A DNA stretch of 64,000 bases from Planctomycetota bacterium. GTDB lineage: Bacteria; Planctomycetota; GCA-002687715; CAIWVZ01. The stretch is taken from assembly GCA_044222185.1 (NCBI GenBank), contig JBGANV010000003.1, positions 736,001-800,000 of the forward strand. Reading direction: 5' to 3'. Positions 1 to 64,000 of this stretch are shown here, one piece after another (within the stretch, counting starts at the first letter, position 1; each line of letters begins with the position of its first letter). The notes below the pieces were generated by a model, which saw only the letters and a list, made by a program, of their open reading frames with translations, was not told the origin of the DNA and ran no database searches. A program made the translations under genes and the position numbers.

Positions 1-1
1 C

Positions 2-394
2 GACACGGGCGTCCTCTCAGCGTTCGAGTTGAGCATCGCACGGCAGGGTTTTGCGATGAACCTCTCCCAGCCGAACGGGTCGGCGGACGTGCGTGCGAAT
101 GACAGCGCCGGGGCAAGCATCGGCAACGCCTACTTCAACGCCTTCACGCTGAACGGCGGCAACTACCCCTACGGCTGGTTCTACGGGATCGACATCGCGT
201 ACAGCGATCTCCTCTTCCAGATCAATCTGCCGATCGGGTTCTTCAACGGAACGCTCGACGGGTCCGTCCGCGCCACGTCGACGATCCCCGGCCCGATCCC
301 TGCCGGTCTGACGGTCTACGGAACGGCGATCGAGATCGAGTCCGGCGCGTTGCGTCAGGTCTCCACTCCGACCGCGCACCAAACCGTCCCGTGA
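2..394 (+). CDS. Secreted proprotein-convertase P-domain protein, 3' part (runs in from the window edge); paralogue of the next gene
   Basis: Frame open from base 2 (DTGVLSAFELSIARQGF...). Matches the end of the P-domain and the whole C-terminal domain of 552..1916 (GNAYFN, GWFYGIDI, YSDLLFQ, GTLD). Confidence 0.85.
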   Translation, partial: DTGVLSAFELSIARQGFAMNLSQPNGSADVRANDSAGASIGNAYFNAFTLNGGNYPYGWFYGIDIAYSDLLFQINLPIGFFNGTLDGSVRATSTIPGPIPAGLTVYGTAIEIESGALRQVSTPTAHQTVP

Positions 395-409
395 CCTCGC
401 GGGTGCTCT

Positions 410-446
410 CGATCCCCGGCATCGACTCCCGTCGGTCCGGGGATCG
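410..446 (+). terminator. GC-rich hairpin after the stop codon (possible terminator)
   Basis: CGATCCCCGG...CCGGGGATCG perfect 10-bp inverted repeat, 15 nt after the stop. No clear U-tract. Confidence 0.4.
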
Positions 447-551
447 CTCGCGTTCGCGGTCCACGACCCCACGCGGATCTCCCGCTTCGCATCCTCCCCG
501 CGCGCGACCGCAACACACACGCCCGTTCGCATTCGTCCGAAGGAGCCTCCG

Positions 552-1916
552 ATGCCGCACCGAACCGCAACCTGTCTTGGCCTCGCCCTGTGTCTCGTCG
601 TGATGGCGCCCGCCCAGACGGCGCACGGTCCGGCCTTCGGGGCCACACCGAACGCGACGATTCCGCCATCCGGCACCGGGGGCGGCGCCTGCGGCGGGAC
701 ATCGAACACCTTCGACACGCATGCGACGGCGGCGTTCGCCGGTCTCGTCGGCAGCCTCGTGATCACGGTCGACATCGACCACAGCTATGCCGGCGACGTG
801 GTCATGACGCTGATCCACGATGGCGTCTCCGTCGTCCTCTCGGACGGAAACAACTTCGCGAGCGGCGGAGGCGCCGACCTTCACGGCGGATACAGCTTCT
901 CCGACGCGGCACCGACGGCGTTCGACGCGGCGCCCCTCGCACCCGGGGGAAGGCTCGCGGCCGGCACCTATCGGCCCGACAATCCCCTCTCCGCGTTCAC
1001 AGGAGCCGCCGTCGCCGGGATCTGGACGCTCCGCATCTGTGACCGCGCGGCCGGCGACGTCGGCGTGTTGCACTCGACGTTCCTCGACGTCAGAACGCTC
1101 GGCACGCAGGTCAGCGACCCCATCGTCCAGGCGCCGATCCCGCCCTCGGGGACCGGCGGAGGCTCGTGCGGCGCTCCCCCGAACACCTTCACGCACGTCG
1201 TGAACGTCGTGCAGACGGGCCGGGTCGGCGATGTCGCGACATACTTCGACATCACCCATTCCGCGTCGGGTGATCTCACGATCACGCTCAGCCACATGGG
1301 CGTGACGCGCACGATCTTCAGTCCGGCCATTGCCACGGGCGCTCTCGACTTCAACGGGTTCTACAGTTTCTGGGAGAACCGGTTCTCGCCCATCTCGGGC
1401 GCCAATGCGACGAGTGGAGCCCTCAACACGGGCTACTACAGGAGTCTCCAGGACTTCGCCCCGTTCCACGGCATGGAGATGTCGGGCCCCTGGTACCTGA
1501 CGATCTGCGATGGAGGTCCCTTCGACGTCGGCGTGCTGCACGGCTTCGTGCTGAGCATCGCGCGCCAGGGCTTCTCGCTCTCGATTGAGCAGCCCACGGG
1601 ATCGGCGAGCCTCGACGCCGTCGATCGACACGGTGCCGCCACCGGCAATGCCTACTTCAACGTCGTGACGTTGAATGCCGGCAACTACCCCAACGGGTGG
1701 TTCTACGGGATCGACATCGGCTACAGCGATCTCCTGTTCCAGCTCGACCTGCCGATCCCGTTTTTCCATGGAACCCTCGACGCATCGGTGCAGGCCGCGT
1801 CGTCGTTGCCCGGTCCGATCCCAGCCGGCATCCACGCATTCGCCACGGCGATCGAGTTCGAGAACGGGTCATTGCGCCAGGCATCGGCGCCGAGTCAATA
1901 CACCACGCTCCCGTGA
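552..1916 (+). CDS. Secreted protein with two proprotein-convertase P-domains and a conserved C-terminal domain
   Basis: AAGGAG RBS; signal peptide; two repeats of IPPSGTGGG-C-G...DI-H-S-x-x-GD...GxWxL-x-ICD...DVGVLH, typical of P-domains. Confidence 0.8.
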   Translation: MPHRTATCLGLALCLVVMAPAQTAHGPAFGATPNATIPPSGTGGGACGGTSNTFDTHATAAFAGLVGSLVITVDIDHSYAGDVVMTLIHDGVSVVLSDGNNFASGGGADLHGGYSFSDAAPTAFDAAPLAPGGRLAAGTYRPDNPLSAFTGAAVAGIWTLRICDRAAGDVGVLHSTFLDVRTLGTQVSDPIVQAPIPPSGTGGGSCGAPPNTFTHVVNVVQTGRVGDVATYFDITHSASGDLTITLSHMGVTRTIFSPAIATGALDFNGFYSFWENRFSPISGANATSGALNTGYYRSLQDFAPFHGMEMSGPWYLTICDGGPFDVGVLHGFVLSIARQGFSLSIEQPTGSASLDAVDRHGAATGNAYFNVVTLNAGNYPNGWFYGIDIGYSDLLFQLDLPIPFFHGTLDASVQAASSLPGPIPAGIHAFATAIEFENGSLRQASAPSQYTTLP

Positions 1917-1965
1917 TCGTGCGCGGACACCCGACGTCGTCCGGGTGACGCCACGCACGGGAGCT

Positions 1966-2634
1966 TCACCCGAGTTCGTCAGAGTCGGGACCGACGAGAT
2001 GATCCACGATGGAGGCAGGCAACGTCTGGCGGAGCTTCTCGAGCGCGCGGCGCAACCGCACGGTGACCGTGTTCGGCGCGAGCCCCGTGACGGCTGCGAC
2101 GACCCGAACCGGCTGTTCCTCGATCGCACGGAGCACGACGACGGCACGGTCCGTGGGATCGAGGGATGCGATGGCGGAACGGACGGAGTCGTGGCGCTCG
2201 GCACGGACGGCCCGCGAGACGACACCCGTCGTCTCCGCCGACAGTTCGAGGGCCGCACCGCGTTCCGACCCGCCGTCGACGCCCCGATCCGGCAGGGCGA
2301 TCGCACTCGGCTTCCCTGCGATGTGCTTGTCGTAGAGGTCCCGCACCTGGCGCAGGAGCACGGTCCCGAGGAACCGCATCAGACCGGCGGACGTGCTCCC
2401 GGGTTCGGGACGGTACTCGGGGAGCCGGCGCAGGGCGACCAGCCAGACGTCGTTCACGAGGTCCGTCGGATCCACGAAGCGGCGGAGCGGCGCACCGATC
2501 CGATACTCCGCCTGCATGATCAAAAGGGGCGTGAACCGTTCGACGACCGTCGTCAGATGAGCGAGACTGCCCAGCGACGCGGCGCGGATCACGGCCGAGA
2601 GTTCCCGATCATCCTCGAGGCGGTTTTGAGACAC
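1966..2634 (-). CDS. ECF-family RNA polymerase sigma factor
   Basis: Region 2 (DPTDLVNDVW, a DAED-like motif) and region 4 (LDPTDRAVVVLR...VAAVTGLAPNTVTVRLRRALEKLR); 222 aa; GTG start. Confidence 0.9.
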   Translation of the reverse strand: MSQNRLEDDRELSAVIRAASLGSLAHLTTVVERFTPLLIMQAEYRIGAPLRRFVDPTDLVNDVWLVALRRLPEYRPEPGSTSAGLMRFLGTVLLRQVRDLYDKHIAGKPSAIALPDRGVDGGSERGAALELSAETTGVVSRAVRAERHDSVRSAIASLDPTDRAVVVLRAIEEQPVRVVAAVTGLAPNTVTVRLRRALEKLRQTLPASIVDHLVGPDSDELG

Positions 2635-2684
2635 GGCCGGGAAGTATGCCTCACTTCCGGCGTTTCTGAATAGGATCCTCCCCC

Positions 2685-5243
2685 ATGGACGATCTCAGCT
2701 CCGATCTCGCCATCGAAGTCGCCGTGATGGACGCCATCCTGGACGCGCGGGCGCAGGGACGATCCGTCACCGTCCAGGAGCTCTGCGAACGGTTCCCAGG
2801 GTGCGAGCCCGAGGTTGCCAAGGCGTTCCAGCGCGCGACCGCGCTCGGGTCGACCGACACGGAGATGCCGCGCCACGTCGACGCCGACGCCCCCGTCGCC
2901 AGACACACGCGGGTCGGGCCGTACCGCATCGAGTCGGAACTGGGCCGCGGAGCCCAGGGCGTCGTGTACATGGCGGTCGACGAGCGCCTCGACCGCCGCG
3001 TGGCGCTGAAGATCCTGCTTCCCTCCTGGGCGGCGTCGCCGCGGACGCTCCGCCGATTCGAGAACGAGGCCCGCACGCTCGCCGCCCTGGATCACCCGGG
3101 CATCTGCACGGTTCACGAAGCCGCGACGATCGACGGGACGCCCTTCATCGCCATGCGCCTCGTGGCGGGCGAGTCGCTCGTCGCCCGGATCTCGCACCTT
3201 CGGACGCAGCGCGACGGCGGGCGGCCACTCGCGGCGGACGTGGCGAGTGCGGTCGCGATCATCGAGAAGGTGGCACGCGCGGCCAACGCCGCGCACGAGG
3301 CGGGCGTCATCCACCGGGATCTCAAGCCCGCGAACGTGATCGTGTCCGACGCGGACGAGCCCACCATCCTCGACTTCGGGCTCGCGAGTTCGGCGGAGGA
3401 CGGCGACGGTTCCCTCACGATGAGCGGCGACATCCTCGGGACGCCCGCGTACATGGCACCCGAGCAAGCCGCGGGCAACATGGACGAGGTCGATCGCCGC
3501 GCCGACATCCACGCACTCGGCGTGATCCTCTTCGAGATGACGACGGGACGGCGGCCGTTCGATGCGCCCACGCGGTCCGGCCTGCTCGACGCCGTGTGCA
3601 ACACCGAAGCGCCCGACGCGCGGCGGACGAACCCCGAGGTCGACCGGGACGTGGCGACGGTGATCGCGCGCTGTCTCGCCAAACTTCCGAGCGACCGCTA
3701 CGCCTCCGCGCTCGACCTCGCGGACGACCTTCGACGTGTCCGCCTCCTCGAGCCGATCGCGGCCAGGCCCGTGTCGACTGCCGAGCGCGCGCTGCGCTGG
3801 GTCCGTCGAAACCCGCTGCGGGCGGCCCTGATCACGGTCATCGGCCTGCTTTTCGCCACGCTCATCGCCGGCGGCGCCTGGTACCTCGCCAACCGCGATC
3901 GCCTCGCGAGCCAGGAGGCCGCCGAGCGCCGTGCGCAGGTCGAAGAGGAGCTGGTCGAGGGTTCGACGGCCATGGCTGCGCTGCGCCAGGGTGCCGCCAT
4001 CGCCCACTACGAGGCCGCGCTCCGCCTCGACCCGTCCTCGGTCGAGGCCATCACGGCGCTCGCAATCTGCCTCGTCCGCCGCGGGCACCGGGACGTCGCG
4101 ATCCAACGCCTCGACGAGTTCGGAGGCCGCTTCGGGCGATCCTCGGCATGGTATTCGGCCCGCCGTTTCGCCGGACCCATTCCAAACGATCCCGAACCCC
4201 GTGCCACGAGTCGCCCTGACACCGCGTCGCCGCGTGATGACGTCTCCTGCTTCATCGAATCGATGAAATGCACCGCCGAGAGCGAGATCGGATCGGAGGA
4301 CGGCATCTCGCGCGCCTGCAACTGGCTCGAGGCGGCGATCCAACGGAGCCCGACCCGGCGCCTGCTCTATCTCAACAGCCTCGCGGCGGTCGCCAGCCGC
4401 CTCAACGACCGGACCACGGCGCAGCGCATCGCCGGGACGCTGCGCACCGTGCTCACGGGACCACGCGCCGAGGTACTGGCGGGACTCGCTCTCTGCCGCG
4501 CCGATCCGGACGCAGCGCGCGCAACGTTCGCTCGCGCGGAAGCGCTGGGCGGGAACCAGACGGACATCGGCTACGGGATGTTCACCATCCTCGTGGGCAG
4601 CCGCGACTTCGCCAGCGCCGCCGCACTCATGCGTGACATGCTCGCGCGCCGACCGGACGACGCCACGCTCTACTACAACCTCTCGCTGGCCGAGCTGAAA
4701 CTCGACCACGTCGCGCTGGCACTCGAGGCCGCGCGCCGCGCCGTCGAGCTCCGCCCCGACGTCGCCGCGAACCATGCCCAGGTCGGGATGATCCTGCGCG
4801 ATGGCCTCCAGCAGTTCGCCGCAGCCTCCGTCGAGTTCGAGCGCGCGCTGGCGTGCAGCCCAGCAAACCTCGAGGTCGCGGGCGAGCTGTCGCGCTGCCT
4901 GTCGTTCAAGGGTGACCAGCCGGCCGCGCTTGCGATGGCGCAGCGGGTCATCGACAAGGATCCGCAGAACGTCGTCGCCTGGCGGACGATCGCGCGAGCG
5001 CGCCTGCTTCTCGACGATCCAGAGGCGGGCGAGGCTGCCGCGCGTCACGTCGTCGAGCTCGCTCCGGAGTACGCGATCCACCATTTGGAGCTTGCCCGTG
5101 CCGTCGCGGCGAATGGTGACTTTGAAGGCGCGCGCAAGATCGTCGACGAGTGGTATGAACGGGCCGTCGCTTCGGGGCTCACCAGCTATCTGAACTTCCT
5201 GGAATCGAAATTCCCCGGGCTGGCACCGCCGCGGTCGAAGTGA
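2685..5243 (+). CDS. Membrane Ser/Thr protein kinase with C-terminal TPR repeats
   Basis: GRGAQG, VALK, HRDLKPAN, DFG and APE motifs; TM segment ALITVIGLLFATLIAGGAWYLA; TPR-like repeats (YEAALRLDP, ARRAVELRPD, VIDKDPQNVVAW). Confidence 0.95.
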   Translation: MDDLSSDLAIEVAVMDAILDARAQGRSVTVQELCERFPGCEPEVAKAFQRATALGSTDTEMPRHVDADAPVARHTRVGPYRIESELGRGAQGVVYMAVDERLDRRVALKILLPSWAASPRTLRRFENEARTLAALDHPGICTVHEAATIDGTPFIAMRLVAGESLVARISHLRTQRDGGRPLAADVASAVAIIEKVARAANAAHEAGVIHRDLKPANVIVSDADEPTILDFGLASSAEDGDGSLTMSGDILGTPAYMAPEQAAGNMDEVDRRADIHALGVILFEMTTGRRPFDAPTRSGLLDAVCNTEAPDARRTNPEVDRDVATVIARCLAKLPSDRYASALDLADDLRRVRLLEPIAARPVSTAERALRWVRRNPLRAALITVIGLLFATLIAGGAWYLANRDRLASQEAAERRAQVEEELVEGSTAMAALRQGAAIAHYEAALRLDPSSVEAITALAICLVRRGHRDVAIQRLDEFGGRFGRSSAWYSARRFAGPIPNDPEPRATSRPDTASPRDDVSCFIESMKCTAESEIGSEDGISRACNWLEAAIQRSPTRRLLYLNSLAAVASRLNDRTTAQRIAGTLRTVLTGPRAEVLAGLALCRADPDAARATFARAEALGGNQTDIGYGMFTILVGSRDFASAAALMRDMLARRPDDATLYYNLSLAELKLDHVALALEAARRAVELRPDVAANHAQVGMILRDGLQQFAAASVEFERALACSPANLEVAGELSRCLSFKGDQPAALAMAQRVIDKDPQNVVAWRTIARARLLLDDPEAGEAAARHVVELAPEYAIHHLELARAVAANGDFEGARKIVDEWYERAVASGLTSYLNFLESKFPGLAPPRSK

Positions 5244-5371
5244 CGGGCTCGCCGGGACCGTGGCGTCGTCCGACCCGTCGAGGGCCGAGCACCCCCGTCG
5301 GCTTTGAGGTTGCGGCTTCCGACGGCCGATGAAGAAGCGGCGCCTTCCTCGTTCCGACGGCGCCGCATCCC

Positions 5372-6019
5372 ATGACGCTCTTCGCCGAGATCCATCACTG
5401 GTGCCGTGGCCGCCACTGGCCGGCACGCGCGTTGTTCCTCGCGTGGCTCACGTGGGTCGGCGTCCGCTGCACGGGCGATCGCCGGTTCTGCACCATCTTC
5501 GACGGGATCAACCTGGGGATTCACGAGGGCGGACACGTCATGTTCAGCCCCTTCGGTCGGTTTCTCTACGTCGCTGGCGGAACGATCACCCAACTCGCAG
5601 CGCCGATCGCGGCGGCGTTCATCCTCCGTCGACAGGGCGACTGGTTCGGCGTCGGTGCGACGGGTGTGTGGCTCGCGACGAACTTCTTCGGCGTCGCCGT
5701 GTACTCCGCCGATGCGCGCAGTCAGGCGCTCCCCCTGGTCACCATCGGCGGCGGCGAGGCCTCGCACGATTGGACGTACATGCTCGGCCGGCTCGGCTGG
5801 CTGCGCCACGATCAACTCGTCGCGGGACTGTTCCGCGTCACCGGCCTCGGCGTCCTGTGGCTGTCGCTCGCGTTCATGGCGTGGCTCGTCGTGAACATGA
5901 TCCGTTCTCCCGAGCGAATTCCCGTGCGCCAACGGCGCGCCATCGTTCGCGATCTTCCCCGCAACGCGCCCACGACCCAGCCAGCCAGCGTGCGCACCGA
6001 CCCCGTCGACCCGCGCTGA
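5372..6019 (+). CDS. Membrane protein with HEGGH motif (M50B-like zinc metallopeptidase family)
   Basis: Several hydrophobic helices; IHEGGH, AGGT..Q and SHDW motifs. Confidence 0.65.
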   Translation: MTLFAEIHHWCRGRHWPARALFLAWLTWVGVRCTGDRRFCTIFDGINLGIHEGGHVMFSPFGRFLYVAGGTITQLAAPIAAAFILRRQGDWFGVGATGVWLATNFFGVAVYSADARSQALPLVTIGGGEASHDWTYMLGRLGWLRHDQLVAGLFRVTGLGVLWLSLAFMAWLVVNMIRSPERIPVRQRRAIVRDLPRNAPTTQPASVRTDPVDPR

Positions 6020-6214
6020 CATCGCTCGCACGACATGCGACGTGTGGAAGAACGATGCGCGACGCCGCCGCGACGTTGACGGCTGCACGTGACCACATCT
6101 ACGATCACGCCCCGTCGGGGCAGTGCGTTTGGAGCGGGAGGGTATGCGATGAGGAAGCAGCGGGAATCATCCGTCGTCGGTGCGATGACGAGGCACGACG
6201 GGAGGAGAACGAGC

Positions 6215-9046
6215 ATGCGAGGAGCCGGCGTGCGTGCGATCCAGATTCTCTTCATGTTCACCTGCGGATCATGTCTCATCGCCCAGACCTGCATTCCCGG
6301 ATGGGGGCCAGGCTGCACGACCCTCGGAGGGATCCAAGGCGGTGTGACGGCATACACCGAGTACGACGCCGACGGCCCCGGGCCGGCGCCGAAGCTCCCC
6401 GTCATCGGTGGCAGTTTTGGGGTCGCAATCGGTGACGCCGAGGGCGCCAACTGGCGAATCATCCTCGTGCCGTCCTCGGCCGGTGGGGTGACAGCCCTGG
6501 CAACGCATGACTTCGATGGCCCTGGGCCAGGCCCGGTGGAGATCGTGGCCGCGGGCCGCGCCGGGACCTTCGTTTCCCAATACGCGGCGCCATTGGGTCG
6601 TTGGAATGGCACGACCTGGTCTACTTTCGGCACGGACCTGACTGGCTGGACCTACCCTGCACCGGTTACGCGAATGATCGAGTGGGACATGGACGGCGCG
6701 GGCCCCGGGCCCGCGGAGCTGATCATGGGCGGGGGATTCACCGCGCCCTCGATGCCGCCTGCATTCGGCGTCGCGCGATATGGCGGAAGTTGGAGCGCGC
6801 TCTCGCCGCTGGGATCCGGCGGAACGCCGAGACACACCAGTGTCGACGCGTTGATGGTGTGGGATGACGACGGCAACGGCCCCAATCCCCCGGCCCTCGT
6901 CATAGGATCCCACAGCAGCCTTAGAGGGACGACATCGTCGAGCCTGGTCCGCTGGGATGGACTGACGTCGACGCCGCTCGGTCAGGGGTTCAACGGAGCG
7001 GTACTCGACCTCGCCGTGTTCGATGACGACGGCCCGGGCCCTCACGTGCCGGCGCTCTTTGCCAGCGGATCGTTCACCCTCGCCGGTGGCGTCTCGGCGC
7101 CGCGCGTTGCGCGATGGAACGGTTCGGCCTGGAGCGCGACCGGCTTCGGCGTTGGCAGCGCCGTGAGGACGATCACACCTTTCGATCTCGACGGCCCGGG
7201 CCCGCTCGGGGAACGACTCATAGCGGGCGGAGAGTTCACGACGGCCAACGGAGCGAACGTCGGCAACGTGGCGAGCTTTGATGGAACGAACTGGATCCCC
7301 GTCTCGTTCGGCCTGGGCGTCGGCGGCGGCGCCACACCCATTCCAACCGTCGCGAAACTCGCTTCGCTCGATGCGGACGGAGCCGGGCCGGGAGAGCCAC
7401 GCCTCCTGGCGTTCGGGAACTTCGTGTCGGCCGATGGGGCGCCAGCAAATTCGGTCGCGATCTGGGACCGCGTTGCGTGGAGACCCACCGGACACGGATT
7501 CGTCCTACCGCCGCGCGCCATGGCGGTGTTCGACGCCGACGGCCCGGGTGCCGCTCCGGCGACGCTGTACCTCGCTGCTCCGCCTGTACAACTCACGACT
7601 ATGGCGGTCAGCCCCGTCCGCGCCTGGACCGGGAGCGCGCTTTACACCGTACCGTCCCCCGCGCTCATGACCGTGAACGACCTGATAGTGGGTGACCCTG
7701 ACGGCCCGGGACCGCTCCCCAACCGTCTGATCGCTGGCGGAGCGCCGACCCTGTTCGCAGCACCCGTGACGACCTTCGACGGGACCGCTTGGACGCAGCT
7801 TCCACCGCTCCCGGCGATACCGCCGTACACCGGCGTGAGGGCCATGACGTTCTTCGACGACGACGGACCCGGACCAAGCGCCCCGAAACTCGTAGCCGCC
7901 GACGACGGACACGTTGCGCGGTTCGATGGCGTCGCGTGGAGCCCTGTCGGAGTCCTCGGATCGTCCTACGGTGCTGTCCGAGCGATCGCGGCTTTCGACG
8001 ACGACGGCGCGGGGCCGAGGACCCCGGCGCTGTATCTCGGTGGTTCGTTCTCGACGCTGGCCGGCGCACCGTCGGGCGGGATCTCGCGGTGGAACGGGTA
8101 CTCCTGGGTGCCCATCGGGGTGCCCGCCGGAGTGAGCACGGCCGGCGGCGCGTTCAGCTCCGTGAATGCGCTGCTCGAATACGACCCGGACGGCGCGGGA
8201 CCACGGCCTGGGCTGCTCGTCGTCGGCGGCGATTTCGACACGGCTGGCGGAGTCCCCGCACTGGGAATCGCCGCGTGGAACGGATCCGGGTGGTCCGCAG
8301 CGTTCGGCTCCGGAGTCGTGCGTGGGAATCTCCCCGGAACGGTCTCGGCGATGGCGGTCGCCGACCTCGACGGGAACCCAGGAACACCCGACGAGCTCGT
8401 CGTCGCAGGCTCGTTCACGAGTGTCAGCGGGATTGCCGCCGAATCGATCGCCCACTGGAACGGGACGTCCTGGGCGCCGTTCGGCGGCGGCATCACTGCG
8501 CTCGGCAACTCGGTCCATTTCGCTTTTCAGCCTGCGGCGCCACCCGGCATCGCCGACCTCGCAATGTTCGACGAGGACGGGAGCGGCGGCGGCAGCGCGG
8601 CAGCCGCACTGCATGTATGCGGCCAATTCCTGACGGCCGGCGGAGTGTCGGCACCGCTCCATGCGCGCTGGGGAACGGCGCCGGGCTTGAGTCTCTCTCT
8701 GACCCGCGCGGGCCCGAACGCACCACTGCTCTTCACCGATTCCGCATGCGCCGGTCTGGACACCTGGTTCAACGCCATGAGTCTGGACCCGATGAACGCG
8801 GCATACCCGAACACCGGCCCCTGGTTTGGCCTGCACATCGGTCCCACGGATCTCCTGGGGCAGTTCCAGTCCGGCGTCGCACCGTTCCGAGGCACGCTGA
8901 ATGCGATAGGCAATTCCGTGACGTCGGCACCCGCATCGACTCTGATCCCCTACTCGGGCGTGAGGGTCTGGAGTGTGGGCGTCCGCTTCGACGCACCGAG
9001 CCTGACGGTGCATGGAGTATCGCCGGTGACGTCGATTCAGCTCTAG
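6215..9046 (+). CDS. Large secreted beta-propeller repeat protein (14 DxDGxGP repeats) with conserved C-terminal domain
   Basis: GGAGGAG RBS at 6201, ATG at 6215; signal peptide; repeats of D-x-D-G-x-G-P...L(Y/V)(A/V)GGxF...ARW(N/D)GxxW. Confidence 0.85.
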   Translation: MRGAGVRAIQILFMFTCGSCLIAQTCIPGWGPGCTTLGGIQGGVTAYTEYDADGPGPAPKLPVIGGSFGVAIGDAEGANWRIILVPSSAGGVTALATHDFDGPGPGPVEIVAAGRAGTFVSQYAAPLGRWNGTTWSTFGTDLTGWTYPAPVTRMIEWDMDGAGPGPAELIMGGGFTAPSMPPAFGVARYGGSWSALSPLGSGGTPRHTSVDALMVWDDDGNGPNPPALVIGSHSSLRGTTSSSLVRWDGLTSTPLGQGFNGAVLDLAVFDDDGPGPHVPALFASGSFTLAGGVSAPRVARWNGSAWSATGFGVGSAVRTITPFDLDGPGPLGERLIAGGEFTTANGANVGNVASFDGTNWIPVSFGLGVGGGATPIPTVAKLASLDADGAGPGEPRLLAFGNFVSADGAPANSVAIWDRVAWRPTGHGFVLPPRAMAVFDADGPGAAPATLYLAAPPVQLTTMAVSPVRAWTGSALYTVPSPALMTVNDLIVGDPDGPGPLPNRLIAGGAPTLFAAPVTTFDGTAWTQLPPLPAIPPYTGVRAMTFFDDDGPGPSAPKLVAADDGHVARFDGVAWSPVGVLGSSYGAVRAIAAFDDDGAGPRTPALYLGGSFSTLAGAPSGGISRWNGYSWVPIGVPAGVSTAGGAFSSVNALLEYDPDGAGPRPGLLVVGGDFDTAGGVPALGIAAWNGSGWSAAFGSGVVRGNLPGTVSAMAVADLDGNPGTPDELVVAGSFTSVSGIAAESIAHWNGTSWAPFGGGITALGNSVHFAFQPAAPPGIADLAMFDEDGSGGGSAAAALHVCGQFLTAGGVSAPLHARWGTAPGLSLSLTRAGPNAPLLFTDSACAGLDTWFNAMSLDPMNAAYPNTGPWFGLHIGPTDLLGQFQSGVAPFRGTLNAIGNSVTSAPASTLIPYSGVRVWSVGVRFDAPSLTVHGVSPVTSIQL

Positions 9047-9070
9047 GCCCATCCGCAGCTGGCGCGCTCA

Positions 9071-9100
9071 TTGCACGGCCGGCGCGGGTCGGCATACAAT
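9071..9100 (+). promoter_or_regulatory. Putative sigma70 promoter for 9145..12048
   Basis: TTGCAC-N18-TACAAT, upstream of the GAGGAG RBS. Confidence 0.5.
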
Positions 9101-9144
9101 CCCGCGGGCGCAATGACGTCCGGTTGCGCTCGTGAGGAGATCCC

Positions 9145-12048
9145 ATGAATAGCCAAGGCTGCGTGAGTCACGGTCCGCCTTCGACCGAGGAACCGAATGA
9201 CCGGAAACTCCCTGCAGATCCGAGACGCCGCGGATCGTGCATGCTCGCCGGGCTGGTGTGCCTGATCGTGCATACGGCCGTTGCGCAGACGTGCGCTCCG
9301 GGCTGGGCGACTGGGCCGGGGACACTCGGTGGCGTCGGCGGCACCGTGTACACGTCGACGACCTGGGATCCCGACGGACCCGGACCCACGGTCCCAATCC
9401 CCGTCTTGGGAGGAGGCTTCGGCGTCGCATTTGGTTCCCCCTCCGGCAACAGCTGGTATCTGAATGGTCCAGTGCACCAGGCCAACGTGTCGGCGTTCGC
9501 GTGCGTCGACTTCGACGGGCCTGGACCGGCACCATGCGAGCTGGTGGCCGCCGGGTGGTTCGTCGACCCCGCCGTTGGATCAGCGCCGCTCGCCCGATGG
9601 GACGGAACGCGATGGCTCCTCTTCGGCGCTGATCTCATCACCCCAACGCCTACGTCGTTCGCAGACATCAATGGCCTGTGCGCGTGGGACCCCGACGGCA
9701 GCGGCCCGGGCACCGAGGTGCTCATCGTCGCCGGAGATTTCATCGCGCCGTGCACTCCGCCCGGGTTCGGAGTCGCAGCGTACTCGGGCGCCTGGGCGCC
9801 GCTGTCACCAAATGCCAGCGGTGGCACCACGCAAGGGACAGTCGGGATGGCGGTCGCGACGTGGGACGACGACGGCACCGGCCCGCACGCGCCCGGCCTC
9901 GTGCTGTCCGAAACGAACCCCTTCACGATCCCCAACACGAACCGCGTGACGTTCTGGTTGGCCGGACAATCGACCGTTCTTGCAGGCGCATTCAATGCCG
10001 CGGTGCAGACCTTCGCGGCGTTCGACGAGGACGGAATCGGTCCGCAGCCGCCACGACTCTTCGCCGCGGGTACGTTCGCGGGCGTGAACGGCCAGTTAGT
10101 GCCTGGATTCGCGCGCTGGAACGGGGCGAATTGGGGCACGCCACCAGCCGGCCCGTCGCCCACGACGGGGGTTGCGTGCATGCTGGCATTCGACCTCGAC
10201 GGTCCGGGGCCGCTACCCGAGCAGCTGGTTGTGGGAGGACGAGCCACCGCGGCGAACGGAGGTTTGACGGTCAGCACCACCGCGCTCGGGCCGTCGGGCT
10301 GGACGTCCGTCGGATCGGGGTTCGGCTCGGCCGGTCCAGGCTCAACACCGGGATCCGTGAATACCCTCGTGTCCATCGACATCGACGGGATAGGGCCGGC
10401 GGCGCCCCGTCTGCTTGCGGCCGGTGCATTCGACGACGTGAACGGTCACCACGGCCAATCCGTCGCGATCTGGGGGACGGGCACATGGGGAACGACGGGC
10501 ACGGGTCCGAACACTCCACCGAACGCACTATCGGTCTTCGATCCGGACGGCACAGGCCCAGGCCCATCGAAGCTCTACATCTCCTCCCCGCCGCTGACGA
10601 CGTTCGGCAACTTTCCAACCGACATCCTCGCCTGGGATGGAAGCTCGTTTCAGTCACTGTCAGCGACGCCCACGGGGCTCATCCACGATCTGCTGAACGC
10701 GGACATCGACGGGCCGGGTCCGATTCCAGCCCGGCTGTATGCCTCGGGACGGTTTGGCTCCAGTCCCTTGCCTCAGTTCCAACACGTAGTCGAGGCATTC
10801 GACGGAACGACGTGGACGCCGCTGCCGACGTCGACCACCACGTTGTGCCGCGCCATGACGATGTATGACGACGATGGACCGGGGCCCAACCCCGCGAGAC
10901 TGACCACGGCCGGAACGGGCACGCCCGCGTCTTACGACGGATCCAGCTGGACACCTCTGGGCGTGACTGGCCCGAACGGAACGATCAACACGCTCAGCGC
11001 GTTCGACGACGACGGCCCCGGCCCGGGTCTGCCCCTGCTCTATGCTGCCGGGGGATTCACGAACATTGCAGGGCTCACCACCAACTCCATCATGCGGTGG
11101 AACGGTTTTTACTGGTGGACAGTTGGCGCCGGCCTGTTCGTCAATCCCGGCGGCGGCGTTCCCGGGACCGCGAACGCCATGGTCGATTACGACCCCGACG
11201 GGCCCGGCCCGCTGCCACACATGCTCGTCGTCGGGGGAGTATTCGGGGGTGCGGGAAGCCTCGCGGCCATCGGGATTGCCGCGTGGAATGGCACCGCCTG
11301 GTCGAACGCCTTCGGTAACGTGATGCAGGCCAACGGCAACTACGGAACGATCTCCGCTCTCGCGGTCGTCGACTTGGATTCGAATCCCACGACGCCTGGA
11401 GAACTCGTGGCCACCGGCGACTTCATCTCGATCGGGGGTGTCGCCGCGGCGTCGATCGCGCATTGGGATGGGTTCAATTGGTCCGCATTCGGATCGGGGC
11501 TCGGCGGCGCCACTGCAGCGCCCTATTTCCCATATCAACAGATCCTGCTCCCCGGCGGCAACGACATCGCGGTCTACGACGAGGATGGAACCGGAGCCGG
11601 CAACCCGGGCATGTATGTTTCGGGCGTATTCGTGACGGCCGGTGGTCATGCCTCCACGTATCTCGCGCGCTGGGGCGTCGACCCGAGCACGAGCCTCTCT
11701 CTTGCGACGGCGGGCCCGGGAACGGCACTGTCGATCATGACGTCGGCGTGCGTCGGGTTCTCGCACGCCTTCACGGCCTTCAGTCTGGATCCGAGCAACG
11801 CCCTGAGCCCAGGCACGGGACCCTGGTTCGGGCTCCACATCAGCGTGAACGACCTCGTCGCGCAGTATCAGTTCGCGAGTCCGCCGTTCGTCGGGACGCT
11901 CGACGCGTTCGGCCTCTCATCTTCCGTCGTTCCTGCTGCCACGATCGCACCGCTGGTCGGGCAGAACCTCTTCGCCGTAAGCGTCCTCTACGATCCCTCC
12001 ACTCTGACGGCCTTCGGCGTTTCTCCGGTGGCCTTCGTCCAACTGTGA
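9145..12048 (+). CDS. Large secreted beta-propeller repeat protein (14 DxDGxGP repeats); tandem paralogue of 6215..9046
   Basis: Collinear repeats; shared N-terminal QTC-x-PGW...TLGG; shared C-terminal domain (SLDP..N...GPWFGLHI...PFxGTL). Confidence 0.85.
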   Translation: MNSQGCVSHGPPSTEEPNDRKLPADPRRRGSCMLAGLVCLIVHTAVAQTCAPGWATGPGTLGGVGGTVYTSTTWDPDGPGPTVPIPVLGGGFGVAFGSPSGNSWYLNGPVHQANVSAFACVDFDGPGPAPCELVAAGWFVDPAVGSAPLARWDGTRWLLFGADLITPTPTSFADINGLCAWDPDGSGPGTEVLIVAGDFIAPCTPPGFGVAAYSGAWAPLSPNASGGTTQGTVGMAVATWDDDGTGPHAPGLVLSETNPFTIPNTNRVTFWLAGQSTVLAGAFNAAVQTFAAFDEDGIGPQPPRLFAAGTFAGVNGQLVPGFARWNGANWGTPPAGPSPTTGVACMLAFDLDGPGPLPEQLVVGGRATAANGGLTVSTTALGPSGWTSVGSGFGSAGPGSTPGSVNTLVSIDIDGIGPAAPRLLAAGAFDDVNGHHGQSVAIWGTGTWGTTGTGPNTPPNALSVFDPDGTGPGPSKLYISSPPLTTFGNFPTDILAWDGSSFQSLSATPTGLIHDLLNADIDGPGPIPARLYASGRFGSSPLPQFQHVVEAFDGTTWTPLPTSTTTLCRAMTMYDDDGPGPNPARLTTAGTGTPASYDGSSWTPLGVTGPNGTINTLSAFDDDGPGPGLPLLYAAGGFTNIAGLTTNSIMRWNGFYWWTVGAGLFVNPGGGVPGTANAMVDYDPDGPGPLPHMLVVGGVFGGAGSLAAIGIAAWNGTAWSNAFGNVMQANGNYGTISALAVVDLDSNPTTPGELVATGDFISIGGVAAASIAHWDGFNWSAFGSGLGGATAAPYFPYQQILLPGGNDIAVYDEDGTGAGNPGMYVSGVFVTAGGHASTYLARWGVDPSTSLSLATAGPGTALSIMTSACVGFSHAFTAFSLDPSNALSPGTGPWFGLHISVNDLVAQYQFASPPFVGTLDAFGLSSSVVPAATIAPLVGQNLFAVSVLYDPSTLTAFGVSPVAFVQL

Positions 12049-12151
12049 TCGCGCAGCGGCTCGGTGCCGCCAGCCCGCGTATGGCCGGCGACGCCGACGC
12101 AGCGGCCCTCGGCCGCAGCCGAATCGCCGCCGCTCTACCGGTCCGCCCGGA

Positions 12152-13357
12152 TCACGGCTCGAAACGAGCGTCGTAGATCTCGTTGGGAACGAGCTCGGGC
12201 ACGCCGTCGAGCTGGATCGTCGCGAGGCGGCCCCAAGGCGGTGTCGTGAGCACGGCCTTCAACCGCGCGGGCGCGGGCTCGAGGCGCGGAGCGACGGCGA
12301 TGACGGTGCCATGCAGCCGCTCGCCCACGTGGTCGTGCGGGCGCAGTGCGACCTTGACCCCCGTCTTCACGGTCGTGAGCTGGTTGTAGGTGACGTAGGC
12401 GACGACGCGGCCCGGCCGCGACACGACGATCGTCGCGACGGGCACGCCCGTCGCAACCCACTCGCCACCGTGATGCGACACGCTGGCGACGACGCCCGCC
12501 GCGGGCGCCCTCACGACGCACCGCTCTCGCCGCGCTGCAAGCTCGGCGAGCCGTAGGTCGATCACTCGAAGCTCGAGCTCGAGCGGTTCGAGCCGAGAGG
12601 TCACCTCGGGAACCGGAATCGTCGACGGCACCGAATCCAAAGTTGCGTTCGACCGTGCCCGCATCCCCTCGATGGCGACCGTCCGCCGCGCGATCCGCGC
12701 GGCGAGCGCCGCCCGCCTCAGCGAGAGATCGGCCAGGCGGTCCGAGGTGGATGCGCCCGGGGTCGACAGCGCCAGCCGCGAGATCTCGCCTCCGAGCGCC
12801 GCCGCCTCGGCCTCGTCTGCGGCTTGATCGACCTCGTGCCGGTCGAGTTCGCCACGGAGCGCCTCGACGTCGAGGGCGCGCGCGCGCCGGCGTTCCTCCG
12901 CGCCCGCAAGCCGGTCGGCCGATTCGACGCGCCACGCCTCGGCCTGCGCTCGGATCATGGCCCGAACCCGCTCCCCGTCGGCCTTGGTCACGGCGATCTG
13001 GCCGTCGACATCCTGCGTGTCGAGCTGCGCCAGGACGTCCCCCGGCTTCACCGCGAGACCCGTCTCGGCGTCCACGTGGACCAATCGACCTTCGATCGCG
13101 GGCGCGACCTGCAGCTCGACCGTGTCCGCGAACGCGAGCGCGTCCCCGCGAACGCCCTCGACGAGCCAAAGCCTCGCTCCGGCCACGGCGGCAGTCGCCC
13201 AGATCGCAAACGGCGCGACCCGACGAATGCCGGCGATGATGCGGCCGCGCGCCGGAATCGCCGGCGGCGGCTGGACCCGAAACGCCCCCGAATCGGCGAC
13301 CGGCGATCGGACCGGTGCGCCGGTCCCGGCTCCGCCCGCGCTCTTCGTCGCGCTCAT
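12152..13357 (-). CDS. HlyD-family membrane fusion / secretion adaptor protein
   Basis: N-terminal TM; lipoyl half-motifs (VAPAIEGRL...VKPGDVLAQLD; VRAPAAGVV...GEWVATGVPVATI); long coiled coil. Overlaps the upstream gene (ATGA). Confidence 0.85.
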   Translation of the reverse strand: MSATKSAGGAGTGAPVRSPVADSGAFRVQPPPAIPARGRIIAGIRRVAPFAIWATAAVAGARLWLVEGVRGDALAFADTVELQVAPAIEGRLVHVDAETGLAVKPGDVLAQLDTQDVDGQIAVTKADGERVRAMIRAQAEAWRVESADRLAGAEERRRARALDVEALRGELDRHEVDQAADEAEAAALGGEISRLALSTPGASTSDRLADLSLRRAALAARIARRTVAIEGMRARSNATLDSVPSTIPVPEVTSRLEPLELELRVIDLRLAELAARRERCVVRAPAAGVVASVSHHGGEWVATGVPVATIVVSRPGRVVAYVTYNQLTTVKTGVKVALRPHDHVGERLHGTVIAVAPRLEPAPARLKAVLTTPPWGRLATIQLDGVPELVPNEIYDARFEP

Positions 13358-14040
13358 ACCTCCACCGCCTGATCCTGCATGAGGATCGCCACACCGTCCA
13401 CCTTCGGGACGGTGCGCAACGCCGCGACCAGCGCCGCGTTCAACGACGTGTCGCGAAGCCGGACCTGGTAGGCGCGCTCCATCACCCGGCCTTGCGCCAG
13501 CTCGCGCAGGTTCACGAGGATGAAGTTCGAGCAGTACTGCTGGAGCACGGATCGACAGTGCTCATCGACCTCCGGATCGGGCGGCGTCTGGAAGCGCAGC
13601 AGGCCATCGAATGCTCGGCGGGAACCGAAGTCAGAGAAGCTGATCCACAACGAGGCGAGGCAGAAGATGACGGATCCGATCAACGCGACGACGTAGGTCT
13701 GCACGCCGCACGCGATGCCGATCGCGAGACACGCGAAGACGAACGCCATGTCGCGCGTGTCGCGGAGCGTCGCGCGATATCGGACGAGGGCGAGCGTCCC
13801 GAGCAAGCCGAGGCCGCGCGCCACGTTGTTGCCGATGGCGAGCATCAGCATGGTGCTCACGAGCCCCGTCATCACGAGCGAGTGGACGAATCCGCGGGAG
13901 TACGACAGCCCACGGTAGGTCCACGCATAGACGGCGGCGCACATCTGGCAGAACACGAACGAGGCGATCATCGCGAGGACGACCGACTGCCAGGTCATGC
14001 CGGGTTCGTATCGAAGGAAATCGTCGAGGAATGACTGCAT
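13354..14040 (-). CDS. DUF4956-type membrane protein
   Basis: Hydrophobic N-terminal part with IGNNVARGLGLLGTLALVRYR...DTRD and GIACG, then a small soluble C-terminal domain; sits next to a VTC gene, as is usual for this family. Confidence 0.85.
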   Translation of the reverse strand: MQSFLDDFLRYEPGMTWQSVVLAMIASFVFCQMCAAVYAWTYRGLSYSRGFVHSLVMTGLVSTMLMLAIGNNVARGLGLLGTLALVRYRATLRDTRDMAFVFACLAIGIACGVQTYVVALIGSVIFCLASLWISFSDFGSRRAFDGLLRFQTPPDPEVDEHCRSVLQQYCSNFILVNLRELAQGRVMERAYQVRLRDTSLNAALVAALRTVPKVDGVAILMQDQAVEV

Positions 14041-14049
14041 CGTCGTCGG

Positions 14050-14832
14050 TCAGAGGAAGGGGTTGGGACGCCAGAGCGATGGGAGTCCGACGCGAACCCC
14101 ATCCATCAGGTGTCGGATGCACTCGAAGTACTTGGACGCGTTGGTGCGCACGAGCTCGAGCGTGCGCACGAGGTCGAACATCCACACGGGCACGTGGCGC
14201 GTGAACTTCAGCTCGATGAGGACGCCCGCGGGAAACCCGGCGACTTCGAGCCCGGTGTCGAGGTACTGCCAGTTGCCTGGCTCGCCACGGAGGTCGAAGC
14301 CGCAAGCCGGCTGGAACCGAACGCCTCGATCGAAGGTCAGTCGCGCGTAGTCACCGAAGGCGCTCTCGTAGGCTTCGCGCTCATAACGGATCAGCACCTT
14401 CGGCTCGGCACCGTGCCGTACGGCCTTGTGCTGAAAGTCGGCGAGATGGATGGCGTTTTCGCCGCCCGCGTCGGGATCGATCACGCCTCTCACCCGGGCG
14501 TCATATTCGGCGCGCGGACATCGACCGCGAGTCTTGACGACGACGTCTTTCAGCTTGCGCTTGACTTCGAAGAAGATCGGGCCGTCGGCATCGGCCCCGT
14601 AGGTTCGCACGCGCAGCTTGTACCGATCCATCGAACCGGCCGCCTGGCGGTGCCACAACGCGAAATCCGGTGAATCGAGGTAGAGGTTCGTGATCGTGTA
14701 GGCCCCTTCGTCGCGCGTGCCGGCCTCGGCGTCGTGCACCACGTAGGGCGCAATGAAGCGCCGGATTCGATCGACCCGGCTCTCGGGCACGAAGTACTTG
14801 TATTCGAAGCGCTCGAAGCGGACGGATGTCAT
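14050..14832 (-). CDS. VTC-domain (polyphosphate polymerase, CYTH-like) protein
   Basis: RFEYKY (ExK motif), ITNLYLD, KLRVRTY, FFEVKRK, YEREAY, RLTFD, LIELKF, SKY. Confidence 0.9.
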   Translation of the reverse strand: MTSVRFERFEYKYFVPESRVDRIRRFIAPYVVHDAEAGTRDEGAYTITNLYLDSPDFALWHRQAAGSMDRYKLRVRTYGADADGPIFFEVKRKLKDVVVKTRGRCPRAEYDARVRGVIDPDAGGENAIHLADFQHKAVRHGAEPKVLIRYEREAYESAFGDYARLTFDRGVRFQPACGFDLRGEPGNWQYLDTGLEVAGFPAGVLIELKFTRHVPVWMFDLVRTLELVRTNASKYFECIRHLMDGVRVGLPSLWRPNPFL

Positions 14833-15201
14833 GGAAGGGTGGTGGCGACGCGGGCAGTCTCGGACCGGGCCGAAAGGATAGACGAACTCCTCGGCGACTT
14901 CGCGGGATTCTCCCCGCGCAGTACCGCGGTCCTACCCGCATCGCAGGCCCGGTCGCCGCACGCGACGCGCCTTGGCGCGGCCACGGAACCCGAGTCACTC
15001 ACAGGAACAGCGGGGATTCGCGCGAGTTCCGCTTGGTGGTAAGGACGTTGGATCCGCCGCGGGGGAACGTGACGCCGCGCGTCGACGCGCGCCGTTGCGA
15101 GCCAGCCGCCACCGCGCCACCGATTCCGCGGTCGGACTCCCTCGCAGTCTGGGAGCGGCCGTCACCGCAGTCCGCCCGGTGAGGCCCCTCGCACGCGAGC
15201 G

Positions 15202-15229
15202 TTGACGCCCGCGCAGGCCCCACTAAACT
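15202..15229 (+). promoter_or_regulatory. Putative sigma70 promoter
   Basis: TTGACG-N16-TAAACT upstream of 15282. Confidence 0.5.
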
Positions 15230-15281
15230 GTCGCCCTCGAGTTCGCGTCGATGGCGAACTCGCACATGCGTGGAGAGCGAC

Positions 15282-16019
15282 ATGCCAGCGAATGAACAGG
15301 ATGACCGAGGCGCCAACCTCGGCGAGCGACCGGACGGGGCTGCACCCGTCGAGCCGACCGAAGCCATCGAAGGCGAGACGGGTGACCCAGCGGTCCTGAC
15401 GGACGCGCCCGTCGCCACGTGCTGCACCGCGCCAAACCCGAGCACGATCAAACCGTGTGCGCTCTGCCAGGCGCCCGTCTGTTCGCGCTGCCGGACCTAC
15501 GCCAACACGAAGGCCGTCTGTCAGACGTGTGCCGCATCCATCCAGGCCGAACTCGCCGCCGAGAAAGCCGGGGTGCTCCACATGCCAGGTGCGATCCTGG
15601 GCGGATTCATCGCTGCACTCGTCGGTGCCGGCGCCTGGGCGGCGATCACGATCATCACGAACCTGCAGATCGGGTACGTCGCCGTCGGCGTGGGGTTCCT
15701 CGCGGGACTCGGAACGTTCATCGGTGCAGGGAAGAAGAAGGGCGCGCCGCTCCAGGCCGTCGCCGCGGCGTGCGCGGCCCTGGGCCTCATCGTCGGCAAG
15801 TACTTCATCTACGCCCATTTCATCGTCGAGTACGTGAACAAGAAGCAACCGGGCCGGGACCTGTCGATTCTCGACCTGAACTCCATGGTGGTCCTGAAGG
15901 AGTGCGTCCTCACGCTCAAGGAGCCCATGGACCTCCTGTTCCTGGCCCTCGCGTTCGTCGCGGCGATCAAGGTCGTCCGTCCTCAGCGCGTGTCCATGCG
16001 CTCGGTGGGGCGCCGCTGA
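15282..16019 (+). CDS. Membrane protein with N-terminal Cys-rich (B-box-like) zinc finger
   Basis: GGAG RBS; CC...CALC...CSRC...CQTC followed by about four TM helices; stop is 1 nt before the next start. Confidence 0.75.
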   Translation: MPANEQDDRGANLGERPDGAAPVEPTEAIEGETGDPAVLTDAPVATCCTAPNPSTIKPCALCQAPVCSRCRTYANTKAVCQTCAASIQAELAAEKAGVLHMPGAILGGFIAALVGAGAWAAITIITNLQIGYVAVGVGFLAGLGTFIGAGKKKGAPLQAVAAACAALGLIVGKYFIYAHFIVEYVNKKQPGRDLSILDLNSMVVLKECVLTLKEPMDLLFLALAFVAAIKVVRPQRVSMRSVGRR

Positions 16020-16020
16020 G

Positions 16021-17010
16021 ATGGCGATGGACGAGAGCCCGCTCGCACGGCTTCGGCGGCTCGAGGGCGAGAGTACGCTGAACCGCGCCCCACCCCGGCC
16101 CCCGGGCAGCGGCGCACCTGGGCCCGGGCCGAGCCGGAGGAAGGGCGGCGTGCTCGGCGGGATCGGCGCCGTCATCCTCATCGTCCTCGTCAAGAGCAAG
16201 ACCCTGCTCCTGCTGCTGGTGACGAAAGGCAGCGCGATCCTCTCACTGCTCAAGGTGGGGAAGCTCTTCGCCACGCTGGCGACGATGGGCATCTCCATCG
16301 TCTACTACACGGAGCGCTGGGGCGCGAAGTTCGCCGCGGGATTCGTCGGCCTCATCCTCGTCCACGAACTCGGCCACGGTGCCGCCGCCAAGATCGTGGG
16401 ACTGCGCGTCGGGGCGCCGATCTTCATCCCGGGCTTCGGAGCGTTCATCTCGCTCAAGGAGCAGGTGCGTTCCACGTGGCAGAACTTCGTGATCGGGTAC
16501 GGCGGGCCGCTCGCCGGGACCCTGGGCGGCACGCTCGTGCTCGCCGCCGGGATGATGTCCGGCGATGACGAGGTCGTGAGTTTCACGCGCGCGCTCGCCG
16601 AGCTCACGTTCATCATCAACCTGTTCAATCTCCTGCCGGTCTTTCACCTGGACGGCGACCGCATCTCCGAGCCTTTGAAGACGCGCCACTGGATCACGGG
16701 GCTCGCGGCGACGTCCGTGATCGTGCTGCTGCAAGGCGCCCCAGCCGCGGACTCCGAGCGAGGCCATCCGGAGTTCGGGTTCGTCCTCCTCATCCTGATC
16801 CTGGGGGTGGTGAAGGCGATCCTCGTGCATCGCCGCGCCTCACATCCGGCGACGGTCCGGCTCGTCGATCGACTGAACGAGGCGGCTCCGGCACCGCTGC
16901 TGGAGGAAGCGACGGTCAGCGACCAACAGCGGACGATCGCCGCGCTGTCCTACTTCGGGCTCGTCGTACTGCTCTCGGCGCTCGCGCGAGCCGCAGCGCC
17001 GTACGTGTGA
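16021..17010 (+). CDS. Site-2 protease family (M50) intramembrane metalloprotease
   Basis: HELGH, GGPLAG and NLFNLLPVFHLDG motifs. Confidence 0.9.
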   Translation: MAMDESPLARLRRLEGESTLNRAPPRPPGSGAPGPGPSRRKGGVLGGIGAVILIVLVKSKTLLLLLVTKGSAILSLLKVGKLFATLATMGISIVYYTERWGAKFAAGFVGLILVHELGHGAAAKIVGLRVGAPIFIPGFGAFISLKEQVRSTWQNFVIGYGGPLAGTLGGTLVLAAGMMSGDDEVVSFTRALAELTFIINLFNLLPVFHLDGDRISEPLKTRHWITGLAATSVIVLLQGAPAADSERGHPEFGFVLLILILGVVKAILVHRRASHPATVRLVDRLNEAAPAPLLEEATVSDQQRTIAALSYFGLVVLLSALARAAAPYV

Positions 17011-17065
17011 CGTCAGACCCTGCGGATGCGCGCTTTGGGTCCTGCCCGATCGACGCGCAGTCGCG

Positions 17066-18517
17066 TCACTTCAACGCCTCGAAGAGCGCGCGTGCAGCCT
17101 CGCGAGCGACGAAGCGGTTGCCGGCCGGCGTGAGATGAACGCCGTCGCTCGTGAGCACACCCGCGGCGGCATCCTTCGCGTTGAAGACGCGCAGGTGATC
17201 CTGGAACGCGCGGCGGAGGTCGCAGACGTGGAGGTGGCGCTCCGCGGCCACACGGCGCGTGATCGCGGCATAGGTGTCGAGCGCCGCATCCAGGTCGTTC
17301 GTGCCCGCACGTTTCTCGCCGATCACCGACGGGGTGGCGAGGATCGGGACGGCGCCCGAGGCTTCGAGCCTCGAAACCAGGTCGCGCAGTCCAGACTCGA
17401 ACTCGTTCTCGGGAGTGCCCCGGCCCTGTAGCCGATGCCACACGTCGTTGATTCCGATGTAGACGAACACGACCGTGGCCCCGCGGTCGATGACGTCGTG
17501 CTGGACACGCGCAAGCAGGTTGGGCACGCGGTTGCCGCTCACGCCGGCTCCGATGACCTGGACGCCGAGGTCCGCATGCGCAGCGAAGGCCTCGGAGATC
17601 AGCGTGACGTATCCGCCGGGCCCGGCGCCGCTCTCGGTGATCGAATCGCCGAGGAATGCGATCTTCGCGCCCTTCTTCACGGGAGAGTGCGCGCCGGTGA
17701 GGAGCCCGAGCGCGCGCGCCACTCCCCCGTCTTCAGGCCGCCGCTGTCCGAACATCCACGGGATCACCCCGCCCTCGCCGTAGGCCTGACGCCACGAGTC
17801 GTGCCCGACGCTTGGAAGCTCCGTCAACCGCGCATCGCCGCCGGCGGCGTGGATCGCATCGACCATCTGACGCGAGCGCACGGGCCAGACGGTCTTGTCG
17901 TCCGAGCCGTGGAACGTCCACAGCGGCACGCCGACGAGCCGATGCGCCAGACGTTCATCGCCACCACCGCAGATCGGAGCGACGGCCGCGAACCACTCGG
18001 GATGACGGACCGCCAGATCCCACGAACCGAACCCGCCCATGCTCAATCCCGTGAGGTACACGCGGTCGAGGTCCACCGGGTTCTCGGCGATCGTGCGGGA
18101 GAGGCACTCGAGCGCGAGTTGCATGGGGAAGCTCGGCTCGGACGGCGCTGGCGTCGACACCTTCGCGTCCCAGGGAACGTCGACCCACTGCCGTCCCAAC
18201 GGACATTGAGGTGCGAGCACGAAGCACGGCCAATCGCGCCGCGCCTTCTCGCTGAGGAGCGGGCCTTTGATGTGAGTCAACGCCAGATCGGGGTCCGAGC
18301 CCCGCTCGCCCGCTCCATGCAGGAACATCACGAGGGGGTACCGACGGTTCGGTTCCAGCGCTGCGGGCGAAATCAGCACGTACGGGAACGTCTCACCGGC
18401 ATGCGGTCCGGCCTTCAACTGGATCGTGCGGCGTGACTCGGGCACCTGGGCCCGCGCGCGCATGGAAACCATGGCCATCGCCAGAAACGCGACCGCGAAC
18501 AGAGGGAGCAGGCGCAT
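17066..18517 (-). CDS. Secreted fusion of an alpha/beta-hydrolase (phospholipase/carboxylesterase type) and an SGNH/GDSL esterase
   Basis: AGGAGG RBS; signal peptide; FLHGAGERG, GLSMGG and FHGSDD...GH; then GDSIT, GVSGN, GIND and DGVH. Confidence 0.9.
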   Translation of the reverse strand: MRLLPLFAVAFLAMAMVSMRARAQVPESRRTIQLKAGPHAGETFPYVLISPAALEPNRRYPLVMFLHGAGERGSDPDLALTHIKGPLLSEKARRDWPCFVLAPQCPLGRQWVDVPWDAKVSTPAPSEPSFPMQLALECLSRTIAENPVDLDRVYLTGLSMGGFGSWDLAVRHPEWFAAVAPICGGGDERLAHRLVGVPLWTFHGSDDKTVWPVRSRQMVDAIHAAGGDARLTELPSVGHDSWRQAYGEGGVIPWMFGQRRPEDGGVARALGLLTGAHSPVKKGAKIAFLGDSITESGAGPGGYVTLISEAFAAHADLGVQVIGAGVSGNRVPNLLARVQHDVIDRGATVVFVYIGINDVWHRLQGRGTPENEFESGLRDLVSRLEASGAVPILATPSVIGEKRAGTNDLDAALDTYAAITRRVAAERHLHVCDLRRAFQDHLRVFNAKDAAAGVLTSDGVHLTPAGNRFVAREAARALFEALK

Positions 18518-18584
18518 GGCGTCCTCCTGGGTGGGGTGCGCCGACGACGGGGGGCAGGCGCCTTCCGCACACCCTCAAACAGCC

Positions 18585-18625
18585 GCGGGTTGATGCCGGC
18601 GCGGATCCGCGCGACACCAACCCGC
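18585..18625 (-). terminator. Hairpin downstream of the tRNA (possible terminator)
   Basis: GCGGGTTG...CAACCCGC inverted repeat with an inner stem, followed by TGTTT on the minus strand. Confidence 0.4.
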
Positions 18626-18630
18626 TGAGA

Positions 18631-18703
18631 TAGCGGCGACAGGACTCGAACCTGTGACCCGGGGCTTATGAATCCCCTGCTCTACCAACTGAGCTACGCC
18701 GCC
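18631..18703 (-). tRNA. tRNA-Met (CAT), probably elongator; CCA not encoded
   Basis: Reverse complement GGCGGCGTAGCTCAGTTGGTAGAGCAGGGGATTCATAAGCCCCGGGTCACAGGTTCGAGTCCTGTCGCCGCTA folds as a 73-nt cloverleaf with a CAT anticodon. No C1:A72 mismatch, so not an initiator. Confidence 0.93.
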
Positions 18704-18755
18704 GTTGTGTTGTCATCCCCCGACCTGCCGGTCATCCGGCCGCAGCGGGGACAGC

Positions 18756-18784
18756 GTTGTACGGCTCGACCCGACGAGCCTCAA
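18756..18784 (-). promoter_or_regulatory. Putative sigma70 promoter for the tRNA
   Basis: Minus strand TTGAGG-N17-TACAAC, about 50 nt upstream of the tRNA 5' end. Confidence 0.55.
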
Positions 18785-19200
18785 CCGATCGCGTGAGGGA
18801 TGTTCGCGGCCGCAGGACACGAAATCGAAACGATCGCCGGGGCGCGACATAAGTTCTCACGAGGTCGGATCGATATACAAAAAGCACGAGCTGCGGCCAA
18901 CCCGGCCCCCCCGGGATGCGACCGCGGCGGACCTCGATCAGCCTTCTCCATCGACACGCAACTGACTTCCCTTCCCTCCTCCGCCTGAACCCAAGATCGA
19001 GGTCTCATTCTTCCGGGCGCCCCCGACGCGACGTCGGTGGCGCCCGTCTTTTTTTCTCCGCGTGCGTGCGAGTCAACGCCCGCGTCCGGGGAGAAAACTG
19101 GCGGTCGCCACGCGCGAAGATTGCGCCGCGTCCTCGCGATGGGGACCTGTAGGATCGCCACCGTTCGCCACGTCACCGAGCGACCTGAGGAAGTCACCCC

Positions 19201-20067
19201 ATGAGAATCGCATCGATCGGCACGCTGATGTGCCTCGTCATTTCAGCCCCCGCGCAGCAGGTCTGGCTGCCGAGCTCAGGCGGCAACGGCCACACCTACG
19301 AGGTCCGCGTCGTCCAGGGAGGCATCAGCTGGCTCGCCGCCTCGACGGACGCCATCGCGCGCAACGGGCACCTCGTGACGATCACGAGCGCGGCCGAGAG
19401 CGCCTTCGTCCTCTCGCTCGTGAACACACCGACCTGCTGGGTACCGAACCCGTACGGCTACAGCTTCGGACCGTGGATCGGCGCCTATCAGCTGCCCGGC
19501 TCCGTCGAGCCGAACGGCGGCTGGGTGTGGGTGACCGGCGAGCCCATGGTCTACACCAACTGGCTGCCCGGGCAGCCGAACAATTCGTGTGCGCCAGGCG
19601 AGGATCACGCGCACTTCATGGAGAACACGTACCCGGCGCGCGGGAACTCCTGGAACGACCTCGCCCCGGCTTCCTGCGGGATGCCGAGCGCCTACGTCGT
19701 CGAGTGGGACGTGAGCCTCGTCGTCGACCAGCCCCAAGGGCCCGGCACGCCCATCATCGTCACGAACCACGACCTGAACCTGGGAAGCGAGTACTTCAAC
19801 GTGTTCAGCACCGACGTGTGCGCGGGCACGGGAGCAGGGCCGTACCTGGGACTGTGCGCCAGCGGGGGCGCGGGACTTCAGCTCATTGCGCTGCAGGTCC
19901 TCGCGCCGCTGAGCACGCCGCCGTTCCACGTCCTGGCGACGTCGCCGTCGGCGTCATGGCCAGCCGTACCCAACGTCCCGCCGATCACGATCCAGGGCGT
20001 CTGCTTCGAGGTCGTCGGGGGCTCGATCGGTGAGACGTCCCGCGTCGTCACGTTCACCGTCTTCTGA
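19201..20067 (+). CDS. Secreted C-type lectin domain protein with conserved C-terminal domain
   Basis: GNGHTY, SW..A, GHLVTITSAAE, WIG, WVWVTGEP..YTNW.PGQPNN, WND; GAGGA RBS. Confidence 0.88.
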   Translation: MRIASIGTLMCLVISAPAQQVWLPSSGGNGHTYEVRVVQGGISWLAASTDAIARNGHLVTITSAAESAFVLSLVNTPTCWVPNPYGYSFGPWIGAYQLPGSVEPNGGWVWVTGEPMVYTNWLPGQPNNSCAPGEDHAHFMENTYPARGNSWNDLAPASCGMPSAYVVEWDVSLVVDQPQGPGTPIIVTNHDLNLGSEYFNVFSTDVCAGTGAGPYLGLCASGGAGLQLIALQVLAPLSTPPFHVLATSPSASWPAVPNVPPITIQGVCFEVVGGSIGETSRVVTFTVF

Positions 20068-20072
20068 CGCGG

Positions 20073-21101
20073 TCAGTTCTTCGCGTCGCCGATGAGCGTG
20101 ACCACCGGCGCATCACGCCCAGGCACCTTCAGCAGTTCCTGGGTCAGGCGCGCTTCGAACGTTGCGGCCCCGGCCTTCTTCTTGAAGCTGAACTCTGTTG
20201 GATCGCCGGGCTTCAACACGGGACCGTCAGGGAACGAGAACGGACGGGAGTCCGTACCAACGGATTTCCCGCCGACGTCCACGTGATTCACCGTTAGGAC
20301 GACGCTCCGTCCCGAGGACGCCGGCAGCGAGTGCCCGGCGTTCGAGGTCAACGTCACGACGACGTCGTCACCCTTGGTCTCGAGCTTCACGTCGACCGAG
20401 TCCGTGACCATGTCGCCCTGGCGCGCACCGGCGAATGTGTGCTTGCGACACTCGACGACGCCGATGGTGAACTCGTCCTTGATGTCGGAAGCCGTGACCA
20501 TTTTGCGCTGCACCGCGGGCATGTGACACGACTGGCACGTGTCCGTCGGCGCGCGGTTCTTGTTCGCGAGGAACGATGAGACCTGCTCGTGTTCCTTGCG
20601 CGCCTCGGCCTGGCCGTGGCAGCTCGCACACACCTTCACTTCACGGAACTCCGGCGTGGGCTCGACGCCGCCGTGGCCCGGACTCTTGAACGGGCCGTGG
20701 TAGCGGTTGCCCTTCATGTGGCACGTGACGCAGTTGACGCCGAGTTCGCGGTCGTTGACGCGACCCTTGGGGAGCGCGCCGAGGCCCGCATCCATCACTT
20801 CACGCGGCGCGTGGCAGCGGGCGCAGCTCGCGCCCTTGTCCTCGAGCGTCGCGATCGCAGCCTGAAACACCGGGTTGTCCCACGATTTCGAGTGCTGGGA
20901 CGACGACCATTCGTTGAAGTCGTCGGCGTGGCACTTCTTGCAGCTCGTCACGAGCGTCTTCATGTTCGAACGCTCCGTGTCCTGGAAGGGATCGACGAAG
21001 CCGTCGAGGCCGTCGCGTGCGGACGAACCGTCGAGTGCGCTCGAACCGAAGAACGCCAGCGCGATGGAGGCAGAGGCTGCAAGCAGAAGCTGTCGCATCA
21101 T
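20073..21101 (-). CDS. Periplasmic multiheme (5 CxxCH) c-type cytochrome
   Basis: Signal peptide; CKKCH, CARCH, CVTCH, CASCH and CQSCH; W..S.H motif typical of c554-like multiheme domains. Confidence 0.9.
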   Translation of the reverse strand: MMRQLLLAASASIALAFFGSSALDGSSARDGLDGFVDPFQDTERSNMKTLVTSCKKCHADDFNEWSSSQHSKSWDNPVFQAAIATLEDKGASCARCHAPREVMDAGLGALPKGRVNDRELGVNCVTCHMKGNRYHGPFKSPGHGGVEPTPEFREVKVCASCHGQAEARKEHEQVSSFLANKNRAPTDTCQSCHMPAVQRKMVTASDIKDEFTIGVVECRKHTFAGARQGDMVTDSVDVKLETKGDDVVVTLTSNAGHSLPASSGRSVVLTVNHVDVGGKSVGTDSRPFSFPDGPVLKPGDPTEFSFKKKAGAATFEARLTQELLKVPGRDAPVVTLIGDAKN

Positions 21102-21151
21102 GGTGAGGCGCGGATCTTACCGCGGAGACGGCGGGGAGCGCGCAGCGGAGG

Positions 21152-22177
21152 TCAGAACGTGCGGTCGACGGCTGCCGCGATGGCGCGGAGCGACGGCATC
21201 AGGTTCTGGAGTTCGTCACTCGTCAGCGCCTGGCGTCCGTCGGAGAGTGCCTCGTCCGGTTCCGGGTGACTTTCGATGAGCAACCCATCGGCGCCAGCCG
21301 CGACGGCCGCGCGCGCCGCCGACGGAACGAGCGTGGCGAGGCCCGTGGCGTGGCTCGGATCGGCGATGATCGGCAGGTGCGTGAGGCGCTCGAGCACGGG
21401 GATCGCGGCGACGTCGAGCGTGAACCGCGTGCGGTGCTCGAACGTCCGGATGCCGCGCTCGCACAGGACTACCTGGTCGTTGCCCTCGGCGAGGATGTAC
21501 TCGGCAGCGGAGAGGAACTCGTCGATCTCCGTCGCCATGCCCCGCTTCAGCAGCACGGGCTTGCGGCTCTGGCCGACGGCGCGGAGGAGGGGGAAATTCT
21601 GGATGCTGCGGGATCCGACCTGGAGCATGTCCGCGTAGCAGGAGACGAGCGGCACCTGCTCGGGCGACATCACTTCCGTGACGACGGGGATGTCGAGCTC
21701 GGCCGAGACTTCGGCGAGGAGCTTCAGGCCCTCCTCACCCAAGCCCTGGAACGAGTAGGGCGACGTCCGCGGCTTGAACGCACCGCCGCGCAGCATGCGG
21801 CCGCCCGCCGCTTTCACGGCGCGCGCGACCTCGAAGATCTGTTCACGTGACTCGACGGCGCACGGGCCTGCGATGAGCACCACTCGCCGCCCGCCGAACA
21901 CGACGTCGCGCACCCGGACGAGGGTGTCCTCGGCATGAAACTCCCGCGCGGCGAGCACGTAAGGCAGGTCCGCCTGGACCACGCCACGGACGCCCGGGAA
22001 CTCGTCGAAGCGCAAGGCGTCACCGCGGGTGGAAGGCCTGCCGGCCGGAACCCGAACCACGGTCGCGGCATGAGCGCGGGTGACCGAGGGTTCGAACCCG
22101 AACCGCTGGGCCTCGCGCACCACGGCACCGACCTGTGTTTCCGAGGCTCCGCCCTCCAGGACGACGATCATTCGCAT
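21152..22177 (-). CDS. aroF: 3-deoxy-7-phosphoheptulonate (DAHP) synthase, type I-beta with N-terminal regulatory domain
   Basis: IAGPCAVES, RGGAFKPRTSPYSFQGLG, LLKRG, CERGIRTF, DPSHATG. Confidence 0.95.
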   Translation of the reverse strand: MRMIVVLEGGASETQVGAVVREAQRFGFEPSVTRAHAATVVRVPAGRPSTRGDALRFDEFPGVRGVVQADLPYVLAAREFHAEDTLVRVRDVVFGGRRVVLIAGPCAVESREQIFEVARAVKAAGGRMLRGGAFKPRTSPYSFQGLGEEGLKLLAEVSAELDIPVVTEVMSPEQVPLVSCYADMLQVGSRSIQNFPLLRAVGQSRKPVLLKRGMATEIDEFLSAAEYILAEGNDQVVLCERGIRTFEHRTRFTLDVAAIPVLERLTHLPIIADPSHATGLATLVPSAARAAVAAGADGLLIESHPEPDEALSDGRQALTSDELQNLMPSLRAIAAAVDRTF

Positions 22178-22397
22178 CGTCCTTTCATGGCGAGTTCATG
22201 GGGGCGGCAAACCGCGGTGTGAGACATCCGGACCCGTCGAGACATTCGGCGGGATGTTAGCTGCGAGGTCCCTCTGTTCAACGCGGCGCGGCGCGGGCGA
22301 GACGGCCCGACCCGACCGCGCCCGTCGAAGGTTCGCCGGGCTGAAGCAATACGGCGCGGTGGCGGCCGTCCCGAGGGCGACGGCGCCAGCCACCGGA

Positions 22398-23705
22398 TCA
22401 GACGTGGGGCCGCGTCAGGTTCCGATGCCCGGTCGCGGTGACGACGACGTTGTCCTCGATGCGGATTCCGCCGAACGGCGCCAGGCGCTCCACGAGTCGC
22501 CAGTCGATGCTGGCCGCGTCCTTTCCCGTGCGATAGGGCCGAAGGAGCATCTCGATGAAGTAGAGGCCCGGCTCGATCGTGAAGACCTGACCCTCGGTGA
22601 TCGTCCGGGTCGTCCGGAGGTAGGGGTACTGCGGCGGCGGTGCGACGGTCCCGCCTTCGGGCCCCTTCTGGCGTCCGCTCACGTCGTGCACCTGGATTCC
22701 GAGGAAGTGACCCACGCCGTGAGGGAAGAACGGCGCCGTGAGGCCCCGTGCCACCGCCTCCTCGCCCCCCACTTTCAGGATGCCGTGTGTGTGCAGCAGG
22801 TCCCCGATCACGCGATGCGCCGCGTCCTGGATCGCGACGTAAGACAGCCCGGGCTTCACCATCGCGCAGAGCTGCTTCTGCAACGCGTCGACGCCAGCGA
22901 CGAGCGCGCGGAACGTCGGGTCACAGGCCGTCGTCGTCCACGTCCGCGTGATGTCCGAGCCGTAGCCGAGCCATGAGGCACCGCAGTCGATGAGGAGGAC
23001 TCGCCCGTCCCGCTTCGTCCGCTTCACGGTGTAGTGAAGCGTCGCGCCCTTCTCGTCGAGGGCGACGATCGTCTCGTAGGGGAGCTCGTGATCGACGCAG
23101 CCCACACCCGTCATGTACGCGTGGTGGATCTCGAGCTCGGAGGCTCCGGTGTCGAAGGCGGCCTTGGCCGCCGCGTGTCCACGAGCGGCGCGTCGGGTCG
23201 CCTCCTCGAGGCACGCGACTTCGTAGGGAGTCTTGGTGCTGCGATCCCAATCGAGACGCGCCGTCAACGCCGCCGGATTCACGTCGCCCTCCGCGACTCC
23301 GTTCGCCAGCGCCTTCGCGGGCGAAGCGCCGATGGCCGCGACGCGGCCGCTGCCACGCACGGCCTTCCAGCCCTCGTCCTCCGTCTTCACCTCGACGACG
23401 TCGAACGCGCCCGCCCAGAACGGGCTGCCGAGCGGCGACTGCTCGTACCAGTAGTCGTCCGGCGCGAACCGCACGAGGCGCGGCTGCTTGCCCGGCCGGA
23501 TCGACAAGAGGTGGAACGGTCCCGTCATGGGCACCCAGTGCGCGAAGTGCGGCGTCGCGCGATGCGGCGCGCCCTGGTCGTCGGCGAAGTACGTGAACGG
23601 CGTGCCGCTCGACAGGATGAGTCCGTCATAGCCGCACGCGGCGAGCGCCGCCTCGGCCTTCGACTGCCGTTCGGTCACGTGGGCTGGGTAGAGGGATTCG
23701 AGCAT
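22398..23705 (-). CDS. pepQ: Xaa-Pro dipeptidase (prolidase, M24B)
   Basis: LIDCGA...SDITRT, PHGVGHFLGIQVHDV, TIEPGLYF, GGIRIEDNV. Confidence 0.93.
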   Translation of the reverse strand: MLESLYPAHVTERQSKAEAALAACGYDGLILSSGTPFTYFADDQGAPHRATPHFAHWVPMTGPFHLLSIRPGKQPRLVRFAPDDYWYEQSPLGSPFWAGAFDVVEVKTEDEGWKAVRGSGRVAAIGASPAKALANGVAEGDVNPAALTARLDWDRSTKTPYEVACLEEATRRAARGHAAAKAAFDTGASELEIHHAYMTGVGCVDHELPYETIVALDEKGATLHYTVKRTKRDGRVLLIDCGASWLGYGSDITRTWTTTACDPTFRALVAGVDALQKQLCAMVKPGLSYVAIQDAAHRVIGDLLHTHGILKVGGEEAVARGLTAPFFPHGVGHFLGIQVHDVSGRQKGPEGGTVAPPPQYPYLRTTRTITEGQVFTIEPGLYFIEMLLRPYRTGKDAASIDWRLVERLAPFGGIRIEDNVVVTATGHRNLTRPHV

Positions 23706-23712
23706 GGCTGTC

Positions 23713-25941
23713 TCACTTCACTCCGACCATCCAACGACGAAGGACGGGGATGACACCGAGAAGAACGACCGCAGCGACGCCCAGCGTGATCGTGATGAAG
23801 GTGAAGAAGTCCAGGGGCTTCATCGCCTCGATCTGCTCGGCGCCGATCCCGGCAAGCTTGTTCGCGAACGCGTTCGTGAGGAACCAGACGCCCATGAGCA
23901 TGGCTGCGAAACGCGCGGGCGCGAGCTTCGTCACCATCGACAGACCGACGGGCGAGATGCACAGTTCGCCGAGGGTTTGCAGGAAGTACGCGGCCGTCAG
24001 CCACATGAAGCTCACCTGTTCGCCGCCGCTCGCCGCCTTGGCTGCGCCGATCATCAGGAAGAAGGCCAGGAACTCGAATCCGAGTCCGAGGAACATCTTG
24101 AACGCCGTCGGCGGTTCCTTCTTGCGCACCGCGAGCCACGTCCAGATGAACGCGAACACCGGGGCGATGACGATGATGCACAGCGGGTTCACCGACTGAT
24201 ACATGCTCGATTCGAACGACGTCCCGAACGCCACGTTGCGGGTCAGCTTCTCGGCGAAGATCGTCATCGACGATCCGGCCTGCTCGAAGGCGCCCCAGAA
24301 CACCATGACGAAGATCCCGATGAGGAAGATCGAGCCGACGCGGCTGACCTCCGCGCCCTTGCATCGCATCATCAGGAACGCGAACAGGCACAGGACGATC
24401 GTGCCGGCGATCGGCCACAGCATCGATCGCACGAACGTCAGCGCCTTCGGCGGGCTCACCGTCGCACGACGCTCGGCGAGCGCCATGCGCTTGAGGATCC
24501 CCGCATAGTCGAAGCGCTCGTCCTTCCCGACGACTCCGATCTTGTCTTCACAGGAACCGCGCGCGTCCTTCGTCGGGTCGTCGGACTCGAACCCTGCGTC
24601 GCGGTCCAGAACCATGCGTCCCTCGATCGTCCGCAGCGCGAACAGCCCTTGGCCCCATCCCCCGGCGGCGATCCGCAGGTCGTCGATCAGCGGTGGCGAC
24701 CAGAATGCGAGGACCTTCGCGCCGGGCGTCAGTCGGGCCTGAACGCCCGTCTGCAGGAGCTCCTTGGTCTTCTCGCCTTCCTTCTTCGTCACGCGAACCG
24801 GCACGCGGATCGTCCGCGTCGCCAGCGACTCGCCGCGATAGGAGTGGGCGACGTCGAATTCGTAGCGAATCGCGTCACGTCCACCGATGACCTCTGGAGT
24901 CGCCGCCTTCACCGTACCCTCGAACACGAGGTCGGAGACGGCGTAGAGGTCCGAGAGATCCGCCCGCTTCTGGACGGGGATCAAGGCCGCGCCGACGCGT
25001 GCGTCCAGCTGTTGAGCCTGTTCCTCCGGGGTCGCAGCGACAGCGGTCTCCTCCTGCTTCGGCTCGAGGGCCTTCATGGCCTTCGTCACCGCGAATCCGA
25101 TGCCGACGATCGCCACGAGGGCGATGATCGCCAGCTCGCGCGCTGTCAGCGGCGCACCCGTCTCCGCCTTGGTGACGTCCGCACGGGGCGGCTTCAGCCC
25201 GATCGAGCCCAGGTACTTCCGTGCGCCCCAGGAGAACACGACGAGCCCGAGCAACATGCCGATCGTCGCGAGGCCGAACCCGAGGTGCCAGAGCGGCTGG
25301 TCGTCCCGCAGCTCGGAGACGCCGAGCACCCACTTCACGATCGGCGCGAAGTTGCCGAGCCAGCCGTCCTTCATCTCGCCCCAGTAGCTCTGGCCCAGCG
25401 CTCCGCATGCCAGCGGCGCGAGGAACGCACCGACGTTGATCCCCATGTAGAAGATCGTGAATCCGGCGTCGCGGCGAGGATCGCCAGGCCGATAGAGCTG
25501 CCCCACCATAGTCGAGATGTTGGGCTTGAAGAACCCGTTGCCGACGATGAGACAGAGGAGCGCGGAGAGCATGAACCACTGGTTCGGGTGGTAGCGATCG
25601 TCGACGGACATGAGCCCGTGGCCGAGCGACATCAGAAGTCCGCCCAGGACGATGGACCGTCGCAGGCCCAGGTAGCGGTCGGCGACGAAGCCGCCCAGTA
25701 GCGGCGTCAGGTAGACGAGTCCCGCGTAGTCGCCATAGATGCCGCCTGCATAGGCACTGCTGTAGAAGATGTGCTGAAGCATGTAGAGCATCAGCAGGGC
25801 GCGCATGCCGTAGTACGAGAACCGTTCCCACAGCTCGGCGAAGAACAGGACGTAGAGCGCGCGCGGGTGACCGAACAGGGTCGGGCCGTCGACGACCGAC
25901 ACATCGATGGCAGCCGCTGGGGACTCGGAGGGGTGACTCAT
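23713..25941 (-). CDS. POT/PTR-family proton-dependent oligopeptide transporter with a large inserted soluble domain
   Basis: GHP, ELWERFSYYGMR (ExxERFxYY), GNGFFKPNIST, FYMGINVGAF, GELCISPVGLS; GGAG RBS before the ATG at 25941. Confidence 0.93.
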   Translation of the reverse strand: MSHPSESPAAAIDVSVVDGPTLFGHPRALYVLFFAELWERFSYYGMRALLMLYMLQHIFYSSAYAGGIYGDYAGLVYLTPLLGGFVADRYLGLRRSIVLGGLLMSLGHGLMSVDDRYHPNQWFMLSALLCLIVGNGFFKPNISTMVGQLYRPGDPRRDAGFTIFYMGINVGAFLAPLACGALGQSYWGEMKDGWLGNFAPIVKWVLGVSELRDDQPLWHLGFGLATIGMLLGLVVFSWGARKYLGSIGLKPPRADVTKAETGAPLTARELAIIALVAIVGIGFAVTKAMKALEPKQEETAVAATPEEQAQQLDARVGAALIPVQKRADLSDLYAVSDLVFEGTVKAATPEVIGGRDAIRYEFDVAHSYRGESLATRTIRVPVRVTKKEGEKTKELLQTGVQARLTPGAKVLAFWSPPLIDDLRIAAGGWGQGLFALRTIEGRMVLDRDAGFESDDPTKDARGSCEDKIGVVGKDERFDYAGILKRMALAERRATVSPPKALTFVRSMLWPIAGTIVLCLFAFLMMRCKGAEVSRVGSIFLIGIFVMVFWGAFEQAGSSMTIFAEKLTRNVAFGTSFESSMYQSVNPLCIIVIAPVFAFIWTWLAVRKKEPPTAFKMFLGLGFEFLAFFLMIGAAKAASGGEQVSFMWLTAAYFLQTLGELCISPVGLSMVTKLAPARFAAMLMGVWFLTNAFANKLAGIGAEQIEAMKPLDFFTFITITLGVAAVVLLGVIPVLRRWMVGVK

Positions 25942-26016
25942 GGCGATCTCCACGATCGACCATGCGGTGCGATCGTCCAGAGGGGTGGGGCGGATTCTAC
26001 TCGGCTTGGATGGGGA

Positions 26017-26607
26017 CTATCGGTTCGCGATGGCGAGCACCGCGACGAACTGCTCCGGCGTGACGGGCTGGATCGAAAGGCGGTTGGCCCGGCGGAGAAC
26101 TCCCATCTGGGAGCACACCGGATCGCTCGAAAGGTCGTCGCGCGTGACGACGCGCGGGAACGTGGCGGCATGCTTCACGTCGACCATGAACCACGTGGGT
26201 TCGTCGCGCTGCGAGTCCGGATCGAAGTGCACGTGGCCTTTCTCGAACGCCGTGTGATCCGGGTAGCCCTCACGGACGACGGTCGCGCGCCCGGCGATTC
26301 CCATGGGGTCGGCGTTGCTGTGATAGACGAGCACCTCGTCGCCGAGCTTCACGTCGTCGCGGAGCGTGTTTCGAGCCTGGTAGTTCCGGACGCCGTCCCA
26401 GAACGTCGTCTTGGCGCGGGCGAGGTCGTCGATCGAGAACGCCTCGGGCTCGGTCTTGAACAGCCAATAGCGCTTCTCGCCGGCGGGCCGGGCGACCCGA
26501 TTGGCCGCTGACGGACGCGCGGGTTTCGCTGGCGACTTCGCCGGCACCGTCCGGGGCTTGGGGTTGCGTGGTTTCGACTCGACCGACGGGCCTTTCCGCT
26601 TCTTCAC
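26017..26607 (-). CDS. EVE domain protein with a Lys/Pro/Arg-rich N-terminal extension
   Basis: YWLFKTEP, WDGVRNYQARN, YHSN, RLSIQPV. Start uncertain (GTG at 26607). Confidence 0.88.
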   Translation of the reverse strand: MKKRKGPSVESKPRNPKPRTVPAKSPAKPARPSAANRVARPAGEKRYWLFKTEPEAFSIDDLARAKTTFWDGVRNYQARNTLRDDVKLGDEVLVYHSNADPMGIAGRATVVREGYPDHTAFEKGHVHFDPDSQRDEPTWFMVDVKHAATFPRVVTRDDLSSDPVCSQMGVLRRANRLSIQPVTPEQFVAVLAIANR

Positions 26608-26763
26608 GGGGCGGATGATACACGGAGCGATGTTCGGCGTTTCGGGTGTGCAGTGGCCGTCCCGCGCCACAGTCTGAGTGGACACGTCGAGAATGGCGGA
26701 TTCCGCGCGTTTCGTGGGCCAGTACAATCCGCGCCGGCAGACGCAGGCACTCGGATCCGTCCG

Positions 26764-27384
26764 ATGACAGAGGCGCTCACTTACGAGTTCAGGCCGCTTC
26801 CCTTCTCGCAGCCCGCCCGGGCCCGTCTGGAGGCCGATCGCCTCGTCGTCCAGCGAGGCGAAACGACGGAGCGGATCGGTTTCGACGAGGTGCGCCGGGT
26901 CCACATGTCGCGTCTTGGCACCCGCACGTCATGCCAGGTGTCCACGGAGCGACGTCGGATCGCAGAGATCACGAACGCAGCCTCCAGCGACGTGCGGGAA
27001 TCGTTCGATCAGCGCATCTTCGTCCGCGTCGAGCCGGACGGTTCGATCGGCAGCGTCGACGACCGTCTGGCAGGTTTCGACGCGTTCGTCCGCGATCTGC
27101 ACGCGCGGCTGCGAGCGGCCGGAAGCGAGCCGCGATGCTTCACCGGATCGTCGGGCTCATCGTGGCGCACGGTCGGCGTGGGAGCGCTGATCGCCCTCGG
27201 CGCGGGCGCGCTCGCGGTCGTCGCGACGTGGAACGTCACCGTCGCTGCCGCATGCCTCCCGATCGTTTGCATCGTCGGCTGGGATCTGCCCGAAATCGTC
27301 TCGAGATGGCGACTCGACGGGGCCGCCGGATCGCCCCGTGAATACGATCCCGCGCACGTCGAGGCCGTACTGAGGACCCCATGA
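26764..27384 (+). CDS. Hypothetical membrane protein (PH-like N-terminal part plus two TM helices)
   Basis: MTEALTYEFRPLPF...; TACAAT -10 box at 26723; hydrophobic C-terminal helices; paralogous to the next ORF. Confidence 0.65.
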   Translation: MTEALTYEFRPLPFSQPARARLEADRLVVQRGETTERIGFDEVRRVHMSRLGTRTSCQVSTERRRIAEITNAASSDVRESFDQRIFVRVEPDGSIGSVDDRLAGFDAFVRDLHARLRAAGSEPRCFTGSSGSSWRTVGVGALIALGAGALAVVATWNVTVAAACLPIVCIVGWDLPEIVSRWRLDGAAGSPREYDPAHVEAVLRTP

Positions 27385-27772
27385 CCGAACCGCTCACCTA
27401 CGACTTCAAGCCGTTTCCATTGGCTCGACGGGTCCACCTTCGGCTGGAGGAGAATCAGCTCGTCGAGACGATCGGATCCGACACGCGGCATGTTCCCTTC
27501 GATCGGGTGTTCTGGGTGCATACGGGACGTTTCGGCCGGACGCGGGCTTGCGGGCTCGGGACGCGACTCGGCGGTGGCATCAGGTTGCAAGGGCCGATCC
27601 GTGGACCGGGCGACGCGATCCAGGCCGCCGCCTTCGACAGATTCGTCACCGCTTTGCATGCGCGACTCCTCCCCCATGGGGGACACATCCAGTTCACGAC
27701 GGGGGCATCATGCGCGTTCGCCCCATGCTGTTCCTGACGGCGTTCGCGGTGTGTTACACGGCCTTGATCGTC
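27381..27772 (+). pseudogene. Disrupted paralogue of 26764..27384
   Basis: MTEPLTYDFKPFPL...FDRFVTALHARL aligns with the upstream gene. The frame shifts at the G5 run (27701-27705); the shifted frame gives a TM helix (MLFLTAFAVCYTALIV) that runs straight into the repeat array. Confidence 0.6.
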
Positions 27773-28288
27773 GAGTTCGACGCGGGGTCCTGGCCGGGTG
27801 GCGAGACCTCCGGGCTCGCCGGATCGGCTACGACATCACGTCGCGCTGATGGCGGCCCGACGGTGGCAACTTCATCGAGCTGCATCGCGGTGCGAGATCG
27901 CGGCAGGGCTGGAGCGCCAGGATCCCCGAGTTCGACGAGGGGTCCTGGCTGGTTGGCGAGACCTCCGGGCTCGCCGGATCGGCTGCGACATCACGTCGCG
28001 CTGACGGCGGCCCGACGGTGGCTACTTCACCGAGCTGCGTCGTGGTGCGAGATCGCGGCAGGGCTGGAGCCCTGCTGATCCGGCCGCGTGAAACGCGGCG
28101 CTCCGGTTCCGAGTTCGACGAGGGGTCCTGGCTGGTTGGCGAGACCTCCGGGCTCGCCGGATCGGCTACGACCTCACGTCGCGCTGATGGCGGCCAGACG
28201 CTGGCAACCTCATTGAGCGGCATCGCGGTGCGGGCTCGCGGCAGGGCTGGAGCCCTGCCGGTCCGGCCGCGTGAAACGCGGCGCTCCG
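27773..28288 (+). repeat. Three tandem copies of a 155-183 bp GC-rich unit ending in a REP-like element
   Basis: Units start GAGTTCGACG at 27773, 27928 and 28111 and are near-identical. Copies 2 and 3 end in GGCAGGGCTGGAGCCCTG..CCGGCCGCGTGAAACGCGGCGCTCCG; copy 1 is truncated in this part. Confidence 0.92.
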
Positions 28289-28290
28289 CG

Positions 28291-30828
28291 TCAGCGGCGT
28301 GGTTTCGCGCGCGCGGTCGGCTGGGCGGTCCAGGGATCCTCGGGCCAGCTGTGCTTCGGATAGCGACCGCGAAGGTCCTTGCGAACCTGCTGGTAGGTGG
28401 TGTTCCAGAAGCTCCGCAGGTCCTGCGTCACCTGCACGACCTGCATGTTCGGCGCCAGGAGGTGAAGGATCACGCGCACGCGACCGCGGGCGACGGACGG
28501 CGTTTCGGGCTGACCGAACAACTCCTGAAGCCGGACGGCGAGGACTGGCGCCTTCCCCACCTCGTACTTCAACCCGCGCCGCGAGCCGGACGGCATGTCG
28601 AGGACCTCGGGCGCATCATCATCCAACGCCTTGCGCTGATCGCGCGACAGGCGCCCGAGCAGGACGTCGTGAAGCGGAATCGCGCGCAGTGCCGCCACAC
28701 TCGACTTGCCATCGAGCCACGGCTCGAGCGCGGCGACGATTTCTGCGTCCGTCAAGCCAGGCCAGGAAAGCTCGGGCATCCATTCGGCGAGACACCGCAG
28801 CCGCGTGATGAGGTCTCCAACCGAGCCCGTCAGATCCAGCGCCGCGTGAGGATCCTTCCGCGCCGCGTCGAGCAGCAGCTGCGCGCCGGCGACGGGATCC
28901 GTGGCGATCTCCACGTCGTCGAGCACCAGGTCCTCGTAGCGCGTGCGTCGCCGCGTGACGGCGCGTTGGCGCTCCGCGTCCCACGCGGTCTCCTCGCTCA
29001 CGTTCATCGCCCCGGGGATGCGATCGAGCCAGGCTCGGCGGACCGCGCTCGCCTGACGGACTTGCGCCTTCGCGAACTCGCCCCGTCGTCCCATGTCGCC
29101 GTCGATCACGACGAACAGCTCGTCGTCGCGGACGACGCTCTCGGGCGTGAGCACGAGACCTCGGCCGCCGACCATGACGGCCTCCGCTGACTGCGCCTTG
29201 CGCCGTCGCGCCACGCGGTCGACGTATCCGCTGAAGACGATCGCGAGCAGATCGTCCTCCGAGGCCCCGCCCCGCTCCGACTTCCCGAACACGTCCTCCG
29301 AGACCCGACGAAACTGATCCCGCGCTCGTTCCACCGAACGGACGGCGTTCGAATCCAGGTCACCGTGACGACCGCGGCCGCCCTCGAGCAGGTCACGCCG
29401 CGCCAACACGTCGCTGGGGCCCGTCGGCAGGAGCGACGCCGTGCGCGACAGGTCGGCGGCCCGCCGGAAGACGACGTCCCGCTCCGAGAGCAGCGCCGCA
29501 ATCGACGCCGCGTCGCCCGGCGCACCGCGCCGATGTCCTTCGGCGAGGATCCGCGCCACGCGCGGATGCGCCGGCACGCGCACGAGCGCACGCCCGAGCG
29601 CCGTCGGCGCGAGGGTCGACGGATCGAGGGCCCCGAGGCGCACCAAGAGTCGCTCCGCGCGTTCGAGCGCGGCCGGATCGGGAGCCTCGAACCAACCGAA
29701 TCGCCGCAGGTCCGTCTCGCCCCACGCACGAAGTTCGAGAACGGGGCCAGCCAGATCGATCCGCCGGATCTCGGGCGTGTCGTGGGGAGCCATCTGCGAC
29801 TCCTCGCTCTTCGTCCACATCCGGTAGACGACGCCGGGGCCGAGACGCCCCGCACGGCCGCCGCGTTGCGTCGCCGACGCGCGGCTGATGCGACGCAGCT
29901 CCAGTCGATCCATCCCGTGGTCTTGGTCGTGGGTCAGGATCCGCGCCATGCCCGTGTCGACGACGATTCGCACGCCGGGAACGGTGAGCGACGTCTCGGC
30001 CACGTTCGTCGCGAGGATCACGCGCCGCTCCTTCGAGGGCTGCAGCACGCGGTCCTGGTCCTCCGCGCGCATCTCACCGTGCAGCGGCAGCACCACGAGC
30101 CTCCGCTCGCGTGCCAGATCCGCGAGGCCCTCCGCCGTTCGCGAGATCTCTCCAGCACCCGGCAGAAACACGAGGATGTCGCCCTCCGACTCCGTCACGG
30201 CGCGCCGAACGCCAGCGACCGCACGGATTGGAATGGGCCGATCGTCCGACTGCTCGAGGAGCTTCACCTCCAATGGGAATTGCCGGCCCGGAACCCTCAC
30301 GATCGGCACGCCGCCGAGGTAGGCCGCGACCGGTTCCGCCTCGAGGGTCGCCGACATGACGACCAGCCGCAGGTCCGGCCGCAACCCGGCGCGGACGTCG
30401 CGCACGAGCGCGAGCGCGAGGTCGGCGTGGATGCTGCGTTCGTGGAATTCGTCGAGCACGACCGCATCGACTCCGCGCAGCTCGGGGTCGGACTGAAGGG
30501 CCCGCATGAGGATGCCCTCCGTGACGACGCGGATGCGCGTCGCTGCCGACGTGCGATTCTCGAATCGCACCTGGTAGCCCGCCCAATCACCCACTTCGGA
30601 CCCGTGCTCCTCGGCGATGCGTCGTGCCGCCGCACGCGCGGCCACGCGTCGCGGCTGCAGCACGACGACCTGTCCCTTCGCTGCAAGGCCGCTCTTCACG
30701 AGCGCTGGCGGAATGCGCGTCGTCTTCCCCGCGCCAGGCTCGGCGACGACGACGACGGCACCCGCCGATCGGATCGCCGTCACGATCTCCGGGATGAACG
30801 CGTCGATGGGCAGGGATTCGCTGGGCAT
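28291..30828 (-). CDS. hrpB: ATP-dependent helicase HrpB
   Basis: AEPGAGKTT, QPRRVAAR, DEFHERS, MSAT, ATNVAETSLT, QRGGRAGR and the HrpB-type C-terminus (LAVRLQELFG, VTQDLRSFW, GRYPKHSWPEDP). Confidence 0.95.
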   Translation of the reverse strand: MPSESLPIDAFIPEIVTAIRSAGAVVVVAEPGAGKTTRIPPALVKSGLAAKGQVVVLQPRRVAARAAARRIAEEHGSEVGDWAGYQVRFENRTSAATRIRVVTEGILMRALQSDPELRGVDAVVLDEFHERSIHADLALALVRDVRAGLRPDLRLVVMSATLEAEPVAAYLGGVPIVRVPGRQFPLEVKLLEQSDDRPIPIRAVAGVRRAVTESEGDILVFLPGAGEISRTAEGLADLARERRLVVLPLHGEMRAEDQDRVLQPSKERRVILATNVAETSLTVPGVRIVVDTGMARILTHDQDHGMDRLELRRISRASATQRGGRAGRLGPGVVYRMWTKSEESQMAPHDTPEIRRIDLAGPVLELRAWGETDLRRFGWFEAPDPAALERAERLLVRLGALDPSTLAPTALGRALVRVPAHPRVARILAEGHRRGAPGDAASIAALLSERDVVFRRAADLSRTASLLPTGPSDVLARRDLLEGGRGRHGDLDSNAVRSVERARDQFRRVSEDVFGKSERGGASEDDLLAIVFSGYVDRVARRRKAQSAEAVMVGGRGLVLTPESVVRDDELFVVIDGDMGRRGEFAKAQVRQASAVRRAWLDRIPGAMNVSEETAWDAERQRAVTRRRTRYEDLVLDDVEIATDPVAGAQLLLDAARKDPHAALDLTGSVGDLITRLRCLAEWMPELSWPGLTDAEIVAALEPWLDGKSSVAALRAIPLHDVLLGRLSRDQRKALDDDAPEVLDMPSGSRRGLKYEVGKAPVLAVRLQELFGQPETPSVARGRVRVILHLLAPNMQVVQVTQDLRSFWNTTYQQVRKDLRGRYPKHSWPEDPWTAQPTARAKPRR

Positions 30829-30835
30829 GCGCGCG

Positions 30836-31570
30836 TCAGGGTGCGAGAAGCCGGCCGACGGGGCCGCCATCCGAAATCAGGAAGCCGGCCAGCGCGGCGT
30901 ACCCGCGATCGTTCAAGTGGTAGCGATCGCTCGAGACGTCGACGGGTAACAGGCCCTCGTCGTCGACGAGTGGCGGACGCCGCGTCGGCACGAACGTGAG
31001 GCCGCAGTCGAGCGCGATCTTGCGCCACGCGATCGTCAGCGTGGCGAGTTGAACGCGGGTCTGCGCACCCAGGTCGCGCTCCGACATCACTTCGAGCAGC
31101 GCGATCGGGACCCCCGGGTAGCGCGCTGCCAGCGCATCGACGACGGCGCGAACGCGGCCAGGGATCTCCGTCACGGTCAGCTCGGGCTCCCACCGCGCGT
31201 CGGCGCTGCCGGCGTACAGGACGATCCCCGCCGGGCGTGCCGCCGGCAAACTGAACGGAATCCGCGCCAGGAGGTCGACCGCGTTCTCGTTCCCCACTCC
31301 GCGATTCACGCAGCGCTTTCCGGGAAACGCCGACTCGAGCGGGAATCTCTCGATCGTCGACGAGCCCACGAACAACACGTAACCGTCGGTGACGCTCGGG
31401 TTCTCGACCTCGAACCGCGCAAGTCGCTTGCGCACGAGTGGATCGACGGTTTTCGCCGAACCGCCGAGGGCGCCCTCTGGCTCCGACGTGCTGCGCCGAA
31501 GCCACGCGTAGACGGCGACGCCGGCCGCGATCAGCACGACGGCGACGAGAAGCCCTCGCCACGCGATCAT
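30836..31570 (-). CDS. Membrane-anchored SGNH/GDSL hydrolase
   Basis: N-terminal TM (MIAWRGLLVAVVLIAAG); FVGSSTI, NRGVG, YAGSAD, DRYHLN..GY. Confidence 0.85.
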   Translation of the reverse strand: MIAWRGLLVAVVLIAAGVAVYAWLRRSTSEPEGALGGSAKTVDPLVRKRLARFEVENPSVTDGYVLFVGSSTIERFPLESAFPGKRCVNRGVGNENAVDLLARIPFSLPAARPAGIVLYAGSADARWEPELTVTEIPGRVRAVVDALAARYPGVPIALLEVMSERDLGAQTRVQLATLTIAWRKIALDCGLTFVPTRRPPLVDDEGLLPVDVSSDRYHLNDRGYAALAGFLISDGGPVGRLLAP

Positions 31571-31630
31571 GCCGAAGCTCGCGGGCCGATCGGCTCCCGA
31601 TACACTCGGCGCTCGACGAAAGTGCACACG

Positions 31631-31972
31631 ATGACCACCCCCAAGACTGCGATCGCCGACCATCTCGGCCGGCGTGACGACAAGTTCCACAAGGCGACGC
31701 TCTTCGAAAGCCCGCGACTGCTGCTCGGCGTGAACTGTCTCGAGCCCGGCCAGGTGCAGGCGGTTCACGATCACGCCGGCCAGGACAAGTTCTACATCGT
31801 GCACGAGGGCACCGGCCGCTTCACCGTCGGTGCAGAGACGTTCGATGCAACCGCCGGGCAGGTCGTCTGGGCACCGGCCGGTGTTCCCCACGGAGTCGCA
31901 AATCTGGGATCGACGCGGCTCTCGCTCGTGGTCGGAATCGCGCCGGGCCCAAAGGCCGAGCGCGGCTCATAG
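31631..31972 (+). CDS. Cupin domain protein
   Basis: LEPGQ...HDH...DKFYIVHEG.G...APAGVPHGV; 113 aa. Confidence 0.88.
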   Translation: MTTPKTAIADHLGRRDDKFHKATLFESPRLLLGVNCLEPGQVQAVHDHAGQDKFYIVHEGTGRFTVGAETFDATAGQVVWAPAGVPHGVANLGSTRLSLVVGIAPGPKAERGS

Positions 31973-31999
31973 CCCTCGGGCCACGGCGGGACCGCCGGT

Positions 32000-33727
32000 C
32001 TACTGGACCGCGACGAACGTCATTCCGTAGGAGAACGCCAGCCCGAACGGTTGCGTGGGATCGAACGCCGCCGTTTGGAAATGCCCCCACTCGCCCAGGT
32101 ACGCGACGTTCGTCGGCACGTCGAAGGTGGTGTACATCGTCCCGGTCGGATCCGCCTGCTGCACGAACAACGTCAGGAACCCCGGGTCCAGGAGGAACGT
32201 TCCGCCGAAGATCGGGAACGAGGCCTTCTGGGCTGAGAACCCCACGAGCCCGAGGGCATTCGGCAGGCAGTTCCGGGTGACCAGCGTGAACGGCGTCCCG
32301 AGCTTCGCCCAGCCGACGGTGTCGAGGTCGAGCACGTTGACGCCACCGCTGTTCCGTCCGAAGTACCGGACCGCCGACGAGAAGAGCGTCACGCGGCCCG
32401 AGTTCGTCCCGCCCAATCCGTCGACGCCGTACGCCGACACGAGATACTCGGCGCCCCCGTCTCCGTCGATGTCGCCCATGCCCGCGACGGCATATCCGAA
32501 TGCGTCGCCCTGATGCGGGATGCCCAGGCCGAACTCACCGCTCGTGACGGTGATGATCGAGTAAGTCGCGGTCTCGACGAGATACGCGCGGCCGTGCCCG
32601 CCCTTCTCGGTCTGGCACGCACCGAGCACGAGCTCGGGCCGACCGTCGTTGTCGATGTCGCCGGCGTTGGCGACACCGATGCCGAGCCAGTCGCGATCGG
32701 CCTCACCCGTCCACGTGGTGAGCAGCCCACCGCTTGCGCCGTCGAACAGGTAGGCGCGGCCGCGGTTGTCGTCAGGGCCCATGGTCGCGAGATCGTAGCG
32801 GCTCGCGCCGACGAGGACCTCGCCGTGCCCATCGCCATTCAGGTCGCCGACGCCATCCAGCGACGTCCCGAAGCGGTCGCCCGTCCCCTCGCCGTTGAAC
32901 ACGTGGATCACGCCCCAGTCGAATGCGTGCCCCGTCGTCGCCGTGTGGAAGACGTAGACGCGTCCCGTGTCGACCGACGCGGGCGAGTCCGCCGTGAGCG
33001 CTCCGACGGCGAGGTCACAGAGCGCGTCTCCATCCACGTCACCCGCCTGCGAGAGCGCGTAACCGAATGCGTCGCCGACCTCGTTCATGCCGATGCTGAC
33101 GATGAACGCACGGGTCGCCCCCGAGTACACGTACACGCGGCCCGCGAGGCCGCCGAGCACCGACGGCGCGCCGACGGCGAAGTCCGGAAAGCCGTCGCCA
33201 TCCACATCGTTCATGGCCGCGAGGGAGGTGCCGAATTCGGAACCGGCGGGGCCGTCGATGGTCGCAACGAGCCCGTAGTCCTGGACGTGGCCTGGAGTCA
33301 CGCCGTGGTAGAGGTAAACGCGTCCCCCATTCGAGCTGCCGGGCTGATCCACGCCCCGGGCGCCGATCAGGATGTCCGGTCGACCATCACCTGTCACGTC
33401 GCCGATGAGGGCGCACCCAACGCCGTACTCATCGCCGACCGCCTCGCCGCTGAACGTGTGCAGCGGCGCTCCCGTGCCTGAGTAGACGTACACCTTCCCG
33501 GCGTACGGCGTCGTCCCGTTGCCGCGCGCGCCCACGAGAAAGTCGTTCCGTCCGTCGCCGTCCAGGTCGAATCCCGTCGCAAGCGAACGCCCCGCCTCGG
33601 CACCCGCGGTGTCCCCGTTCATCGTGGCGCGCGGCTGCTGGGAAACGCAAAAAGTCGACAAGACGGTCACGAGCAGACCGATCGTCGCACGGCGAGTTCG
33701 CGGACTTCGGGGGTTGGGCATGAGCAT
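32000..33727 (-). CDS. Secreted FG-GAP (integrin-alpha-like) repeat protein with a C-terminal domain
   Basis: GAGGAG RBS; signal peptide; seven repeats of FG...GDxDGDG..D..VGA...GRVY. Confidence 0.9.
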   Translation of the reverse strand: MLMPNPRSPRTRRATIGLLVTVLSTFCVSQQPRATMNGDTAGAEAGRSLATGFDLDGDGRNDFLVGARGNGTTPYAGKVYVYSGTGAPLHTFSGEAVGDEYGVGCALIGDVTGDGRPDILIGARGVDQPGSSNGGRVYLYHGVTPGHVQDYGLVATIDGPAGSEFGTSLAAMNDVDGDGFPDFAVGAPSVLGGLAGRVYVYSGATRAFIVSIGMNEVGDAFGYALSQAGDVDGDALCDLAVGALTADSPASVDTGRVYVFHTATTGHAFDWGVIHVFNGEGTGDRFGTSLDGVGDLNGDGHGEVLVGASRYDLATMGPDDNRGRAYLFDGASGGLLTTWTGEADRDWLGIGVANAGDIDNDGRPELVLGACQTEKGGHGRAYLVETATYSIITVTSGEFGLGIPHQGDAFGYAVAGMGDIDGDGGAEYLVSAYGVDGLGGTNSGRVTLFSSAVRYFGRNSGGVNVLDLDTVGWAKLGTPFTLVTRNCLPNALGLVGFSAQKASFPIFGGTFLLDPGFLTLFVQQADPTGTMYTTFDVPTNVAYLGEWGHFQTAAFDPTQPFGLAFSYGMTFVAVQ

Positions 33728-33847
33728 CGCTCCTCGGGCGTCTGGGCTTCGGTCGCAAAACGGCGCGGACAGCATACCCGGACCTCCGCCGCCGCGCCTG
33801 CGTCCCGGTGCACGCGCCAGCTTCGCGCGCGCTCGAGCCGATTGCCG

Positions 33848-33877
33848 TTGACCCGCGCCCGGCGGACCCCCTAAATT
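33848..33877 (+). promoter_or_regulatory. Putative sigma70 promoter
   Basis: TTGACC-N18-TAAATT, upstream of the GAGGAG RBS of 33917. Confidence 0.45.
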
Positions 33878-33916
33878 CCTCGGCGACCGCCGCTTGCGGG
33901 GATCGAGGAGACTCAC

Positions 33917-35587
33917 ATGTGCCGAAGCTGGCTGCCATGGTTGTTCGTTTGCGCGGCCGTCGCGCGCGCCCAGGTGTCGGCCTACGTTCCCGACAACGCG
34001 CCGGCGCTCGGTGTCTGCAATTCGATCCCGTTCGGAGTGACCTCGCAGATCACCTACCTGGCGCGGATCCCCGCATCGAGCCTGGGGGGAGTTGCCGGAC
34101 GCCACCTCCTCGACGTTGCGTTCGCGCCCTGCGGGACCGGAACTTGGTCATCCGCGTCAGTCATCGTCGGTGTGGGCCACGTTCCCACGCCCCAGCCCTG
34201 TCCGTTCACGTTCCCGTCGTCTGGGGGAACGTCGATCGGCAGCTTTGCGGACTTCACAGTCGTGTGGGATTCGTCCGTGCGAGGGCCGCTGACCTGGAAC
34301 GCCGTCCAGGACACCTGGTCGCCGCTCGGGCTCGGAGGCACCGGCTTTCTGTGGGACGGGGTCCGAGACATCGGCTTCTTCCTCACGTCACAGGCGCCAA
34401 CCTTCGGCGCAGGCTTCTCCGGAGCGTGCCACAAGACGACGTCGGAGCCCGCGCGGACGCACAGCGCATCGTTCTGGGCGCCCGCGAGCACGCTCACGAG
34501 CTGCACCGTCGCCGCGGGCCTGAAGATGCGCCTGGACTTCGTGCCCCTCCAGGCCCAGTGGCAGGTGAACGGTCCCGGGGCGAGCCTCGACATCGACGGC
34601 GTCTCCTCCTCGCCCTACGTACAGATGGAGGTGACCTCCTGCACCAACCAGCCGCACGTCGCGAACCTCGTGAGCTCGACGACCGTGGGCAACGTGTGGA
34701 ACGTCGTGCTGACGACGGGGCCCGGCGTGCCGTTGTTCGGTGGCGGAATCCCCACCGCCGGGGGGCAGATCGTGAACGTCGATTTCGCAGACCCGTCACT
34801 CATCCTGCTGTTTCCGCCGGGAACGCCGAACGCCTTCGCCGTCGGGGCAGTCCCCCTTTCGTTCCCTCAGGCCTTCGACACGTCGGCCCAGATGTTCGTC
34901 ATGGACGCGGCCGCTGCCGACGGCTTCGACCTCTCGGCCCTCACCCGACTGCACGTCGCGACGAACGTCCAATCCCTTCCGGGGCCGACCGGCGAAGACA
35001 CCTACGTCACCGTCGGACTGGGCACGCCGCAGCTCTGCGGCAGCTCGCCCGTCAGCTTCTACGGTTCGACGTACACCCTGATGCACGTCAGCGCCAATGG
35101 ACGCGTCATGTTCGGCGCGCCGAACACGGACTACCTCCCGAGCCCGGCGCTCGCCGTGACGGAATCGAGCTGGGCCGGGCTTTGGTGCGATCTGAGCCCC
35201 ACAGCGGGCGGGGCGATCTCCATCTCGACTACACCGGCGGGCGCCGTCCGGGTGGACTACGTCGGCGTCCCATACTTCGGCGAGCCGGCGAACCCCGTGA
35301 CGTTCGCCATCGAGATCGACCCGATACTCGCCACGGTCACGATCGACGGGCTTTGGGGGGTCCCGCTGAGTTCGACCGGCCTGTTCGCCATGCTGGGCGT
35401 GTCGCCCGGCTTCCCGTTGGCGACTGATCCGGGGGCGATCAACCTCGTGCCTGGCGGACCGAGCCCGGGGCCGGCCGGCGGCGCGATGCTCTATGCACTG
35501 GGGGTACCGGGCCTCTTCACCTCAGGTCTGGCGAGCGTGGTGTTTGTCCCGAACGCCATTGGGAACTACGATTTCACCGTCTTCTGA
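33917..35587 (+). CDS. Secreted modular protein of unknown function (C-terminal nidogen/NIDO-like segment)
   Basis: Signal peptide; FYGSTY...VSANGRVMFG...AGLWCDL resembles NIDO-like adhesin modules. Confidence 0.7.
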   Translation: MCRSWLPWLFVCAAVARAQVSAYVPDNAPALGVCNSIPFGVTSQITYLARIPASSLGGVAGRHLLDVAFAPCGTGTWSSASVIVGVGHVPTPQPCPFTFPSSGGTSIGSFADFTVVWDSSVRGPLTWNAVQDTWSPLGLGGTGFLWDGVRDIGFFLTSQAPTFGAGFSGACHKTTSEPARTHSASFWAPASTLTSCTVAAGLKMRLDFVPLQAQWQVNGPGASLDIDGVSSSPYVQMEVTSCTNQPHVANLVSSTTVGNVWNVVLTTGPGVPLFGGGIPTAGGQIVNVDFADPSLILLFPPGTPNAFAVGAVPLSFPQAFDTSAQMFVMDAAAADGFDLSALTRLHVATNVQSLPGPTGEDTYVTVGLGTPQLCGSSPVSFYGSTYTLMHVSANGRVMFGAPNTDYLPSPALAVTESSWAGLWCDLSPTAGGAISISTTPAGAVRVDYVGVPYFGEPANPVTFAIEIDPILATVTIDGLWGVPLSSTGLFAMLGVSPGFPLATDPGAINLVPGGPSPGPAGGAMLYALGVPGLFTSGLASVVFVPNAIGNYDFTVF

Positions 35588-35666
35588 CCCTCGTCTGGCC
35601 GTCCGACGTCGAACGGATTCAGACACGGGGCCGGGCGATTCGATAAGCGCCCCGTAGGATGCATCG

Positions 35667-36080
35667 GTGATTCGCCAAAGCAGAGCCATCTTGCTTGCCC
35701 TGATCCTCCCGGCACTCGTGCTGCCGGACGGTGGGCTGTTCTGCCTCTGCCGCGCGTCGCTGACGCGAGCGTTCACGTCGTGCTGCCGCACCCTCGAGGC
35801 GAGGATCCCGGAGTGCTGCCGCAAGGTGTCGAAGACGCGCGACGCCTCACCACTGGCGACCGCGGCATGCAAGGGCTGCCTGAAGCTCTCGACGGGAATC
35901 AGCCAGTCGACGCACGCGGAAACGCGGGGATTCGACCTCGCGAAAGTGATGGCGCTGCCGGTGCACGCGCAGACCGAGTCGAGCACGCAGGCCTCCGCGT
36001 GGCGACTGCTGACTCCGCCGCTGCTGGATTCCGGCGGCAGGCCTCCAGGGCCCGAACGAACGCCGCCCTTGCAGATCTGA
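35667..36080 (+). CDS. Small exported Cys-rich protein with Pro-rich C-terminus (DUF2946/CutF/CruR-like uORF)
   Basis: GTG start after AGGA; hydrophobic N-terminus; CLC, CC, CC and CKGC; ends GGRPPGPERTPPLQI; first gene of the exporter operon. Confidence 0.7.
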   Translation: MIRQSRAILLALILPALVLPDGGLFCLCRASLTRAFTSCCRTLEARIPECCRKVSKTRDASPLATAACKGCLKLSTGISQSTHAETRGFDLAKVMALPVHAQTESSTQASAWRLLTPPLLDSGGRPPGPERTPPLQI

Positions 36081-36152
36081 GATCGACTCCATCGCCGTCG
36101 TGGACGCATTGCGTCCGGACTGATCGTTCGCGGGCTCACCGATGGAGCCGTC
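36081..36152 (+). promoter_or_regulatory. Stem-loop that sequesters the Shine-Dalgarno of the TolC gene
   Basis: CTCCATCG (36087-36094) is the exact reverse complement of CGATGGAG (36140-36147), which contains the GGAG RBS. Inner palindrome GGACGCA-T-TGCGTCC at 36102-36116. Confidence 0.65.
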
Positions 36153-37565
36153 ATGGATTTCCGCCGTCTGGTCCGAGTTCTCGGGCCGGTTTCCCTGCTG
36201 TCGCTTTCCGCGTGTTCCGCTCCGGATCCCGCGCCGCTCGATGACCGCGCGCTCGTCGCGGCCGTAACCGAGCGTGCGGCCACGCCGACCGATCTCAGGA
36301 ACGCCCTGGAGATCGCCGGAACGACGTCGCTCGCGCTGCCGAGGCCCGATGCCCCGACGGCCGTCGATCGCGACGACCCCGTGTTCTGGACGGCCTGCGC
36401 CTACGCTTACGACCCTGCGACGCGCCAGGCGCGTCGTCGGCTGCAGGCGGCGATCGCGTCGGCGCGATCGGCCGGTGCTCCGGGTGCGGTCGGCGTCGAC
36501 GCCGAGCACGCGCAGAACGCGGGCGAGCGTGATACGGAGGTCGCCCTGACGTTCGACCTCCTCGGCCTTCTGGGTCTCGGCCGGTCGGCCGCCGAGGAGA
36601 ACCTGGCGAACGCCGAGGTACGCAACGCGCTTGGTGTCCTCGAAGACGCCGTCTGGCGCGCGCGCTTCAACGTCGCACGCGCGCGCCTCCGCCTTGGAGC
36701 CGCGCGTGCGCGCGTCGCTGCGTTCGAAGAACTGCTCGCGGATGCAGCGGGCGAGCGTGAGCGGATCGAGATTCTCCAGCGCAACGGACGCCTCGCGCTC
36801 GCAGACACGCAATGGGCGCGGGCCGTACTCCACCACGCTGAAGGCCTGGTCTTTCAGGCACACGCGTCCGCGGCCGACGCGCAGGCGGAGCTGGCCAAGG
36901 CTTCCGGCCTCGCCTCCGAGCACCCGGCGATCGCCGCGGTTTCGGCGCGAGCCCTCCCCTCGAACTTCGACGTCGACGCACTCGATCAGGTCCCCACGCG
37001 GGAACGCCTCCTGGCAAGCCTGCCGAGGCTGCGCATGCGCCGTCTCGAATACGCGGTCACGGAGGCGATGCTCCGACGCGAGGCCGCCGAGACGTGGCCC
37101 CAGCTGCGGATCGGGCCGAAACTGATGTTGCAGCCAGACATGACGCTCCCCGGCGGAGTCGTCGGGCTCGAACTGCCGTGGCCCGGCAGCGCCCAGGGGC
37201 GAATCGCCGCAGCCGTCGAGACGAGGTCCGCCGCGCGCGAGGCGCTCGAAGACGAGTTCCTCGCCGCCACAGCAGACGTCACGCAGGCCCGCCAACGGTT
37301 CGTCGCTCGCGTCGACGACGTCGAACACCACCTCGCGCTCGCGGATGCCACGTCGATCGCTCTTCGCGCCGGCCGCGCACGCTTCCGCGCCGACGCCGCC
37401 ATGCTGGAAAGCTGGGTCATGGCGATCGACCGTCGCATCGACGCGCAGATGAAGGTGCTCGAGTCGGAGGAAGCCGCAGCGCTCGCCCGGATCGACTTCG
37501 ACGAGGCGGTCGGGCCGAAAAACCAACCCGAAACGCGCGCGACAGACACGGAGTCACGCCCATGA
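36153..37565 (+). CDS. TolC-family outer membrane efflux lipoprotein
   Basis: Lipobox LSAC; two helical repeats with OEP-like motifs (WPQLRIGP, GLELPW); operon context. Confidence 0.85.
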   Translation: MDFRRLVRVLGPVSLLSLSACSAPDPAPLDDRALVAAVTERAATPTDLRNALEIAGTTSLALPRPDAPTAVDRDDPVFWTACAYAYDPATRQARRRLQAAIASARSAGAPGAVGVDAEHAQNAGERDTEVALTFDLLGLLGLGRSAAEENLANAEVRNALGVLEDAVWRARFNVARARLRLGAARARVAAFEELLADAAGERERIEILQRNGRLALADTQWARAVLHHAEGLVFQAHASAADAQAELAKASGLASEHPAIAAVSARALPSNFDVDALDQVPTRERLLASLPRLRMRRLEYAVTEAMLRREAAETWPQLRIGPKLMLQPDMTLPGGVVGLELPWPGSAQGRIAAAVETRSAAREALEDEFLAATADVTQARQRFVARVDDVEHHLALADATSIALRAGRARFRADAAMLESWVMAIDRRIDAQMKVLESEEAAALARIDFDEAVGPKNQPETRATDTESRP

Positions 37566-39085
37566 GCAACGTCCGACCCGACATCGATCTCGGCGCGCTC
37601 TCACGGACGCCGACGGCCGTCGCACCGCCGCCCCGCCGCTGGCTGCGGATCGTCGTTCCGATCCTCATCCTCGGGACGTTCGCGGCGATCCTCTTCACGA
37701 GCCTCGGCGACGTGTTCCGAAGCGCCGTGGAGGTGACCGTCATCCGGCCACGCCCCGCGGCCTCGTCCGGCGGCGCGTCCGCCTCGAGCGTCGCGTTCCA
37801 GGCGGCGGGATGGGTCGAGCCCAACCCGTACCCGACGCTCGTGACGGCGCTGACGTCGGGCGTCATCAGCGAGGTCCTCGTCCTCGAGTCGGACGCGGTC
37901 AAGGCCGGCGACCCCGTGGCGAAACTCGTCGATGCCGACGCGCGCCTCGCGCTCGAGGGGGCCGAGGCCGCACTCGCGCGTGCTTCCGCGGAACGAGCGA
38001 AGGCGGCAGTCGAGCTGACCAACGCCGACGAATCGTTCCGCGCCGCACTCGACGTGACGGAAGCCGACGCGACGGCGAAGGCGGACCTGGACGGCAAGAA
38101 GTCCGAGAGCGTCTTTCGCGCGGCCGCAGTCGTCCAAGGCGAGGCCCAGTTCCGGATCGCGCAAGAAGAGCTCGCCGTCCAACAGGAGCTGGTGCGCGCC
38201 TCCGCAGCGGGACCACGCGCCGTGGAGATCGCCGTCGCCAAGGTCGACGAAGCCCGGGGCAACCTGGAGGCGCTGCGGGGCAGCGCCGCCGCGGCGAGTG
38301 CAGAAGTGAAGAAGGCCGAAGCCCGCCTCGCGCGAACGAGTGCGGACCGACAACTCCGTCTTTCCGACCGGCTGCGCCTGGAGTCGGCGAAGACAGGTGC
38401 GGCACTGGCGGAGGCGGCAGTGCGCGAGGCCACGGTCGCGCGTGACGTCGCCGCGCTGCGGCTCGAACGAACGGTCGTCCGAGCGCCGGCGGCGGGGATC
38501 GTCCTCGAGCGGCTCGTCGCACCGGGCACCCCCGTCGGAGCTACCGACGGCGGCGGTGCGCCCGTGTGCTCGCTCTTCGATCCACGCTCGGTGCGAGTCC
38601 GCGTCGACGTGCCCCTGTCCGAGATCGGCAAGGTGCGGCCGGGACAGAGGGCAGAGATCGCAAGCGAGGCGCGCGCGGGCCGACCCTATTCGGGCGATGT
38701 GATCCGCATCGTCCAGAAGGCGGACATCCAGAAAGTGACGCTGCAGGTCCAGGTGAGGATCGACGACAGCGACGCCCTCCTGCGGCCCGAGATGCTCTGC
38801 CAGGTGCGATTCCTGGCCGACGCCGCATCGAGCCAGGCGTCGCGAGGCGCGGACGCACCGGTCGACCGCGTGCTCGTTCCCGAGAAGCTCGTGCTCGGAG
38901 GGAACGCCGTCTGGGTCGTCGACCCGATCGGACACTCGGCGCGACGTCGAACCATCGAAGTGGGAGGCCGCAACGGCGAGTGGGTCGAAGTCAGATCCGG
39001 CCTGAATCTTACGGACAAGCTGATCGACGAGGGTCGCAACCAGGTCAGCGAAGGCGCGCGCATCCGCGTGCGCGGAGGCGAGTGA
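37562..39085 (+). CDS. Efflux periplasmic adaptor (membrane fusion protein)
   Basis: TM near the N-terminus; AAGWVEP...SGVISEVLVLE.D.VKAGDPVAKL; long coiled coil; VRAPAAGIV; LRPEM. The ATG overlaps the TolC stop. Confidence 0.92.
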   Translation: MSNVRPDIDLGALSRTPTAVAPPPRRWLRIVVPILILGTFAAILFTSLGDVFRSAVEVTVIRPRPAASSGGASASSVAFQAAGWVEPNPYPTLVTALTSGVISEVLVLESDAVKAGDPVAKLVDADARLALEGAEAALARASAERAKAAVELTNADESFRAALDVTEADATAKADLDGKKSESVFRAAAVVQGEAQFRIAQEELAVQQELVRASAAGPRAVEIAVAKVDEARGNLEALRGSAAAASAEVKKAEARLARTSADRQLRLSDRLRLESAKTGAALAEAAVREATVARDVAALRLERTVVRAPAAGIVLERLVAPGTPVGATDGGGAPVCSLFDPRSVRVRVDVPLSEIGKVRPGQRAEIASEARAGRPYSGDVIRIVQKADIQKVTLQVQVRIDDSDALLRPEMLCQVRFLADAASSQASRGADAPVDRVLVPEKLVLGGNAVWVVDPIGHSARRRTIEVGGRNGEWVEVRSGLNLTDKLIDEGRNQVSEGARIRVRGGE

Positions 39086-39086
39086 C

Positions 39087-39778
<692 letters not shown>

Positions 39779-39782
<4 letters not shown>

Positions 39783-40918
39783 AGCTGTTCAAGCTGATCC
39801 GGCGGAACCTGGGCCGACGGCCACTGCGGACGTTGCTCACCGTGCTCGGCGTCGCGAGCGCCATGCTCCTCCTCGTGCTCGTCGAGAGCCTGAGCCGAGG
39901 GCTGGATCACGCACTCTCCGGCACGGAGGCCGCGCGAACGCTCATCGTCTACCGCCAGAACCGGTACTGCCCGCAGACGTCGTTCCTTCCGGAGCGCTAC
40001 GCGGCGCAGATCCGCAGGGTGCCGGGCGTGGTGAGCGTGCTGCCCGTGAAGGTCTTCCTGAACAACTGCCGCGCAAGCCTCGACCTCGTGGCGTTCCAGG
40101 GCGCGCCGGTCGACGATCTCTTCACGGCGCGGAAGATCGACGTCATCCGCGGCGACGTTGCGAAGTTCCGAGACGAGCGCGATGCGGCGCTCGTCGGTCG
40201 CGCGTTCGCCGAACGAAAGAACCTGGACGTCGGCGACAAGTTCCGGTTCGGCAACATCAACGTGAAGGTGGCGGGCGTGTTCGGCTCGGCCGAGCCGATC
40301 GAAGAAGGCGTGATCCTGACCCACCTCGAGTTCCTCCAGCGCGCCGGGCCCGTGAACAAACTGGGGACCGTGACGGAGTTCGAGGTCAAAGTGAGCGACG
40401 CGTCGCAGGCGCGGGAGATCAGCCGCGCCATCGACGCCCTGTTCCGCTCGGAGGAAGCCCCGACGGATACGCGCGCGAAGGTACTCTTCCTCGAGAACGC
40501 GACGCGCGACATGCGGGAGATCCTCCGATTCGCGCGACTTCTCGGCATCGCATGCGTGCTGGTCGTGCTCGCCCTCGTCGGCAACACGGTCGTGATGTCG
40601 GTGCAAGAGCGGGTGAAGGAGTTCGGCGTGATGCGGACGTTGGGATTCGGCGAACGAAGCATCGCGTTCGTCGTTCTCGGCGAAGCGGTCCTTCTTGCGA
40701 CCTTCGGCGGCTGCGTCGGACTGGGCGCGGCTCTCGCTGTCATCCACTTCTCGCACCTCTCGATCGGCGCCGAGGGCGTGGCCGTGGCGTTCTCCACGTC
40801 GCCCGAGCTCATCATGACGGGAGTGGGCATCGCCCTCTCGACCGGCGCGCTTGCCGGCCTCATCCCGGCGATCCGCTCGTCCCGTCTCGAAATCGTCGCG
40901 TCGCTCCGGAGTGCATGA
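39779..40918 (+). CDS. ABC transporter permease (FtsX/MacB type) 1
   Basis: RNLGRRPLRTLLT; large periplasmic loop; SVQERVKEFGVMRTLGF; LIPAIRSSR. Confidence 0.93.
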
Positions 40919-42102
40919 CCATGGGCCGCAGACTTCCGTTCGACTACGCGGTCCGCAATCTCGGTCGCCGGCCGCTACGCACCGTTCTTACGGGGACGTC
41001 GAGTGCCCTCGTCGCCGCGCTGCTCGTTGCGACCACCGCGTTCGTTCGAGGGCTCGAGGACACGTTCGCCGGCGCCGCACAGGCGGACACGGCCATCGTT
41101 CTGTCGAAGGTCTCCGAACGCGACGTCGTGAGGTCGACGGTCACGGCGGGCTTGCCCGAACTCGTAGCGGCCTCCGTCACGGGCGTGAAGGTCGTCGACG
41201 GAACGGCACTCGTCTCCGGCGAGATCCACATGGCGACGAACCTGCACCTCGGTCCGGCGGCGCCGCCGTCCGAGCGCGATGCCACCTACCAGGCATTCGT
41301 GCGCGGGATCACGTCGCGCGCGTTCTTGGTTCACGATGCCGTGAACATCACCGAGGGCCGCGCTCCGCGCAGCGGCGAGGTGCTGGTGGGCCGGCTCGTG
41401 GCGCAACAGCTCGGCGTGCCGGATGCGGCGCTCGCCGTCGGGCAGAAGCTGCGGTTCGAGGGCGCGACGTTCACCATCGCCGGACGCTTCGTCGCGCCCG
41501 GAACGACCATCGAGGCGGAGATCTGGACGGACCTGTCCGAGCTCCGCGGCCTGACGCGTCGCGACGACAGCTCGGCCGTGTTCGTCCGCATGGAGAAGCC
41601 CGGGGATTTCGCCGAGCTCGACCTCTTCTGCCAGCGGCGACTCGATCTCGAGATCGCCATGATGCCGACGGCGCTCTACTACCGAGAGCTCTCCGACTAC
41701 TTCGTGCCCATCCGGCGTCTCGCGTGGGCCATGGCCGCGATGATCGTCGGCGCGGCATTGTTCGGCGGGGCGAACACTCTCAACGCCGCCGTGCAGGATC
41801 GCGTGAAGGAACTGGCCACGCTTCGGGCCGTCGGCTACTCGGGACTCGCTCTCGTGCGCTCGCTCGGCCAGGAATCGATCGTCCTGGCGGCCGGTGGCGG
41901 CGTCCTCGGGCTCTTGCTCGCCCGGCTGTTCCTCGCCGGCAGCGCCGTCCGGATCGCCATGAGCGCCTTCGCGTTGAAGGTCGATGCCGTGGCGATCCTC
42001 GTTGGATTCGGCGGCGTGCTCGTCCTCGGACTTCTCGGCTCCGTACCCGCGGCGGCCCGCGTCATGCGGCTGCCGATTGCCTCGGCCCTCAAGGAAACGT
42101 AA
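40915..42102 (+). CDS. ABC transporter permease (FtsX/MacB type) 2
   Basis: RNLGRRPLRTVLT; AVQDRVKELATLRAVGY; PAAARVMRLPI. Start at 40915 or 40921. Confidence 0.93.
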   Translation: MTMGRRLPFDYAVRNLGRRPLRTVLTGTSSALVAALLVATTAFVRGLEDTFAGAAQADTAIVLSKVSERDVVRSTVTAGLPELVAASVTGVKVVDGTALVSGEIHMATNLHLGPAAPPSERDATYQAFVRGITSRAFLVHDAVNITEGRAPRSGEVLVGRLVAQQLGVPDAALAVGQKLRFEGATFTIAGRFVAPGTTIEAEIWTDLSELRGLTRRDDSSAVFVRMEKPGDFAELDLFCQRRLDLEIAMMPTALYYRELSDYFVPIRRLAWAMAAMIVGAALFGGANTLNAAVQDRVKELATLRAVGYSGLALVRSLGQESIVLAAGGGVLGLLLARLFLAGSAVRIAMSAFALKVDAVAILVGFGGVLVLGLLGSVPAAARVMRLPIASALKET

Positions 42103-42127
42103 TTCAGAACCCCAACAGGAGAGTGAC

Positions 42128-42649
42128 ATGCGCTCGTCGTTGACCCTGGTTGCTGCCGTGTGTGCGCTCGCGTTCGTCGCTGGTTGCGGCGAGAAGTCGA
42201 AGGCGTCTGGCGCGAGCGAGGCCGCCCCGCCGAAATCCGACGTGCCCGAGAAGTTCTGGGCGGCGCAGGCCCCGGCGTCGCCCAAGAGCGTCGCCGTCGT
42301 GAAGAAGGAGTCGAAGAACGGCGACGAGGTCTCCGTCGTCGGTCGCGTCGGCGGCGCCGAGAAGGTGTTCGTCGACGGCATCGCGGCATTCACGATCGTG
42401 GACGAGGCCGCCGTCGCGTGCACCAAGGATCACTGCGAAACGCCGTGGGACTACTGCTGCGTCGATGCCAAGGAACTCACGGCGCAAACCATCACGGTCG
42501 AGTTCGTGGATGGTGACAAGCCGGTGAAGACCGGGGCCCGCGGCTTCCACGGGCTCGATTACCTCTCGACGATCGTCGTCACCGGCAAGGTCTCACGTGA
42601 CGATGCCGGCAACGTGACGGTGAGGGCCACGGCGCTCCACGTCAACTGA
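42128..42649 (+). CDS. Lipoprotein with a Cys/His cluster (C-x3-HC-x2-PWDYCC), probably OB-fold
   Basis: AGGAGAG RBS; lipobox VAGC; GDEVSVVGRVGG and TIVVTGKV strands; last gene of the exporter operon. Confidence 0.8.
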   Translation: MRSSLTLVAAVCALAFVAGCGEKSKASGASEAAPPKSDVPEKFWAAQAPASPKSVAVVKKESKNGDEVSVVGRVGGAEKVFVDGIAAFTIVDEAAVACTKDHCETPWDYCCVDAKELTAQTITVEFVDGDKPVKTGARGFHGLDYLSTIVVTGKVSRDDAGNVTVRATALHVN

Positions 42650-42667
42650 ACGGACGATCGCGAGGCG

Positions 42668-43757
42668 TCACAACGTGAGGCTCTCCAGGTTCGTCGACGC
42701 GAGAACCTGGAGCGTCGCCGGGTCGTAGAACGCGGTCACACCGAAGACTCCCTGGCCGATCAACGCGGGCGGGATCGCGCCCGCAGGGAACGTGAACTGC
42801 GAAGCACCCCCGCCGTCGAGCGACCCGACGAATGGCGGTGCTTGTGACGCGAATTGCGACAGCAGCTCGGTGTAGGTCACGTGGAGCCCGAGCCAGAATG
42901 CGTTCGTGCTCGCGGCGGGGCCGGAATTCGCGGGGTCGAGGCTTATCGCCGTGAAGTACGCCTCGCCGGCTGCCCCGCCGACGTTCCGAAGCACGATCAC
43001 CGAACCGCCGGACGGACGTTCGAACCAAAGCGCCGGCCGCCTGACGGTCAGTGCGAACGGAGCGCTCGTCGTGGTGCCGCAACCGTTCGCGACCGTCACG
43101 GTGTAATTTCCCTCGTCGGCGAACGAGAACGACGGGATGGCAAGCGTCGGCGAGGTCCCGCTCCCCACGATCGCACCGCCGCGTCGCCAGACGTACGACA
43201 TGGGTGGCGCGCCCCGCCCAGCGAGGGAAACGACCCACCGGCGTAAAGGTGCGTCCCTGCCGCCGTCGTGTGCGTTGCGAGACACGTCACGACGGCGTTC
43301 GAGTATCCCGACCACGGGAGGGAACCGACGGGAGAGAAGGCCGTGCCGTTCGAGCGCGCGATGCCGTTGCATGCGACTCCGCCAGCCAACGTGAATTCAC
43401 CACCGACGTAGAGGGCGCCGGGCCGTAGACCGGGTCCGCGTACGACCGCAGGGCGAAAACCGGCGCGCTGAACGGGCCAGAACTCACGCCGCCCCCGGTT
43501 CCCTCCCAGGCCGTTCCATCGAACATCGCGATGTTGTTGAAGACCTGCCCACTGGCGGTCGGGGAATTCCCGGCGGCCCAGAGTCGGGGTCCCTGCCCCG
43601 CGTCATGGGCTGCGATCGTGTAGACGTCGGCAAATCCGCCGGCCTGCACCGGAAACCCGAACCCGCCGACGAACGATGGATCGCAGCCTGACTGGGCCAT
43701 CAGGCGCGGACACACGATCAGACATGCCCGTGCGATCACCTTCATGGGTTGAGCCAT
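42668..43757 (-). pseudogene. Frameshifted and internally deleted secreted beta-propeller/Ig protein with conserved C-terminal domain
   Basis: Three consecutive frames give one protein type: signal plus propeller blades (to about 43413), LYVGGEFTLAGGVACNGIAR (to about 43215), then a partial Ig domain (MSYVWRR...DEGNYTVTVANGCG) plus the C-terminal domain. Confidence 0.75.
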
Positions 43758-44062
43758 GGAATCCGACTCCTCGTGGCCGTCGGGCAATGCACCGGCTGTT
43801 CCCGCGCGCGGAGATGCCCCACGTTCTTGCGAGGAAAACCCGCGGCAACGCGTCGTGGGCGGCGCCGGACACCTCGGGAGTTCCGGTCACCTCACGGTGA
43901 CGGGCGAGACCGCGTCGCCCGCTCAGGTTGGGGACCAGATCGCTCGGACTACGCCCCCTTGCGCATGGGCGCGACCGCTTCAAACCGCGCCGCGCTCCAT
44001 ACAATCCCGTGATTCAATTCCCCCGGTGCCGCACCAAGCGCGCCACCCCCGAACTCACCACC

Positions 44063-45826
44063 ATGAATTTGATTGCATCCACGTCCGCTCGCGCGGCTGC
44101 GTTCGCCATCGCCGTTGCGTGCGCCGTCGCCGCACACGCACAGACCTACGACTACACGCTCACCGCCATGCCCACGACGGTCACCGTGCAGCCGGGTTCG
44201 ACCGTCACCACGTGGACCTTCAACGGCAGCATGCCCGGCCCCGTCATCCGAGGCACCGCGGGTCAGCCGCTGCGGATCCGTTACGTGAACCAGACGACCG
44301 ACCCGTCGATCGTCCACTTCCACGGCCTCGAGGTTCCCGTCGGCATGGACGGCGTGATCGGCCTGTCCAGGCCCGCCGTCGCCCCGGGCGAGGAGTTCAT
44401 CTACGAGATCACTCCACCCGATGCGGGCACGTACTGGTATCACCCGCACGTCGAGGACCAGATGGACCTGGGCCTGTACGGCGTCATGATCGTCGATCCG
44501 GCGAACCCCGCCGACGATCCTCCCTTCAACCAGGAGCAGACGATCATCCTCGACGACTCCATCAACCTGGGGCTCGGGGTGAGCAAGCCGGGTCTGGGGA
44601 CGTTCAGCGGGTACTTCATCAATGGCAAGACGAGCACGGGCCAGACTCCGATCGCCGTGCAGAACGGCCAGACGCTCCGGTTGCGAATCCTGAACGCGTC
44701 CTCGCGGTCGAGTTACGTCGTCGCCCTCGACGGGCATCCGCTCCTCGTGACGCACGCAGATGGTCACCGGATCACGCCGATCTCGTTCGACGCGCTTCCC
44801 ATCGGACCCGGGGAGCGGTGGGACGCCTACGTCACCCTCAACAACCCTGGAACGTGGAGCCTCGCCGTCGCGCCGCTGGCCAATCGCAACACCGTGCTCG
44901 TGAGGACGGCCATCCAATACGCCGGGCAGTCCGGTGCGATGCCGTCAGCAAGCTACGTTCCGCCGAACCTCTCGACGGGCACGATCCTCACCTACGCTGC
45001 GCTCTCGTCCCTGAACCCGGTCACACCGATCAGCGCAACTCCCCAGCACACGTTCCCGGCCGCACTCGGCATGATGATGGTCGGCTCGACGATGATGTTC
45101 ACGATCAACGGGCAGGTGTTTCCCAACGTCACCCCGATGGTGGTTTCAGCGGGCGACATCTCCCAGATCGACTTCGTGAACACGATGTCGTCGATGGGCG
45201 CGTCGGTGGCCCACCCGATGCACATGCACGGTCACACGTTCCGCATGATGGGAACGGCGGGTGGCACGACGAATCCACCCCTCAAGGACACGGTGCTCGT
45301 GCGATCCATCAACCAGTCGCCGAACGCCGTTTCCGTCCAGTTCACGGCGAACAACCCGGGTCGGTGGCTCATGCACTGCCACGACTCGCTCCACATGATG
45401 ATGGGGATGGTCACCCTGCTCGACTACACGGGCGACGCGGATGGCGACACCATCCCCAACCCCGTCGACATGGACCCGCTCAGCGCCTACCCGACACTCA
45501 CGGTTCCGGACGTGGCCTCGGCGTTCCAGATCGGTGGCAGCGGCGCCATCTCGGTCACGTGGGTGCCGTGGAGCAACGTCGACTTCTTCATCGGCGATGA
45601 GCTGGCGACGCCGGTGAGCTTCGGCAACTACGGCCTGCTGCGCATCTGGCCGCTCGCCTACGTCACGTCCGCGTCGACGGGCGGGAGCGGGGTGGCGAAC
45701 GTGCCGTACGTGCTGCCGAACGATCCGCTCCTCGTGGGCGCGCGCGTGGGACTCCAGGCCGCGGCGACGACGTCGCTCGCGCCGGGGTATCGCGCCTCCA
45801 CCTGGCAGCCGTTCACGATCCGGTAG
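44063..45826 (+). CDS. Multicopper oxidase (three-domain laccase/CueO-like) with a C-terminal extension
   Basis: All four Cu motifs present: HFHG, YWYHPH, HPMHMHGH and HCHDSLHMMMGM. Sec-type signal peptide; TACAAT -10 box at 44000. Confidence 0.93.
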   Translation: MNLIASTSARAAAFAIAVACAVAAHAQTYDYTLTAMPTTVTVQPGSTVTTWTFNGSMPGPVIRGTAGQPLRIRYVNQTTDPSIVHFHGLEVPVGMDGVIGLSRPAVAPGEEFIYEITPPDAGTYWYHPHVEDQMDLGLYGVMIVDPANPADDPPFNQEQTIILDDSINLGLGVSKPGLGTFSGYFINGKTSTGQTPIAVQNGQTLRLRILNASSRSSYVVALDGHPLLVTHADGHRITPISFDALPIGPGERWDAYVTLNNPGTWSLAVAPLANRNTVLVRTAIQYAGQSGAMPSASYVPPNLSTGTILTYAALSSLNPVTPISATPQHTFPAALGMMMVGSTMMFTINGQVFPNVTPMVVSAGDISQIDFVNTMSSMGASVAHPMHMHGHTFRMMGTAGGTTNPPLKDTVLVRSINQSPNAVSVQFTANNPGRWLMHCHDSLHMMMGMVTLLDYTGDADGDTIPNPVDMDPLSAYPTLTVPDVASAFQIGGSGAISVTWVPWSNVDFFIGDELATPVSFGNYGLLRIWPLAYVTSASTGGSGVANVPYVLPNDPLLVGARVGLQAAATTSLAPGYRASTWQPFTIR

Positions 45827-45834
45827 CTGCCGCG

Positions 45835-45866
45835 CCCGGTCCCGCGTCGGCACGACGGGGACCGGG
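45835..45866. terminator. Strong hairpin between convergent genes
   Basis: CCCGGTCCC-G-CGTCG-GCA-CGACG-GGGACCGGG: a 14-bp stem with one bulge, between the MCO and fbaB stops. Confidence 0.55.
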
Positions 45867-45881
45867 TCCGCCGCACCGCAC

Positions 45882-46934
45882 TCAGGCGACGGTGACCTCC
45901 TTGCAGAGGTAGACGTCCTGGATCGCGTTCAGGAGCTGCACGCCGGTCTTCAGCGGCTTCTGGAACGCCTTGCGGCCCGAGATGAGGCCCATGCCGCCGG
46001 CGCGCTTGTTCACGACGGCCGTCTTCACCGCGTCGAACATGTCGTTGTCACCGGATGCACCACCGGAGTTGATCAGGCCCGCGCGGCCCATGTAGCAGTT
46101 CGCCACCTGGTAACGGGTCAGGTCGATTGGGTGCGGCGAGGTCAGGTCCGAGTAGACCTTCTTGTGCGTCTTGCCGAAGTTCAGCGCGTTGTATCCGCCG
46201 TTGTTCTCCGGCGCCTTCTGCTTGATGATGTCCGCCTCGATCGTCACGCCGAGGTGATTCGCCTGTCCCGTGAGGTCGGCAGAGACGTGGTAGTCCACCC
46301 CGTCCTTCTTGAAGGCGCCGTTGCGCAGGTAGCACCACAACACGGTCGCGAGGCCGAGCTCGTGCGCATGGTGGAATGCAGCCGACACCTCCTGGATCTG
46401 CCGCGCGCTCTCGTCAGAGCCGAAGTAGATCGTGGCGCCGACGGCAACCGCGCCCATGTCGAACGCCTGCTGGACGTTCGCGAACATGAGCTGGTCGAAC
46501 TTGTTGGGATAGCTCAAGAACTCGTTGTGGTTGAGCTTCACGAGGAACGGGATCCTGTGCGCGTACTTCCGCGCGACCGACCCGAGCACGCCGAGCGTCG
46601 ACGCAACCGCGTTGCACCCTCCCTCGATCGCGAGCTTGACGATGTTCTCGGGATCGAAGTACTCCGGCGCTGGCGCGAACGACGCGCCGGCCGAGTGCTC
46701 GATTCCCTGGTCGACCGGGAGGATCGAGAGGTACCCCGTGCCGCGCAGGCGTCCCGAATCCATGATCCACTGGAGATTCCGCAGCACGTTCGGGCTGCGA
46801 TTCGAGCCCACGAAGATCCTGTCGACGAAGTCCGGGCCCGGGAGATGAAGCGCCGACTTCGCAATCGTGGTGCACTTGTGTTCGAGGAGGCCTTTCGCCT
46901 CCGGGCCGAGGACGTCGAGGATCTGCTGAAGCAT
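45882..46934 (-). CDS. fbaB: Class I fructose-bisphosphate aldolase (DhnA/FbaB type)
   Basis: [45 protein letters not shown]. Confidence 0.95.
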
Positions 46935-46969
46935 GCTGATGGTTCCGTGACTCGTGGGTTGGCGGAAAA

Positions 46970-48205
46970 TCACTCCGGCTTCGCGCGGTGCGCGTGCCCG
47001 GATTCGAACTTCTGGAGCTGTGCGTCCGCGTAGTCGATGACGTGGCGGACGTACGCGCGTTTCTCCAGGTAGCTCCCCGGGTAGAACGACCGCTTGAAGC
47101 CGTAGATGAGCGAATCGCGCACTTCGGCCGGACTGAGCCCGAACGCGTCGAAGGCGCGGAGGATCTCGCGGCTGACGGACGTCCGCGAGACGAGACGGTT
47201 GTCGGTGCAGAACGTCGTCGAGAGGCGGCGCCGCCGCATCTCGGCGAACGGGTGCTTGCGGAGGTCATCCGCCAGCTCGGGCACCGTTTGCTGGTTGCTC
47301 GTGAGGCAGACCTCGATCGTGATTCGGCGGTCCGCGATGTACTGCGCGAGGCGGCTCACGTAGGCCTCCTTGTCACGAACCGAGTCGCCGACCTTGTCGA
47401 CGTCGAAGAGCCACGTCCCATGACCGATGCGATCGGCGTGGCAGTCCCCGATGGCCTGGAAGATGGACTCCGGGCCGTAGTCCTCGCCTGCATGCACGGT
47501 CTTGCCGAGGAACGACTCGTGCGCCACCTGATAAGCGTCGCGGTGGAGGTTCGCGGGATAGCCCTTCTCCTGCCCGGCCAGATCGAAACCGACGATCGGC
47601 AGGCCGCTCTCCCACCTCAACCGACTGCCCGCGCGGGCCAGCTCCAGGCTCGCGTAACGGAACACGTCCTCCGGCGGAGAGTAGCGGTGCACCTGGCAGA
47701 GGCGTCGATACTCGTCCGAGAACTCGTCGGAGAAGAACCGCAACGCGCAGAAGATGATCCCGGCGTGGAAGGCCGGGCGCTGCATCTGTTTCACCTCGGG
47801 ATGGGCGTTGTGCTCGCGCTCGGCTCGCTGAAGTCCCTTGGCGACGGCCTCCGCGACCTGGACGATCGACATCCGGCTCGAGACATGAAGCTGCGGCGCG
47901 AAACGCACTTCGATGTAGACGACGCCCTCCTGTTGGCAGTCGATCGCGAGTTCATAGGCGACCCGTTCGAGGGCTTCGGGTGTCTGGAGTACGGCGCAGG
48001 TGTATCGGAACCCGAGCAGATACTCACCCAGGTTCGCGTAACGGGACTTGAACACCGTCTCGGTGAGCCCGGCCTCCGTGTAGGACGGCAGCGTCACACC
48101 TTGTTCGCGCGCCAGCTCCACGAGCGTGCCCAGTCTCAGGGATCCGTCGAGGTGAAGATGGAGGTCCGTCTTTGGGAGCGCACGGACGAGCGCTTCGAGA
48201 CTCAT
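46970..48205 (-). CDS. add: Adenosine deaminase family protein
   Basis: [44 protein letters not shown]. Confidence 0.88.
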
Positions 48206-48389
48206 CGACTCCGTTCCTGGCATGCGGACATGGTGAATGAAACTCCAATCCTTGCAACGCCGGCAGCGGTTTTCGGCACGTGACGAGAGCTTTGCCGCGG
48301 CCGCACTTTTTGGCCGGGCGAAGGGGCGTCTGGTACCATCGCACGACTTCTCCCCGGATCGATCGTCCACCCTCCTTCAAGACACAACG

Positions 48390-49319
48390 ATGCGAATCAT
48401 TACCGCGACCTGCCTCGCGTTCCTGACGGCTTTGACGCCCGCACAAGCGGGGCTGCGCGTCAACGAGATATCCACCGGGACCACCGACTGGCTCGAGCTC
48501 GCCAACTTCGGCGGCGTGACGATCCACCTCGGCGGCTACAAGGTCTTCTGCGGCGGCAACCAGAGCGGTGCCTTCCAGTTCGGCCAGTTCATCATCCCCG
48601 CGAACGTGAACATCGCGCCGAACCAGCTGATCGTCATCACGGATGACGCGACCCTCGCCTCGCCGACCGTGCCGTCGGGCGGCCTGAAGCTCTACTCCGG
48701 CTTCGACATCATCTGGTCGAACGTCCCGGGCGGGAACGGCAGTGGCCAATGCACGCTGACGGATGCCAACAGCCTCGGCGTCGATACGGTGCGTTGGGGC
48801 ACGCCACTCCAGGACCTGTCCCTCGGCGCCTCGTTTTCGGGGACCGTCTCCCTCGGGACGATCATGCGTCGGACGTCCAACGGCGACACGAACTCATCCA
48901 CGGATTGGTTTTCGACGAGCGCGTCCGGCGCGTCCGCCGGCGCTTTCAACCTGGGTCAGACGTTCGTGCCGGTGCTTCAACTGACGGGTACGACGACGGG
49001 GCTCGGGGACCTGAGCCTCACCGTGACGACGCTCACGCCGGCAGTCCCGAGTGGCGAGATCTTCAACTTCGTCTCGCTGGTCGACACGGTTCCGGACGGC
49101 TCGGGGCCGCTCTTCGGCGTGGATGCCTCGGCGCTGCAGCAGGCGCTGACTCCGCTCTCGCCAGCCAACCCGTTCCACACGCCGCTCGATGCCAACGGAC
49201 ACTGGAACATCTTCGCGCCCGTCGGCTCGCTCCCGCACCTTCACCTGGAGGTCGTGTCGATCCTGCTGGAAGGCGGGCTCATCACCCGCACGTCCGGGGT
49301 CGTCGCCCTCGACATCTGA
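48390..49319 (+). CDS. Secreted lamin-tail-domain protein with conserved C-terminal domain
   Basis: Signal peptide; LRVNEI...DWLELAN...L.GY...IAPNQLIVI...VDTVRWG, typical of LTD. Confidence 0.85.
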   Translation: MRIITATCLAFLTALTPAQAGLRVNEISTGTTDWLELANFGGVTIHLGGYKVFCGGNQSGAFQFGQFIIPANVNIAPNQLIVITDDATLASPTVPSGGLKLYSGFDIIWSNVPGGNGSGQCTLTDANSLGVDTVRWGTPLQDLSLGASFSGTVSLGTIMRRTSNGDTNSSTDWFSTSASGASAGAFNLGQTFVPVLQLTGTTTGLGDLSLTVTTLTPAVPSGEIFNFVSLVDTVPDGSGPLFGVDASALQQALTPLSPANPFHTPLDANGHWNIFAPVGSLPHLHLEVVSILLEGGLITRTSGVVALDI

Positions 49320-49325
49320 TCCCCG

Positions 49326-49955
49326 TTGGACGAGCCGGCGCCTTCCCTTTCGCGCGCACGCCGTGAATTGGCGTGGATGATCGCGACGGGTGCGGGCCAC
49401 TTGGTCTTCGAGCCCCTCCTGCACCTGAAGGCCGCCTACTTCACCTGCGTGGGCGCCGCGTGGACCGTCTACGTCGTCCGATGCGTTCGTCGTGATCCGT
49501 CGACCCTATCCACCTGGGGATGGCGACGCTCCGGCCTGAAGCCCGCCACGTTCTGTGCGGCAGCCGTGCTGGTCGTCGGCGCGATCGCGGTGGGTCTTGC
49601 TGGGCACTCGCTCGGGCATCTGAGGTTCCCCGCCTCGATGTTGGTCCTCCTGCTCGCGTACCCGGTCTGGGGCTACGTGCAGCAATTCCTCCTGCAGGCC
49701 TTCGTTGCCCGAAACCTCGCGGCCCTGGGCGTGCGCCAGGGGTTCGTCGTCCCGCTCACGGCGCTGGGATTCGGTGTCGTCCACGCACCGGAGTGGCGGC
49801 TCGTGGGCGCCTGCGCGTTGCTCGGGCTCGTTTTCACGCCGATCTATCTCCGCTGGCGGAACCTGTGGCCCCTGGGCCTGGCGCATGCGTGGCTGGGAAC
49901 GCTGGCGTTCTACTGGCTCCTCGGTCGCGACCCCTGGGTCGAGTTCCGGAGCTGA
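49326..49955 (+). CDS. CPBP/Abi (CAAX protease-like) intramembrane protein with a degenerate first motif
   Basis: Multi-TM; FGVVH and R..NLWPLGLAH motifs; QQFLLQ in place of EExxxR. Start uncertain. Confidence 0.75.
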   Translation: MDEPAPSLSRARRELAWMIATGAGHLVFEPLLHLKAAYFTCVGAAWTVYVVRCVRRDPSTLSTWGWRRSGLKPATFCAAAVLVVGAIAVGLAGHSLGHLRFPASMLVLLLAYPVWGYVQQFLLQAFVARNLAALGVRQGFVVPLTALGFGVVHAPEWRLVGACALLGLVFTPIYLRWRNLWPLGLAHAWLGTLAFYWLLGRDPWVEFRS

Positions 49956-50001
49956 CGGCGAGTTTCACGTTCCGGCGGCCCGGCACGTTATTCATCGCAC
50001 C

Positions 50002-52548
50002 ATGAACCGGTCAGCGACGATCGTCCTGTTCCTTTCTGCGTGCGCCCTGGGCCCGGCACAGACCGGCCCCGCCAGCAGCGACTGGTGCGCCACGGGCCTC
50101 GACTGCACTGCGTTCGCCGCCGTGGACGTCGACGGCGACGGGCGCGCCGACGTCCTCACCTTGAACGGAGGCGACCAGGTGTGCGTCGCGTTCTCCGTCG
50201 AAGGCTGGAAGGCTTCCGGGTGGGAGGTGATCTACGACGGTGCGCTCCACGGAGCGGCGGCCCTGGCCGCGCGACGGACCGCGGATGGAAAGGTCGAGAC
50301 GGCGCTCATCGACGGACAGACCTGCGAGGTCGCCTGGAACTGGGACGGGAAACGCCTCACGCAGAAGGCGCGCATCGCGGCGCCGGCCGGCCGCAAGTTC
50401 TCCGCGCTCGCCGCAACCGCTCGGGGCTTCCGCGTCATCGACGACGCCGGCGAGGCCTGGGTCGTGACCGCGCAGACGAACCTGAAGCTCGTCTCCGATG
50501 ACCAGGCGACGTCACAGCCCGACACGCGGCCCGCGCTCGCCCGCGTGACCGCGCCGCCCTACGAGCCGGACGCCGCGCAGCTCCTGACGTTCGGTGGCGA
50601 CGTGAACGGCGACGGCAAGCCGGACGCGCTCGGCGTGTTCACGCTGTCGCGTCCCTACGGGCTGCGCGTCGTCCGCGTCGCGATCACGCCGAACCCTGAA
50701 TCGGGTGACTCCGACGGCGACGGTCTGTCGGACGCCGACGAGGCGCGCCTCGGCACCGACCCGAACGATCGCGACACGGATGACGACGGCCTCCTCGACG
50801 GTTGGGAAGTGAACGGCCTCCCCCGCGGCACCCCGTGGCCCAAGGAGCAGGCGCCGGATCCGCGGCATCAAGACGTCCTCGTGGTCGTCTCGCGTTACGC
50901 CGAAGTCAGCGAGGAGGCCGCGACCCGCGAACTCACGCACGCCGCCAAGCTCTACGCCAAGCTGCCCAACGTGAACCCCGACGGGACGACCGGGATCCGC
51001 CTGCGATGGCGCCTCGATCCGGCCGTCGCCAAGGAGAAGCAGCACGGCGGATCGTGGTACGAGGTCGGCTGCGAGCAGTTCGCCGCGAAACAGCGCGGCA
51101 TCCTCCACTGGATGCAGCTGACGCCCGGAGGAGGCGGGCAGTCGCAGGAGCTCGGCGACATGGGCGGCAGCGGCATCAACTGGGCGTGCTTCGCCCACGA
51201 GCTCGGTCACCAACTCGGGCTCTCGCACACGGGCGACTCCGCGCCCGCGTGGTGCCCGCTCTACCCGTCGATCATGAACTACGCGTTCTCCTATTCGCTG
51301 AACGGCGACGCGGAGGCGATCGGGTTCTCGACGGGGCGCTTCACCGCAACGCGACTGGACGAGAAGAGCCTCAGCGAGCATCTGCCCTACCCCTATGCCG
51401 ACCTGCGATACCTCGCGGCGGGGCCCTTCCGCTTCACGCTGAAGGACGACGGAGCTGGCGGCACGCTCATCGACTGGAATCAGAACGGGCGCTTCGACGA
51501 CGGTCCCGTGACGGCGGACATCAACTACGGGAGCTCCACCTCCGCAGGGATCCGTCGCGCGATCGAGGTCTCCGGGTCGGCGCCGGCCCTCGCCTACGTC
51601 GGAAACACCTGTCGTGTCGTCTACTCGGCCCAGACGCATGCGCGCTCGTTCGTGCGCGACTACCTCGGAGACGAGAAGTGGACGGACGCGCGACCGATCC
51701 CCGAGTCCGCGACGCACGACGACCCGGTGCTCGCCGGCGGCTCGGCCGACGGGTTCGTGTTCTTGAAGCAGCTCACGGGGTGGAAGGTGGCGACGCTGAC
51801 CGAGAAGGACGTCTCGACGCCGGTCGGGCTCCCGGGGCTGCCGTCGTGCGCGCTCTCGGCACTGCGGATCGGCGAGCGAACGCTCCTCGTTTCCCGACAC
51901 GACGACGACCAGCTCGAAGCCCGGTGGCTCGACTGGAAGGACAAGAAGCCTCAGCTCTCCGCGCCACAACGGTTGGAAGCGCGCTCGCAGACGCCGGTCG
52001 GGCTCGGATTCAGCGTCGCCGACAAGCGTCTGGCACTCGTCACGTCCATGCCGAATTCACGCGGCGCGCAGATGTGCATGCGCGTGACGTGGTGCACGCT
52101 CGCGGGCGACAAGCTGGTCGAGGCCGAGACCCAGTGGACGCGCGGCGAGGCGAGCGGGAACAACTGCACGACCCGGCCCGTGGTCTCGTTCACGGACGAC
52201 GGGCGCATCGTGATCTTCCACACCGGCTGGCCGAGCCCGGACGGCCTGATGACGTCGTGGCGAACGACGCGCGTCGGCAACAAGGATCACGACGACGGCT
52301 GGCTCACGTGCATGATGTATGACGTGTGGACCGTCACGACGGTCGGCGTCGGTTTCGCGGCCGGCCCGCAGGGCGCGATCTTCGGCTTCCGCTGGGATTC
52401 GGGCGAACACGCGGGAATGAAGACCAACCACCTGCTCCTCGCCCACAACGGATTCGGCATCGACCCCGAGCCCATGCGAGACTTCGACGACGGGGCGAAG
52501 ATCTCGCGCTGGGGCATCCGACACTCGATCCTCACCATGTCGCGATAG
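50002..52548 (+). CDS. Secreted protein with VCBS/FG-GAP repeats, TSP3-like Ca-binding repeats and a metzincin-type metalloprotease domain
   Basis: DVDGDGRAD and DVNGDGKPD; DSDGDGLSD.DE...DTDDDGLLDGWE; HELGHQLGLSH plus SIMNY (Met-turn). Confidence 0.85.
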   Translation: MNRSATIVLFLSACALGPAQTGPASSDWCATGLDCTAFAAVDVDGDGRADVLTLNGGDQVCVAFSVEGWKASGWEVIYDGALHGAAALAARRTADGKVETALIDGQTCEVAWNWDGKRLTQKARIAAPAGRKFSALAATARGFRVIDDAGEAWVVTAQTNLKLVSDDQATSQPDTRPALARVTAPPYEPDAAQLLTFGGDVNGDGKPDALGVFTLSRPYGLRVVRVAITPNPESGDSDGDGLSDADEARLGTDPNDRDTDDDGLLDGWEVNGLPRGTPWPKEQAPDPRHQDVLVVVSRYAEVSEEAATRELTHAAKLYAKLPNVNPDGTTGIRLRWRLDPAVAKEKQHGGSWYEVGCEQFAAKQRGILHWMQLTPGGGGQSQELGDMGGSGINWACFAHELGHQLGLSHTGDSAPAWCPLYPSIMNYAFSYSLNGDAEAIGFSTGRFTATRLDEKSLSEHLPYPYADLRYLAAGPFRFTLKDDGAGGTLIDWNQNGRFDDGPVTADINYGSSTSAGIRRAIEVSGSAPALAYVGNTCRVVYSAQTHARSFVRDYLGDEKWTDARPIPESATHDDPVLAGGSADGFVFLKQLTGWKVATLTEKDVSTPVGLPGLPSCALSALRIGERTLLVSRHDDDQLEARWLDWKDKKPQLSAPQRLEARSQTPVGLGFSVADKRLALVTSMPNSRGAQMCMRVTWCTLAGDKLVEAETQWTRGEASGNNCTTRPVVSFTDDGRIVIFHTGWPSPDGLMTSWRTTRVGNKDHDDGWLTCMMYDVWTVTTVGVGFAAGPQGAIFGFRWDSGEHAGMKTNHLLLAHNGFGIDPEPMRDFDDGAKISRWGIRHSILTMSR

Positions 52549-52684
52549 CCAGCGCGGGGCCAGCCGGATCGCGCGCGGGGCGAGCCGGCTCGACGAGACG
52601 GCCGCGGCGCGCCATCGCCAGACCTCGCGGCGAGCGCGGCCGCGCGGACGACGCGGTCGCTATGATTCCGGCTTCGAGACCCGC

Positions 52685-53854
52685 ATGACGACCGACGCCG
52701 CAACCGCCCCTTCGATCGCGATCGAAGCCGATCGCTCCCTTTCCCGCGTGCCGGTCGAGCTGCGCTCGTTGCGGATCTGGGTGACGACGTTCGCCGTGTG
52801 GTCGGTGATTGCCGTGCTGTCGGCGACGATCCGGTGGATGTACTACGGCAGCAAGGAGCAGATGTCGCTCGCGCAGTCGTTCGGCTACTCGATCTGCGAC
52901 GAGTACGTGAACGCCCTCCTCACGCCGCCCATGCTGTGGCTCGGGCGCGTGTTTCGCGTGACGCGCGAGAACTGGCGGCGAATGGCGCCGCGACAACTGC
53001 TCATCGCGGTGATCGCGGGCGCGTTCTCCGCGGCGCCGTCCACGTTCGTGACGGATCGCCTCGCCCAGAGCTTCGGCCACCCCGGGTGGCAGTGGGAGAC
53101 CGCGCAACACGAGATCGTCGGATGCTACCTGGGCAACGTCGTGTGGATGTCGCAGATCCTCCTCGTCTCGCAGGGTCTGCTCTCGATCAAGGAGTCGCGC
53201 GAGCGGGCCGTGCGCGCGGTCCAGCTCGAAGCGCAACTCGCCAAGGCCCAGCTGCAGGTCCTCCGCATGCAGCTGAACCCGCACTTCCTGTTCAACACGC
53301 TGAACGGGATCGTCACGCTCATGCATCGTGACATCGATGCTGCCGAGCGGATGATCCTCCGCCTGAGTGATCTGTTGCGCCTCGCGCTCGACGACGACGG
53401 CTCGCTCGAGGTTCCCCTGCGGCGCGAGGTGGATTTCATGGAGCGGTACCTGGATCTGGAGAAGGTCCGCTTCGCCGAGCGGCTGCACGTCACCGTCCGC
53501 CTCGCGGACGACACGCTCGATTGCCTCGTGCCGAACCTCATCCTTCATCCCATCGTCGAAAATGCCGTGAAGCATGGCGTGGCGCGCACGACCGACGGAG
53601 GTCACATCGAGTTGCGCACGTACCTGGAGGACGGCCGTCTCACGATCGACGTCGAGGACGACGGGCCGGGGTTCGACGAAGCGCGATCCGGCGGCGGCAT
53701 CGGCCTCACGAACACGCGCGAGCGTCTTTCGCGCATGTTCGGATCGGAGGCGAGGCTCGACGTCGGCGTCGGTCCGCGTGGCGGGGCACGGGTCCGGCTG
53801 CGGCTGCCCGTGCGGATGCAATCCCGTTCGAAGGGTTCGGAGGTAGCGACATGA
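52685..53854 (+). CDS. LytS/YehU-family sensor histidine kinase
   Basis: Multi-TM N-terminus; QLNPHFLFNTLN, ENAVKHG, DDGPG, GIGLTN.RERL. Confidence 0.93.
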   Translation: MTTDAATAPSIAIEADRSLSRVPVELRSLRIWVTTFAVWSVIAVLSATIRWMYYGSKEQMSLAQSFGYSICDEYVNALLTPPMLWLGRVFRVTRENWRRMAPRQLLIAVIAGAFSAAPSTFVTDRLAQSFGHPGWQWETAQHEIVGCYLGNVVWMSQILLVSQGLLSIKESRERAVRAVQLEAQLAKAQLQVLRMQLNPHFLFNTLNGIVTLMHRDIDAAERMILRLSDLLRLALDDDGSLEVPLRREVDFMERYLDLEKVRFAERLHVTVRLADDTLDCLVPNLILHPIVENAVKHGVARTTDGGHIELRTYLEDGRLTIDVEDDGPGFDEARSGGGIGLTNTRERLSRMFGSEARLDVGVGPRGGARVRLRLPVRMQSRSKGSEVAT

Positions 53855-54627
53855 ACACGATTCGCGCCATCACGGTCGACGACGAACCGCTCGCGCGGGA
53901 ACGGCTGCGCGGTCTCCTCGCCGAGGAGGCGGGCATCGAACTCGTCGCCGAGGCCGCCGATGGGGACGAGGCCGTCGCGGCGATCCGCACGCACAAGCCG
54001 GACCTCGTCCTCCTCGACATCCAGATGCCCGGCCTCGACGGTTTCGGCGTGCTCGCGAAGCTCCCGATGAAGCCGCTCCCGGTCGTCATCTTCGTGACGG
54101 CGTACGACCAGTACGCGCTTCGCGCCTTCGAAGTGCATGCGCTCGACTACGTGCTGAAGCCCATCGACGGCGATCGCTTCCGTGCGGCGATGCGTCGGGC
54201 CCGCGACCAGATCGAGCGCGAGAAGCGCGGGGAGGTCGACGAACGCGTCCGCGCGCTGCTCTCCGAACTGCGCGCGCCCTCGCCCCATCTCGATCGGCTC
54301 GCGATCCGCTCGCCCGGCCGCGTCTTCTTCGTGAAGACCGAGGAGATCGACTTCATCGAGGCCGCCGGAAATTACGTCCGCATCAAGGTCGGAGATCACG
54401 AGCACCTGCTTCGTGAAACGCTCAACGCCATGGAGCAGAAGCTCGATCCCCGGCGATTCGTCCGCATCCACCGCTCGACCGTCGTGAACGTCGATCGGGT
54501 GAAGGAGCTTCAGCCGATCCTGCATGGCGACTACTCCGTGATCCTGCGCAGCGGCGCGACGCTGACGCTCAGCCGCAGCTTCCGCGAGAAGGCCCAGCAG
54601 GCGTTGGGTCTCGAGCCGGAGGCGTAG
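53851..54627 (+). CDS. LytTR-family response regulator
   Basis: VDDEPLAR, LLDIQMP, FVTAYD, DYVLKP and the LytTR motif FVRIHRSTVVN; GGAGG RBS. Confidence 0.95.
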   Translation: MNTIRAITVDDEPLARERLRGLLAEEAGIELVAEAADGDEAVAAIRTHKPDLVLLDIQMPGLDGFGVLAKLPMKPLPVVIFVTAYDQYALRAFEVHALDYVLKPIDGDRFRAAMRRARDQIEREKRGEVDERVRALLSELRAPSPHLDRLAIRSPGRVFFVKTEEIDFIEAAGNYVRIKVGDHEHLLRETLNAMEQKLDPRRFVRIHRSTVVNVDRVKELQPILHGDYSVILRSGATLTLSRSFREKAQQALGLEPEA

Positions 54628-54679
54628 GGGCGCGGCGTCGCGTCCGCGGCGCTGCAGCGCCGAAGCGCCGCGCGGCGCT

Positions 54680-54871
54680 CGGAGCGCCGCGCTACTGCGC
54701 GGCCGGATGGCAGGGCTCTGCCCTGCCTGGAACGTCGAGTGGGCACGCTCGCGGCCGACGTGTCGGACGACGCACGAAGATCCCCGGCCACATGAGTCGA
54801 TCAACGCCTCTCCACACTCAGGGCAGGGCAGAGCCCTGCCCACCCGGCCGGGCAGAAAGCCCGGCGCTCCG
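54680..54871. repeat. REP-like doublet: two inverted ~48-bp elements 94 bp apart
   Basis: 54680-54727 (minus) and 54822-54871 (plus) both read GGCAGGGC-N3-GCCCTGCC-N2/3-CCGGCCG-hairpin-CGGCGCTCCG. Confidence 0.85.
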
Positions 54872-54883
54872 GCGCCCCGACGG

Positions 54884-55486
54884 TCACCGCGATTCGGTCG
54901 GCCGCAACGCACCAGAGGTCTCCATGTGCCGGCGCTCGAGCGACTCCAGGTAGCGGTCGATGCCCAGCTGGGCGTTGATCTCTTTCACGAGCCCGAAGAC
55001 GTCTTTCGCATCCGGATCCGAGGCGTCCGCGACGACGCGCTTGCGCACGCCGCGGGCATTCAGGCTCAGGCGCACCCGCGGCGCGTCCGTATACCGCGCG
55101 TCGACATAGGACTCGTCGAGTTGCTGAAATCGGAAGCGGAAGAACAGATCGAGGATCGCATCCAGTTCGGCCGGACTGAGTCTGCGGGTATCGCGGTCAC
55201 CGAATCGTGGGGTAATGCGAAGTTCGCCGGATCGGCTCAGCTCAAGACCGAAGCTCCACCCAGCATTCATGCAGGACCGCTGGATCTCGACGACAGTGTC
55301 AGCGCCAAACGGTTCGTCCAAGAACAGGTCCCGCTCGCGGGTCACCCAACGAAGGAACGCGAAGCCGCCGTAGACCGCCAGTGCCATGATCGCGCCCCAG
55401 ACGATCCGCTGCCGCGGACTCCGCGCCGACAGCCCGTCGCCGCGCGCGCGGCGCGCGAACCGCGCGTGGCGATCTGGATCATCCAT
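54884..55486 (-). CDS. Membrane-anchored hypothetical protein (DUF6438-like)
   Basis: GAAGGAG RBS; TM IVWGAIMALAVYGGFAFL; EIQRSC...F..L..SY...TDAP...G.RKRV pattern resembles DUF6438. Confidence 0.65.
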   Translation of the reverse strand: MDDPDRHARFARRARGDGLSARSPRQRIVWGAIMALAVYGGFAFLRWVTRERDLFLDEPFGADTVVEIQRSCMNAGWSFGLELSRSGELRITPRFGDRDTRRLSPAELDAILDLFFRFRFQQLDESYVDARYTDAPRVRLSLNARGVRKRVVADASDPDAKDVFGLVKEINAQLGIDRYLESLERRHMETSGALRPTESR

Positions 55487-55502
55487 TCGGTTCTCCTTCG
55501 TG

Positions 55503-55691
55503 CGGACCGCCGCGCCCGGCGCGGCTGGAGGGCAGGGCTCGGCCCTGCCTCTCGATCGGTGACTTTATTCGCGCGCGACCACCGCGGCGACCGACGGATG
55601 AAGGCGACGATCAGCGCGGCTTGTGGGCGTCTCGCCACGCGCCTGGCAGGGCAAAGCCCTGCCGTCCGGCCGGGCGGAGCCCGGCGCTCCG
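55503..55691. repeat. REP-like doublet: two inverted ~47-bp elements 95 bp apart
   Basis: 55503-55549 (minus) and 55645-55691 (plus) match the same consensus as 54680-54871. Confidence 0.85.
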
Positions 55692-55723
55692 ATCTACGCT
55701 CGTTCCCGACCAAATCAGGCCTT

Positions 55724-55751
55724 TTGGACTCCCCCGGCCGGCTCATATAAC
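55724..55751 (+). promoter_or_regulatory. Putative sigma70 promoter for hppA
   Basis: TTGGAC-N16-TATAAC. Confidence 0.55.
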
Positions 55752-55793
55752 TTCCCTCCGAATTTCCGGGCCCTGATGGAGTCTCAAGAGCCG

Positions 55794-58175
<2,382 letters not shown>

Positions 58176-58255
58176 GCCCGACCACGCCCGGCCGCCGCCC
58201 CCCTTGCGGCGCCGGGCGCTTGCCGTTCCCGCCCGGTGCGAGCACGATGTTCGCC

Positions 58256-59779
58256 ATGCCGCACCGGCAAATCCGCCACGCACTGACTTCCGTCACCGCG
58301 CTCTTGCTCGGATGCGTGGCGCTCCTGCCGGGGTGCTCCTCGACGTCGGCGGCGTCCTCGGGAAGCAACCCTCCCCCCTGGCACTACACGGTGCGCGTCT
58401 CGGACGACCTGAGCACACTGCACGTCTCCGTGCTTTTCGACGAGGATCCTGGCACGCACTTCATACTCGGCGAGACCTCCAAGGAGAGTTTCGTGTCCGA
58501 CGTGACCGCACAGCCGGGCGAGTTGCCGCTGGATCGCGATCGCGAACACGGCGGCTGGCACTGGGGATTCGAGGAGCGCCTGACGGGGCTGGACTACGTC
58601 GTGCACCTCGACCAGATGTTCGCCCGCAGCGGACGTTCACGGGATCGGGCCGATCGGCGCGACGTCGTCGTACCCAACGGCGCGTGGCTCGTCCGCCCCA
58701 TGCGCCTTCCCGGACCGCGACCTGCCGACCTGGCGGTCGATCGCGCCGAATCCGCCTCGACGGGCGGAGGGCCGCCGCTGGAGGTGTCCTTTCCCTGCGG
58801 CCGCTTCGACGAACGCGCCAACGGCACGAGCGCGCGATATACCCTCGATCGGACGGCGTTCTGGTACGAAGGCGCGCTCGCGATCGGTCCGTTCGCAAAG
58901 AGTGCCTTCATGCACGGCGACACGACCTTCGAGATGGTCCTCCTGAACGGACGCCGCAAGGCCACGCCGGCGGGACTGCAATCCTGGCTCACCCGATCCG
59001 CGGATGCGGTCGCTGCGCTCTACGGGGGTTTCCCGAAGAAGCAGGTTCGCGTGTTGGTGAGGCCTTCCGGTCGCGGGCACGAACCCATCGTGTTCGGACT
59101 TGCGCAACGCGGTGGCGGCGCATCCCTCACCCTCTACCTGAACTCGGCCGCGTCGGATTCCGATCTCACGTCCGACTGGGTGACGGTCCACGAGATGACC
59201 CATCTCGGAATGCCGCCGATGCACGACGACGATGGCTGGATGTCGGAGGGCTGGGTGACCTACTACACCGAGGTCCTACGCGCCCGCGCAGGCATGAAGT
59301 CCGAGGAGGGTGCGTGGCAGGGCATCGCCGAGGGGCTCGCGAACGGAATCGCCGAAGCGAACGCGGTGTCGCTCCGTCAAGCCAGCCGGACGTTGGACGA
59401 GGGCCAGCGCTGGCTTTACGTTTATTGGGGTGGCGCCGCGACGGCGCTGCTGCTCGACGTGGAGATGCGACGGCAATCGGGCGGCGCGCGGTCGTTGGAT
59501 CACGCCATGCGTGAGATCTACGAATGGCGCAAGGCCCGCGACGAGCTGGTCACCTCCGACGAGATCATCGAGCACCTCGACGACTGGTGGGGTGCTGATC
59601 TCTTCTCGAAGACGCTCAAACTCCTGGTCGACGGCTCCGACTTCCCGAAGGTCGGCCCCGCGTTCGCCCGTCTCGGGATCGCACGCATGGGAGATGGCGT
59701 TCAACTCGACGACACGGCTCCGGACGCCGCGATCCGCCGGGCGATCATGGCGCCGCCGCCGAGTTCGACGAAACCTTGA
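58256..59779 (+). CDS. Lipoprotein gluzincin metallopeptidase (M1/M61-like)
   Basis: Lipobox LPGC; HEMTH...WMSEG..TYY; VYWGGA...LLDVE.R...SLD. Confidence 0.85.
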   Translation: MPHRQIRHALTSVTALLLGCVALLPGCSSTSAASSGSNPPPWHYTVRVSDDLSTLHVSVLFDEDPGTHFILGETSKESFVSDVTAQPGELPLDRDREHGGWHWGFEERLTGLDYVVHLDQMFARSGRSRDRADRRDVVVPNGAWLVRPMRLPGPRPADLAVDRAESASTGGGPPLEVSFPCGRFDERANGTSARYTLDRTAFWYEGALAIGPFAKSAFMHGDTTFEMVLLNGRRKATPAGLQSWLTRSADAVAALYGGFPKKQVRVLVRPSGRGHEPIVFGLAQRGGGASLTLYLNSAASDSDLTSDWVTVHEMTHLGMPPMHDDDGWMSEGWVTYYTEVLRARAGMKSEEGAWQGIAEGLANGIAEANAVSLRQASRTLDEGQRWLYVYWGGAATALLLDVEMRRQSGGARSLDHAMREIYEWRKARDELVTSDEIIEHLDDWWGADLFSKTLKLLVDGSDFPKVGPAFARLGIARMGDGVQLDDTAPDAAIRRAIMAPPPSSTKP

Positions 59780-59805
59780 CGCCCCGATCCGAAGTGGACG
59801 AAGTC

Positions 59806-60723
59806 ATGGGGCCCGCACCGAAGTCGAACGTCCCGCACTCCGCGCAGCCTCGGCGCAGCCGCCGGCGTCGGATCGTCCGATGGGCGATCATCATCTTCCT
59901 CCTCGCCATCACGGCGTGGCTCGTCGGCTGCTGGTTCGCCGCGGGCACCCTGATCCACCCCTATCGGCAGTCCATTCCCAAGGTGGCGGAGATCGGCGGA
60001 GCGGCAGTCGAGGAAGTCGCGTTCCAGACCCGCGACGCCGTCACGATCCGGGGCTGGCTGATGACGAAATCGCCCGAGCGCGTCGTGGTGCTCGTGGCGG
60101 GGCTCGGCGGCAACCGCACGTCGTCGACCGAGATGGCGGCCCTGTGGCTCGAACACGGATGGAGCGTCCTCACTCCCGACCTTCGTGCGACGGGAGCCAG
60201 CACGCACGACCAGGTCACGTTCGGTTGGGATGAACGACTCGACGTCGAGGCTGCGCAGGGCTTCCTCCGATCACGGGGGTTCGTGCGAATCGGCGGGCAC
60301 GGAGTCTCACTCGGCGCGGCTGCACTCTGCTACTCCCTCGACGATGCGACGACGTGGGACTTCCTCGTGATCGAGTCGTGCTACGACACGATCGAGAACG
60401 CCTTCCGCAATCGCATGGATCCCCTGGGTGTCCCGGCCTTCGCCGCATGGCCGATCAAGCTGTTCGTCGAGTGGCGCACGGGGATCGACCGCTCGCGCCT
60501 CGAGCCGGTCCGTGCCATCCGTCCCCACACCCGCCCGCTGCTCGTGATGGCCGGCGACGCGGAATACCAGCTGAAATTCGGCGAGGTCGCAGCCCTTCAC
60601 GCGGCATGTTCGTCCGAGAAGAAGATCCTCCACGTGTTCAAGGGACACGGGCACCACAGCCACATCGGGCGATCGCCGCAGGAGTACCGGACCGTCTTCG
60701 ACGAGTTCCTCCGCTGGCTCTGA
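59806..60723 (+). CDS. Membrane-anchored alpha/beta hydrolase
   Basis: TM; DLRATGAS, TFGWDERLD, GVSLG nucleophile elbow, AGDAE, GH. Confidence 0.88.
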   Translation: MGPAPKSNVPHSAQPRRSRRRRIVRWAIIIFLLAITAWLVGCWFAAGTLIHPYRQSIPKVAEIGGAAVEEVAFQTRDAVTIRGWLMTKSPERVVVLVAGLGGNRTSSTEMAALWLEHGWSVLTPDLRATGASTHDQVTFGWDERLDVEAAQGFLRSRGFVRIGGHGVSLGAAALCYSLDDATTWDFLVIESCYDTIENAFRNRMDPLGVPAFAAWPIKLFVEWRTGIDRSRLEPVRAIRPHTRPLLVMAGDAEYQLKFGEVAALHAACSSEKKILHVFKGHGHHSHIGRSPQEYRTVFDEFLRWL

Positions 60724-60744
60724 CCGCGCGCCGAGATCCGTCGA

Positions 60745-62529
60745 TCAGGGTGCCCGCACGACGCGGAAACCCACGAACGAGTTCGCCTCGTCCGGCGCCA
60801 GGAAGAACCGCTCGGCCGATCGGCAGTTGCGCGCCGGGTTGATGCACGACCCGCCGCGCAGGACGCGCAGGACGCCGATCGACGGCCCCTTCGGATCGAC
60901 CACACCGGCGCGGCAGCGGGCATATTCCCGCTCGTCGTACCAGTCCCAGCACCACTCCCAGACGTTCCCGAGCATGTCGTACAAGCCGAGTCCGTTGGGC
61001 TTCTTCGTCCCGACGGGATGCACGAGGCCGTGACTGTTCCCGAAGTGCAACGCGATCCGGTCGAGCTGACCGGGGCGTGACGCCGCCTGCCCCGCGCGAC
61101 AGGCATACTCCCACTCGGCCTCGGTCGGCAGGTGGAAGTTGAAGCGCACGCAGAACGCGACCGCATCGCTCCACGTCACGTTGACGACGGGACGGCGCAC
61201 GTGGGTCGCCTCGTCCTGCTCGGGCGCCGGGCGCGTCTGCTCGGGCTTGAACAGGCCGAACTGGGCGTTCGTGATCGGCATTCGCCCCATGTAGAACGGC
61301 GCGGAGATCGTCACCGAATGTTGGGGTCGCTCGTCGTCGTCGCCGCCGTCTTCGCCGATGGGCGAGCCACGCGTGAACGAGCCCGGAGCGACGAGTACGA
61401 GCTCGATGCCCGTCTCGCGATCGAGGACTTCGCGCGGGAGGCCGCACCCTTCGTCGATCACGGTCGACGCTTTCGGAATCGCCCAGTCGGGGCACATGGT
61501 GTCGATGACGGCGAGTTGTCGCCCCTCGAGGATGAGCTGCGTCGGCTCGGGCGCCCGGATCGTCGCGCTACCGGACATCGTGTCGCGGCGCGTCATGTCC
61601 ATGTGGAAGTCGTTCGGTGCGCGATCCGCATCCAGGCGGCTGAACGAGTGCGTGTCGACGCCTTCGAGTGCGGCGATGCTCTGCTGCAGCGTCTGGTTCC
61701 ACTTCTTCAAGTCCTTCGGGCGCATCTCCGGGTTCGGGCGCAAGGCCTCGTGGATGAGCGCGCAGAGGTTCGGAGTGCACTTGAGCACGGGAACGATGTC
61801 CGACAGCGAGACCGGCTTGCACTCGGCGACGCGGAGGATCACCTCGTCTTGCGAGCGCCCGGGGAATGCGGGCCGGCCCGCGAGCATCTCGTATGCCGTG
61901 GCGCCGAGGCTGAAGACGTCGAATGCGGCCGTGATCGACGCGCCACGCGTCCGCGGCTCGTGGTACTCGGGGGGCGCGTAGCTCGGCGTGCACGCGCCGC
62001 CCTGCGTGACGAGCCCCACGGTCGTGACCGCGTCGGCCGTGTCGGCCAGACGGGCGATCCCGAAGTCGAGGATCTTGACGAGGGGGACGTCGTCGAGATC
62101 GGGCGTCAGCATGATGTTGCCTGGCTTCAAGTCACGGTGGACGACGCCGGCCTTGTGGATCGCCCGCAGTCCCTTGGCGATCTGCACGATGATCGGGACG
62201 GCCTCCGTCGGCTCCATGCGACCGCGTTTCAACCGGTTTCCGAGCGTCTCGCCCTCGCAGAACTCGAAGACGATGAACGGACGGCCGTCGCGTGAAACCC
62301 CGAAGTCCCGGAACTGCGCCACGTGCGCCGAGCGGACGCTCACGGCCGCCCGGGCCTCGCGCTCGAAGGCCTGCCGGATCGCGGGGTGGTTCGCCACGTC
62401 CGCATGGGCGAGCTTGATGGCGCAGGGAATTCCCAGCGGGTTCATCACGGCGCGATACACCGTCCCGAAGCCGCCCCGCTCGAGGTACGACTGGATCGTG
62501 TAGTGTTCGCTGAGGTCCGGGAACTGCAT
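60745..62529 (-). CDS. Ser/Thr protein kinase fused to an FGE-sulfatase (SUMF1-like) domain
   Basis: GGFGTVY, AIK, HRDLKPGN, DFG; then F.RGS...DERPQH.V, PVVNVTW.DA, LPTEAEWEYACRAG, GLYDMLGNVWEW, RVLRGGS, GFRVVR. Confidence 0.93.
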   Translation of the reverse strand: MQFPDLSEHYTIQSYLERGGFGTVYRAVMNPLGIPCAIKLAHADVANHPAIRQAFEREARAAVSVRSAHVAQFRDFGVSRDGRPFIVFEFCEGETLGNRLKRGRMEPTEAVPIIVQIAKGLRAIHKAGVVHRDLKPGNIMLTPDLDDVPLVKILDFGIARLADTADAVTTVGLVTQGGACTPSYAPPEYHEPRTRGASITAAFDVFSLGATAYEMLAGRPAFPGRSQDEVILRVAECKPVSLSDIVPVLKCTPNLCALIHEALRPNPEMRPKDLKKWNQTLQQSIAALEGVDTHSFSRLDADRAPNDFHMDMTRRDTMSGSATIRAPEPTQLILEGRQLAVIDTMCPDWAIPKASTVIDEGCGLPREVLDRETGIELVLVAPGSFTRGSPIGEDGGDDDERPQHSVTISAPFYMGRMPITNAQFGLFKPEQTRPAPEQDEATHVRRPVVNVTWSDAVAFCVRFNFHLPTEAEWEYACRAGQAASRPGQLDRIALHFGNSHGLVHPVGTKKPNGLGLYDMLGNVWEWCWDWYDEREYARCRAGVVDPKGPSIGVLRVLRGGSCINPARNCRSAERFFLAPDEANSFVGFRVVRAP

Positions 62530-63090
62530 GACGCCCCCAGTGTCTTCGGCACGATGGGGCCCGGGGCTTGCTGCCGCGACGGCGATCCAGGGAAAACATG
62601 CCGCCCGCAGATGTTCTCCGACGCCAGATCCGGGCTCCGGGACTCCTCCGGCGACGAACGGCCGCAACGCGACGCCTGGCGCAGAGGTTTGTGGACGGCG
62701 CTTCCTGTCCTCCACGCTATGGAGCTCAACGTCCGACGTCGGTAATCGGTCCGACGCAGCCGCGCCGGTATCGGAGACGACCGTGCTCCGTCGCCGCGCC
62801 ATGCAAGGGAGCCTTCGTCACGCTCTCCGCACTGGTCCGCCTGAACCTCGCGCACGGCCCCGAGAAACCAGTCGCCTTGCGTGACTTCTCCCGGCAGGCG
62901 CAGGGCCCCACGCACGTGAGAGCGGCCTGGCGACGCCCGGTCACGGCAGAAACGGTGATTCCATGTCCGGATGGGAGCGACGGGCTCAAGTCGGGCCTAT
63001 GCACCTGCAAACCCCACGTCGACACGCCGCCCCGATGGCCTGGGCAGACCTGCGCGTGGGTCACCCCGCGCCGACGAGGAGCCAGCAGCC

Positions 63091-64000
63091 ATGACACGTC
63101 GCCCACCCACGTCTACCTGGATCGTCGCGGCGATCGCCCTCTTGGCGGCTGTCGGACTCATCGATCGAAGCACCCCTGAACCGCGGGCAATCCTCTTGGA
63201 GGCCGCGACTCCGCTCGCGGCCGTGTCGACGGTCAGCCGTCCCGTGAGCGACGATCGGCCGGCACCACTCGTGGTCGCTTCGTTTCACGCGGCACCGCCG
63301 GACGCGACTCCGGCTCCCGTGCGTCCTCGGCGGGGCGTGCGAGGACGAATCGTAAGCCCCAATGTGATCATCCGACACGGGCCGGACGGCGCCCCTGTCT
63401 TCGGACTGTCCTCCTGCGAGATCCTCCCGTTCCGTGCGGTTGAAGACCAGAAGGCTCGCTTCACGACGTTCGTATTCTCCGGCTCGAAGGACCGGGCCGT
63501 GACGCCGTCGGCCGAGGGCGACTTCGAGATCGACCTCGCTCCGGGGATCTACCGTATCTCGGCCCAGCACGACCCCAGACACGCGACAACCCCGTGGCTA
63601 CGTGAGTTCTGGTACGCGATCGTTCGGATTGACGCGGCCGACCAGGGCTTGCTGGACCTCGGAGAGAACCGTTTCGCGCCAGCCCCCGTCACGGGCACCA
63701 TCGTCGATCTCCGAATGCCAGGGACGCTCGACCTCAGCGGGACAAACGTCGAATTCTCGGATGCCCAATCGGAGGAGCCGGGGTTGCCGCTGTCGGCCAC
63801 TGGGTATGGCGTCGACGTGAAGCCGACGTCAAGCGGCGAGTTCGCCGTGAGTCTGGCACGTTATTCCGGGTCGAACGCACTCATCCCTCACCCGGGACGC
63901 GTCTGCGGCTGCATCACCGCGACGCTCGGGGGAGACACCGCGTCGCTCGAACCCGTGACAATGGGCGAACATGTAGAGGTGAAGTTGACGTCCGCGCCCC
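63091..64000 (+). CDS. Membrane-anchored/secreted protein with carboxypeptidase-regulatory-like beta-sandwich repeats (runs off the window edge)
   Basis: Not in the ORF track because it has no stop in the window. GAGGAG RBS; MTRRPPTSTWIVAAIALLAAVGL; VRGRIV...EGDFEIDLAPGIYRI and VTGTIVD...SGEFAV; frame open to 64000. Confidence 0.7.
   Translation, partial: MTRRPPTSTWIVAAIALLAAVGLIDRSTPEPRAILLEAATPLAAVSTVSRPVSDDRPAPLVVASFHAAPPDATPAPVRPRRGVRGRIVSPNVIIRHGPDGAPVFGLSSCEILPFRAVEDQKARFTTFVFSGSKDRAVTPSAEGDFEIDLAPGIYRISAQHDPRHATTPWLREFWYAIVRIDAADQGLLDLGENRFAPAPVTGTIVDLRMPGTLDLSGTNVEFSDAQSEEPGLPLSATGYGVDVKPTSSGEFAVSLARYSGSNALIPHPGRVCGCITATLGGDTASLEPVTMGEHVEVKLTSAP

Follow-up and report, generated by a model that had tools for sequence, protein, structure and literature searches.

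A C-terminal domain shared by seven proteins of a planctomycete as a candidate lineage-specific sorting or surface-anchoring signal

We report a domain of about 114-130 residues (core about 114) that closes a series of proteins encoded by a Planctomycetota bacterium. By analogy with known C-terminal signals, we lean towards reading it as a lineage-specific, independently folding cargo tag of a sorting or anchoring route. It is the layout, that is, the architecture of the carriers and their distribution, that suggests such a function. The proposed tag would act like the C-terminal domain (CTD) of the Bacteroidota T9SS, yet the two appear to be unrelated, and no T9SS translocon was found in this genome.

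Seven carriers lie in the window, by which we mean the whole stretch of 64,000 nucleotides that was analysed, and translation recovered all seven segments at the places and on the strands that the initial annotation had assigned to them. Six are encoded on the plus strand. Carrier A (2-394) is the 3' end of a P-domain protein whose 5' end lies beyond the window; its tail spans about 2-385 (profile match G000:C7:735996-736385, E 3.1e-34). Carrier B (552-1916) has a signal peptide, two proprotein-convertase P-domain-like units (P_proprotein, 2.4e-11) and a tail at 1524-1907 (E 5.2e-36). Carrier C (6089-9046, likely start near 6185) has a signal peptide and a DxDGxGP-repeat propeller with partial matches to Rax2, DUF5122 and DUF6087, and carrier D (9145-12048) is its paralogue; their tails lie at 8630-9043 (E 3.8e-31) and 11629-12045 (E 1.4e-31), respectively. 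Carrier E (19201-20067) combines a signal peptide, a C-type lectin domain (Lectin_C, 6.9e-7) and a tail at 19669-20061 (E 3.9e-29), and carrier G (48237-49319, likely start 48390) a signal peptide, a lamin-tail domain (LTD, 1.6e-7) and a tail at 48906-49316 (E 1.8e-22). Carrier F, on the minus strand (42668-43745), is a remnant. In blastx its parts are spread over frame -1 (about 42671-43230), frame -2 (43321-43464) and frame -3 (43434-43745). The Ig domain (Ig_2/Ig_3) and the tail (42671-43093, E 1.8e-30) share frame -1, while propeller-like fragments occupy frames -2 and -3 further upstream, and a signal peptide is absent; carrier F is therefore a pseudogene, as it had been labelled at the outset. 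Signal peptides were visible inside the window on carriers B, C, D, E and G, and on carrier A once its full ORF was read from the genome.

Alignment indicates that all seven tails are members of one domain family. Pairwise BLASTP on the last 125 residues, with E-values that hold for this seven-sequence database only, clearly connected five of them: A and B (64% identity, 1.5e-53), C and D (50% identity, 6e-33), D and F (3e-17), C and F (1.5e-11), and B and C (1.7e-8). The lectin (E) and lamin-tail (G) proteins were connected weakly, with best values of 0.001-0.005. When the profile was rebuilt without these two, it recovered both (E, 6.5e-20; G, 4.9e-13), which bears out the claim that the seven segments align significantly. 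The tail profile found no match at E<10 among reversed ORFs of the same genome. The computed consensus, QPxGxG...YFxxxS...GxGPxxGL...LxxQ...PFxGxLDxxG, matches the one first drawn by eye. The copies are very divergent, with a mean column identity of 25% and only two near-invariant glycines. T9SS tails are similarly divergent and are read largely by fold.

The complete 7.08-Mb genome was translated into 61,510 six-frame ORFs, which were scanned with a profile of the five clearly connected tails. The first round gave 36 ORFs at a domain E<1e-4 (genome ORFs), and four rounds of iteration raised the number of carriers to 67. This is a lower bound, since the iterated profile dropped at least one true carrier (C8:103300-109956) that was present in round one. 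A separate genome search gave 84 tail matches; in that search, matches do not equal copy numbers. The tail is present as a single copy in each of the 67 proteins, and it ends 0-17 residues before the stop in all of them (at most 6 residues in 63). Among the 150 best public representatives, the C-terminus lies within 10 residues of the domain end in 145; in the other five the domain is off the C-terminus, and one of these carries two copies. A hydrophobic N-terminal segment of the signal-peptide type was found in 61 of the 67 carriers by a home-made hydrophobicity rule, not SignalP. With a cruder rule, 52/67 carriers were positive, compared with 223 of 600 random genes (37%). Copies of the tail are thus terminal and mostly borne by signal-peptide proteins, rather than internal or on proteins that lack a signal.

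The passengers are mutually unrelated, and include proteases, lectins, lamin-tail domains, FG-GAP repeats, propellers and Ig arrays. Annotation of 66 carriers gave the Rax2-type propeller in 11, LTD in 10, FG-GAP in 8, astacin in 5 and P-domain in 5; subtilase, C-type lectin, HYR and RCC1 were each found in 2 and a C25 peptidase in 1. Three Pfam families associated with T9SS also occur: GBD_T9SS_assoc (2), Ig_7 'CHU_C associated' (2) and SprB (1). These passenger types are typical of surface or secreted proteins. A homologue search with the P-domain passenger returned 5 proteins, too few to compare the tails of homologous passengers, and a search for related loci with carrier B as query returned no relative.

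This range of passengers bears on the notion that the tail is a C-terminal pro-domain or intramolecular chaperone of the PPC type, which would aid folding or latency and be cut off after secretion without any addressing role. We take the PPC (pre-peptidase C-terminal) domain to be a relevant comparison. Like the tail, it and C-terminal FN3/CBM-type modules are small beta-sandwiches that close Sec-exported proteins; the tail itself is of the FN3/Ig fold class. The terminal position on signal-peptide proteins and the small beta-sandwich are what such a pro-domain would predict, and at least 12 carriers are peptidases or peptidase-associated (astacin 5, S8 2, C25 1, P-domain 5). However, most carriers are non-enzymes (LTD, FG-GAP, propellers, Ig arrays, lectins), the Pfam PPC HMM does not match the tails, and passengers this unrelated are not what one would expect a folding helper to serve. 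We therefore regard a pro-domain as unlikely.

The tail of carrier B (residues encoded by 1512-1913) was modelled by AlphaFold with a pLDDT of 90.3, as an FN3/Ig-like beta-sandwich with nine strands and an inserted helix. The tail is thus confidently predicted to be an autonomous fold, of a generic FN3/Ig-like type. It is acidic and nearly lysine-free, and 29 of the 67 copies have no cysteine. The best fold likeness was to FN3 and Ig domains (neogenin FN3: Z 9.1, rmsd 2.5 over 93 residues), and the match lists also include a beta-glucan-binding domain and glycosidase accessory domains. Foldseek against the PDB gave TM values of 0.4-0.5 for the model and nothing at E≤1e-3, and the ESM Atlas returned unnamed planctomycete clusters only, below 0.9. 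The likeness to FN3 and Ig is in fold only, as the HMMs of these families do not match the tails. No Pfam family recurred among the 67 tails at E≤10 (0/67), NCBIfam gave no match on the tails of the seven window proteins, and a PDB sequence search gave none below E 0.33. The initial impression that the domain belongs to no named family thus holds for Pfam, NCBIfam and PDB sequences.

This sandwich is the commonest extracellular fold, and C-terminal FN3/CBM-like binding modules are frequent on secreted enzymes; both observations were counted against reading the tail as a tag. The tail might accordingly be an ordinary ligand-binding or adhesion module of the CBM/FN3 type, shuffled onto secreted proteins, with an external substrate or partner and no sorting role. 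The closeness to neogenin FN3, the beta-glucan-binding and glycosidase accessory domains among the fold matches, and the many carriers that are lectins or adhesin-like are all consistent with this. Binding modules are, however, usually also found in internal, N-terminal or tandem positions, whereas this tail is terminal in all genome copies and nearly all public ones; its conserved surface is scant outside the Gly/Pro loop motifs, and proteases, lectins and repeat proteins alike bear it. It further differs from PPC and FN3/CBM-type modules in having no HMM match, in being single-copy and in its mostly non-enzymatic passengers. We consider a binding module rather improbable, while giving it more weight than a pro-domain.

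A cargo tag, the reading that we prefer, has its closest parallel in T9SS. The T9SS CTD is described (PMC4804311, PMC11285876) as an export signal in the form of a 3+4 beta-sandwich that is cleaved by PorU. The type A CTD (Por_Secre_tail, PF18962 / TIGR04183, Bacteroidota) resembles our tail in combining a Sec signal peptide, a variable passenger and a small terminal Ig-like sandwich. Also shared are the dozens of carriers per genome, the highly divergent copies, the C25 and S8 peptidase passengers and the Pfam families named for their association with T9SS. By contrast, the present tail is longer (about 114-130 residues versus about 75-90), is modelled with nine strands plus an inserted helix, and combines an acidic character with a near lack of lysine; its host belongs to the Planctomycetota, with SprA and PorV not found, rather than to the Bacteroidota. 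When the 67-tail profile was compared with genuine Por_Secre_tail domains (23, taken from three genomes of Bacteroidota), hhalign gave a probability of 0.1%. PF18962 matched 0/67 tails at E≤10 and found nothing in the whole genome, but 16-25 copies in each of the three control genomes. By sequence and profile, then, the tail appears not to be related to the T9SS CTD. Among the fold matches listed there was no T9SS CTD, and a likeness to the solved seven-stranded CTDs may still exist.

The search for the T9SS core took in SprA, PorV and PorU. It detected neither SprA nor PorV in this genome (93.8% complete), although both were found in 3/3 Bacteroidota controls. A PorU-like C25 peptidase is encoded as a single copy at G000:C1:2008849-2011524. 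It scores 150 bits (E 4.8e-44) against NF033707, with the peptidase domain only covered and a cut-off of 420 bits, and its best PDB sequence match is PorU (6za2_A, 2.3e-9). Together with the identical layout and the T9SS-associated passenger families, this peptidase could be taken to mean that the tail is a very divergent true T9SS CTD, served by a cryptic T9SS. The hhalign result, the failure to find SprA, PorV or Por_Secre_tail here when each is present in all three controls, the sub-threshold and partial PorU match, and the acidic, lysine-free character of the tail all argue against this, and we consider it highly improbable.

PEP-CTERM/exosortase and other short tripartite signals likewise place a C-terminal tag on many secreted proteins of one lineage. 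Unlike them, the present tail forms a folded domain over 110 residues long and does not follow the motif-TM-basic-tail layout. Exosortase_EpsH was not found in the genome, while the positive control matched in M. jannaschii. The tail has neither a TM helix nor a basic end, and the earlier statement that it is not PEP-CTERM-like was thus confirmed. As exosortase and Por_Secre_tail were both not found, no other bulk C-terminal sorting signal was found in the genome.

The initial annotation had asked for a co-occurring translocon or peptidase. Among the candidates examined, we found no receptor, translocon or processing enzyme that co-occurs specifically with the tail family. Directly downstream of carrier G lies a gene for an Rce1-like/CPBP protease (49326-49952, Pfam 3.2e-7), with no paralogue in the genome. 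It was rejected as a sorting enzyme, since a search of the order's 22 other genomes recovered it in just two (G019, 3.4e-42; G021, a weak 3.1e-5). The tail-bearing C25 peptidase (G000:C1:676975-679443) was also rejected as a conserved component, as no close orthologue was found in the other genomes. Glutaminyl cyclase type I (PF05096) was not found. In this genome no conserved machinery-type neighbours of carriers were found; the recurrent neighbours are ECF sigma factors (6 of 20 members of one family and 3 of 5 of a second near carriers) and Ser/Thr kinases (10 of 45 members), against a background of 9.4% of genes.

The PorU-like C25 peptidase is full-length in 18 of the 22 genomes of the order, and its catalytic His and Cys are invariant in 14/14 orthologues. 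Its peptidase half is widespread where the tail is absent (79 of 201 genomes) and is found in about 70 of the 191 phylum genomes outside the order; the peptidase is present in 5 of the 8 genomes outside the order with weak tail matches. No tail-bearing genes were found near it in 14 loci (about 207 kb). The sole recurrent neighbour family, divergently transcribed, occurs in 6 of the 13 other loci, and the same position in our genome is taken by what looks, by eye from the translation, like a B12-binding radical-SAM enzyme. The predicted complex of the peptidase with the tail scored 0.00, which carries no weight either way. Given its conservation within the order but its wide occurrence where the tail is lacking, this peptidase is only a weak lead as the tail-processing enzyme.

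In one planctomycete order the tail family is expanded in every genome sampled (22/22): there are 5-50 matches in each, and 84 in the present genome. Outside that order it is sporadic, with 1-3 weak matches in 8 of 191 genomes of the phylum. Two copies are present in G173, a relative whose genome is complete. The proposal of an analogous, lineage-specific export or anchoring signal is thus upheld as far as layout is concerned (terminal position, signal peptides, varied passengers, lineage expansion), but not in respect of a specific translocon or peptidase.

Judging from their N-termini, carriers would be exported by Sec with removal of the signal peptide. The layout suggests that a putative envelope component may then recognise the tail, which would lie folded at the free C-terminal end, and would either translocate the carrier through the outer membrane or keep it attached there or at the cell surface. 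To us, a translocation signal and a surface-retention anchor appear roughly equally probable. Planctomycetes possess an outer membrane, and their secretomes are very large; full-text literature searches brought up no description of a bulk sorting signal for their surface proteins. One may speculate, at long odds, that a T9SS-independent pathway of the Planctomycetota reads folded, lineage-specific sandwich tails for surface placement, with the PorU-like C25 peptidase as a sortase or tag peptidase shared by several tail families.

With the tail profile, more than 1,300 protein clusters now labelled 'hypothetical' could be given an annotation. That 1-2% of a genome's genes carry a folded candidate tag, while no T9SS translocon was found in it, points to an uncharacterised envelope sorting or anchoring route, for which the tail family would provide both a ready cargo list and a handle for finding the machinery.

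The seven window proteins were translated and scanned with Pfam, which placed P_proprotein in one of the two P-domain proteins (carrier B; the other is A), weak propeller matches in the two DxDGxGP propellers (C and D), Lectin_C in the C-type lectin (E), Ig in the Ig/propeller remnant (F) and LTD in the lamin-tail protein (G). No Pfam or NCBIfam family was placed in their last 115-130 residues. BLASTP with the last 125 residues linked the tails of A, B, C, D and F firmly and those of E and G weakly. A first profile from the five clear tails was searched against a six-frame translation of the whole genome (7.08 Mb, 68% G+C, 16 contigs), which comprised 61,510 ORFs with a minimum length of 60 residues. 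It matched 36 ORFs at a domain E<1e-4, all at the C-terminal end, and iteration brought the number to 45, 59, 64 and then 67, with G joining in round 2 (3.8e-5) and E in round 3 (2.2e-11). Because E and G scored 6.5e-20 and 4.9e-13 with a profile rebuilt without them, and the reversed ORF set gave zero matches, the seven tails are at sequence level judged to be all members of one domain, chance being excluded, as the initial annotation had proposed. Their terminal position holds genome-wide: there are at least 67 carriers, a lower bound because one true carrier or more dropped out during iteration, and all copies are terminal, the match ending 0-17 residues before the stop in every case and at most 6 residues before it in 63 of the 67. 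A profile search with the alignment of these 67 tails gave 84 matches in the genome, whose densest carrier cluster is the window (7 carriers in 64 kb).

The consensus of the tail is QPxGxG...YFxxxS...GxGPxxGL...LxxQ...PFxGxLDxxG...PxxxPxG...V...S, with a mean column identity of 25% and only two near-invariant glycines. The core of about 114 residues, with a median pI of 4.3 and a net charge of -4, is acidic, and it is nearly devoid of lysine (none in 53/67 copies); it has no conserved cysteine, and 29/67 tails have no Cys at all. An AlphaFold2 model from the 67-row alignment (pLDDT 90.3, pTM 0.79) has nine strands and one inserted helix. Foldseek against the PDB returned nothing at E<=1e-3, its best matches being FN3 domains at TM 0.4-0.5; a second, independent structure aligner run over 48,161 chains, only 4 of which reached Z>=8, gave a neogenin FN3 domain as best match (Z 9.1, rmsd 2.5, 93 residues). 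The predicted fold is thus a generic FN3/Ig sandwich. That such a sandwich acts as a plain binding module is a reading we consider unlikely. The domain had not been recognised as a named family, and this stands: none of the 67 tails recurrently matched Por_Secre_tail (the CTD of the Bacteroidota secretion system T9SS) or any other Pfam family at E<=10, NCBIfam placed nothing on the tails of the seven window proteins, a sequence search of the PDB gave nothing below E 0.33, and an ESM Atlas search gave unnamed clusters only, mostly planctomycete.

A signal-peptide-like hydrophobic core, usually ending A-x-A-Q or G-Q, was present in the best-scoring N-terminal segment of 61/67 carriers; a cruder and noisy yes/no rule scored 52/67 carriers versus 223/600 random genes. 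In Pfam scans of 66 carriers the passengers were unrelated to one another: Rax2/DUF5122-type propellers (11 carriers), lamin-tail domains (10), FG-GAP (8), astacin (5), P-domains (5), subtilases (2), C-type lectins (2), HYR (2), RCC1 (2), a C25 peptidase with its propeptide (1) and Ig arrays. For a tail on such passengers, the role of a PPC-like pro-domain seems improbable. The tail was absent from two large, secreted-type proteins sited among the carriers, an FG-GAP repeat protein (32003-34147, minus strand) and a TSP3/reprolysin-like protein (49624-52545, plus strand), so that such passengers do not always carry the tag. Carrier F was rightly called a pseudogene: Ig and tail share a reading frame, the propeller-like pieces upstream of them fall in two different ones, and there is no signal peptide. 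The remnant adjoins genes for an outer-membrane efflux protein (OEP) and then an ABC ATPase (36081-42102, plus strand), other long ORFs lying between and beyond the two, in a layout resembling a MacAB-TolC-type tripartite exporter. Next to carrier E, directly after it, comes a gene for a multihaem cytochrome that has MtrC/MtrF-like domains (20076-21116, minus strand). The minus strand also encodes a VTC-domain and DUF4956 pair, polyphosphate-related by family name (13357-14931), one tRNA (18631-18703) and a Ser/Thr kinase fused to an FGE-sulfatase domain (60748-62817).

Signal peptides tend to end [AGS]-Q genome-wide (in the window, for example, 552-640, 19201-19265 and 48390-48455). With cleavage sites set by a crude rule, the residue most often predicted at +1 was Q, both in carriers (12/33) and in other exported proteins (165/806), and [AGS]Q occurred in 83/86 signal-peptide-bearing public family members. 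This ending resembles the 'Q-rule', described by its authors as Bacteroidetes-specific (PMC5837995). A search for a type I glutaminyl cyclase (PF05096) gave no match.

The tail was compared with known sorting signals. It has neither a TM helix nor a basic tail, and exosortase was not found in the genome (control positive), so that PEP-CTERM identity, already dismissed in the initial annotation, was rejected. The passengers are of the types sorted by T9SS in Bacteroidota, and some bear Pfam names tied to T9SS tails (GBD_T9SS_assoc in 2 carriers, Ig_7 'CHU_C associated' in 2, SprB in 1). Planctomycetota are said to lack a T9SS. Profile-profile comparison against 23 bona fide Por_Secre_tail domains, drawn from three genomes of Bacteroidota, gave a probability of 0.1%; Por_Secre_tail, the translocon SprA and the shuttle PorV were not found in the 93.8%-complete genome (the search was confined to these three), and each was present in 3/3 of those Bacteroidota genomes. 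T9SS tail identity was rejected, and a cryptic true T9SS appears very improbable. The genome encodes eight secretin-family proteins, so a route of T2SS type exists for crossing the outer membrane.

A co-occurring translocon or peptidase, as the initial annotation had envisaged, did not emerge. The Rce1-like/CPBP intramembrane protease gene (49326-49952, plus strand), single in the genome, has its start 7 bases beyond the G stop codon and partly coincides with the stop-to-stop frame of the long ORF that follows (49624-52545); it was rejected as sorting enzyme, being present in only 2/22 other order genomes, with one match weak. A single-copy C25 peptidase of 892 residues with a signal peptide lies outside the window (G000:C1:2008849-2011524). 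It matches Pfam Peptidase_C25 at 5.5e-73. In NCBIfam, the T9SS sortase PorU scored highest (150 bits, cut-off 420; E 4.8e-44, peptidase domain only), and PorU also led the PDB search (6za2_A, 2.3e-9), with gingipain R behind it. Full-length orthologues (E<=1e-89) occur in 18/22 order genomes, with a weak partial match in 1 and none in 3, and the catalytic residues, His614 and Cys655, are kept without exception in 14/14 aligned orthologues. The peptidase half is present in 79/201 phylum genomes, most without the tail domain, and in 14 loci fetched around the gene there was no tail gene, nor was a machinery-like conserved neighbour seen in the loci compared. A part for this PorU-like peptidase in tail sorting is a lead rather than a finding.

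Within four genes of the carriers, the recurrent neighbours are regulators, not transporters: ECF sigma factors and Ser/Thr kinases. Beside A and B, an ECF-type sigma factor (1969-2694, minus strand) is divergently paired with a kinase-TPR protein (2670-5240, plus strand), and further pairs of this kind adjoin carriers at other places in the genome. Of two sigma families, 6/20 and 3/5 members lie near carriers, versus a background of 9.4% of genes. These pairs possibly represent dedicated regulation of surface proteins.

Among 40 relatives, the tail alignment matched all 22 that share the order of the source genome, which represent four families and have 5-50 matches apiece, and 1/18 from other families. 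In a phylum sample of 201 genomes it matched the source genome, 9/9 sampled order members and 8/191 others, the latter with 1-3 weaker matches each. A search of 1.84 billion public representatives gave 1,342 clusters at E<=1e-3, of which 1,011 also passed E<=1e-10; the tail lay at most 10 residues from the C-terminus in 145 of the best 150, the exceptions being P0008 (two internal copies), P0091, P0115, P0120 and P0144. The family is expanded at order level in Planctomycetota. The best named relatives of the DAHP synthase in the window are from Planctomycetota MAGs (72% and 70% identity; others <=65%). Among the full texts searched, no paper dealing with a C-terminal cargo domain of planctomycetes was listed.

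Because a Sec signal is combined with any passenger, a C-terminal sandwich, dozens of carriers and a lineage expansion, the layout looks like that expected of a folded C-terminal address tag, and by analogy we lean slightly towards the tail being a sorting or anchoring tag. The carrier would be exported by Sec via its N-terminal signal, and the tail would then direct sorting or anchoring, for which the divergent but confidently folded sandwich would have to sit at a free C-terminus. As such a tag, it may be a translocation signal or a surface-retention anchor, which appear roughly equally likely.

Follow-up and report, generated by a model that had tools for sequence, protein, structure and literature searches.

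A conserved Cys-rich leader gene, probably a regulator of the CutF/CruR kind, ahead of an ABC efflux operon in a planctomycete

A tripartite ABC efflux operon in a Planctomycetota bacterium is headed by a real, conserved gene for a small Cys-rich protein, which most likely represents a planctomycete form of the copper-sensing CutF/CruR translational switches. We think it probable that this leader is a small exported protein whose main role is regulation in cis, as in those switches. Our analysis covered a 64,000-nt stretch of contig JBGANV010000003.1 (positions 736,001 to 800,000 of the forward strand; hereafter the window, numbered from its first letter), for which a preliminary description had proposed a metal-sensing, ribosome-arresting upstream ORF with a hairpin over the ribosome-binding site of an exporter gene. 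That interpretation is partly supported: we observed the gene, its pattern of conservation, a recurrent helix, a conserved operon and copper-linked sister loci. The leader and the intergenic RNA behind it carry the following features.

35656..35659, + strand: Shine-Dalgarno (SD)-like AGGA of the leader ORF, read from the sequence, with the GTG 7 nt downstream
35667..36080, + strand: leader ORF for a CutF-like, putatively exported Cys-rich small protein; translation gives 137 aa and a stop
35667..35735, + strand: putative N-terminal export signal or anchor, residues 1-23 (R3, R6, then AILLALILPALVLP), read by eye
35742..35879, + strand: Cys cluster, putative metal sensor (C26xC28, C39C40, C50C51, C68xxC71), from conservation in relatives
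35880..36041, + strand: linker, kept in length and poorly conserved in sequence (top-residue frequency 0.31)
36042..36047, + strand: Pro126-Pro127 (PPG), possible EF-P-dependent pause site, with PP also in relatives' tails
36057..36080, + strand: conserved tail R131-T-P-P134-L-Q-I137 and the TGA, from the 18-member alignment
36087..36094, + strand: 5' (anti-SD) arm CTCCATCG, 6 nt past the leader stop, from sequence and MFE fold
36102..36116, + strand: inner 6-bp hairpin closing a 3-nt loop, lacking a U tract, from sequence and fold
36140..36147, + strand: 3' arm CGATGGAG, carrying the efflux-gene SD GGAG (36144-36147), from sequence and MFE fold

The preliminary description had listed a 137-aa ORF with eight Cys and a Pro-rich C-terminus, and translation, a GC3 of 0.84 and the presence of relatives confirm it. 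The ORF opens with GTG, the same codon at which the database-recorded leader protein (P0007) begins, and its TGA stop occupies 36078-36080. GC content at codon positions 1, 2 and 3 is 0.61, 0.59 and 0.84, with a GC3 of 0.81-0.86 in the neighbouring genes; across the final ~80 nt of the leader ORF, GC3 falls to 0.62. An exhaustive HMMER search with the leader returned 3 relatives, and whole-genome searches with a match threshold of E <= 0.001 gave leader matches in 12 of 401 sampled Planctomycetota genomes, the source genome counted. Our alignment of the leader family contains 18 members, all from Planctomycetota where the source is known. No Pfam or NCBIfam family matched the leader protein (Pfam scan at E <= 0.1). 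The sole RNA-library record was one 239-nt contig (35603-35841), which ends short of the junction and could be DNA.

Within this alignment, the conserved parts of the leader are its Cys cluster and its C-terminal tail, and the linker joining them is not conserved. The eight Cys of the leader (C26-L-C28, C39C40, C50C51 and C68-K-G-C71) are all invariant across the 5 closest sequences, and the C71 column holds Cys in 17 of the 18 family members. In those 17, the distance from the C71 column to the C-terminus is 65.2 +/- 2.1 residues (range 60-69); the span of the Cys cluster itself is more variable, at 43.6 +/- 7.2 residues. Top-residue frequencies in the 18-member family are 0.56 for the signal segment and 0.59 for the tail. 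An AlphaFold2 model built from the 18-row alignment places a helix at residues 2-18 and has low confidence throughout (pLDDT 54), which would fit a disordered leader and proves nothing.

We then compared the leader with the rules for CutF-like proteins set out by Ozturk et al. [quoted passage not shown] The leader has 137 aa, PP at 126-127 and again at 133-134, a 72-nt gap to the next gene and a signal recognized by eye and as the AlphaFold2 helix at 2-18. Its C68-x-x-C71 and three further Cys pairs provide the metal motif, with metal binding putative. No tested member gave a Pfam DUF2946 match. In 7 leader-family members, the DUF2946 profile PF11162 found no match at E <= 10, and a six-frame search of the source genome with it found nothing at the window and a best hit of 14.3 bits elsewhere, below the cut-off. 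The same profile does retrieve canonical members in 16 of 401 Planctomycetota genomes. An hhalign comparison of the 18-member family with 13 planctomycete DUF2946 proteins gave a weak match (probability 45%, 23 columns around CxxC), and a protein-atlas feature search returned a cluster with 23% DUF2946 members (score 0.93), ranked after clusters without a named family.

The leader ends in RPPGPERTPPLQI-stop. RTPP and RPPGP had been read as arrest motifs, and neither is conserved as such: the family has R(-7)-x-x-P(-4), mostly with L or V for the third Pro. Fifteen of the 18 members have a PP among their final 15 residues, usually at position -12/-13 counted from the C-terminus. P(-4) likewise occurs in 15 members and R(-7) in 13, and all 18 have L or I at -3 and end in I, L or V. 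The family pattern can be summarized as a PP near -12 followed by R(-7)-x-x-P(-4)-L-x-I/L-stop. Leu codons in this tail differ among relatives (CTG, TTG, CTC, CTT), and because synonymous codons vary, selection acts on the tail peptide. R-x-x-P followed by three residues and a stop is the register that RAPP has in CruR. However, the RAPP-type core, R-(A/G)-P-P or R-A-G-P with an irreplaceable Arg, is replaced in the window by R-T-P-P, and the third RAPP position is Pro in only two members (the window leader and P0008), the other 16 having L, V, T, G or S, mostly L or V. In the ApdA/ApdP mutagenesis (PMC12992588), Thr at position 2 and any non-Gly residue at position 3 are not arrest-permissive; at position 2, G is fully permissive, S, D and P partially, and V and E in ApdP. 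The leader tail may thus be regarded as a candidate, not a proven, arrest motif, and a ribosome pausing at its PP at -12 would probably stop short of the helix.

The perfectly complementary anti-SD and SD arms described 6 nt after the stop are present at 36087-36094 and 36140-36147. The SD GGAG sits 5 nt upstream of the efflux-gene ATG at 36153, in an intergenic region of 72 nt. A stem extending to 36081/36152 had been proposed; the arms do pair in the MFE fold, but the helix continues outwards to about 36070/36163, and the efflux-gene start codon is therefore predicted to be covered too. The inner 7-bp palindrome exists as an inverted repeat of 7 nt whose halves are 1 nt apart, but it folds as 6 bp with a 3-nt loop. 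Rfam gave no match for the intergenic RNA, and the promoter/terminator scan of this region was empty, with no terminator-like sites found between leader and OEP (outer-membrane efflux protein) gene.

Folding, one of the checks suggested by the preliminary description, predicts the helix but gives it no more stability than shuffled sequence (z +1.04; 169 of 200 shuffles fold at least equally well). Pairing between the SD and the post-stop segment scores 8.5 nt in the window, versus 3.75 +/- 3.5 in shuffles, and this value is reached by 14 of 100 shuffles and by 4.7% of 233 same-strand junctions in the source genome (crude gene calls). Taken alone, the window helix is not beyond chance, so the case for an SD-shielding helix rests on its recurrence. 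Among 12 homologous loci, MFE folds pair the post-stop segment with the SD of the next gene in 8, window included, and the arms differ by locus: CTCCATCG/CGATGGAG, GGGTCTCC/GGAGACCC, CTCCGT/ACGGAG, CCCTCT/AGAGGG and GAGCTCCACG/CGTGGAGCTC. The CutF-type arrangement, a stem-loop shielding the downstream SD, is thus predicted in the window and 7 further loci. Duplex energies averaged -20.7 kcal/mol for arms from their own locus versus -15.8 over 132 cross-locus pairs (Mann-Whitney p 5e-4), and the combined per-locus shuffle tests gave a Fisher p of 0.0025. A pairing score seen in 7.7% of the 233 control junctions, which were crudely called, is attained by 7 of 12 loci (binomial about 1e-5). These statistics overstate independence because the loci are kin, three coming from one genus and three from the source genome. 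In four loci (L010, L011, L013, L014), the predicted fold is free of SD/post-stop pairing, and one more (L012) is weak in the ensemble test. The helix is invariant in DNA contigs from other sequencing runs, and with zero variation there these contigs offer no population covariation. In a second suggested check, for a conserved Cys and R-x-P-P ORF with a covarying stem, the Cys recur, as does the helix with its differing arms, but RTPP does not.

Downstream of the helix lies the operon, followed 2 kb past its end by a multicopper oxidase gene.

36153..37565, + strand: outer-membrane efflux protein (OEP/TolC-like lipoprotein), 470 aa; Pfam PF02321, E 1.5e-10
37562..39085, + strand: periplasmic adaptor (HlyD/MFP), 507 aa; Pfam HlyD_3 and HlyD_D23, NCBIfam TIGR01730, synteny
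39087..39782, + strand: ABC ATPase of MacB/LolD/DevA type; Pfam ABC_tran, NCBIfam matches below equivalog cut-offs
39779..40918, + strand: FtsX/MacB_PCD permease 1; Pfam, synteny
40921..42102, + strand: FtsX/MacB_PCD permease 2; Pfam, synteny
42128..42649, + strand: conserved lipoprotein with C...C-x-x-P-W-D-Y-C-C, closing the operon; found in 3 further genomes by tblastn synteny
about 44063-45826: multicopper oxidase; Pfam scan

The place of the OEP gene directly after the leader is conserved by tblastn synteny, as is the order OEP, MFP, ABC ATPase, two FtsX permeases and Cys-lipoprotein; the start of the adaptor gene overlaps the OEP stop. By Pfam these genes encode a tripartite ABC exporter of MacB/FtsX type, the NCBIfam matches all falling below equivalog cut-offs. 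Whereas E. coli MacB is a fused ATPase-permease, the window has an ATPase and two permeases encoded by separate genes. The terminal lipoprotein has 4 conserved Cys in the alignment and matched no Pfam or NCBIfam family.

The pump's own tie to metals would come from neighbouring genes only. A sister branch of the leader family, which includes two paralogs in the source genome, heads the gene for a Cys-rich protein with CP(I/V)xG repeats. This arrangement, close to a multicopper oxidase gene, occurs in 4 further genomes and on contig C3 of the source genome; these multicopper-oxidase loci point to copper. Contig C3 carries two further leader paralogs together with an OEP, a Haem_bd protein and a cation-efflux protein. 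The earlier remark that no metal regulator is adjacent agrees with a Pfam scan of 17 ORFs (about 23.7-52.5 kb, non-exhaustive), which contained none.

From this arrangement we infer export, arrest and metal binding, and with them the identity of the metal and the sign of the response. The signal sequence would bring the nascent leader chain to the Sec translocon. With the ribosome at the last codons, the Cys cluster would lie about 65 residues behind the peptidyl-transferase centre, just outside the membrane, and the conserved tail PP-x4-R-x-x-P-L-x-I-stop would then fill the ribosomal tunnel. In the intergenic RNA, the segment from 6 nt past the stop would pair with the efflux-gene SD and the outer helix would cover the AUG, the anti-SD arm being unwound only by a ribosome on the leader's last codons or stop codon. 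The dwell of this ribosome would depend on the tail and on the state of the Cys cluster (metal, most likely copper, versus disulfide formation), and the dwell time would in turn set the frequency at which the OEP-MFP-ABC-permease-lipoprotein operon is translated.

Each step has a published precedent, in the work on CutF (PMC9973294; bioRxiv 10.1101/2025.02.05.636593) and CruR (PMC9426467), and the logic is that of these DUF2946 systems, not new in kind. Like CutF of Rhodobacter capsulatus cutFOG (PMC8456105, PMC9973294, bioRxiv 10.1101/2025.02.05.636593), the leader is small (<150 aa), probably exported and equipped with a Cys motif; it too has a Pro-rich C-terminal tail near the stop, is first in its operon, has a copper-related neighbourhood and is followed by a short intergenic region with a stem-loop shielding the SD of the next gene. 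Unlike CutF, it lacks a match to PF11162, the profile-profile match being weak; it has eight Cys, versus CxxxC plus two, a tail of PP-x4-RxxPLxI-stop versus GPPPRL-stop, a sensor-to-tail distance of about 60 residues versus about 43 (C73 to P116, paper numbering), and an OEP-MFP-ABC pump as its target in place of a multicopper oxidase, in a host of the phylum Planctomycetota. CruR (Bp2923, Bordetella pertussis, DUF2946; PMC9426467, with in vitro arrest in PMC12992588) has a strict RAPP, versus RTPP in the leader and R-S/T/N-L/V-P in its family, and a 45-residue spacing, versus about 65 residues to the C-terminus. Its 162-nt cruR-bfrG intergenic region has a Rho-dependent read-out, in contrast to 72 nt with an anti-SD helix, and its target is a TonB-dependent importer, not an exporter. 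[quoted passage not shown] The czc and window operons both encode tripartite efflux with the outer-membrane factor as first structural gene, but the czc pump is of the RND type and the window pump an ABC exporter. The same paper names outer-membrane efflux proteins within RND pumps as the commonest downstream neighbours of CutF-like proteins, with CzcI-czcCBA as an example, so the novelty claimed at the outset for a MacB-type target was overstated, even though the ABC pump does differ (PMC9973294). SecM, MifM, VemP, ApdA and ApdP share with the leader an exported nascent chain whose C-terminal arrest, proposed in our case, opens an SD-sequestering hairpin; they monitor the secretion machinery, and none a ligand. 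RAPP-type arrest peptides also have an Arg three residues ahead of the A-site Pro, but most leader-family members depart from the RAPP rules (Pro or Gly at position 3; Ala, Gly or a small residue at position 2). What sets the present case apart from CutF and CruR is limited to its phylum, its tail and the ABC (MacB/FtsX-type) pump that it heads.

A rival explanation is an ordinary small metal-binding protein, periplasmic or anchored in the membrane, that serves as a chaperone or assists the pump in a CzcI/CusF-like role; its gene would be translationally coupled to the next one through the stop-adjacent helix, with neither arrest nor nascent-chain sensing. The eight conserved Cys and the export signal would suit such a protein, the helix geometry needs merely a ribosome at the stop codon, and the tail is no proven arrest motif; a hydrophobic L-x-I carboxyl end could instead be a protease or PDZ recognition tag. 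However, a folded binder does not predict a fixed-length (65 +/- 2), unconserved linker with a conserved extreme C-terminus, AlphaFold2 gave no confident fold, and a leader shared by two unrelated operon types is more readily explained as a regulator than as a subunit dedicated to the pump. We consider this explanation unlikely, though one to be taken seriously. The R-x-x-P-xxx-stop register shared with CruR could alternatively indicate attenuation, in which a tail-held ribosome blocks Rho loading in the intergenic region until metal binding releases it and transcription terminates before the pump genes. There is indeed no intrinsic terminator, so any termination would be factor-dependent; yet the intergenic region is short for such a design (72 nt versus 162 nt in cruR-bfrG) and is occupied by an SD-targeting helix as in CutF, and attenuation seems improbable here.

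The proximity of a Cys-rich protein to a tripartite ABC exporter might also suggest a secreted RiPP substrate of the ABC-OEP exporter. This is very improbable, as the leader has its own predicted Sec-type signal, the operon contains no modification enzymes by Pfam or NCBIfam, and the sister branch occurs without any exporter. Chance alone, an ORF and a hairpin arising in GC-rich DNA, would be compatible with the fold z-score of +1.04 and with a window rich in long spurious ORFs. It is refuted by the comparative data, in which homologs have invariant Cys and a conserved tail and the helix is found again in related loci, and it accords poorly with a GC3 of 0.84; we give it hardly any credence.

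The reading as a CutF/CruR-type leader can be taken further, in a form that we offer tentatively and think rather doubtful as a whole. Its members would form an arrest-peptide class of their own, acting on the stop codon or up to three codons ahead of it, with TnaC-like conserved positions spread along the tunnel (PP -12, R -7, P -4, L -3, I/L -1). The terminating ribosome would be parked over an anti-SD arm starting 0-6 nt past the stop, and the 65-residue ruler would put the eight-Cys cluster just outside the Sec channel, where periplasmic copper or Cys-pair redox would set the dwell. This would be the first link of a MacB/FtsX-type tripartite ABC pump and a Cys-lipoprotein to copper homeostasis.

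To our knowledge, ribosome-reporting leaders that sense extracytoplasmic metals have been described only in 2021-2025, from two proteobacterial prototypes. If our reading is correct, the CutF/CruR design is also present in Planctomycetota, in a form overlooked by the Pfam model, with a tail that breaks the RAPP rule, a sensor-to-tail ruler longer than in the prototypes and control over either of two outputs, an efflux pump of ABC type or a Cys-protein/multicopper-oxidase unit. The natural variation in the leader family would then help to show which features of the tail arrest requires, and metal stress would be the first functional hint for a conserved seven-gene ABC pump operon.

The locus consists of a leader gene and two complementary arms that bracket the intergenic region ahead of the outer-membrane efflux protein (OEP) gene (36153..37565, plus strand), the second arm covering its Shine-Dalgarno (SD) sequence:

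35667–36080, plus strand: leader ORF of 137 aa with a GTG start, recognized by codon-position GC
7 nt ahead of the leader GTG, plus strand: AGGA, seen in the sequence
beginning 6 nt beyond the leader TGA, plus strand: 5' arm CTCCATCG, seen in the sequence
GGAG 5 nt ahead of the next gene's ATG, plus strand: contained in the 3' arm CGATGGAG, the perfect complement of the 5' arm, seen in the sequence

The window has a GC content of ~0.69 and contains many long spurious ORFs. Codon-position GC of the leader is 0.61/0.59/0.84, the pattern of real genes in this window (GC3 of the neighbours is 0.81–0.86), and its start codon is the first codon of a protein on record. The encoded protein begins with two Arg and a 14-residue hydrophobic stretch, carries eight Cys arranged as CLC, CC, CC and CKGC, has a featureless middle part and ends in the tail RPPGPERTPPLQI. 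An AlphaFold2 model (pLDDT 54) gave a confident fold only for the N-terminal helix, which is weak evidence because the alignment was shallow. Immediately upstream of the leader lies a 556-aa ORF (33917–35587, plus strand) with a signal-like N-terminus and no significant match in Pfam; its putative start is uncertain because an opposite-strand 701-aa FG-GAP repeat ORF overlaps its 5' end.

Only three relatives came out of an exhaustive HMMER search covering 1.8 billion representatives. By whole-genome profile search (E <= 0.001) the family was detected in 12 of 401 sampled Planctomycetota genomes, this one counted; one member comes from an assembly recorded as 'Planctomycetes bacterium', and a further paralog in this genome was found by eye. 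Conservation in the alignment of 18 members is concentrated at both protein ends, with top-residue frequencies of 0.56 in the signal region, 0.38 in the Cys region, 0.31 in the linker and 0.59 over the last 13 residues. The Cys cluster spans 34–59 residues. The linker is variable in sequence but not in length: the last cluster Cys lies 65.2 +/- 2.1 residues from the C-terminus in 17/18 members. The tail consensus has PP at about -12, followed by R(-7)-x-x-P(-4)-L/I(-3)-x-I/L/V(-1)-stop. PP occurs within the final 15 residues in 15/18 members, R at -7 in 13/18 and P at -4 in 15/18, while L/I at -3 and a final I/L/V are found in all 18. Selection on the tail acts on the peptide rather than the RNA, because Leu codons vary between loci. 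Judged from the alignment, the conserved signal, Cys, linker length and extreme C-terminus have the look of a cis-acting nascent-chain regulator.

In the predicted fold of the intergenic region, CTCCATCG pairs with CGATGGAG, the helix continues outwards across the next gene's ATG, and a small 6-bp hairpin forms inside. The preliminary description of an ORF followed by SD-pairing arms is thus correct; the Cys pattern, the tail and the complementary arms, the second holding the GGAG, were all found. Taken alone, the helix at this locus is not more than chance. Against dinucleotide shuffles the fold showed no excess stability (z +1.04), and pairing of the SD with the post-stop segment was matched by 14 of 100 shuffles in which the SD segment was fixed and the rest shuffled. 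Contigs from public runs of other studies carry near-identical DNA, with one letter changed in 888 nt and the helix unchanged. One metatranscriptome library yielded a 239-nt contig identical to 35603–35841 of the window, beginning 64 nt before the leader start codon; this is no proof of transcription.

The case for a helix beyond chance comes from the relatives. We compared the 12 of 18 members for which DNA and an identifiable downstream start codon were available, and in the MFE structures of 8/12 a segment starting 0–6 nt after the stop pairs with the region of the downstream SD. Arm sequences vary from locus to locus, and own-locus duplexes reached -20.7 kcal/mol versus -15.8 for 132 cross-locus pairs (p 5e-4); per-locus shuffle tests, combined, gave p 0.0025, both values being generous because the loci are related to one another. 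As a control, 233 same-strand gene junctions were called crudely in this genome, and only 7.7% of them attained the pairing score attained by 7/12 loci. The helix is absent in four of the 12 homologous loci (L010, L011, L013 and L014) and only weak in L012. At L015 2023–2913 (plus strand), in one genome (G221), the leader heads a protein in which a DUF2231 membrane domain is fused to a region weakly matching the YHS domain, and the helix has 10 perfect base pairs.

CutF and CruR belong to DUF2946 and are exported; they carry CxxxC or CxxC and, C-terminally, a Pro-rich motif (PMC8456105; PMC9973294; bioRxiv 10.1101/2025.02.05.636593 for CutF; PMC9426467 for CruR). CutF stalls at GPPPRL-stop when it has bound periplasmic copper, and the stall opens the stem-loop that covers the cutO SD (PMC9973294; bioRxiv 10.1101/2025.02.05.636593). 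CruR stalls at RAPP, three residues from its end; with copper the stall is lifted, and transcription is then terminated by Rho (PMC9426467). RAPP arrest was shown in vitro in PMC12992588. Ozturk et al. (PMC9973294) give 5,334 CutF-like proteins, and name OEP genes of RND systems as their commonest downstream neighbours, with CzcI-czcCBA as a named case; the words ABC, TolC and Planctomycet are absent from its main text. Roy et al. report 'a few' DUF2946 genes in Planctomycetes, and no ABC-linked or planctomycete CutF-like case was found in the literature searched. Canonical DUF2946 genes scored above the Pfam cut-off in 16/401 sampled Planctomycetota genomes (loci L030–L049). These proteins are His-rich, with one CxxC and, two to six residues ahead of the stop, RAPP/RGPP, and the present Cys-rich family is absent from all 16 genomes.

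The present family satisfies the rule set of Ozturk et al. for 'CutF-like' proteins but fails the Pfam DUF2946 model, and profile-profile comparison with DUF2946 gave a weak match (45%) around the CxxC only. It shares the R-x-x-P register of CruR; however, at the third position, for which RAPP requires Pro, Leu or Val is found in most members, and the window leader carries Thr at the position that calls for Ala, Gly or a small residue. Neither substitution was permissive in ApdA/ApdP (PMC12992588). The earlier interpretation, a metal-sensing ribosome-arrest leader with an SD-hiding hairpin ahead of an ABC-TolC exporter, seems right in kind. Its reading of RTPP/RPPGP as the motif does not agree with the family consensus, and its claim to novelty fails in that the CutF/CruR logic, including OEP genes as the most frequent neighbours, was already published (PMC9973294). 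Because the family follows the CutF-like rules but fails the Pfam model and the motif, we file it as one that would work like CutF, and do not assign it to DUF2946 or the RAPP-arrest class.

The footprint of a ribosome extends ~12–15 nt past its P-site codon on the downstream side. For a pause at PP126/127 its leading edge would fall near 36060, short of the helix; if P134 occupied the A site, the footprint would extend as far as the stop codon and only the outer helix would open; on the stop codon itself the ribosome would cover ~10 nt beyond, disrupting the anti-SD arm. Pausing at termination or on the very last codons would agree with the conserved L-x-I-stop end and also with arms starting 0–6 nt past the stop. 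During such a pause the last Cys pair would lie ~65 residues from the peptidyl-transferase centre, approximately the tunnel plus the Sec channel. Metal would either lengthen the pause, as in CutF, leading to pump induction, or shorten it, as in CruR; a metal-induced exporter is the more economical guess.

Six genes follow the leader in the window, and further metal-related genes lie beyond them and on C3, another contig of this genome (L029, C3:10000–28000):

operon gene 1: outer-membrane efflux lipoprotein (PF02321)
operon gene 2: HlyD-type adaptor
operon gene 3: ABC ATPase
operon genes 4 and 5: two MacB_PCD/FtsX permeases
operon gene 6, 42128–42649, plus strand: terminal lipoprotein with four conserved Cys, C...C-x-x-P-W-D-Y-C-C
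~44063–45826, plus strand, ~2 kb past the end of the pump operon: multicopper oxidase of three domains, with Met-rich segments
L029 ~8100–16100, minus strand: C3 metal island
L029 8937–9374 and 14258–14647, minus strand: leader paralogs

The leader-pump gene order is the same in three other genomes (tblastn), and in a fourth the first genes are likewise arranged. The terminal lipoprotein matches no Pfam or NCBIfam family, is retained as the terminal pump-operon gene in three other genomes, and may partner the pump in a metal- or redox-related role. The multicopper oxidase in the window is not preceded by a CutF-like ORF, and the ABC pump's own metal link is by association only. The family splits into two branches, one heading the ABC pump operon and the other a Cys-rich secreted protein of ~230 aa in which C-P-(I/V)-x-G and CC motifs recur and which has no match in Pfam; a multicopper oxidase is near the second branch in four other genomes. 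Both additional paralogs of this genome lie within the C3 island, in the order leader, Cys-protein, OEP, multicopper oxidase, Haem_bd protein, leader, Cys-protein, each paralog being followed by a CP(I/V)xG-repeat protein whose end is rich in His, and a cation-efflux protein adjoins the island. The family probably senses metal, with copper the likely one, for which the second-branch multicopper-oxidase loci and the C3 island are the best evidence. Altogether, with functional steps that we infer from sequence, the leader appears to be an unannotated and divergent form, in Planctomycetota, of the CutF/CruR metal-sensing leader, linked here to a tripartite pump of the ABC type.
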